Source: Clostridia bacterium
Lineage (GTDB): Bacteria; Bacillota; Clostridia; Oscillospirales; Acutalibacteraceae
Assembly: GCA_017502965.1 (NCBI GenBank)
Contig: JAFVTZ010000174.1
Coordinates: forward strand, 1 to 26,055
Length of the DNA: 26,055 bases
Reading direction: 5' to 3'
Shown here: piece by piece, positions 1 to 26,055 of the stretch
Layout of the letters: every line of letters begins with the position of its first letter
Numbering within the stretch: the stretch's first letter is position 1
Made by a program: the position numbers and the translations under genes
Notes under the pieces: model-generated
Databases searched by the model: none
Told to the model about the DNA's origin: nothing
What the model saw: only the letters and a program-made list of their open reading frames with translations

Positions 1-3000
1 GTAATAGGCTTTTCGGTGATATTTCCGTCCATATCTACAAGGTAAAGAATACCGCCATTAGCCGCCTGATAAGACTTAGCGCCGTTGTTATAGGCAATTT
101 TAATATAAGATTTCTTTTTAGCACCGCTAAGGTCAACATAGAAAGATATTGCTTTTTGATTTTTGTTCATAACATTAGGCAGTGAATAGAAAGAAATTTC
201 TATCTGGTCTTTATCGTAAGGTGTGCCTGTGCTTTCTTCGGTAACAGTTGAAGGGTCAATATTAAATTCTGCGGCAGCAGTAAATTTAAGCATATTGTTA
301 TACCAAGAGAAATTGTTTGAATTAACAACTGAATGTTTACTTGCACTGAATGCACTAATCAAAGAACTTTTATTTGTAAACCACTCGTATTCACGAATAA
401 TCTCACCGCTGTGATACTTAGAATAGGTATAATTTGTAACCGGTGCGGCAGGTACAGGCTCATCAGATGTCACACCGTCAACATCGAGTGTGAACTGATT
501 GTTTTTATCGAGATATGCACCGTGAGTCGGAGAATAATAGTTGAATGTAACTTTGCTTCCGTCTTTAGAAAATTTGAGAAGCATAAGCAGGTTATGAGAA
601 TTGCCCCAGTCAAGCGCCTGACCGTCCACCAGAACACTTATAACCTTGTTGCCGTTCACACCCAAATCTTCTCTGTACTGGATATCAGGTATGGAAACAT
701 GACCGCCGATGGCCATTATAATATTTTCATGACGGCTTATAAGTTTATTCCAAAGATGGATACCGTGATTGTTTCTGCCTTCATACGAGCAATAACCTGT
801 TGTTCTGAAATCGGCATCATTATTTAAATATTCGTGGGTTATAACAATTATCTTACAGTCTTTATTCTTAGCGCAAACCTGATTTGCCCACTCAACAACA
901 TTGTCATAAGGCTCGCACATAAGGTTGAGAATAAGATATTTTGTATCGTTTACTGTTATGTAATAGTAAGCATTATCTATTTTACCCTCTTCCATAAATC
1001 CGCCGAACCAGGAATAAGTGGAAATCTCACTTGCGGGGAAATATGTGTTAAGATTTGTAGTGTTATTAGGAGCAACACTTCCGTCGTAAAAATCATGGTT
1101 TCCGCCAACAACAGACCAGCCGATACCGGCCTCAGCCAATTTATCGAAATTGTCTTTTGCCAAGATATATTCTTCGGCTCTGTCCTTATTTGTAATATCT
1201 CCTACACCCATAGCGAATTTAAGATTCAAGGCGTCCTTATTATCTATCATCCACTGATACATTTTGGAGAATCCGTCGCTATCGCCTGTGACAGCCTCTC
1301 TCTGGTTTGCTATCTGAGTATCAGGAAGGACTGCAAAGGTATATCCGTCCTCAGGAATAGCACTATACTTGGCGTAAGTCTCGTCTTCAGAGGTGATGTA
1401 AAGGTCATAAACCGCTAAATCATAGTTTCCTGCTATATCAGCAAATGCATTTTCGCCGTTTAATGTCCACGCGGAAATAAGACCATCCTGAACGGTTGAC
1501 TCATTTATAGCAGAATTCAGAATTTCACTTGAGGTAAGTGCCTTACTCCAGAGTTTAAGGTTTGCCACCTCTCCGCCGAATGTTGCAGTACCGAGTTCGT
1601 CATGTATATAGTGACCTATTGTTAACGGATGATAAGGTTTAACCTCTGCAAATCCCTCGGGGATTTCGGTACTGCTTTGTAGTAAACCGTTGATATAGCA
1701 GTTTACAGTTGCAGATTCAGTATTTTTAACAAAAGCAATATGTGTCCACTTATCTGTACGAAGGTCAACATCACTAATTACAAAATTAACTGCAAGACCA
1801 TCACCGTCAGAGAGATAAAGCACGGGATTTCCCGAAGCATTCATAGAAAGAACTATAGAATCGGTCGAAGTTGTATTCGCAATACGGTATTTATTAGCAA
1901 GAATTGTGCCTGCCGCTGTACCCTCAGGGATTTTTACCCAACCCTCTATTGTGTCAATTTCCTCTGCAATTTTAGTCTCTGTTTCAACAGGGGCATCAGC
2001 CGAGAACACAGTGCCCTCTTCCAGAACAGGTTTTATGGTTGTAAGATAACCGAAATTATCGTTAGTAATAACATCGCCGTAATCTTCAAAAGCAATATTT
2101 CTTGTGGTTATTGAAACTGAATATGATTCCTCTGCACTGTTCTTATAAAGGTCTTTTTGTGTGCCGTCATAAGTATACCCCTCATGAGTTACTTCTTTAT
2201 ATGTGTAACCTGCGGTTGTCATACTCTTCAAAGACTCAAAAGGAATTACAACTGTTCCCTTGAATCCTGCAGGCAATGAGAATGTGGGCCATTCACCTGT
2301 GCCTACATTAACTGTCTCAACAGCACCATTTTCCCAGATCGCCAAAACCGGTCCGCCAGATACTATGTATCTGCGTGTATATTTGTTTTTATCATAATTT
2401 GTATTCTTAACATTATATGTAATCTGAAGAGCGGGAGCAGTTGTGAGATTTGAGAAATCCACATCATACATCATAGCCTCAAAGCCTTGTGTTGCAGGAT
2501 AATCCAAATCTACTGTATAACCGTAATTAAATGTTCCCTCTGTCCAGGCATCATTTGAAAGAGTATGCTTCAAAGCGCCTTCTTCTATTGAGAATGTGGG
2601 TAATCCTTTGCCGTTATCAGCCCAGCCTGTAGGAACTGTTGCCTCAGCATCGCTGAAATCATTGTCGACATATTCAGCATTGTAATCAAGCGGGAAATTT
2701 ACATTTGAAACCCAACGAACATTACTAAAGGCAATAGTCTCATTAGCAGGAATACAGCTGCGGAACTGGAAATACAGCATATTACTTGTATAACTTTTAT
2801 GATCCAAGCGCCATTCATCATTCAAAAACTTGCTGAAATCACCTTTACCGTCAGTAACCCAAGACGCACTAAGGTCATTGTGGTTTGCTACACCCTCAGA
2901 AGCAAGGAACATTGTTTCAGGAAAATAAAAAGTTCCCTTTTCACCGGGATAAACAAAAATTGTAGCACTGTAATCATTAGAAGAACTGCTCATTGTACGG

Positions 3001-3584
3001 GTTATCAGTTCAGGTTCAGGATTTTCTTCGGTAGCCTCAGGCAAGAAATAATAGGTCTGACCTGCAGTAGCATACATCATATCATCACCTGTAGTTGTAC
3101 GCATTGCAAATCTTGCACTCATTTTCGAGGTCGTTGAAGTTATGCCCTTAGCATCCACATCAACTGCAATATAATTTGTATCACTCTCTACCAAAGATTT
3201 AAGCACAATGTTAATCGTAAAGGTTCCTTTTTCGGCGCCCTCTGTAAATTTTGCCCAACCGTTTTCTATAGTTGTTGTGCCGCCACTAACACTTGCATAA
3301 GCGGATGCATTTGTTGCAGCGCCGGGGTCCCAGTCAACTGTGGTGGTCTTAGCCTCTCCGCTACACATTGCTCTGAAGGTATCTGCCTCATAGGGGAAAT
3401 TATTTGCAACCTTATAGGTTGTAACCGTTTTGGGGAAATCAGGCTCAGAGAGTGTGATTTCTGCCGCAAAAGAATTATTATTTTCTATTTCAGTTGCAGT
3501 TTCTTCCGCCATAACTGCGCCAAAAGGCATTGCCGCCAAAAGCACAAAAACTGCAAGAAAAATTGAAAGAATACGTTTTTTCAT
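1..3584 (-). CDS. Secreted multidomain protein (partial, runs off the left edge, >=1194 aa): signal peptide, two ~210-aa CBM-like modules, LamG jelly-roll, YvnB-like metallophosphoesterase, third module. Paralogue of the 766-aa neighbour.
   Basis: Not in the ORF track because no stop codon falls in the window; translated by hand. ATG at 3584 with RBS AAAAGGAG upstream. N-terminus MKKRILSIFLAVFVLLAAMPFGAVMA. Same frame confirmed at 2051, 1439, 1379 and 479. LamG motifs TIEGWVK, WTHIAFVK, CYINGLL, FGGEVANLKLWSKALT (~1965-1430). Metallophosphoesterase motifs FAVLPDTQ, GVGDITN, GGNHD, ITHEY, GGHVS (~1340-690). Flanking modules align with the 3690..5990 protein. Confidence 0.9.
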   Translation of the reverse strand, partial: MKKRILSIFLAVFVLLAAMPFGAVMAEETATEIENNNSFAAEITLSEPDFPKTVTTYKVANNFPYEADTFRAMCSGEAKTTTVDWDPGAATNASAYASVSGGTTTIENGWAKFTEGAEKGTFTINIVLKSLVESDTNYIAVDVDAKGITSTTSKMSARFAMRTTTGDDMMYATAGQTYYFLPEATEENPEPELITRTMSSSSNDYSATIFVYPGEKGTFYFPETMFLASEGVANHNDLSASWVTDGKGDFSKFLNDEWRLDHKSYTSNMLYFQFRSCIPANETIAFSNVRWVSNVNFPLDYNAEYVDNDFSDAEATVPTGWADNGKGLPTFSIEEGALKHTLSNDAWTEGTFNYGYTVDLDYPATQGFEAMMYDVDFSNLTTAPALQITYNVKNTNYDKNKYTRRYIVSGGPVLAIWENGAVETVNVGTGEWPTFSLPAGFKGTVVIPFESLKSMTTAGYTYKEVTHEGYTYDGTQKDLYKNSAEESYSVSITTRNIAFEDYGDVITNDNFGYLTTIKPVLEEGTVFSADAPVETETKIAEEIDTIEGWVKIPEGTAAGTILANKYRIANTTSTDSIVLSMNASGNPVLYLSDGDGLAVNFVISDVDLRTDKWTHIAFVKNTESATVNCYINGLLQSSTEIPEGFAEVKPYHPLTIGHYIHDELGTATFGGEVANLKLWSKALTSSEILNSAINESTVQDGLISAWTLNGENAFADIAGNYDLAVYDLYITSEDETYAKYSAIPEDGYTFAVLPDTQIANQREAVTGDSDGFSKMYQWMIDNKDALNLKFAMGVGDITNKDRAEEYILAKDNFDKLAEAGIGWSVVGGNHDFYDGSVAPNNTTNLNTYFPASEISTYSWFGGFMEEGKIDNAYYYITVNDTKYLILNLMCEPYDNVVEWANQVCAKNKDCKIIVITHEYLNNDADFRTTGYCSYEGRNNHGIHLWNKLISRHENIIMAIGGHVSIPDIQYREDLGVNGNKVISVLVDGQALDWGNSHNLLMLLKFSKDGSKVTFNYYSPTHGAYLDKNNQFTLDVDGVTSDEPVPAAPVTNYTYSKYHSGEIIREYEWFTNKSSLISAFSASKHSVVNSNNFSWYNNMLKFTAAAEFNIDPSTVTEESTGTPYDKDQIEISFYSLPNVMNKNQKAISFYVDLSGAKKKSYIKIAYNNGAKSYQAANGGILYLVDMDGNITEKPI

Positions 3585-3604
3585 ATATTCTTCTCCTTTT
3601 AAAA

Positions 3605-3654
3605 TGTAGGGGCGGATATTATCCGCCCGTAAGCGACTAACAGACGCCCCTACA
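3605..3654. repeat. GTAG-type REP-like inverted repeat with a nested hairpin
   Basis: TGTAGGGGCG (3605-3614) and its exact reverse complement CGCCCCTACA (3645-3654). Inner perfect stem GGGCGGAT-ATT-ATCCGCCC (3610-3628) follows GTAG. It is GC-rich in an AT-rich spacer and flanked by A/T runs. Confidence 0.7.
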
Positions 3655-3689
3655 AAAACTTAAAATATTTTGAAAACACAGATTGAAAT

Positions 3690-5990
3690 TTAATTTATGA
3701 ATGCATCTGCAAGAACTTTCTTAAGTCTTACAATATCTCTGACATCAACAAAACTGTCGCCGTTGATATCGACATCCAAGCCGCCTTCAGCATCCATAAG
3801 TCCTTTACGAAGATTTACAAGGTCAGCATTTTCATATTCTTCAAGATAGTCGATATTGCCAAAATAGCAAACCTCTGACGGTGTTGCTTCGAGCAGATAA
3901 AGTACAAGTTTAGCAGTGTTTTCCTGTGTTTCTTTAAGAACAGTGGAAGTGTTTATGAATTCACCCCAACCCCATTCTGTTGCATAAGAAGTGAAAGGAA
4001 TAACAACTGTTCCCTCGAAACCTGCAGGGAGAAGAACAGAACTCCAGGGATTAGACTCGATAATATGGGATGTAATATTTCCGTCTTTATCGATAAGATA
4101 TACAACACCGCCGATACCCGGCTGATAAGCGTTATCATTATCTGCAAAATAGTTTGCTCTGAGATAGGTCTTCTTTGTAGAAGCACTGCAGTCAATATAG
4201 AAAGAAATGGCAGTCTGGTCTGCACTGGTTACATTAGGAAGACTTGCATTTGTGATACCGATAGCGGATTTTGTATAGTATGTAGCTTCACTCTCATCTG
4301 TAGCCTCGGTTTCGATATTAAACTGAGCGGGTGCTGTAAATTTAAGCATACCGTTTTCTACAGAGAAATTATCAAGACTTACATTTGAAGTATTACCGTC
4401 TGCCCAAGTACCGAGTACAGAACTGTTTATTTCAAAACCGCTGTAAGTACGGATATTTTCAGAAATATGGTATTTTGAGTAGGTATAATCTGCAACAGGA
4501 ACAGGAAGCTCGCTGTTAGTGAGGAAACCAAAGTCGTCGTAGGTTATAACGCCGCCCTTATCCGCAAAATCAATATTTCTTACATCAATTGAAACAGAAT
4601 AGTTATTTATATCATCTGTAACAAAAAGATCGGTTGTTTTGCCGTCATAAGTATACTCACCAACTGTAAGATTCTTTAATGACTCAAAAGGAATTACAAC
4701 AGTTCCTTTGAATCCTGAAGGCATAGAAAAGGTCGGCCAGTTATCAGTTCTGACTGTAAGTGAATCTACAGAGCCGTCAGCATTAACAAAATAAACCGGA
4801 CCGCCGGAAACTATAAAACGGCGTACATAGTCATTTTTGCTGACATTTGTATTCTTTACGTTATAGGTAATCTGGAAAGCAGGTGCAACAGAAAGTGCTG
4901 ATAAATCCACATCGAACTTTAATGCCTCAAAGTTTTCGGTTATAGGATACTTAAGTTCTGCAGTAGAGCCGTAATTAAGATTATCTGCTGTCCATTCTTC
5001 GTTTGAAAATTCATGACTCCAAACGCCGTCTGCAACCGACATAGACGGAACACCTTTGCCGTTACTTGCCCAGCTCGAATAAACAACCGATTCAGCATTG
5101 CTGAAATCCTCTGCAATATACTCATATTTATAAGTATCCGAATAATTAGTAGCTTCAGAAACCCACTGGATATTGCTGAAACTCAAACTGTCGCCTACTG
5201 CCATACCGCCCTTGAAATTAAATTGAATAGAAACAAGACTGCGGTGAGTTTGTGAAACATACCAACTTGCAGGTACGAGTTTTGAAAAATCGCCGTTCCA
5301 AGCGCCCGATTTTGTTTCGGGGTCTACATAGTTATTATAACCCTCTACAATACCGAACAAGGATTCGGGAAGATAAAGAGTACCTTTATCGCCCTTGTTT
5401 ATATAGAAAGGAGTGTTGTGCCATTTACCGTAAGTACCGTTTGTTTTTCTTGTTTCAACTGAAGGATTCGGATTTTCGTCAGTAGCATCAGGCAAGAAAT
5501 AATACTCCGAAGCTGTAAGAGCATAAATTGTCTGCTCACGGTTTGATACAACAAGCTGACAAGCTTCATCATTATTAAGTCCCGAAGCATCTATATGAAC
5601 TGCAATATAAGAGGTATTTTCCTCTGTAAGAGACTTGAATAGTAACATTGTATGAACGTCTTTATTGTCCTGTATTTCCTCGGTTGCAGGAGCATTTACA
5701 GTGGCTTTTCCCTCAGTAACTACAAGGGTTGCCGCAGTCTCACTGCCGAATCTTGCATAATCCTCAGGGGCGGTTGTGACACCGTTATCCCAGCCTTCAG
5801 GTTCTCTTGTTAAGGACTGGAAAGTATTGGCATCTTTTGGGAAATTATTTGCGGGCTTATATTCAACATAAGTCGGAAATTCAGTTTTACTAAGGGATAT
5901 ATCCCAAGCTGCCGAAGCACCGAAAGACATCGGCAAAGCCGCAACCATAACTAAAAGCGCGAGTAGAATGGAAAGTATGCGTTTTTTCAT
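3690..5990 (-). CDS. Secreted 766-aa protein with three tandem ~210-aa putative carbohydrate-binding beta-sandwich modules and a C-terminal degenerate dockerin-like domain
   Basis: Signal peptide MKKRILSILLALLVMVAALPMSFGASA and RBS AAAAGGAG. Internal repeats: GGPVYFV..PSGFKGTVVIPF, GGVVYLI..PAGFEGTVVIPF and YYFL..KGDKGTLYLP. The modules end in SFSNIQWV, TYDDFGFL and YFGNIDYL. The C-terminus has DINGDSFVDVRDIVRLKKVLA. Confidence 0.85.
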   Translation of the reverse strand: MKKRILSILLALLVMVAALPMSFGASAAWDISLSKTEFPTYVEYKPANNFPKDANTFQSLTREPEGWDNGVTTAPEDYARFGSETAATLVVTEGKATVNAPATEEIQDNKDVHTMLLFKSLTEENTSYIAVHIDASGLNNDEACQLVVSNREQTIYALTASEYYFLPDATDENPNPSVETRKTNGTYGKWHNTPFYINKGDKGTLYLPESLFGIVEGYNNYVDPETKSGAWNGDFSKLVPASWYVSQTHRSLVSIQFNFKGGMAVGDSLSFSNIQWVSEATNYSDTYKYEYIAEDFSNAESVVYSSWASNGKGVPSMSVADGVWSHEFSNEEWTADNLNYGSTAELKYPITENFEALKFDVDLSALSVAPAFQITYNVKNTNVSKNDYVRRFIVSGGPVYFVNADGSVDSLTVRTDNWPTFSMPSGFKGTVVIPFESLKNLTVGEYTYDGKTTDLFVTDDINNYSVSIDVRNIDFADKGGVITYDDFGFLTNSELPVPVADYTYSKYHISENIRTYSGFEINSSVLGTWADGNTSNVSLDNFSVENGMLKFTAPAQFNIETEATDESEATYYTKSAIGITNASLPNVTSADQTAISFYIDCSASTKKTYLRANYFADNDNAYQPGIGGVVYLIDKDGNITSHIIESNPWSSVLLPAGFEGTVVIPFTSYATEWGWGEFINTSTVLKETQENTAKLVLYLLEATPSEVCYFGNIDYLEEYENADLVNLRKGLMDAEGGLDVDINGDSFVDVRDIVRLKKVLADAFIN
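3700..3830 (-). other. Dockerin-like C-terminal domain: first Ca2+ loop missing, second intact
   Basis: Helix ADLVNLRKGLM, then a linker, then the canonical D-x-N-x-D-x-x-x-D-x-x-D loop DINGDSFVDVRD and helix IVRLKKVLA. Confidence 0.65.
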
Positions 5991-6043
5991 TATTTTTTCT
6001 CCTTTTTAGTTTAGCCTCTTTTTGCTAAATTTTTATTACCACA

Positions 6044-6061
6044 GGGCAGGAAATCCTGCCC
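6044..6061. other. GC-rich intergenic hairpin with no U-tract (RNA stabilising or processing element, or a degenerate REP)
   Basis: GGGCAGG-AAAT-CCTGCCC, a perfect 7-bp stem 7 nt downstream of the 6069 stop on the minus strand. It is followed by TGTGGTAAT rather than poly-U. Confidence 0.5.
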
Positions 6062-6068
6062 GTTGATA

Positions 6069-9000
6069 TCAAGAAAAGAAATCTTTTTCTGCCTGAGATT
6101 TAGGGCCGATTACAATCTCATCAAGAACCGGAACATTGATATTGAATACAACGGTATTCTTTTCAACCTTGAAATCGATTTCGGTGAGTTCCAAAGCGCG
6201 TGTACCGTCAATATTCTGCAGCACTCTGTAAACCGTGATATCTTTTGCAGAAATTCCGAATTTCGAAAGGTCAACAGCAACATTTCCGTTATATACACCG
6301 TTGTCTTTGCCGTTACCTGAAGGATAATAACCTCTGCCCTGATTTATAAAGGGAATAACGAGGCTTTTGCCCTTGATATTCGGAGTGTATTCAATATATT
6401 TTGCGTTTTTAGAGAATGTGACCGCAGTATTTTTCGCAAGATAAGCGGTCAGAACTTCTCTTGTAACATCGGCATCGTAAGAGGTGAGATATTCGCCCGA
6501 GAACAGCGTTACATTACCATCGCCAAACTCTGAATAAAGAGCCAGCGGGTCGCCGTTTTTATGGCGCTCAATAATTTTAACCTTTTTAGCAGACTCAGTA
6601 CCTTCTATATATGTATAAGGAAGGCCGTCAACTATCTTTTGTTTAGTGAGAGAAATTCCTGCGAATTTATCCACAACCAATTTACTGTTTTCATCTTTAA
6701 ACTGACCTGCAGCAATAATCAGGTTGCCGCCTTTTTTAACATACTCTTCAAGTTTAGCAATTTTCTCTTTTGTAATGGTCTGTCCCCTACCGCAATACAC
6801 AAGAGTATCATATTGCATAAGTTTGTCGAGAGATGTTGTGTCAGAAATGATGTTAGCAGGACCGTATGGAGTACCTGTGAAGATTCTCTCCATATTTGTA
6901 CGCCCGCTCTTATCACAGTAATCAGCAAAGATAACATCAAGCAGGGTGTAATCGTTCCAATAGGTATCAGAAATCGGGATTGACTTACCTGTAAGGTTAG
7001 TCTTGGCTGCCGCTGCCCATTTTGTGGGAACATTTTCCATTTTGAATGCATTGAACATTTCTGCCCAATAAACATTATCGCTTTGCTCCCAGGCGGCAGA
7101 CAGTCCTGCGCATCTGAACCAATCGTCACCCTCACCGCGGACAATGCCGATATTTACAACTGTTTCACCAACCTCAGGGTGTGTTTTGGCGTAACGTATT
7201 CCGTCAAGCCAGGCGGCACCTTGAGTGCTGACATTTTTGCCCGAATCACTGGTACAGGGAATTTCGTTGAAAATTCCGTCAACACCGCCGTGGAAAAGGC
7301 TCAGAAAGCCTGTAAGCACAGCGTCATTACCGAAACCGTACCAATAATCACGGTCATAAGTGTCCCAACCTACACCGTATTCCATATCAAAGGAGTTTCC
7401 CGCTCCCCTTGCAGAAGCAAGGGTAATATTATAACTTGAACGGTTTGTTCCCTTGCTGTAAATCAAGTCAGCGCCTGCATTTACAAGGTTAGTGAGGTCG
7501 AAACCTGCACGGCTTGTATTATACATAATACATGCCTGCTCGCGCTTATCTATCATAGATAACAAAGTGTTATTTGCGCCTTTGAGATATTTCTGAATGG
7601 TATAATAAGCATTCATACCGCCCTGTTTTACACTCTCATATCCTGCATAAGTGCCGAGTACGGTATTTTCTATGCCCTTATCCCACATTCCGAACCAACT
7701 TTCCATTTCGCAGAAACAGATTGTAACCTTTCCGTCAGGAACGAGTTCCAGCCAGCGATTTGCAACATCTGCGGTGGCTTTAAGTCCTTTTTGCAAGGTT
7801 TCGGGAGACTTGTTTGCCATTGTGATAAGTTGGGTAAACTCATAATCACCGCGGTCATTAAGAGGCATAACGGTGTAAAGTTTCATATGCTTTACTCCGA
7901 TACTTTTTGCTCTTTCTGCCCATTTTTCGAAATTCTGTGTTCCTTTATTCTGATGCGGAATAAAGGTAAGTGAATCAATTTTCAGCCTTTTTGCCGCTTC
8001 AAGGCAATCATCATTAAGAATGTTAAGGCACAAATCGTAAACAATAGTATCGCTTACTTTATAATCAACCTTGGGGATACTTTCGATACTGTCAATATCC
8101 ACCGAATCGGCTATACTGCTTCTGAGCAGTTTTGCACCTTCTGTTTCACTGCAAGAAATAAAATCGGTTTTTTCATGCAGGTCATACTTTGTATAGTTGG
8201 GGGCTTTGAGCATATCTGTACGCTGACAGACAATACTTCTGTCGGTCCAGTTTCCGTTGGGCGGCGGCAGTATTCTGCGGCTGCAATTGGTACTCTTTCC
8301 CCTTTCTATACCTGTTTCACAGATAAATCGGATTCTTACATATTCATCCTGTGTCGGCACATATTCAAATACAATACCGTTTTTATGAGTGTAAGAATCA
8401 TAATTGTCATACGCCTTAGTCCATACAATTTTATCGTTTGCGGTGATTATATCAGGGTCTTCACCAACAAAAGGCATATTTACTGAGAACTGATAACCGT
8501 AACCCTTTTCAAGTTTCCATTCCCAGGTAATTTCAAAGCCGAAGTAACCTACTTTTCCTGATTTCGGTCTTCCGCTTAAATGGAAATAACTTGAATTCGG
8601 ACAGTAAACTGTCGGTATAGCGTTATAAGAGAACACCTTTGCATTATTGTACCACCACATTTCGGAGATACCCCATCTGTATCCGCTTGGAGACTGACCT
8701 TTCCATTTTTCATAAGAAAATGTAGGGTCAAGGCGGTAATCGTGCTCTACCCGTTCAATATCGCCACTTACAGTTTTATACACACAAAGGTCGTCAAGAT
8801 AAGATGTGCCGCTGAGGCAGTTGATATAATCCGTACTTTCAGAGTTGCCAAGGAAGGTTATCGCAACCTGCTTGTTCTCCCCTGAATCAAACACAAAACT
8901 TACTTCATCCCAGAAATCGTCAAAACCGCCCGCGGTCTGACCGAGCAAAGCGCCTGTATCGTTGCCCGAAACCTTGATTGCGGGCGACGAAAGGTTAACT

Positions 9001-9455
9001 GATTTGAGTTTTGCGGTGAGAACATATCTTGTATTGCTTTCAACATTTAAAAGGTATTTTGCATAGGTCTGTGATTCTCCTGCTTCTGCCTGATTAAAAC
9101 GAAGTGCGGCAGAACCGTCAACCCCTACACCTGACTGAACGGTATAGACATCGCTCCACACACCCTGCTCGGACCAATTATCTGCAGTTATTGCACCGCC
9201 TTTATTAACTGCTGCGCCTTCGAAATCTGATTTTTTAATCAGATTTTCTCCTACAGCACTGTAAGGCGAACTTTTGTCAAACAAAGGACTGTAATTAAAG
9301 GTTTCCTTATAAGGGGCTATCCATTCGCCCTTATTCATTGCGATTTCAAAATCGGATAAATTATTACCTTTATTAACCGATGCCTTTTGTGTATCAGAGC
9401 AGGCGGTAGCAGTTATCAGGAAAAGACATAAAAGACAGCATAACAGCCTCTTCAT
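6069..9455 (-). CDS. Putative lipoprotein glycoside hydrolase (~1128 aa): CBM4/9/16-like domain, second beta-domain, putative TIM barrel, GH42-type trimerisation (GATase-like) domain, C-terminal beta-domain
   Basis: Start moved from 9500 to the ATG at 9455 because AAAGGAG lies at 9466-9472. Signal with lipobox-like ITATAC. CBM-like GENLIKKSDFEG..GVDGSAALRF..VESNTRYVLTAKLK..YLDDLCVY. Alternating beta/alpha region ~8050-7260. GH42_M-like QYDTLVYCG..IAKLEEYVKKGGNLIIAAG. Confidence 0.7.
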   Translation of the reverse strand: MKRLLCCLLCLFLITATACSDTQKASVNKGNNLSDFEIAMNKGEWIAPYKETFNYSPLFDKSSPYSAVGENLIKKSDFEGAAVNKGGAITADNWSEQGVWSDVYTVQSGVGVDGSAALRFNQAEAGESQTYAKYLLNVESNTRYVLTAKLKSVNLSSPAIKVSGNDTGALLGQTAGGFDDFWDEVSFVFDSGENKQVAITFLGNSESTDYINCLSGTSYLDDLCVYKTVSGDIERVEHDYRLDPTFSYEKWKGQSPSGYRWGISEMWWYNNAKVFSYNAIPTVYCPNSSYFHLSGRPKSGKVGYFGFEITWEWKLEKGYGYQFSVNMPFVGEDPDIITANDKIVWTKAYDNYDSYTHKNGIVFEYVPTQDEYVRIRFICETGIERGKSTNCSRRILPPPNGNWTDRSIVCQRTDMLKAPNYTKYDLHEKTDFISCSETEGAKLLRSSIADSVDIDSIESIPKVDYKVSDTIVYDLCLNILNDDCLEAAKRLKIDSLTFIPHQNKGTQNFEKWAERAKSIGVKHMKLYTVMPLNDRGDYEFTQLITMANKSPETLQKGLKATADVANRWLELVPDGKVTICFCEMESWFGMWDKGIENTVLGTYAGYESVKQGGMNAYYTIQKYLKGANNTLLSMIDKREQACIMYNTSRAGFDLTNLVNAGADLIYSKGTNRSSYNITLASARGAGNSFDMEYGVGWDTYDRDYWYGFGNDAVLTGFLSLFHGGVDGIFNEIPCTSDSGKNVSTQGAAWLDGIRYAKTHPEVGETVVNIGIVRGEGDDWFRCAGLSAAWEQSDNVYWAEMFNAFKMENVPTKWAAAAKTNLTGKSIPISDTYWNDYTLLDVIFADYCDKSGRTNMERIFTGTPYGPANIISDTTSLDKLMQYDTLVYCGRGQTITKEKIAKLEEYVKKGGNLIIAAGQFKDENSKLVVDKFAGISLTKQKIVDGLPYTYIEGTESAKKVKIIERHKNGDPLALYSEFGDGNVTLFSGEYLTSYDADVTREVLTAYLAKNTAVTFSKNAKYIEYTPNIKGKSLVIPFINQGRGYYPSGNGKDNGVYNGNVAVDLSKFGISAKDITVYRVLQNIDGTRALELTEIDFKVEKNTVVFNINVPVLDEIVIGPKSQAEKDFFS

Positions 9456-9475
9456 AATGTCAATACTCCTTTCCA

Positions 9476-10795
9476 TTATTTCGAAATTGTTGCCTGCCAA
9501 GCATCGTCAATAGCCTTCATAGCGGCAGTTGCGGTCATCTCGCCTTTGAGAGCCTTGTTAACACCCTGAACAACAACTATATCCCAATAAGGATCGGGGA
9601 AATCAAGATGCTCAGGCACATACTGGGACTGAACTAAGTCCATACATACATCTACGGATTCCTCATCCCAGGTGTAATTTTCAAAACCGCTGAGAAGCAA
9701 ATCTTCTGCGTTATCAAAAGGATAATAGTATTCATAAAGTATAGGAAGCAACTTCTTCATACGCTCTTTATCAGCAGTAGAAGCGGCAACCTTGAAATGT
9801 CTTTCACGGATAAGGTTTACATATTCTGTCTGACCGTCACCCAGCGGCACAGGCACAATACCGAACTTATCTTCCATATTGTTCTTGAAGTCATCCATAG
9901 AGTCACTTCCGCCGATAAACATTGCATACTGACCGTTCTGGAAAGCAAGAGCTGGATAGTTATACTCATTTGTTTCATCGTAAACATCGCAGAACTTATC
10001 AACATAAGTAGACTGATATGCAAGTTCGATACCCTTAATGGTACCTGTATGTGTGAGGTTGGATTTTGCCTCGCCGTTTACATATTTTACAAAAGAACCG
10101 CCGTTTGATGCTACAAAGAGTTCAACAAACTGATAACGGGCAAGCGGATTGCATCCCCAGAGGATTGTATTTCCGTTTGTATCGGTTTTTGTGAGTTTTT
10201 TAGCGATATCAAAGAATTTATCCCATGTCCAGGTCTTGTTTTTATACATCTCATAAGGTTCTTCAACACCGTATTTCTCGAAAATAGCCTTATTGAAATA
10301 TACTGCATAACCTACACGAAGCGGCTCCATTGAGAAACCGTAAACATCGCCGTCATATGTAGCGATTTCTGTATCGGAAGCGGTGAAAGCCTCATCTGAG
10401 AAATCAAGATAATCTGACATATTCAGCAGATAACCCTTTTTCGCATATTCAGGATATGCCCAGTAATGACGCATATTAACAAAATCGCCGAGTGAGCCGC
10501 CTGACATAACTTCGGTTACAAAACGGGTGCTGATTTCATCGGCAGGAAGCACGGTGAATTTGAACTCGACATTGTATTTCTTTTCAATGTCCTTCATACG
10601 CTTCAACTGGAGTTTGCCTTCCTCGTCATTACCTGTAGGAGTTTCATCCCACCAGGAAACAATTTCAATAGTATCGGCTTTGCCGGTTGAAACATTTCCT
10701 GCATCGTCAGAAGTTGTGGATGCATTGCCGCCGCAACCAGCAAGTGCAGCAACTATAGCCAACACTAACATAACAGACAAAAATTTTTTTAACAT
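9476..10795 (-). CDS. Extracellular sugar-binding lipoprotein of an ABC transporter (SBP family 1/8)
   Basis: Lipobox LAGC followed by a Ser/Thr-rich linker. IEKKYNVEFKF, VYFNKAIFEKYGVEEPYE..WTWDKF, AFQNGQYAMF and FGIVPVPLG are typical of CUT1 sugar SBPs. 439 aa. Confidence 0.92.
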   Translation of the reverse strand: MLKKFLSVMLVLAIVAALAGCGGNASTTSDDAGNVSTGKADTIEIVSWWDETPTGNDEEGKLQLKRMKDIEKKYNVEFKFTVLPADEISTRFVTEVMSGGSLGDFVNMRHYWAYPEYAKKGYLLNMSDYLDFSDEAFTASDTEIATYDGDVYGFSMEPLRVGYAVYFNKAIFEKYGVEEPYEMYKNKTWTWDKFFDIAKKLTKTDTNGNTILWGCNPLARYQFVELFVASNGGSFVKYVNGEAKSNLTHTGTIKGIELAYQSTYVDKFCDVYDETNEYNYPALAFQNGQYAMFIGGSDSMDDFKNNMEDKFGIVPVPLGDGQTEYVNLIRERHFKVAASTADKERMKKLLPILYEYYYPFDNAEDLLLSGFENYTWDEESVDVCMDLVQSQYVPEHLDFPDPYWDIVVVQGVNKALKGEMTATAAMKAIDDAWQATISK

Positions 10796-10827
10796 TTTGG
10801 TTTCCTCTCTTTACATATAATATACAT

Positions 10828-12273
10828 TTACCGCTTTTGCCTGCGCACATCTGTAGCGCTGATACCTGTCATACGCTTGAAAACGCGGGCAAAATACGGA
10901 TAATCACCGTAACCGCAGACCTCTGAAATCTCCCTTACCGAAAGATTTGTTTCAGAGAGCATTTTTACTGCCATATTTATTCTGCATTGGTTTACATATC
11001 CCGTAAAATTCTCACCTGTATACTTTTTGAAAATTTTACCTAAATATTTTTCACCTATTCCAAACCTCTGCGAAATGGAAGAAAGGTTTATAGGCTCCTG
11101 AAAATGTTTATCAACATAATCCTTTATCAGCGGCATTACAGAATGTTTTGCGCTGACAGAATGTTCGTCCTGCTGTATAAGTATTTCATTGATACAGCAG
11201 TGCAGGTGATTCTGAAGTTCCAATATGCCCGAAAATCTGCTTTCGATATTTTCCGCTGTCGGAATATAATCGAAATTACGCATTGTATAAAGCAGATTGC
11301 AGGTTATAAGAACTGTATTGCTTATAAGGATTATTTCATCAATATTGAACTTGATTTCGGTTGTGAATATGCTGGTTATAAGTTCGTCAAGCCGATGCAT
11401 ATCCTTTTCTTTAACTATCACCTGAATACGCCGCATAATAGAATTGAAAAATTCTATATTGCTTTCTTCATAAATGCAGGGTTTGTTTCTTCCTGTGATA
11501 AAAAAGTTAAAAAATGCCAGTCTGCTTTCATTAACGGCATCGCAAACCTCTGCAACCGAAGTTTTAAGCCCGCTTATTCCAAGCCTTAAATCCCCGAAAG
11601 TTTCTTTAAGTCTTCTGACAGCACCGTCATACTCAATATAAACATCGGTGAAAACTGCAGTTATAATATAATCTTCAAACATAGAAAACTGCAAAATTTC
11701 GCCGTTGCCTTTAAGTTTATTGCAGAATTCTTCATTTTTCTGAGAATTTTCGAACTTTGCGGACATTACCGTAAAGCAATAATTATACTGCTTTTTAAAG
11801 CCGAGATACTTTGTATAAAGTGCCTGACCGTCAGTATTATTTAAATCTTTTATTCTATCAAAAAGTTTTGATATATCGGGGAATTCACGGCTCTTTTCAG
11901 AATCAATGGACTGACCGATTCTTACAAGAGTTTCTTTAAGGCTTTCTTTGTCTACGGGTTTTACGAAAAATTCATCAACTCCGAGCCTTACTGCTCTGCG
12001 GGCGTTTTCGAACTCCATAAATCCGCTTATTATAATAAACCTTATCTCGCTGTTATGTTTCTTTATTCTCTCAATAAAATCAAGACCGTCAATATTGGGC
12101 ATCATTATATCAACAAACACAAGGTCTGCCTTGTTGTTCTGAAGATAATCAAGAGCCTTTTGGGCGGAAGTGAATGTGCCTGCTATTTCATAGCCGAGTT
12201 CTGACCAGTCACAAGCCGCCTTGAGGCTTTCTATTGCCCATATCTCATCATCAACTAATACTACCCTTTTCAC
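10828..12273 (-). CDS. Two-component response regulator, receiver + AraC HTH (YesN-like)
   Basis: GTG start. Receiver motifs VLVDDE, LVFVDIMMP (phospho-Asp), IIISGF and FVKP. C-terminal AraC HTH: FQEPINLSSISQRFGIGEKYLGKIFKK..EISEVCGYGDYPYFARVFKRMTGIS. Confidence 0.95.
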   Translation of the reverse strand: MKRVVLVDDEIWAIESLKAACDWSELGYEIAGTFTSAQKALDYLQNNKADLVFVDIMMPNIDGLDFIERIKKHNSEIRFIIISGFMEFENARRAVRLGVDEFFVKPVDKESLKETLVRIGQSIDSEKSREFPDISKLFDRIKDLNNTDGQALYTKYLGFKKQYNYCFTVMSAKFENSQKNEEFCNKLKGNGEILQFSMFEDYIITAVFTDVYIEYDGAVRRLKETFGDLRLGISGLKTSVAEVCDAVNESRLAFFNFFITGRNKPCIYEESNIEFFNSIMRRIQVIVKEKDMHRLDELITSIFTTEIKFNIDEIILISNTVLITCNLLYTMRNFDYIPTAENIESRFSGILELQNHLHCCINEILIQQDEHSVSAKHSVMPLIKDYVDKHFQEPINLSSISQRFGIGEKYLGKIFKKYTGENFTGYVNQCRINMAVKMLSETNLSVREISEVCGYGDYPYFARVFKRMTGISATDVRRQKR

Positions 12274-15200
12274 AGTTTCACACCTGATTTTCTTTTACGG
12301 ATAATAATTACAGCAGTAACTGCCGCACCCAAAACAAGCGCTACAGCAGCCGCAATTATAACTATCAGTAAAATGCTGACGGGATTTTTGAACTCAATAT
12401 TACCCGAATTATCAACGCTGAAATCCTTTGAGGTATAAATTTCAACATACTGCCCGAATTTATCTACAGCCGAAACCTGAACGGCATATTCGCCTGCTTC
12501 AAGTCCTGTTACAGTAGCAGTTATCTTATCAGAATCTACCTGCGAGAAAAGTTCATAACCGTCATCAGTTTTGCGGTAAACGATTACAGTGTAACCCGCC
12601 GCATTTTCACACGCTTCATAAGAAATACTCAGTTCAAACGGAGCGGTTTGTTCAAGAGATTTTATCTTATCAACTGTATAACCGTCTTTAACTACAGGCT
12701 GACTGTAATTTCCTTTCAAAGCCGAGATTTTTTCTGCTTTCATAGAAAATCCGTCATATCTGACCATAGGCTCACCGTCATCATCAGTGATAACCGTGCC
12801 GCCCTCTTTTTCGGTGTTGGGGTCAAATCTTGCATCATAAGCACCGATGTCGAAAACTGTGGGGGCAACTGCCATAAGATTCTGACGCTCGTTATAATCA
12901 TTACCCGAAATACAGACTCTGAGTGTATCTCCCTTTTGCATTGCAACTTTAAGCTCAGGGAAACTAACCTCTAAATTCTCGCGTGAAAGTTCGGCTGAAC
13001 TCTCATCCTCGGGCCAGATTTTCTTACCGTTTTTAGAAATCCAGACATTCATCGGATTCTTAAAAAGTTCATTGGAAAGGTCGGCGGCTATTGCAATACT
13101 GTCAAACAACTCGTTTGCTCTTAGCAGATATGTTCCGCTGTTCGGAGCAATAAAGGTGACACCGCCTATAGCATTTTCACCCCAAGGGCTGTGACCTGCC
13201 ATAACCTTTATAGCGGCAACACCGTTTACCTCGCATATACAAGCCTGCGGCATTTTTTCGCTATAAGTATTATAACCCCACCAACCGCCGTTTACTATTA
13301 CGCTTATAGTATCGGTATCGTAATATTTAGGCGAGCCGTTAGCGTAAGACAAACCGTCATAAGTGTACTGATATTTCCATACAGAGTCGCCGTAACTTAA
13401 AGCCACACCGCCGTTATCTGAAAGGTCGGGGTCTGCTTTCATAAATAAAGCAGAAAGTATTTCAACCGCATCATATCTGTTTGCTACCATAAATGTAACA
13501 GTAACTACAGAAGACTTTCCGATACTGTCCGAAAGTTTTATTCTGCGGACATCAATGCCTTTATAACCTTTTGAGGGAGTATATGTCATAATTCCCTTTT
13601 CATCTATTTTAAGGTTGGCTTTCGGGTTTGAATCCAGAACATCAAACTTAATTGCTCTGCCGTTTGGATGAATTGCCTTTAATTTTACTGTGAACACCTT
13701 ATCAGGCTCTAAAATATATTCACAGTTTTCCGCTGATGGAGCATGGTCCACAGGGTCAGGCTTCACAAGAGAGATAACAGGTGAGAAATAAGCATAAATC
13801 GGAGAAGAAGATTCCTTATTGTCTGTTATCACAAAACGGATAGTATCCTTAGCATTAAGGAATATATTTTCAATAGTCGGGAAAGCGGCAGAACTGTTTG
13901 CTGCGCTTATCTTTACCGAATAAACCTCTTTGTCGTTTACAAGTATAGAGAATTTATATTCCTTGGTTTTATCTGCGGCTACAATATGTCCGTTAACATA
14001 AGTGCCGGGGATATAAATAGAAGCGTTTCGAAGGTCGGGAGTTATGGTATATGTACCCGAGCGGTCGGCGGTAAACACCATTGCCGCCTGCACATCGGTT
14101 GTAGAAACATAAGGAGTGTGGTATCCGCTTACACTCTCAAGACCTACAGCCGTTCTGTTGGCATATTTGAAACTGTAGGACGCGGGAGAGCCTGTATTCT
14201 TCCAGTCATAAGTAGTAAGCGCTGATAAGGTCTCCCAAGCATCACCGTCACCCACTTTAAACTGAGCCGACCAGTTTGTATCAAGGTCTATAGCCTCCGC
14301 GTTTACAATTACCCTGTCACCAAGCTGAACATCAAGACTTGCTTTCAGTTCATCGGGAGTGTATTTAATTACCTCAAAAGAAGTAACTGTTACATTACAC
14401 TGCGCTTTGATTTCGCCGTTTTCTTCGCTGACAGCGTAAACTATAGCATCTCCTTGGTTTACTGTAGTAACCTTACCTGTTGAATTAACCTTGACTACAG
14501 AAACGTCAGAAGATACCCATTTTATATTCTTATTGCTTGCATTGGAAGGCAGAACATTAGCCGAAAGTTGATAGGAAACGCCTTTTGAGAGTTCACAGCG
14601 GCTGTCAGAAATGCTGACAGATTTAACCGGAACATCTACTGCAACAGATGAATCCATCTGCATATCGAAATCGAACTTGACTGTAACGTGACGGCTTGGA
14701 ATCTTGCTCTGTCCGAGAACTTCCAGACGGATAACATCGCCCTTATAAAGTTTTAAATTTTTAAGTGTAGGTATTGCTACGGAACTTGTTTTACTGGGAA
14801 TAAGTTCAATACCTTTGGGGTTATTCTGGGGCCATATAGTTTTGCCGTTTTTGGTTATCCTTACATAGAAAGGATAATCTTCACCCCATTTAACGATATC
14901 TTCAAGAGTGCAGTAACTTGCAAGAGCAAGACTTATGTTTTTGCAAGCGTCAGACGGGCTTAAAGTATACATTCCGTCAGCATCGGCTTTATATCCTGCA
15001 TATACCCAGGAATCTGCATTGTAAGAGCCGATAATTGCATAACCGTCCGAAATATTTACACTCTGCTTTGAGGTACTGCTTCCCTTTTCGTTTGTATCGC
15101 TGGTATAAATAACCGCTCTGGGATTTCCCCAGCCGAGATTCATTGCATACTCAAAATCGGTATAAACACCGTCTGCTAAAGCGCCTGATATAAACTGACA

Positions 15201-17183
15201 GTCGGTAGTGTATTCTGTGAGCACCTTTTCTTTTTCTATCTTATCAAGAGTAGGTTGCCACAAAGATTTAATGAAATTGAGTTTTTCTGCGGTTACTGTA
15301 ACACCACATTCAGCAGAAAAATCAAAGTTTTTGCATTTTGCGGTTATAACTGCTGTACCCGGTGCTACTGCGGTTATAACACCGTCAGCCGAAACTGTTG
15401 CAACAGTTTTATCGGAAGAGGTATAAACCACCTCTTTATCACTTGCAGTCAAAGGAAGAACTGTAGTAATAAGAGCGTGAGTGCCGCCTTTAGTGAGCGA
15501 TACCTGCGAGTCGCTCAAAGTGATTCCTGTAGTTGGAACTGTTGATTTTTCACTTAAAACCTGAATCATCTTGGGGAACAGTACAACCTGACCTTTTTCC
15601 CAGATTTCGGTTACAAGTTCTATTCTTAATGTATCACCCTCGTTCATTTCAAGGCTGTTTATAGTCGGGAAAGGAACTGAGGTGTTGTTTATATTAAGTG
15701 TAGTAGTATGAATCTTGCTGTCATTGAGATAGAAATTAACAACAAGGTCTTTTGTTTTTGCATTTGCATCAGCATTCATATAATTCACAGTAGATGCGGC
15801 AAGTGAAATATTACTTACATCCGATGTGAGTGAATAAATACCGTATTTCGGTGCTGTGAACTGATATGCAGCGCCTTTTATTTCAGCATCCTGTCTGCCA
15901 TAGAAAAGGGTTGAGAAAAACTCACCGCTTGAATAATACTGGCTGACACCTGCGCCGTTGTAATTCACCTGCGAGGAATGGAATTTAATACCGAAACTGT
16001 TATTCCACTGTTCTCTTGTAACCTTTTCGCTGGGAGCATAATCTGTGCCGTTGAAATAAAGTGCCTGCCAGGCAGTTTTGATATCATTGTCTACAGTGGT
16101 CGTAGCCGAAACATCGCCGATTTTTTCAACCGCGGCATCATAAAGGTCTTTTATCTTATAAACAGGAGCATCCTTGTCATAAATTGCAACAACTGTCTCA
16201 GCCTCAAAGCCGCCGTCTTCAGTTTTAACACGAACGGTGGTATATCCCGCTTTTTTGGGCTCTACAGTACCGTCTTCTTTTACTGACAAGATACTCCCGT
16301 CGTCAACCGTATATGTAACATTCTGATTATTTGCTGTGGGAGGTACTATAACGGGAGAGATATTTACAACCTCATCCATACCTATAATATAATTACTGTT
16401 TTTGAAATAAACTTCGCTGACAGAATCGCTCGAATATTCTGTGAGCCAGATTTCAAAGTTTGTGTATAAATTGGTTCTGCCCCAGAATTCATTAGACTCA
16501 AAATAAAAATCAAGAGTTTCACCTTTGGCAAGAGTTACACTGATATCATCTGCAATGTCAGCAGTAACATCGGCATAGTTATTAAGGGTCAGAGTTTTGG
16601 AAAACAGCATTGTCTGCCCGTGCATTATTTTAAATGTCTGTGTAAAATACTCGGGTTTCATACCGCTGTAACTCTGAGGAGAGGTAAGAAGCATTGACTT
16701 GCCACCTGCTCCCGTAACTTCAAGAGGCACTACCTTATATATACCTGATTCAGGTGCTGTGAAAGCAAGTTTTATCATACCTCCGCTCTGACTTGTAGCC
16801 AGACGGCTTCCTACAGAATTTCCGTAAGATTCACTGCAAAGGAAATTACAGTTATTATGATGACCGTTAGTATCTGTGGCTGACAGTTCGGATATATGAA
16901 GATCGTTTTTGGATTTATCTCTCCATGTGCTGTCCATAGGGGCAAGCGTTGCCTCATAATAAGAACCTGAAACATAAAAATCTATACCCGAATAATCAAC
17001 CGTGCTTCGGGCATCTTTGGGTGCATTTACAGCCTTACTCATAAATTGCTCATACGGGTTATAGCGAGCATAATATTCCACGCTGTCATTATTCTGAGTT
17101 GCGGTGGTAGGTATAAAAACCGTTGCAACTACCAACACAAGAATAAGTGCCGTAATCTTTTTGGCAAGCGTAAAGATTTTCAT
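12270..17183 (-). CDS. 1637-aa membrane-anchored cell-surface repeat protein: five uncharacterised ~200-aa beta modules interleaved with three Big_2 Ig-like domains and one cadherin-like domain, then an FN3-like domain and a C-terminal TM anchor
   Basis: RBS GGGAGG and an N-terminal signal peptide. Big_2 motifs (V.P.TA.NK.V.W.SSD..V..V...G.VTAV..G.A) at ~16420-16180, ~15540-15290 and ~14635-14385. Cadherin-like TYTPSKGYKGID at ~13745-13485. TVTGLEAGEYAVQVSAVD (FN3-like). TM ILLIVIIAAAVALVLGAAVTAVIII followed by RKRKSGVKL. Confidence 0.88.
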   Translation of the reverse strand: MKIFTLAKKITALILVLVVATVFIPTTATQNNDSVEYYARYNPYEQFMSKAVNAPKDARSTVDYSGIDFYVSGSYYEATLAPMDSTWRDKSKNDLHISELSATDTNGHHNNCNFLCSESYGNSVGSRLATSQSGGMIKLAFTAPESGIYKVVPLEVTGAGGKSMLLTSPQSYSGMKPEYFTQTFKIMHGQTMLFSKTLTLNNYADVTADIADDISVTLAKGETLDFYFESNEFWGRTNLYTNFEIWLTEYSSDSVSEVYFKNSNYIIGMDEVVNISPVIVPPTANNQNVTYTVDDGSILSVKEDGTVEPKKAGYTTVRVKTEDGGFEAETVVAIYDKDAPVYKIKDLYDAAVEKIGDVSATTTVDNDIKTAWQALYFNGTDYAPSEKVTREQWNNSFGIKFHSSQVNYNGAGVSQYYSSGEFFSTLFYGRQDAEIKGAAYQFTAPKYGIYSLTSDVSNISLAASTVNYMNADANAKTKDLVVNFYLNDSKIHTTTLNINNTSVPFPTINSLEMNEGDTLRIELVTEIWEKGQVVLFPKMIQVLSEKSTVPTTGITLSDSQVSLTKGGTHALITTVLPLTASDKEVVYTSSDKTVATVSADGVITAVAPGTAVITAKCKNFDFSAECGVTVTAEKLNFIKSLWQPTLDKIEKEKVLTEYTTDCQFISGALADGVYTDFEYAMNLGWGNPRAVIYTSDTNEKGSSTSKQSVNISDGYAIIGSYNADSWVYAGYKADADGMYTLSPSDACKNISLALASYCTLEDIVKWGEDYPFYVRITKNGKTIWPQNNPKGIELIPSKTSSVAIPTLKNLKLYKGDVIRLEVLGQSKIPSRHVTVKFDFDMQMDSSVAVDVPVKSVSISDSRCELSKGVSYQLSANVLPSNASNKNIKWVSSDVSVVKVNSTGKVTTVNQGDAIVYAVSEENGEIKAQCNVTVTSFEVIKYTPDELKASLDVQLGDRVIVNAEAIDLDTNWSAQFKVGDGDAWETLSALTTYDWKNTGSPASYSFKYANRTAVGLESVSGYHTPYVSTTDVQAAMVFTADRSGTYTITPDLRNASIYIPGTYVNGHIVAADKTKEYKFSILVNDKEVYSVKISAANSSAAFPTIENIFLNAKDTIRFVITDNKESSSPIYAYFSPVISLVKPDPVDHAPSAENCEYILEPDKVFTVKLKAIHPNGRAIKFDVLDSNPKANLKIDEKGIMTYTPSKGYKGIDVRRIKLSDSIGKSSVVTVTFMVANRYDAVEILSALFMKADPDLSDNGGVALSYGDSVWKYQYTYDGLSYANGSPKYYDTDTISVIVNGGWWGYNTYSEKMPQACICEVNGVAAIKVMAGHSPWGENAIGGVTFIAPNSGTYLLRANELFDSIAIAADLSNELFKNPMNVWISKNGKKIWPEDESSAELSRENLEVSFPELKVAMQKGDTLRVCISGNDYNERQNLMAVAPTVFDIGAYDARFDPNTEKEGGTVITDDDGEPMVRYDGFSMKAEKISALKGNYSQPVVKDGYTVDKIKSLEQTAPFELSISYEACENAAGYTVIVYRKTDDGYELFSQVDSDKITATVTGLEAGEYAVQVSAVDKFGQYVEIYTSKDFSVDNSGNIEFKNPVSILLIVIIAAAVALVLGAAVTAVIIIRKRKSGVKL

Positions 17184-17301
17184 TTATAGTCCTCCCAATT
17201 TTAATCTACTTAAATTTTAACCAATTTTTGAACATCTGTATATGTCGGTTTTCTCTTTTTTGTATGTACTTTTTTCTATACCGAATGGGTTTTTTGTGCA
17301 T

Positions 17302-17329
17302 ATTGTAACAAAAAGGCTTGTGTTACAAT
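17302..17329. promoter_or_regulatory. Perfect 9-10-9 inverted repeat in the divergent intergenic region: operator and/or symmetric pair of extended -10 elements
   Basis: ATTGTAACA-aaaaggcttg-TGTTACAAT. Each arm reads TGnTACAAT (extended -10-like) pointing outward towards its own operon. Confidence 0.55.
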
Positions 17330-17380
17330 GTAAAAGTAAAATGTGGCATATTATGCACTCAATCAGAAAGAGGGTTGTTT

Positions 17381-20155
17381 ATGAAAAAGCGAATATTGTC
17401 GGTTATGCTCGCTTTAATTGTATCTGTTTCTGTAATGAGCACCCCTGCTTTTGCACAGCAATCTGCTCAAAGCACTTCAGAACAGTCAACTGAAATTACC
17501 GCAAATCAAAACAGCAAGAATTCCTATGCCGATTATCAGTCGGAGAATACTGATAAAAAAGCAGGAGATGATGTCTGCTATGCTGTTTTGCCGCAGGATA
17601 AAATTTCAGGCGAAAGCAAAGACTTTAATTTTCAGATAAATATTAAAACCCCAGGATTATATAATCTTGAGGTTGAATACACCTGCCTTGAAGGCGGTAT
17701 TTCGGCAATCGAGCGAAAACTCCTTATAAATAACAGTCTGCTTTTTGAAGAACTTGAAGACATCAGTTTTGAACGCACCTTTGAAGACGAAACCGAAATC
17801 ACACAGGACAGTCTCGGAAATGACATAATCCCCTCTCAGATTGAAAAAAGTATATCGCAGACCAAGCGAATAAATGATATTTCGGGTTATTACAACAGAC
17901 CTTATGAATTTTATTTTGAAGCAGGCACTGTAAGTTTTTCCTTAATAGGCATCGTAGGAAATATGGAAATCACCTCAATAAAAGCAGTACCGCCTGAAAA
18001 ACTCCCCACTTACAGCGAAACAGAAAAGATTTATGAGCAAAAAGGCTACAAAGAAGCCTCAAAGCCTCTTGAAATCATACATACTGAGAATTCCTCTCTC
18101 AAATCTTCTTACACCTTAGTTCCCACAACCGACCGTTCTTCACCTATAACAAAACCTTATTCTGTATCAAAACTCAAACTGAATACTATCGGCGGTGACA
18201 GTTGGGCAACAACCGGAATGTGGCTTGAATGGAACATATCAGTTAAAGAAAGCGGACTTTACAGAATAAATTTCCACTACCGCCAGAATGTTGCAAAAGG
18301 TGTTACCGTTTTCAGAAAACTTTCTATTGACGGCGCAGTTCCTTTTGAAGAAGCCGCCGCTCTCCCCTTTGTTTACAACCGTTCTTGGAATATAGATGAA
18401 TACAATGATTACCTTTACTACCTTGAAGCGGGTGAACACACTTTAAGACTTGAATCTGTGCTTGGAGAAATGGGCGCGGTGCTGATGGAAAGTGAAGACT
18501 TTATGTATAGTCTCAACTCCCTCTACCGTGAAATTATTACCGTTACAGGCACATCTCCTGACATTTACCGCGACTATAAAATAGAAAAGCGAATTGACCG
18601 TCTGTCCGAAAGACTTTCAGGTCTTGCTGACAGCGCATACGCACTTATTAAAAAGATAAACGATATTTCAGGCGGAAAAAACAGTGTGTCTGTACTGCTT
18701 GAATCTTTTGCAGAACAACTCAAACAAATTGCAAAAGAACCGTCAGAAATCACCGAACAGTTAAGCGATTTTAAAAACAACATCATATCTCTCGGTGAAA
18801 CCATTTCTGAAATGCGCAAAACTCCGCTTGAACTTGATTATATTTACATAAGCGACCCGAAAAGTGAGTTGCCCAAAGCAAACGGCAGTTTCTGGCTTTC
18901 GGTAAAACACGAAATTTCCGCATTTTTCCTCTCTTTTATTGAGGATTACAGTTCTTTTGTGAGCGACAGCGAGGGCACAACCACCTCTATAGGAGTCTGG
19001 GTTTCAAGCGGACGCGAGCAAGCAAATATTATTAAAACACTTATAAATTCAAGTTTCACTTCTTCGGGAATTTCAGTAGACCTTAAACTTGTTCAGGGCG
19101 GTCTTTTGCAGGCAATGATAGCAGGAAACGGTCCTGATGTTGCCCTTAACCTCGGACAATCAGACCCTGTAAACTATGCACTTCGAAATGCGGTTTACGA
19201 CCTGACAAAATTCAGTGATTATATTTCTGTATCAAAGCGTTTTAATCAGGGTGCACTGACTCCGTTTACATTCAGCGGCGGTGTTTATGCTTTACCTGAA
19301 ACCGAAAGTTTTTATATGCTTTTCTACAGAAAAGATGTACTCAAAGACCTTAATATCACTCCCCCCGAGACTTGGGACGAACTTTACGGTATTCTGCCGA
19401 TACTCAGCCGTAACAATATGGAATTCGGACTGCAGTCTTCGCTTAATACTTTTGCTACCCTGCTTTATCAGAACGGCGGCGAGTTTTACCGCAGCGATGC
19501 TACGGCGAGTTCGCTTAATTCTCAGGTAGGACTTAATACATTTACACAGTGGACAGATTTTTATACATCCTATAAACTTTCTGTTTCATTCGATTTTGCA
19601 AACCGTTTCAGAACAGGTGAAATGCCAATGGCTATTGTTGATTACACCTCTTACAATACCCTCACTGCATTTGCACCGGAACTCAGAGGTTACTGGGATT
19701 TCTGCGAAATACCCGGAAACTTTGACCCTGAAACCGGAGAAATCAACCGCACCACCGTAAATTCGGTTTCAGGAGTTTCTATCCTTGCATCTTCAGAACA
19801 TAAGGACGAAGCCTGGGAATTCCTTAAATGGTGGGTTTCTGCAAATACCCAGACAAACTATGCCACAAAAATCGAGAGTGTTCTCGGAGAATCTTCCCGT
19901 CACGCTACTGCCAACCTTGAAGCAAGACAGAATATCGGTTGGTCGGCAGAGAGTCTTAAAAAACTCAACAATCAGGCAAACTGGGTTATAGGAATACCCG
20001 AAATTGCAGGCGGATATTACACTTCCCGCAATATCACAAATGCTTTCAACAGCGTTATCAACAAGGGAACAGTTCCAAACACTACACTTAATAACTATGT
20101 CGGCGTTATAAACCGAGAAATAGAATCCAAACGCAAAGAACTTGGAATAGACTGA
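17381..20155 (+). CDS. Large (924 aa) extracellular solute-binding protein with two N-terminal CBM6/35-like domains, a coiled coil and a C-terminal sugar SBP domain
   Basis: Start moved from 17318 to the ATG at 17381 (RBS AGAAAGAGG). Sec signal MKKRILSVMLALIVSVSVMSTPAFA. CBM-like IKTPGLYNLEVEY and VKESGLYRINFHYRQ..RKLSIDG..YLEAGEHTLRLE. Helical region ~18500-18830. SBP motifs AGNGPDVAL, MLFYRKDVLKDLNITPPETWDEL, FRTGEMPMAI and EAWEFLKWW. Confidence 0.88.
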   Translation: MKKRILSVMLALIVSVSVMSTPAFAQQSAQSTSEQSTEITANQNSKNSYADYQSENTDKKAGDDVCYAVLPQDKISGESKDFNFQINIKTPGLYNLEVEYTCLEGGISAIERKLLINNSLLFEELEDISFERTFEDETEITQDSLGNDIIPSQIEKSISQTKRINDISGYYNRPYEFYFEAGTVSFSLIGIVGNMEITSIKAVPPEKLPTYSETEKIYEQKGYKEASKPLEIIHTENSSLKSSYTLVPTTDRSSPITKPYSVSKLKLNTIGGDSWATTGMWLEWNISVKESGLYRINFHYRQNVAKGVTVFRKLSIDGAVPFEEAAALPFVYNRSWNIDEYNDYLYYLEAGEHTLRLESVLGEMGAVLMESEDFMYSLNSLYREIITVTGTSPDIYRDYKIEKRIDRLSERLSGLADSAYALIKKINDISGGKNSVSVLLESFAEQLKQIAKEPSEITEQLSDFKNNIISLGETISEMRKTPLELDYIYISDPKSELPKANGSFWLSVKHEISAFFLSFIEDYSSFVSDSEGTTTSIGVWVSSGREQANIIKTLINSSFTSSGISVDLKLVQGGLLQAMIAGNGPDVALNLGQSDPVNYALRNAVYDLTKFSDYISVSKRFNQGALTPFTFSGGVYALPETESFYMLFYRKDVLKDLNITPPETWDELYGILPILSRNNMEFGLQSSLNTFATLLYQNGGEFYRSDATASSLNSQVGLNTFTQWTDFYTSYKLSVSFDFANRFRTGEMPMAIVDYTSYNTLTAFAPELRGYWDFCEIPGNFDPETGEINRTTVNSVSGVSILASSEHKDEAWEFLKWWVSANTQTNYATKIESVLGESSRHATANLEARQNIGWSAESLKKLNNQANWVIGIPEIAGGYYTSRNITNAFNSVINKGTVPNTTLNNYVGVINREIESKRKELGID

Positions 20156-20173
20156 TAGAAAGGCCGTGAAAAT

Positions 20174-21094
20174 ATGATTTCTGAAAAATTTAAAATACGA
20201 CTGAAAGAAACGGCGCATCAGGCTAAACGTGAGGGCGCAGGCTATCTGTTTATTGCCCCCTTTATGATTCTTTTCATTCTTTTCACAGTACTGCCTGTGC
20301 TGATTTCGGTTGTTCTGAGTTTTACTTATTACAATGTGCTTGAAGCCCCGAGTTTTATAGGTTGGGAAAACTACACCCGCCTTATTTTGAACGACGATGT
20401 TTTTCTGCAAGCCGTTAAAAACACCTTTGTTTATGCCTGCATAACAGGACCTGTGGGATACTTTGCAAGTTTTATTCTGGCCTGGCTTCTTTGCGAAATG
20501 GGACCTACTATAAGGTCTATTCTCGTATTCATTTTTTACATACCCTCAATGTCATCAAGTATGTATGTTATCTGGTCATACCTTTTCAGCAGCGACTCTT
20601 ACGGTTTTATAAACTCAATGCTGCTGAAAGTCGGCATAATAAATTCGCCGATACTCTGGCTTCAGAACTCAAAATACATACTTGCAATCATTATTCTTGC
20701 ATCTTTATGGATGTCACTCGGAACATCATTCCTCACCTTTGTTGCAGGTATTCAGAGTTTCGACAAAACCTTGCTTGAAGCAGGCGCTGTTGACGGTATA
20801 CGCAACCGTTTTCAGGAACTCTGGTATATCACCCTGCCCACTATGCGTCCTCAACTTATGTTCACAGCGGTAATCACTATAGCACAGGCTTTTTCGGTAT
20901 CGGATATAGCAATGAACCTTGCAGGTCTTCCCTCTGTAGAATATGCAGGTCACACAATAGTTACCCATCTTCTTGACTACGGTAACATCCGTTTTGAAAT
21001 GGGTTACGCCTGCTCTATTGCATCGGTTCTGTTTGTTATAATGATAACTGCCAATAAGTTAATAACTATGTTTATTAGGAGAATAGGTAAATGA
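20174..21094 (+). CDS. Carbohydrate ABC transporter permease (MalF/UgpA-like)
   Basis: GYLFIAPFMILF..FIGWENYTRL. EAA loop LLEAGAVDGIRNRFQELWYITLP. FEMGYACSIASVLF. About six TM helices. Confidence 0.95.
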   Translation: MISEKFKIRLKETAHQAKREGAGYLFIAPFMILFILFTVLPVLISVVLSFTYYNVLEAPSFIGWENYTRLILNDDVFLQAVKNTFVYACITGPVGYFASFILAWLLCEMGPTIRSILVFIFYIPSMSSSMYVIWSYLFSSDSYGFINSMLLKVGIINSPILWLQNSKYILAIIILASLWMSLGTSFLTFVAGIQSFDKTLLEAGAVDGIRNRFQELWYITLPTMRPQLMFTAVITIAQAFSVSDIAMNLAGLPSVEYAGHTIVTHLLDYGNIRFEMGYACSIASVLFVIMITANKLITMFIRRIGK

Positions 21095-21966
21095 AACTGA
21101 ATATTTTAAAGCGGTATCACCGAAAAAAACTCAACCGCTCAAGGGCAATGACCTTTTTCATTTATCTGGTACTTCTGCTCATTGCCTGCTTTATGAGTTT
21201 TCCTATGGTTTATGCGGTTTCAAACTCGCTTAAACCTATTGAGGAACTTTTCCTCTTTCCCCCTCGCATTTTTGTTATCAATCCAACTTTTGATAACTAT
21301 CTTGACCTTTTTGACATTATTTCAAACTCGTGGGTACCTTTTTCCCGTTATCTTTTCAATACAGTTCTTATCACAGTTATGGGTACACTCGGTCAGGTTT
21401 TCATTTCATCCCTTGCGGCTTACGGACTTGCGAAATTCAAGTTCCCCGGTGTTCAGTTCTGCTTTAACCTTATAGTGTTCTCGCTTATGTTCACCTCTAC
21501 CGTTACCGCAATTCCGAGTTACATAATAATTTCAAAACTCGGCTGGATAGACTCTTATTTACCCCTTATAGTCCCCTTTTTCCAGTCGTCACTCGGACTG
21601 TATCTTCTGAAACAGTTTATGGAATCCTCTGTACCCGATTCTCTCATAGAAGCCGCCCGAATTGACGGTGCTTCCCATTTCAGAATCTATTTCAGGATAG
21701 TTATGCCGCTTGTAAAACCCGCATGGCTTACCCTTATAATTCTCTGTGTGCAGAGTCTCTGGAACTCAACAGGCGGTGTTTATATCTACAGCGAGGAATT
21801 AAAACCTTTGCCTGTAGCCCTCAGCCAGCTTGCAACAGGCACTATTTCCCGAAGCGGAGTGAGTGCGGCAGTTTCGGTGGTTATGCTGGTAGTTCCCGTA
21901 GTTGTTTTCCTGCTTTCTCAGCGTCAGGTGCTTGAAACAATGGCAACCTCGGGTATGAAAGATTAG
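21091..21966 (+). CDS. Carbohydrate ABC transporter permease (MalG/UgpE-like)
   Basis: ATGA overlap with the upstream permease. LAAYGLAKFKFPG, EAA loop LIEAARIDGASHFRIYFRIVMPLVKP, and LKPLPVAL. Confidence 0.95.
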   Translation: MKLNILKRYHRKKLNRSRAMTFFIYLVLLLIACFMSFPMVYAVSNSLKPIEELFLFPPRIFVINPTFDNYLDLFDIISNSWVPFSRYLFNTVLITVMGTLGQVFISSLAAYGLAKFKFPGVQFCFNLIVFSLMFTSTVTAIPSYIIISKLGWIDSYLPLIVPFFQSSLGLYLLKQFMESSVPDSLIEAARIDGASHFRIYFRIVMPLVKPAWLTLIILCVQSLWNSTGGVYIYSEELKPLPVALSQLATGTISRSGVSAAVSVVMLVVPVVVFLLSQRQVLETMATSGMKD

Positions 21967-21976
21967 GGTGATAAAT

Positions 21977-24067
21977 ATGAAAAAGATTAAAAAACTTATA
22001 TGTTTTATCGTTTCGGCGATTATGCTTTTCTCTATCACCGCTTATGCCGAAACCTACCCCTCCTATAACTATCTTGCAAACGGCGAGATAACTTCTGTTC
22101 CTCAGCCTTTTGCCGTAGACGAAATTCTTTATGCCGAAAATTTCGGTGCGCTTTCTTTTGCAGGCGCAAAAGATATTTTCTGCGACAAGGACGGCAATAT
22201 ATATGTTGCCGACACTGAAAATGACAGTATAGCCGTACTTAAAAATGACGGCTCAACCGAAATAATTAAAGGTTTTACTTTAAACGGAAAAACTCAGACA
22301 TTTAATTCCCCGAGAGGAATTTGTGTTATGAACTCAAAACTCTATGTCTGCGATTATGAAAACCACAGAATTGCAATCATAGATTTAAAAACCCGTGAGG
22401 GCAGAGTTATAGAAAATGTTGTTTCCAAGATTTTGGACGAAGATTTTTCCTTTAACCCAAAGGGAGTTGCGGTTGATGAATATGACCGTGTTTACTGTGT
22501 TTCTGACGGACAGTATAACGGACTTATGGTGTTCGAAAAAGACGGCAGTTTCAGCGGATTTGTGGGAGCAAACAAAACATCTCCCAGTATCATAGACATT
22601 ATCTGGCGCAAACTTTCCACAAAGGCTCAGAAAGCACAGCAAAGTATCTCAATTCCTACAGAGTTTTCCTCTGTTACAATTGATAAGAAAAACTTTGTTT
22701 ACACTACAACCTCAACGGTTGATACATATAACCCCGAAGAATCAGAGCCTGTCAGAAAACAGAGCCCCGGCGGAGATAATATACTCAAACATTCTGCCGA
22801 CCTTTACCCCATAGGCGATATAGACTATTCTTACGATTCTGATGCTTTTTCGGGACCATCGCGTTTTTGCGATATTGCCGTCTGGGATAATATGATGTAC
22901 AGTGTTCTGGACCAGACAAGAAACCGCATTTTCACTTACGATTCAAACGGAAGTCTGCTTTTTGTTTTCGGAAGTTTCGGTGAAAACGAGGGTTATTTCC
23001 GCCAGCCTGTAGCACTTACTCTGAACAAAAACCGCCTTTATGTTCTCGACTCCAAAACAGGGGCTATAACGGTTCTTTCGCCGACAAATTATGCCGACAA
23101 ACTTATAACCGCTGTTGATTACACCTCAGAGGGAGATTACAACAGTGCACTGTCCGCCTGGTCAAATGTGCTTGAATATAACACCAACAATGAACTCGCC
23201 TACCTCAATATTTCCACCATTCTTCTCAATCAGGGTGACTATGAGGGTGCTATGGTATATGCAAAACAGGCAAACAACCAAAAGGCTTATTCAGAGGCCT
23301 TTGCTCAGGTGCGCTCAAAATTCATAGGCGAAAATATCGGCGCAATCATAATCGGTGCTATATTTGCAATAATAACCATTTTTATTCTTTATAAACTCGG
23401 CTGTAAATTCAAGGTTTTAACCCGACTTAAAAACCGCTCGAAAACCGTTGCCGCTCTCGATTACGGAAGATACATTTTATATGCTCCGTTTGACGGATTC
23501 TGGGAGCAAAAACGGGAAAAACGGGGAAATATTGCTTCGGGAATAGTTATAATGGTTTTCCTTTTCCTTAGTTTCTCTCTTGCAAGCGCATTTACGGGAT
23601 TCAGTTTCACAACCCCGAAAGACGAACTTACAGAGTTTAACCTTTTACTGGAAATCGCAAAAACAGTTCTGCCAATAGGACTCTGGTGCATTTCAAACTG
23701 GTGTATCACAGCGCTCATAGAAGGAAGCGGAAATCTTAAAGAAATATTTATTTCGACCTGTTTTGCGCTTATTCCTTACACAGTTGCAAGCCTTATTTCA
23801 ACCCTTTTAAGCCATTTCCTCACCCTTGACGAGAAACAGGTGCTCACAATTATCGTGGTTATAGGTCTTGCCTATTCTGCTTTGCTGATAATTGCCGCAA
23901 CCTGCTCGGTTCACGATTGCTCTATGGGTAAAGCGCTTGTAACCATACTGCTAACCGTTATCGGAATGGTGATTATAGTATTTATTTCGGTACTTTTCTT
24001 TAATCTTTTAAATAAATTCTTTGATTTTGCAATCAGCATTTATAACGAACTACGACTCAGAACATAA
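21977..24067 (+). CDS. NHL-repeat beta-propeller + TPR + TM + Yip1-domain fusion membrane protein (~696 aa)
   Basis: ATG at 21977 (GTG at 21968 is the alternative) and a signal peptide. NHL blades DIFCDKDGNIYVADTENDSI, FNSPRGICV..LYVCDYENHRI, FNPKGVAVDEYDRVY and FRQPVAL. TPR-like YNSALSAWSNVLEYNTNNELAYLNISTILLNQGDYEGAM. One TM, then APFDGFWEQKREKRGN and about five TM helices typical of bacterial Yip1. Confidence 0.85.
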   Translation: MKKIKKLICFIVSAIMLFSITAYAETYPSYNYLANGEITSVPQPFAVDEILYAENFGALSFAGAKDIFCDKDGNIYVADTENDSIAVLKNDGSTEIIKGFTLNGKTQTFNSPRGICVMNSKLYVCDYENHRIAIIDLKTREGRVIENVVSKILDEDFSFNPKGVAVDEYDRVYCVSDGQYNGLMVFEKDGSFSGFVGANKTSPSIIDIIWRKLSTKAQKAQQSISIPTEFSSVTIDKKNFVYTTTSTVDTYNPEESEPVRKQSPGGDNILKHSADLYPIGDIDYSYDSDAFSGPSRFCDIAVWDNMMYSVLDQTRNRIFTYDSNGSLLFVFGSFGENEGYFRQPVALTLNKNRLYVLDSKTGAITVLSPTNYADKLITAVDYTSEGDYNSALSAWSNVLEYNTNNELAYLNISTILLNQGDYEGAMVYAKQANNQKAYSEAFAQVRSKFIGENIGAIIIGAIFAIITIFILYKLGCKFKVLTRLKNRSKTVAALDYGRYILYAPFDGFWEQKREKRGNIASGIVIMVFLFLSFSLASAFTGFSFTTPKDELTEFNLLLEIAKTVLPIGLWCISNWCITALIEGSGNLKEIFISTCFALIPYTVASLISTLLSHFLTLDEKQVLTIIVVIGLAYSALLIIAATCSVHDCSMGKALVTILLTVIGMVIIVFISVLFFNLLNKFFDFAISIYNELRLRT

Positions 24068-24084
24068 ATTGGGAGGTGCGATAA

Positions 24085-26055
24085 ATGAAAACTAAATTTT
24101 TAGCCATTTTTTCGGCGGTTTGTATTATCGCAACCGCCCTTTCAGGCATAGAAACCTTTGCCGAAGAAAATATTTCTGTGGCACAGACCGATAATTTCTA
24201 TACAATGGCTGATGAAAATTTCGAATTCACCCTTTCGGGTGAAAACGGATGCTTTTCAGTTAAAGACAAAACCACAGGCAATATCTACCGCTCAAACCCT
24301 GAAAACACAGACCCGTCACTTTTGCCCGAATCCCTTTATTCACAACTGACAGTTGAATATTTCAGCGGTTCTAATCAGATATTCACCTTTAACAGTTACG
24401 AACATTCATCAAAACTCGGGAATATGAGTGTCACCGCTAAAGACGGCAAAATCGCTGTTAAATATATTCTCGGCAAAGTAACTATTGACCGCACAGTTAT
24501 CCCCAACTGCTACACCGAAAAAGATTTCAAGAAATTTCTCAGCACAAACGGGATAGACAAAAAACTCGCAGAGTCGATATATGACCTTGCCGATAAAGAA
24601 CATTACGATTATGAGGGTTTGCTCGAAAAATATCCGTTACTTAAAAAGCAGGACCTTTATGTTCTTGACGAATATGCTCCCGATTACAAGATAGAAAAAC
24701 TTTACTATCAGATGAAAGATGCGGGATTTAACTATGAGCAACTCGAAGAACATAACGAAAAATACGGTCTTGAAACCGCAGAAAACAAAAATGTTCAGAT
24801 AACCCTTACTGTTAATTACGAACTTGCAGATAGCGGCTTTAAAGCAACGGTTGACTGTGATAAAATCTCGGTTGACGGAGATGTAACACTTACTGCAATA
24901 TATCTGCTTCCCTACTGGGAAGCGGCTTTCACCACCGAAAAGGGATATATGCTCTTGCCAGACGGCAGCGGAGCGCTTATAGATTTCGGGGACTCAAACC
25001 TCAATCTGAGCGATGTTGCAATCCCGCTTTACGGTAATGACGAAGCTATAACCTCAAAGCAGAAAACCGAATATTCACAGCGCGCAACCATGCCCTTTTT
25101 CGGAATTGCAAAAGAACAGAAAGGCACCTTCGCAGTTATAGAAAAAGGCGATGCTCTGGCTACTGTTTACAGCACTCTTGGTGGACGTACAGTTCCTGTC
25201 AGCACAACCTACTGCGGATTTACACTTCGCCCTTACGAAATGATAACCCTGCAATCGGTTTCAACCAGCACATCCTATAATATCTACAGTTCAGAACAGT
25301 ATGACGGCGAAATTTCGGTCCTCTATATGCTTTTATCGGCAAACGATTCGAACTATTCGCGTATGGCGGCGATTTATCGCAATTACCTGAGCGAAAAAGG
25401 ATTTCTTAGTAAAAATCAGAATTCAGGTTATCCACTTTCGATAGAATTTTTGGGTGCTATAGGTAAACGCAAAAATTTCCTCGGAATACCTTATACCCAG
25501 ACTTATGCACTCACCACTTTTGACGATGCACTTTCGGTTATAAACCGCCTGAAAACAGGCTCATCCGAAGAAATAACCGTTAAATACACAGGTTGGTGCA
25601 ACGGGGGACTTGTTCAGAAATATGCCGATAAAATCTCCCTTGTTTCAAAACTTGGTTCTAAAAAAGAATTTGAAAGTTTTAACAATACACTTGAGGGCTG
25701 GGATATCACCTGTTATTACGGCATTAAACTCCAGCAGATAAACCACAAACTCATAAATTCGCGTGTAAACATTCTCGATAAAGGAGTTAAATGTCTTTAT
25801 AACGATGTAGCATCTAAATCTATTTTTAATCTGGCTACTATGCAGCCTATGACCGAAAAAACTTTTGAGACTAACCAGAACGAGCCTCAGAGTTATCTCT
25901 TATCACCTAAACATCTGTCTTCTTTGACCAAAAAGGCAAATAACGGATTTGAAAACTTAGGAGCACAGTACACCTCTTTTGACGATTTGGGCTCACTTCT
26001 TTATTCGGATTTCTCCAAAAAGAATTATACCGACCGCCAGAAAAGTCTTGAAAAA
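24085..26055 (+). CDS. DUF5696-like secreted protein, predicted glycoside-hydrolase-like (partial, >=657 aa, runs off the right edge)
   Basis: Not in the ORF track because no stop codon falls in the window. RBS GGGAGGTG, ATG at 24085, signal MKTKFLAIFSAVCIIATALSGIETFA. Motifs GYMLLPDGSGALIDF, YGNDEA, MPFFGI, YTGWCNGG and DDLGSLLYSDF match my recollection of DUF5696 proteins, which occur in this gene context. Confidence 0.75.
   Translation, partial: MKTKFLAIFSAVCIIATALSGIETFAEENISVAQTDNFYTMADENFEFTLSGENGCFSVKDKTTGNIYRSNPENTDPSLLPESLYSQLTVEYFSGSNQIFTFNSYEHSSKLGNMSVTAKDGKIAVKYILGKVTIDRTVIPNCYTEKDFKKFLSTNGIDKKLAESIYDLADKEHYDYEGLLEKYPLLKKQDLYVLDEYAPDYKIEKLYYQMKDAGFNYEQLEEHNEKYGLETAENKNVQITLTVNYELADSGFKATVDCDKISVDGDVTLTAIYLLPYWEAAFTTEKGYMLLPDGSGALIDFGDSNLNLSDVAIPLYGNDEAITSKQKTEYSQRATMPFFGIAKEQKGTFAVIEKGDALATVYSTLGGRTVPVSTTYCGFTLRPYEMITLQSVSTSTSYNIYSSEQYDGEISVLYMLLSANDSNYSRMAAIYRNYLSEKGFLSKNQNSGYPLSIEFLGAIGKRKNFLGIPYTQTYALTTFDDALSVINRLKTGSSEEITVKYTGWCNGGLVQKYADKISLVSKLGSKKEFESFNNTLEGWDITCYYGIKLQQINHKLINSRVNILDKGVKCLYNDVASKSIFNLATMQPMTEKTFETNQNEPQSYLLSPKHLSSLTKKANNGFENLGAQYTSFDDLGSLLYSDFSKKNYTDRQKSLEK

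Follow-up and report, generated by a model that had tools for sequence, protein, structure and literature searches.

The window, meaning the whole 26,055-nt stretch of DNA analysed here, is the entire contig of an incomplete Acutalibacteraceae metagenome-assembled genome. It carries 11 long open reading frames in two operons that diverge from a single 197-bp control region; the minus-strand operon has six of them (3-17183), the plus-strand operon five (17381-26055). Hydropathy and N-terminal sequences reveal a signal peptide, lipobox or transmembrane (TM) segments in 10 of the 11 products, one more than the nine counted in a first-pass annotation, leaving the g5 product as the only cytoplasmic one. 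The locus runs on past both window ends onto two contigs of the same genome, C135 and C115, and the whole locus measures ~36 kb, with the window as its central 26 kb. C135 holds the C-terminus of the g1 product, a cytoplasmic 460-aa protein and luxS in opposed orientation, while C115 holds the C-terminus of a DUF5696 protein, two permeases, a His_kinase/HATPase_c protein and a protein combining DUF5060 with a dockerin. A kinase, extra permeases, classical glycoside hydrolases (GHs) and cytoplasmic enzymes are missing from the window because the contig ends there. The first-pass statement that classical carbohydrate-active enzymes and cytoplasmic enzymes are lacking therefore stands for the window but not for the locus, given the GH5-like enzyme on C115 and the 460-aa protein on C135; the contig extension it proposed indeed recovered a second permease pair and a kinase, both on C115. 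Gene order is identical in the same-species contigs L025-L027 (98% nucleotide identity). The host is an uncultured Acutalibacteraceae (Oscillospirales) bacterium of animal-gut habitat.

The plus-strand arm begins with g7 (17381-20155; ATG start at 17381 with an upstream ribosome-binding site), which encodes a 924-aa binding protein. Two CBM6/35-like modules and a helical region make up a ~550-aa extension N-terminal to a substrate-binding protein (SBP) domain (SBP_bac_1, 3.3e-23, residues 584-844 of the longer ORF); matches to CBM_35 and Golvesin_C are sub-threshold, and the protein has no lipobox. It shares 63% identity with its orthologue in the related genome G001 and has paralogues in other cassettes of the kind described below. 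An ABC permease pair follows (g8, 20174-21094; g9, 21091-21966; plus strand), each with BPD_transp_1 and multiple TM segments and with 78-82% identity to G001. The g10 product (21968-24067, plus strand) joins a signal or anchor sequence, an NHL propeller (6.4e-15), TPR repeats (TPR_19, 5.1e-05), a TM segment and a multi-TM Yip1 domain (4.7e-13). Finally, g11 (24085-26055, plus strand) encodes an exported DUF5696 protein (1.4e-98), which is cut by the window end at residue 657 of ~830 and completed by C115 positions 3-488.

By its sequence profile, DUF5696 is remotely homologous to glycosidases of GH129 and to GH129-like ones. The family profile matches both NagBb, an alpha-N-acetylgalactosaminidase of GH129 (5wzn; 3.6e-06), and DagB (5opq; 5.5e-10), a GH129-like alpha-1,3-(3,6-anhydro)-D-galactosidase (PMC5698469), the latter in three collinear stretches over the N-terminal, barrel and C-terminal parts. 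Similarly, DUF5696 co-occurs with the GH101/GH129 Pfam families in Atlas clusters. Unlike NagBb and DagB, these proteins have an N-terminus ~200 aa longer and invariably come with Yip1 and ABC permeases, and the cassette DUF5696 proteins give no GH129 or GH101 Pfam match even at E <= 10. Of 33 loci, 30, among them those of five genomes from other families, have a Yip1 homologue directly upstream of DUF5696. The right arm together with C115 is a copy of this widespread arrangement, a 'double ABC importer' cassette for which our literature search found no publication, and it retains every part in unchanged order: a giant CBM-bearing SBP, a permease pair, NHL-TPR-Yip1, DUF5696 and a second permease pair. 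Located 3′ of the latter on C115 are a histidine kinase of YesM type and a DUF5060/GH5-like enzyme with a dockerin. Unlike other cassettes, this one has NHL-TPR and Yip1 fused in one protein, has its second SBP and response regulator moved to the opposite operon, and is combined with left-arm genes that form a rare set.

That left operon, which also takes in the 460-aa protein on C135, is a lineage-specific set with a rare four-gene core, g6-g5-g4-g3, which was found in all five related loci. The first-pass observation of the locus was confirmed, with two left-arm proteins missing from its list, those of g4 and g5. The g4 gene (9476-10795, minus strand) encodes a CUT1-type lipoprotein SBP (SBP_bac_1, 1.7e-19) with a lipobox cysteine; it adjoins g3 in five of five related loci, and no permease genes lie within the left arm. 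Its neighbour g5 (10828-12273, minus strand) encodes a YesN-type response regulator with a REC domain (Response_reg, 2.9e-24) and an AraC-type helix-turn-helix (HTH_18, 1.8e-20), for which a cognate-type kinase is encoded on C115 and also in G001. By 4 nt g5 overlaps the stop of g6 (12270-17183, minus strand), which encodes a 1637-aa surface protein that has a signal peptide and is anchored by a C-terminal TM segment (TM segments 1-32 and 1596-1632). In g6, five ~200-aa beta-rich modules of no known family alternate with Ig-like domains (Big_2 three times, Big_9 and Big-like in Pfam); motif anchors recur every ~300 aa (141, 440, 731, 1037 and 1342), and identity between modules is 13-24%.

The candidate extracellular glycosidase of the locus is g3 (6069-9500, minus strand), a 1143-aa lipoprotein with a lipobox whose true start is probably at 9455, giving 1128 aa. 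It has no Pfam family above cut-off. In its AF2 model (pLDDT 73, with the barrel above 90) an N-terminal CBM-like domain (residues 76-244; Z 15 to CBM-like domains, VIA) and a second beta domain precede a GH164/GH42-like TIM barrel, a trimerisation-type domain and a beta-sandwich. Foldseek returned E values of ~1e-17 to GH42, GH164 and GH35, and residues 482-1132 superpose on the GH164 beta-mannosidase Bs164 (6t5o/6t7g; PMC7105311) with Z 20.1, rmsd 4.2 and 517 aligned, as compared to Z 19.2, rmsd 3.8 and 507 aligned for GH42 (both VIA). Residues 480-1135 thus share the (beta/alpha)8 barrel, trimerisation-type domain and beta-sandwich of Bs164 and of the GH42 beta-galactosidases and alpha-L-arabinopyranosidase (5xb7, 4oif). 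Unlike these enzymes, g3 is lipid-anchored and extended at its N-terminus by ~440 aa comprising the CBM-like and second beta domains, shows identity of 10-14% to them (11% at Z 20), lacks a Pfam Glyco_hydro_42 match, and is missing the usual N-E motif at strand 4. An hhalign comparison with GH42 gave 94% probability; profile-to-PDB searches recovered the trimerisation domain alone, and Glyco_hydro_42M is present in relatives whose similarity is confined to the C-terminal half. The acid/base of Bs164 is Glu-160 and its nucleophile Glu-297 (PMC7105311), and in a collinear alignment the conserved E598 and E747 of g3 fall at or near these positions, an assignment that draws on range offset and a low-confidence profile alignment only, with D713 and D716 as alternatives. 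All four residues are substituted in one orthologue clade (P0011-P0013), so some members of the family may not be catalytic. Homologues are few: a set of 5.8e9 proteins yielded 13, and one of 1.84e9 representatives 113. From its modelled fold, g3 credibly belongs to a very rare family of enzymes, apparently a new family of glycoside hydrolases, in line with the candidate new glycoside hydrolase of the first-pass annotation.

Downstream lie two paralogous modular genes, g2 (3690-5990, minus strand) and g1 (3-3584, minus strand). The exported 766-aa g2 product, which falls in no Pfam or NCBIfam family above cut-off, consists of three tandem CBM-type beta-sandwich modules, seen as three beta domains in its AF2 model (pLDDT 70), and one dockerin-like calcium-loop repeat. 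Module 2 resembles CBM11 (1v0a; Z 10.8, rmsd 4.3, 155 aligned), module 3 resembles 8smq (Z 10.9, rmsd 3.1, 140 aligned), and the protein also matches SGBP-B (7kwb; Z 10.7, rmsd 10.7, 281 aligned; all VIA). What had been called a dockerin-like tail is a sub-threshold half match to Dockerin_1, scoring 16.9 bits where the cut-off is 22.9 and covering profile positions 3-23 of 57. Residues 1-491 of g2 align with 1-515 of g1 (42% identity) and 475-640 with 1024-1190 (45%); the modules of both proteins are CBM-type beta-sandwiches without a Pfam family, as the unclassified binding modules of the first-pass annotation would have it. The exported g1 protein differs by a ~510-aa insertion of LamG (Laminin_G_3, 4.9e-18) and a variant metallophosphoesterase (Metallophos, 26.6 bits; cut-off 21.5). 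It is 1313 aa in full, with its last 117 aa on C135 and the continuation also present in L026. The g2-g1 spacer contains a GC-rich hairpin (3610-3628, minus strand; 8-bp stem with 6 G-C and a weak T-tract), which might act as an incomplete terminator or stabilise the RNA; terminator-like sites in the region are not above shuffled expectation in number. Pfam bore out the earlier domain calls for g1 (LamG and Metallophos), g6 (three Big_2), g7 (SBP), g8, g9, g10 and g11. Being built largely from unassigned domains, as the first pass described it, does not set the locus apart: the right arm is a copy of a widespread cassette, and its DUF5696 is a distant GH129 relative.

The secreted LamG-metallophosphoesterase unit of g1 raises the possibility that the target is a phosphorylated glycan, for example a phosphodiester-linked polymer, from which g1 would remove or cleave phosphate. 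The unit is kept in the window, in the same-species contigs and in G001; its motifs (DTQ, GD, GNHD, H and GHVS) are kept among orthologues, so that the variant DTQ and GHVS are conserved rather than decayed, and HAD-type hydrolases occur within related loci. However, two classical metal ligands are replaced in the sequence, making phosphoesterase activity uncertain, and the locus holds no second phosphate-related function. Paralogous LamG-phosphoesterase units on C89 and C44 of the same genome further indicate that the unit is not locus-specific, and the core occurs in L010, L022 and L023 without it. We therefore regard such a target as unlikely; the first-pass proposal of a possibly phosphorylated glycan, whose sole support is this one variant domain, was not sustained.

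The left arm might also serve chiefly in adhesion or the cell envelope, with g6, g2 and g1 as adhesins or wall-associated proteins and g3 remodelling the cell's own glycan. In its favour, g6 is of the TM-anchored, Ig-repeat type often annotated as adhesin, a catalytic domain is lacking in g2, and in one g3 clade the conserved acidic residues are missing. Module 1 of g1 also varies between strains as a patch, which fits diversifying pressure on proteins exposed at the surface. This reading, which we find very improbable, is opposed by the tight linkage of these genes with an SBP and a sugar-type two-component regulator, by the likeness of the modules to CBMs and to Bacteroides surface glycan-binding proteins, and by the GH130, GH123, GH3, GH2, ROK kinase and HAD genes that, along with GH27/36, flank the related loci. 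As to the substrate, the relatives' neighbours (GH123, GH130, GH3, GH2, GH27/36 and GH5-like) hint that it is a heteroglycan containing hexosamine and/or mannose. The flanking families vary among relatives, so the substrate may vary too.

Between the arms, the control region (17184-17380, between g6 and g7) contains a 38-nt block (~17292-17329) that is conserved in G001 and a second related genome, G002, with 33 of 38 positions invariant in the three-genome alignment and the remaining spacer diverged. The block includes an extended -10 element facing g7 (TGT-TACAAT, ending at 17329) and the palindrome noted in the first pass (17302-17313 and 17318-17329; 12-nt arms with one mismatch). The inverted repeat is real, but its symmetry is not kept in relatives and it overlies the conserved extended -10 promoter; the exact palindrome 12-mer has no second copy in the genome.

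Are both arms parts of one system? They lie side by side in divergent orientation in the window, in the same-species contigs and in two relatives (G001 contig 32 and G002 contig 6), where g3 identity has dropped to 51-52%, and overall they occur together in three genera-level relatives. Two independent metagenome contigs, 9.5 and 11.9 kb long, also span both. The synteny search proposed in the first pass thus found the left arm and the DUF5696 cluster co-located in G001 and G002. As weaker support, small contigs from one gut metatranscriptome lie on genes of both arms, although these come from a related strain and a single library in which DNA carry-over is possible. The arms are also complementary, as the left supplies an SBP and a regulator without permease or kinase, and the right, with C115, supplies four permeases and a kinase with one SBP and no regulator. 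An exception is L010, whose left core has a DUF5060 gene upstream in place of the right arm, showing that the arms can separate. This exception, and the many DUF5696 cassettes that recur per genome without left-arm genes, would suit two unrelated back-to-back systems, a self-sufficient importer cassette and an independent surface-protein set with its own regulator. We consider that arrangement quite unlikely, as the shared layout persists despite ~50% protein divergence, the partner types missing from the left arm (permease and kinase) sit at the end of the right, and the common intergenic block is conserved. That the two arms form one locus is supported by these genomic comparisons.

Taken together, gene content, folds, homologies, synteny and complementarity point, with a probability of about 0.7, to a Gram-positive polysaccharide utilisation locus (gpPUL), from which catalysis, binding, regulation and transport are predicted; the capture-cleave-import logic of the first-pass annotation matches such a locus. 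Reportedly, Sheridan et al. in 2016 described gpPULs in Roseburia and Eubacterium rectale with CUT1 ABC importers and YesMN-type two-component regulators. The present locus likewise co-locates extracellular glycan-active enzymes, SBP-dependent ABC importers lacking an ATPase, a histidine kinase/AraC-type response regulator pair and surface CBM-bearing proteins. It differs in that no window component falls within a recognised CAZy sequence family, in the split of transporter and regulator parts over two divergent operons, and in its NHL-TPR-Yip1 and DUF5696 accessories. Another point of comparison is the Limousia 'mucinolysome', an Acutalibacteraceae cohesin-dockerin enzyme assembly (PMC12997984). 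The host shares its family and animal-gut habitat, its genome encodes cohesins and at least 13 dockerin proteins, and the GH5-like enzyme of the locus bears a bona fide dockerin. In contrast, GH101 is absent from the four genomes with the locus and GH20 is scarce or absent, and most locus parts are lipid- or TM-anchored rather than dockerin-borne, the half-dockerin of g2 being sub-threshold.

Under the gpPUL reading, a complex glycan would be held on the cell surface by CBM-like modules and cut extracellularly by g3, DUF5696 and the GH5-like enzyme, perhaps with the phosphoesterase. The two SBPs would pass the products to two permease pairs powered by an unlinked MsmX/MalK-type ATPase, one MalK-type signature being present in the genome away from the locus, and the kinase and regulator would activate both operons via the conserved intergenic block. 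The locus would then be an ordinary kind of system, though built from an unstudied yet widespread importer cassette together with the very rare enzyme family that g3 appears to represent.

The locus in the window is real and coherent, and is probably a Gram-positive PUL with unusually poorly annotated parts. It comprises eleven long ORFs, six on the minus strand (the left arm, g1 to g6) and five on the plus strand (the right arm, g7 to g11), which diverge from a short control region. In Pfam searches the left arm encodes, from the window's edge inward, a LamG and Metallophos protein (g1, 3-3584), two proteins for which neither Pfam nor NCBIfam gave a match above cut-off (g2, 3690-5990, and g3, 6069-9500), an ordinary lipoprotein SBP (g4, 9476-10795), a response regulator with REC and AraC-HTH domains (g5, 10828-12273) and a protein with three Big_2 domains (g6, 12270-17183). 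The right arm begins with g7, which most likely starts at 17381, with an ATG that follows an RBS, and runs to 20155, with an SBP domain in its C-terminal half. Two permeases (g8, 20174-21094, and g9, 21091-21966), an NHL, TPR and Yip1 protein (g10, 21968-24067) and a DUF5696 protein that runs off the window edge (g11, 24085-26055) follow. Judged from hydropathy and N-terminal sequences, 10 of the 11 products carry a signal peptide, a lipobox or TM segments, and g5 alone is cytoplasmic. The genes and domains reported in the first-pass annotation were thus recovered by Pfam for g1, g6, g7, the permeases, g10 and g11, and the SBP g4 and the regulator g5 can be added to its summary of the left arm.

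The window constitutes the whole of one contig (C191) of a 1.06-Mb, 201-contig MAG rated 67% complete, and other contigs carry the locus past both ends. To the left, contig C135 completes g1 with its 117 C-terminal residues, which share 100% identity with a same-species protein, and then carries a 460-aa protein lacking a signal peptide and luxS on the opposite strand; the same left-hand gene order is found in the same-species contigs L025-L027, at 98% nucleotide identity. To the right, contig C115 completes DUF5696 at its C-terminus and adds a further permease pair, a sensor with His_kinase/HATPase_c domains and a 1010-aa protein that combines DUF5060 with a bona fide dockerin. Extending the contig in search of further permeases, an SBP or a kinase had been suggested from the sequence alone, and both a permease pair and a kinase were indeed found there. 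Where relatives have named records, these are of Acutalibacteraceae or 'uncultured Clostridia' MAGs, and the DNA runs that contain the window stretch come from animal gut and faeces metagenomes, bovine and sheep among them. Contigs from several unrelated metagenomes all break at 19587-19636, within g7, with differing loose ends; a stretch of about 35 nt at this site seems to be common to other, paralogous SBP genes, splitting assemblies.

The 460-aa cytoplasmic protein (C135:425-1804, equivalent to L026:14012-15394) is the final gene of the left operon and matches no Pfam family. It bears a Y-A-L-D-E-P motif that recalls the strand-4 N-E-P of clan GH-A, and it has a weak GH42 lead in the Atlas (10% share); its alignment with GH42 was not significant (hhalign probability 3.6%). 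Because only the motif and this weak lead point that way, we do not claim it as a clan GH-A glycosidase. Searches of PDB sequences with phmmer gave no informative enzyme match for this protein, for g3 or for the g1 insert.

Carbohydrate transport is encoded within the locus by the SBPs g4 and g7, the permeases g8 and g9 and the second pair on C115, and transcriptional regulation by g5, with a His_kinase/HATPase_c sensor on C115 and in the relative G001. As to degradative families, the window itself offers only fold-level or remote matches, of g3 to GH164/GH42 and of DUF5696 to GH129-like enzymes, and the recognised families GH123, GH130, GH3 and GH2 are present in the relatives' syntenic loci. 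In the mechanism that we propose, which follows the logic usual for Gram-positive PULs and which the parts fit, surface CBM-type modules would capture the glycan, anchored or docked enzymes would cleave it, and two SBPs would supply two permease pairs. These permeases would be driven by an unlinked ATPase of the MalK/MsmX type, of which one signature was found, on contig C74, unlinked to the locus, and a YesMN-type system would govern expression.

Several observations bear on whether the two arms form one unit. The four-gene core g6-g5-g4-g3 is kept in every readable g3 locus. In two relatives' genomes, G001 (g3 52% identical) and G002 (51%), g6 is preceded, as in the window, by a divergent right arm that encodes the giant SBP, two permeases, the NHL-TPR-Yip1 protein and DUF5696; beyond DUF5696, G001 continues with two permeases, a kinase, a DUF5060-dockerin protein, GH123 and a g3 paralogue. 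The arms are also complementary: permeases (four genes) and a kinase are encoded only on the right, taken with C115, which contributes a single SBP and lacks a regulator, and the left arm contributes the other SBP and the response regulator. In metagenomes of another study, contigs of 9.5 and 11.9 kb bridge the two arms. The linkage is not absolute, because in the related locus L010 a DUF5060 gene, and not the right arm, stands upstream of the core. In one gut metatranscriptome (X20), short contigs 95-99% alike to the window fall on g3, g6, g7, g10 and g11; these cover 14 of 30 bins only, derive from a related strain and neither rank the genes nor prove transcription, and they are weakly suggestive of, or at least compatible with, expression of both arms.

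The g3 paralogue in G001 (L019:17952-20000) is a second, shorter version of the g3 catalytic region, at 30% identity, located beyond GH123 at the distal end of the right arm; a search of the window's genome found no counterpart. Outside the locus, contig 32 of G001 (L020:7030-9591) carries a reverse transcriptase (RVT_1) gene adjoining a PRTase-CE gene and, close by, a gene for a MobL relaxase/Sel1 protein, an arrangement suggestive of a defence pair of retron or DRT type within mobile DNA.

Between the arms, a 38-nt block around a palindrome is almost invariant in the window, G001 and G002, and the remaining spacer has diverged. The palindrome noticed in the first-pass annotation does exist in the window, but its symmetry is not kept in G001 and G002. 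A symmetric operator is therefore a poor description of the block: the palindrome's left arm is altered in both relatives without compensation, while its right arm, an extended -10 (T-G-n-T-A-C/T-A-A-T) facing g7, is kept. For this reason we read the block, from its sequence, as a putative promoter of g7 next to which an activator would bind. No second exact copy of the 12-mer at the left end of the block occurs in the genome, and a possible direct repeat (T-G-T-G-C-A-T), present in G001 and G002 some 45 nt farther upstream, is degenerate in the window. With a -35 spacing of 15 nt, the extended -10 escaped a simple promoter scan, and counts of terminator-like and promoter-like sites across the window were not clearly above shuffled expectation. 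The regulator g5 has the REC and AraC HTH domains and an acceptor-type V-D-I-M-M-P motif, and a His_kinase (PF06580) sensor is found on C115 and in G001, as for a YesMN-type system. From synteny we infer that g5 pairs with the C115 kinase.

Read together with C115, the right arm follows a defined cassette order: giant SBP, permease pair, NHL/TPR plus Yip1, DUF5696 and second permease pair. Paralogous cassettes in the window's genome retain the long SBP and this gene order, and in 30 of the 33 loci examined, other families included, the gene immediately upstream of DUF5696 encodes a Yip1 homologue. Copy number varies greatly, with at least 5 DUF5696 copies in the window's partial genome (G000), 9 in G001, 11-14 in G002 and 17 in one other genus of the family (G005), as against 0-2 in most of its genera; across a phylum sample, DUF5696 occurred in only 5 of 120 other genomes, at one or nine copies per genome. 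This multiplication in a few small genomes recalls the SusC/D expansion of Bacteroidota. Our literature searches returned nothing relevant on DUF5696, on DUF5060, on PDB entries 9gmj/9gpc or on Yip1 with ABC sugar importers.

What DUF5696 might do is suggested by remote homology. A profile built from eleven paralogues matched three solved proteins: DagB (5opq; E 5.5e-10, over three collinear stretches), the related periplasmic protein 8rzg and the GH129 enzyme NagBb (E 3.6e-06). The homology to 5opq and to the GH129 structures 5wzn/5wzq is remote. DagB is a GH129-like alpha-1,3-(3,6-anhydro)-D-galactosidase composed of a beta-sandwich, a TIM barrel and an Ig-like domain, and its authors place it in a family separate from GH129 (PMC5698469). 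Atlas clusters combine DUF5696 with GH101/GH129 Pfam families. None of the 11 cassette DUF5696 proteins matched the GH129 or GH101 Pfam models at E <= 10. Therefore, on sequence grounds DUF5696 is best described as a distant glycosidase-fold relative and not as a GH129 member. A nearly invariant Asp in its L-Y-S-D motif is a candidate catalytic residue.

We give roughly one chance in four to the reading that NHL-TPR-Yip1 and DUF5696 are integral accessory subunits of an undescribed class of ABC sugar importer, in which final extracellular cleavage would be physically coupled to uptake through two permease pairs, and which would be fed in this lineage by a new clan GH-A-like family, that of g3, with a new specificity. 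A complex prediction for the g10 ectodomain (residues 28-455) with the N-terminal half of g7 (26-500) gave no answer (score 0.00), which is evidence neither for nor against such an assembly.

The family of g3 is tiny: among 5.8 billion proteins there were only 13 clusters, whose members measure about 1110-1133 aa and carry no Pfam domain. When 1.84 billion representatives were scanned exhaustively with HMMER, 113 relatives came back, of which only about 16 have the barrel in common. Built from a 14-sequence alignment, the AlphaFold model of g3 (pLDDT 73; barrel >90) has five parts, namely a beta-sandwich (~90-243), a second beta domain, a (beta/alpha) barrel (480-790), an alpha/beta domain and a terminal beta-sandwich. 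With Foldseek, residues 480-1135 align with entire GH42, GH164 and GH35-type chains (E ~1e-17, 11% identity). The top rank in VIA-align went to the GH164 beta-mannosidase Bs164 (Z 20.1, rmsd 4.2, 517 residues aligned), with GH42 at Z 19.2, rmsd 3.8 and 507 aligned; over whole GH42/GH164 chains Z was 17-20, and the model thus shares their three-domain architecture of TIM barrel, trimerisation domain and beta-sandwich. The N-terminal domain resembles CBM-like domains (Z ~15; for 8ic1, rmsd 2.4 over 144 residues).

At the sequence level only the trimerisation-type domain of g3 is recognisable, by a profile match to 5xb7 in the PDB (E 5e-4) and by Glyco_hydro_42M in remote relatives, and hhalign aligned g3 with GH42 at 94% probability. 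The barrel itself showed no Pfam match at E <= 0.01, and the PDB profile search returned only the 5xb7 trimerisation domain, so that g3 is not placed in GH42 by sequence. Its conserved acidic residues are E598, D713, D716 and E747, with E598 kept in 15 of 17 family members and E747 in 13 of 17. The alignment with Bs164, in which Glu-160 is the acid/base and Glu-297 the nucleophile (PMC7105311), is nearly collinear at an offset of 445-451, so that these residues fall within a few residues of E598 and E747; in addition, hhalign pairs E747 with the GH42 nucleophile, at low local confidence. On the strength of the offset and of this pairing we propose E598/E747 as a putative catalytic pair. One orthologue clade (P0011-P0013, of the L010 type; L010:10001-13348), in which g6-g5-g4-g3 synteny is intact, shows E598N, D713N, D716N/G and E747D and gains an E at 661, and it may be inactive or catalytically re-wired. 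The left-arm core is rare, g3 above all, and g3 is a good candidate for a new glycoside hydrolase family.

The remaining left-arm proteins are modular. The g2 model consists of three beta-sandwich domains, and modules 2 and 3 match, among many other CBMs, CBM11 (1v0a; Z 10.8, rmsd 4.3, 155 residues aligned), as well as the Bacteroides surface glycan-binding protein SGBP-B (7kwb; Z 10.7, rmsd 10.7, 281 aligned) and a C. difficile surface-protein domain (8smq; Z 10.9, rmsd 3.1, 140 aligned). Given these matches, an earlier guess that the modules are 'CBM11/CIA30-like' is reasonable at the fold level. The g2 tail is a single calcium-loop repeat that scores 16.9 bits for Dockerin_1 (cut-off 22.9; profile positions 3-23 of 57); a whole-genome scan did not detect it, and a type I dockerin is thus not assigned to g2. 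Cohesins and at least 13 true dockerins are present in the genome. The g2 homologue in L010 passes Dockerin_1 at 27.7 bits. In g6, five modules of about 200 aa alternate with Ig-like domains at a period of about 300 aa; they have two short motifs in common and are 13-24% identical to one another.

In its architecture g1 is g2 with a LamG plus phosphoesterase unit of about 510 aa inserted between modules 2 and 3, and full-length g1 orthologues share the terminal tail of g2. Metallophosphoesterases usually have D-x-H as motif I and G-H-x-H as motif V. The g1 Metallophos domain (26.6 bits against a Pfam cut-off of 21.5) retains G-D, G-N-H-D and H, with D-T-Q as motif I and G-H-V-S as motif V, and both variants are common to the orthologues. 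No blastn match to module 1 of g1 (2716-3371) was obtained in L026, a contig of the same species, though both flanks are 98% identical, and module 1 in L026 looks closer to that of g2; here a CBM-like surface module carries a mosaic patch that differs between strains. A GC-rich 8-bp hairpin on the minus strand between g2 and g1 (3610-3628) could attenuate read-through into the phosphoesterase paralogue.

With regard to substrate, the enzymes that flank the core in relatives are GH130, HAD, GH27/36, ROK and GH123 in G001, two GH123, GH3 and one HAD in L010, and GH2 in the related locus L023. The dockerin (DUF5060) enzyme matches GH5 mannanases weakly and an unpublished DUF5060 structure strongly. 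Taken with the beta-mannosidase that is the best structural match of g3, these flanking families and mannanase matches hint, and only hint, at a hexosamine- and/or mannose-containing heteroglycan. GH123, a beta-N-acetylgalactosaminidase family, is present in four copies in three of the genomes G000-G003 (1-2.7 Mb) and in one copy in G001, and it adjoins the core in G001 and L010. A mucin degrader of the Limousia type was considered and rejected: in contrast to the Limousia mucinolysome (PMC12997984), the four locus-bearing genomes have no GH101 and few or no GH20.

Acutalibacteraceae are common, mostly uncultured gut Clostridia. To our knowledge, little is known of how they harvest glycans beyond amylosome- and mucinolysome-type complexes. 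As a system the locus is recognisable as a probable Gram-positive PUL, and its rarity lies in the left-arm core, g3 in particular. It represents a part of the foraging capacity of these bacteria that lies in gene families which would escape any CAZyme annotation pipeline: a very rare lipoprotein family with a GH164/GH42 fold, CBM-like modules without a family, and a GH129-like/Yip1 importer cassette that some small Acutalibacteraceae genomes have amplified to 9-17 copies. Characterisation of g3 could found a new GH family, and characterisation of the cassette would explain an importer gene set of Bacillota genomes.

Follow-up and report, generated by a model that had tools for sequence, protein, structure and literature searches.

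The gene at positions 6069-9455 on the reverse strand of the window, the whole 26,055-nt stretch of DNA analyzed here, probably encodes a lipid-anchored surface glycosidase (P0001) of a rare GH-A-like family for which Pfam, NCBIfam, and the PDB offer no classification. "Unclassified" holds against Pfam, NCBIfam, and solved structures, and a CAZy family that has neither a Pfam model nor a structure could still accommodate it. The original prediction had also put forward a surface glycosidase of an unclassified or divergent family, and this reading is supported by the domain layout, a barrel that matches no sequence family, and conserved acidic residues at strands 4, 7, and 8, from which we infer the activity. 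The AF2 models show P0001 to have a GH42/GH164-type scaffold, in which a (beta/alpha)8 barrel is followed by an amidotransferase-like domain and then a beta-sandwich, and which is extended N-terminally by two beta-domains. New glycoside hydrolase families bring new substrate specificities, and the P0001 family sits in loci with sulfatases and phosphoesterases, where enzymes acting on decorated glycans have yet to be found.

The predicted open reading frame is a real gene as indicated by its translation, its full-length homologues (46-91% identity), and a ribosome-binding site, GGAAAGGAG, located 9 nt 5' of the ATG at 9455. Its product begins with MKRLLCCLLCLFLITATAC, and the putative signal peptide ends in ...LITATAC. 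Of the 16 aligned family members, 14 keep Cys19 with Ala or Gly at position -1, while the remaining two, P0015 and P0016, lack the N-terminal part that carries this cysteine. The source genome, a 1.06 Mb MAG that is 67% complete, contains the P0001-type gene in one copy; GH42 was not found in this genome, an absence that weighs little given its completeness. The host is a relative of Clostridium from an animal gut. The features of the gene are as follows.

6069-9455, reverse strand: whole gene P0001, with ATG at 9455 and stop codon at 6069-6071; the 1128-aa translation is a predicted lipoprotein
9399-9455, reverse strand: signal peptide and lipobox, with Cys19 as the lipidation site predicted from the sequence
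8769-9251, reverse strand: CBM4/CBM16-like beta-sandwich, residues 69-229 (VIA Z 14.7-16.4)
8166-8723, reverse strand: second beta-domain, residues 245-430 (all-beta, with AF2 strands at 272-414)
7161-8060, reverse strand: (beta/alpha)8 barrel, residues 466-765 (barrel-only AF2 model)
7707-7709, reverse strand: E583, two residues past strand 4 (Glu in 69 of 74 relatives; codon checked)
7452-7454, reverse strand: K668, final residue of strand 6 (Lys in 64 of 74)
7362-7364, reverse strand: D698, final residue of strand 7 (Asp in 63 of 74, never Glu)
7263-7265, reverse strand: E731, final residue of strand 8 (Glu in 64 of 74, Asp in 3, Gln in 6)
6441-7160, reverse strand: GH42M-type (class-I glutamine-amidotransferase-like) alpha/beta domain, residues 766-1005 (PF08532, hhalign)
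6072-6428, reverse strand: beta-sandwich at the C-terminus, residues 1010-1128 (counterpart of domain 3 in GH42 and GH164)

The full-length AF2 model (pLDDT 82) resolves P0001 into five domains, namely a CBM4/16-like domain, a beta-domain, a (beta/alpha)8 barrel, a GH42-type alpha/beta domain, and a beta-sandwich. In line with the CBM4/9-like domain that had been proposed, residues 69-229 align in VIA with CBM4-2, CBM16, a porphyran-binding CBM, and the EndoMA1 CBM, and PF02018 gave a weak match in one P0001 relative. The second beta-domain, likewise anticipated, is all-beta in the AF2 model and forms part of the conserved core of the family, being retained by even the short family members P0015 and P0016; its residues P334 and W345 are near-invariant among 50 diverse family members. 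C-terminal to the barrel, the alpha/beta domain corresponds to the GH42-type trimerization domain of the original prediction, in the sense of a predicted domain rather than of trimer formation: PF08532 matches 12 of 16 relatives over model positions 45-200 (best score 38.5 bits against a cut-off of 25.8, E 1.1e-9), and an hhalign comparison with 16 GH42 proteins yields a probability of 98.3% (E 1.2e-14). In P0001 itself this domain also has weak ThuA and GLMA_2nd matches. It carries a helical insertion of ~90 residues (780-866), inside which D835 is conserved in 70 of 75 sequences. Whole-model alignments extend through the last domain, reaching model residues 1116-1122 and the C-termini of the GH42 and GH164 chains.

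The barrel is predicted with high confidence. When modeled alone, it has a pLDDT of 95.8 and a pTM of 0.93 and comprises eight beta/alpha units, with strands at 471-474, 495-498, 523-527, 576-581, 641-647, 664-668, 692-698, and 727-731 in both AF2 models and a helix after each. All eight strands that had been read from the sequence coincide with these barrel strands. The GH42/GH164-type three-domain layout was recovered by structural comparisons of the full model: Foldseek matched it to GH42, GH164, and GH35 at E 1e-19, AFDB clusters labeled GH42 or beta-galactosidase matched at E 1e-30 to 1e-17, and VIA gave a Z of 20.2 to GH164 over 522 aligned residues and of 17-19 to GH42. With the barrel alone, the VIA-wide Z scores were 16.3 (GH164), 16.1 (GH35 IaSGT), and 15.7 (GH42); below these came clan GH-A barrels in a flat series, and the top 15 structural neighbors all belong to clan GH-A families. 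By these model comparisons the barrel resembles those of clan GH-A only generically; non-glycosidase TIM barrels reach similar Z scores against it, pyruvate kinase for example scoring 14. In structural register, residues 19-319 of the barrel model correspond to Gan42B 14-415 and residues 22-319 to Thermus A4 beta-galactosidase 1-398. Because these alignments cover the entire barrel, its eight units correspond one to one with those of GH42 barrels.

Profile and sequence searches placed the barrel in no Pfam, NCBIfam, or PDB-sequence family, and no strong match to an established glycoside hydrolase family was obtained from these sources. Consistent with the missing GH42 signature motifs reported in the original prediction, PF02449 (Glyco_hydro_42) had no match in P0001 (E <= 1), in 16 relatives (E <= 0.1), or in 8 distant members (E <= 0.01); the same model detects GH42 in 39 of 81 Clostridia genomes. 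The GH35 and GH5 Pfam models and PF08306 (GH98) also had no match in P0001 or the 16 relatives, and PF08306 was absent from 401 sampled Bacillota genomes and from control genomes. Searching PDB sequences with P0001 (phmmer) and with two family profiles yielded weak matches to domain 2 and none to the barrel. When the barrel alone was compared with GH42 by hhalign, the result was not significant (probability 2.5%, E 0.018). This alignment pairs E583 with the Glu of the GH42 N-E motif and favors a register displaced by one beta/alpha unit, which would put D698-x-Y700 on the WDxYP strand-6 motif of GH42 and E731 on its nucleophile. We rejected this register because the alignment is not significant, because strand 8 and helix 8 would not fit before domain 2 begins at approximately residue 766, and because the structural alignments cover the entire barrel one to one. 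The relatives bear only the source names "beta-galactosidase trimerization domain-containing protein" and "T9SS type A sorting domain-containing protein", and our literature search found no paper describing the P0001 family and nothing on "DUF5696".

We then counted residues across 74 aligned relatives of P0001 (75 for some positions). The strand-4 candidate of the original prediction, a Glu in a C-E context, was borne out as E583; the residue before it is Cys in P0001 and Pro, Cys, or Ala in relatives, but not Asn. E731 was likewise found where it had been placed, at the end of strand 8. For strand 7, either E692 or D698 had been offered, and only D698 is upheld by conservation, since position 692 is Pro in 29 and Glu in 15 of 75 sequences; E692 was accordingly dropped as a catalytic candidate, as was E585 (Glu in 20 of 74). 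The assignment of D698 to strand 7 rests on the element count in both AF2 models and on the aligned ranges of the structural alignments. E583, D698, and E731 are each kept in about 85-93% of the 74 relatives. Going by residue conservation, K668, which was not among the original candidates and leads into a conserved K-x-I-x-R-Q-N-x-N loop, belongs with these three acids in one conserved set, and the full E583-K668-D698-E731 tetrad is present in P0001 and 55 of 74 relatives. P0012-P0014 carry N, N, N, and D at the four positions while retaining R672, R683, H759, and D835; because one subclade has swapped all four residues together, the tetrad is marked as a single functional unit. K668 and D698 also change jointly in 7 sequences, and sequences with Ser or Thr in place of D698 have Glu or Gln in place of K668. 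E731 looks the most dispensable of the tetrad because four sequences with E731Q retain E583, K668, and D698.

These residues suggest an active site at the barrel's C-terminal face, in which E583 would serve as general acid or acid/base, D698 as nucleophile or general base, K668 would position D698, and E731 would contribute to substrate binding or act as a second base. Such a site would copy the strand-4/strand-7 geometry of clan GH-A with x-E in place of N-E, Lys in place of the strand-6 Tyr, and Asp in place of the nucleophile Glu. To our knowledge, an Asp on strand 7 combined with the lack of an Asn before the strand-4 Glu departs from every clan GH-A family, which counts against this reading. 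The apparent combination of a Glu/Lys/Asp active site with a GH42-type scaffold would extend the known functions of clan GH-A-like barrels.

The same fold and active site could also belong to an inverting glycosidase of the GH98 type, with E583 as general acid and D698, aided by E731, activating water, which we regard as unlikely. The spacing of 115 residues between E583 and D698 is like that of the catalytic pair Glu361/Asp467 reported in the GH98 xylanase of Bacteroides ovatus (PMC4491172). In addition, Asp is one carbon shorter than the Glu of clan GH-A, fitting a wider acid-base gap, and the adjacent conserved carboxylates on strands 7 and 8 fit an inverting reading. GH98M was the best named lead in a language-model feature search, but its score of 0.88 falls under the 0.9 level and makes it a lead only. 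Similarly, the GH98 structure 2wmh aligns with the barrel at nearly equal length (Z 14.2, 13% identity), but dozens of retaining GH-A barrels do as well by Z score, and the nearest whole-protein folds, GH164, GH42, and GH35, are all retaining.

We think it improbable that the GH42-like scaffold instead performs a non-hydrolytic reaction on a surface glycan; of these options, transglycosylation would be likelier than phosphorolysis or lyase action. The structural neighbors do include the GH35 beta-1,2-glucosyltransferase IaSGT (Z 16-17), although the remaining nearest neighbors are hydrolases, and the GH112 lacto-N-biose phosphorylase barrels listed by the feature search (score 0.78) lie below its chance level. 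Conserved K668, R672, and R683 could hold an anion such as phosphate; an extracellular phosphorylase is nevertheless improbable for a lipoprotein. There is an even slimmer chance that P0001 is an enzyme-derived lectin, a surface lipoprotein that binds glycans without catalysis and passes substrate to the transporter. The CBM-like domain fits glycan binding, and P0012-P0014 lack all four candidate catalytic residues yet are full-length and found in the same operon, so the family scaffold can survive without the tetrad. P0001 and most of its relatives, however, retain the complete tetrad, and a catalytic role would be expected to conserve strand-end residues in this way. The tetrad-less subclade is a natural control for the conversion of an enzyme to a binding protein.

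The P0001 family is rare, with 78 clusters among 1.84 billion representatives, and spans Bacillota, Bacteroidota, and Armatimonadota; distant members bear LamG, Big_2, sialidase-like CBM, or T9SS tails. Its loci are gut and marine glycan loci beside sulfatases and phosphoesterases. The window contains no recognized glycosidase to define the substrate. Elsewhere, neighbors of family members include sulfatases, GH79, GH130, GH123, and GH3, and the P0012-P0014 operon encodes two GH123 proteins and one GH3. A 363-aa gene upstream of two relatives was considered as a conserved partner and rejected, as the two proteins are unrelated. The P0001 operon also encodes a sugar-binding lipoprotein (SBP) and an AraC-type response regulator, and it faces an adjacent SBP/permease/NHL-Yip1/DUF5696 cassette, a layout that recurs in relatives. 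The neighboring genes hint at a phospho- or sulfo-glycan substrate. P0001, which would be co-transcribed with the sugar-binding lipoprotein and the regulator, probably acts at the cell surface, cleaving a complex glycan that may be phosphorylated or sulfated, and the cleavage products would then be imported via the glycan ABC-uptake cassette. More tentatively, P0001 may represent the first member of a new glycoside hydrolase family in CAZy that combines a GH42-type scaffold with a Glu/Lys/Asp set on strands 4, 6, and 7, acts on a phosphorylated or sulfated glycan at the Gram-positive surface, and is functionally linked to the DUF5696/NHL-Yip1 cassette. P0001 also provides a handle on this unstudied DUF5696/Yip1 uptake cassette of Firmicutes.

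In clan GH-A, the acid/base position lies past strand 4 and the nucleophile position at the end of strand 7. P0001 has the (beta/alpha)8 barrel (in the model) and the Glu past strand 4 (E583, 69 of 74) but differs at strand 7, where the clan's Glu nucleophile never occurs and Asp is found in 63 of 74. The GH98 endo-glycosidases (PF08306; 2wmh) place a Glu/Asp catalytic pair, ~100 residues apart, in a (beta/alpha)8 barrel (PMC4491172), comparable with the candidate Glu/Asp pair of P0001; unlike P0001, they lack a GH42M domain, and their likeness to it is no stronger than that of many GH-A barrels. The GH42 beta-galactosidases/alpha-L-arabinopyranosidases (PF02449 and PF08532; 4oif, 5xb7, 1kwg) share the three-domain layout of P0001, and their domain 2 is homologous to its own, as indicated by the hhalign and PF08532 matches described above. 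However, the N-E, the Cys cluster past strand 4, and the (L/M)ME nucleophile motif are all missing from P0001, whose seventh strand terminates in Asp.

Over the whole protein, P0001 is matched best in structure by the GH164 beta-mannosidase Bs164 of Bacteroides salyersiae (6t5o, 6t7g). The two proteins share the barrel, the GH42M-like domain, the C-terminal beta-sandwich, and a Glu at the strand-4 position, but the likeness is structural only, with 7-11% identity and no sequence or profile match to the Bs164 chain in the PDB. The nucleophile of GH164 is a Glu on strand 7, where P0001 has Asp698. Bs164 begins at the barrel, whereas the P0001 family has a conserved beta-domain ahead of it (plus a CBM in P0001), and the helical insertion of ~90 residues in domain 2 is a feature of P0001 that differs from Bs164. 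GH35 IaSGT (7vkw, Z 16-17) and the GH5 exo-mannosidase Op5Man5 (7bob, Z 14.6) have 7-12% identity to P0001, and a homotrimer of GH42-type structure has been described for a GH5 enzyme (PMC8233224). IaSGT and Op5Man5 show that the GH42-type scaffold recurs with barrels of different families.

P0001 is encoded on the minus strand from an ATG at 9455 to a stop at 6069 (1128 residues), and a ribosome-binding site, GGAAAGGAG, lies 9 nt upstream of its start, directly past the point where the sugar-binding-protein gene ahead of it stops. Since other animal-gut assemblies carry full-length homologues (46-91 % identity) and 17 studies of gut and faecal metagenomes contain near-identical DNA, the gene is real. 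Its N-terminal sequence, MKRLLCCLLCLFLITATAC, fits a predicted lipoprotein signal, as originally proposed: Cys19, preceded by Ala or Gly, is retained in 14 of 16 aligned family members, the remaining two being without the N-terminal part. P0001 is the fourth gene of a minus-strand operon.

Genes of the P0001 operon
12270-17183, minus strand, gene 1: 1637-aa Big_2 surface protein
10828-12273, minus strand, gene 2: AraC-type response regulator
minus strand, gene 3: sugar-binding lipoprotein
6069-9455, minus strand, gene 4: P0001
3690-5990, minus strand, gene 5: 766-aa protein with a dockerin-like tail
minus strand, gene 6: LamG-metallophosphoesterase protein

The start of the AraC-type regulator gene overlaps the stop of the Big_2 gene by 4 nt. 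No histidine kinase gene adjoins the regulator within the window; a His_kinase gene adjoins a family member in locus L003 and on the contig of the relative P0025. The 766-aa protein has no Pfam match; its C-terminal end (around 3690-3800, minus strand) bears one dockerin-like, calcium-binding segment, DVDINGDSFVDVRDIVRLKK, and the gene in the equivalent place of locus L032 has a weak Dockerin_1 match. Relatives of 45-50 % identity have the same operon around them. Divergent from the P0001 operon is a cassette encoding a giant SBP, two permeases, an NHL-Yip1 protein and DUF5696. The P0015 paralogue type (32 % identical) lies directly past such a cassette and a histidine kinase gene. A shorter paralogue type of 883 aa, about 30 % identical and without the CBM, comes immediately behind the permease/NHL-Yip1/DUF5696 cassette (L003:1-12652; L004 and L007, both on contig CALWUY010000032.1). 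The full-length and the short paralogue type are both present in related genomes, and since the window stops within DUF5696, a second family copy may lie just past its end.

Searches of Pfam, NCBIfam and, by phmmer, all PDB sequences returned no match for residues 1-860, and only sub-threshold amidotransferase-like matches (ThuA, ABC_transp_aux, GLMA_2nd, IFT52) for residues 850-990. A profile of residues 436-860 built from 16 relatives likewise found nothing among PDB sequences, even at E <= 10. PF08532 was the sole recurrent Pfam family in these 16 relatives and in 8 distant members; it is the GH42 trimerisation domain (best score 38.5 bits, over the cut-off), never accompanied by PF02449 or another barrel family. 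When 1.84 billion representative proteins were searched exhaustively with a profile, 78 clusters only were recovered, so the family is rare. Its hosts are Acutalibacteraceae and other Clostridia MAGs, one Armatimonadota MAG and Flammeovirga agarivorans (Bacteroidota), whose member has a T9SS tail; source names are limited to "beta-galactosidase trimerization domain-containing protein" and "T9SS type A sorting domain-containing protein".

When the 75-member P0001-family alignment was compared by hhalign with 16 GH42 proteins from Clostridia genomes, residues 436-1128 matched with a probability of 98.3 % (E 1.2e-14), while the barrel alone reached 2.5 % (E 0.018). The detectable GH42 homology therefore resides in the GH42M-type domain that follows the barrel (domain 2). 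Both the trimerisation domain and the non-GH42 barrel of the original prediction are supported.

AF2 models gave a mean pLDDT of 82 for full-length P0001 and 95.8 (pTM 0.93) for the barrel alone, modelled from 74 sequences. Both contain eight beta/alpha units, whose strands (471-474, 495-498, 523-527, 576-581, 641-647, 664-668, 692-698 and 727-731) are the eight that had been named from sequence. The whole model best resembled GH164 Bs164 (VIA Z 20.2 over 522 aligned residues, model 466-1117 and chain 36-681), followed by GH42 enzymes (17-19), GH35 IaSGT (17) and a GH151 fucosidase (17); Foldseek gave E values of about 1e-19 against the same set, and AFDB clusters labelled GH42 or beta-galactosidase also matched. 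The barrel alone matched clan GH-A barrels with little separation in score, from GH164 (16.3), GH35 (16.1), GH79 (15.8) and GH42 (15.7) through GH5, GH53, GH10, GH26 and further barrels to 13.4, with TM scores of only about 0.5 in Foldseek and at most 0.68 in Atlas. Taken together, these matches indicate that the modelled architecture is of the GH42/GH164 type, with a barrel that no solved family resembles in particular. Of the N-terminal domains, the proposed CBM4/9-like module stood as a CBM fold, with CBM4-2, CBM16 and related modules matching residues 69-229 (Z 15-16), and the second beta-domain was recovered as an all-beta region at 245-430 that is conserved family-wide, including in relatives without the CBM.

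Assigning the active site depends on the barrel register. In both hhalign alignments, E583 is paired with the Glu of the GH42 N-E motif, and the later strands are displaced by one unit, placing E731 on the GH42 nucleophile. We rejected this shifted register: it is without statistical support, a single helix (744-756) separates E731 from the opening strand of domain 2 (about 769), and structural alignments span the entire barrel (Gan42B 14-415 with model 19-319; Thermus A4 beta-galactosidase 1-398 with model 22-319). D698 thus ends strand 7 and E731 ends strand 8. Residues 697-702 (7350-7364, minus strand) read W-D-T-Y-D-R, resembling the GH42 strand-6 motif W-D-S-Y-P-R; this mimicry pulled the profile alignments one beta/alpha unit out of register and is a trap when catalytic residues are assigned by motif.

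Conserved residues among 74 barrel sequences of the P0001 family
E583, after strand 4: 69/74
K668, end of strand 6: 64/74
D698, end of strand 7: 63/74
E731, end of strand 8: 64/74
R683, helix 6: 74/74
H759, after helix 8: 70/74

D663, R672 and N676 are likewise conserved, as is D835 (70/75). E583 and E731 had both been named as candidates and held up; of the two strand-7 options, D698 stood and E692 is not conserved, nor is the second Glu of C-E-M-E (E585). The complete E-K-D-E tetrad occurs in 55 of the 74 sequences. All four positions are changed in P0012-P0014, which are about 48 % identical to P0001 (E583N, K668N, D698N, E731D) and retain R672, R683, H759 and D835. Elsewhere, D698 to Ser or Thr goes with K668 to Glu or Gln, and four sequences carry E731Q with the other three residues unchanged. 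This coupled change is the strongest argument for the tetrad, and marks E583, K668, D698 and E731 as one functional unit, with E583 and D698 as its likely core pair, K668 tied to D698, and E731 the most dispensable.

The tetrad-less P0012 (L032:10001-13348) is full-length and sits in the same operon, with two GH123_cat genes, a GH3 gene and a PMM/HAD gene downstream; the P0012-P0014 subclade resembles an enzyme that has become a binding protein. GH130 and HAD hydrolase genes lie near family members of two separate lineages, and this pair may hint at beta-mannoside chemistry. A GH130 gene of about 320 aa precedes one for a 322-aa HAD-type hydrolase at L001:17938-19878 and at L030:6926-8878, the two lineages being ~30 % identical. 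Sulfatase genes flank members in three unrelated contexts, F. agarivorans and two metagenomic contigs (L029:6490-7899; L030:15048-16481, 20188-21681 and 22899-23396; the P0025 contig); the equivalent neighbour in the window is the LamG-metallophosphoesterase gene. One member context holds GH79 and a weak GH42. These contexts support a role in the breakdown of a complex glycan, possibly phospho- or sulfo-decorated, although the substrate is a guess; the conserved K668/R672 loop is compatible with such a role.

The observations of the original prediction were confirmed in detail, and within the reach of computation its interpretation is supported: P0001 is a candidate glycosidase, predicted to be surface-anchored and GH42/GH164-shaped by its model, whose barrel, judged by sequence against Pfam, NCBIfam and PDB-sequence families alone, falls outside every one of them. 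In clan GH-A, an Asn precedes the strand-4 Glu, strand 6 provides a Tyr, and the nucleophile is a Glu. The P0001 family has the strand-4/strand-7 geometry in common with this clan but lacks the preceding Asn, and has Lys at the place of the Tyr and Asp at that of the nucleophile, such that its conserved Glu/Lys/Asp(/Glu) set differs from that of the clan. An inverting GH98 xylanase has a reported Glu/Asp catalytic pair at similar spacing (PMC4491172), and among the named leads of a feature search GH98 scored highest (0.88, which counts only as a lead), so the family may be either retaining or inverting. A GH42-type scaffold has also been found with a GH5 barrel (PMC8233224), so there are precedents for combining the GH42 layout with a barrel of another family.
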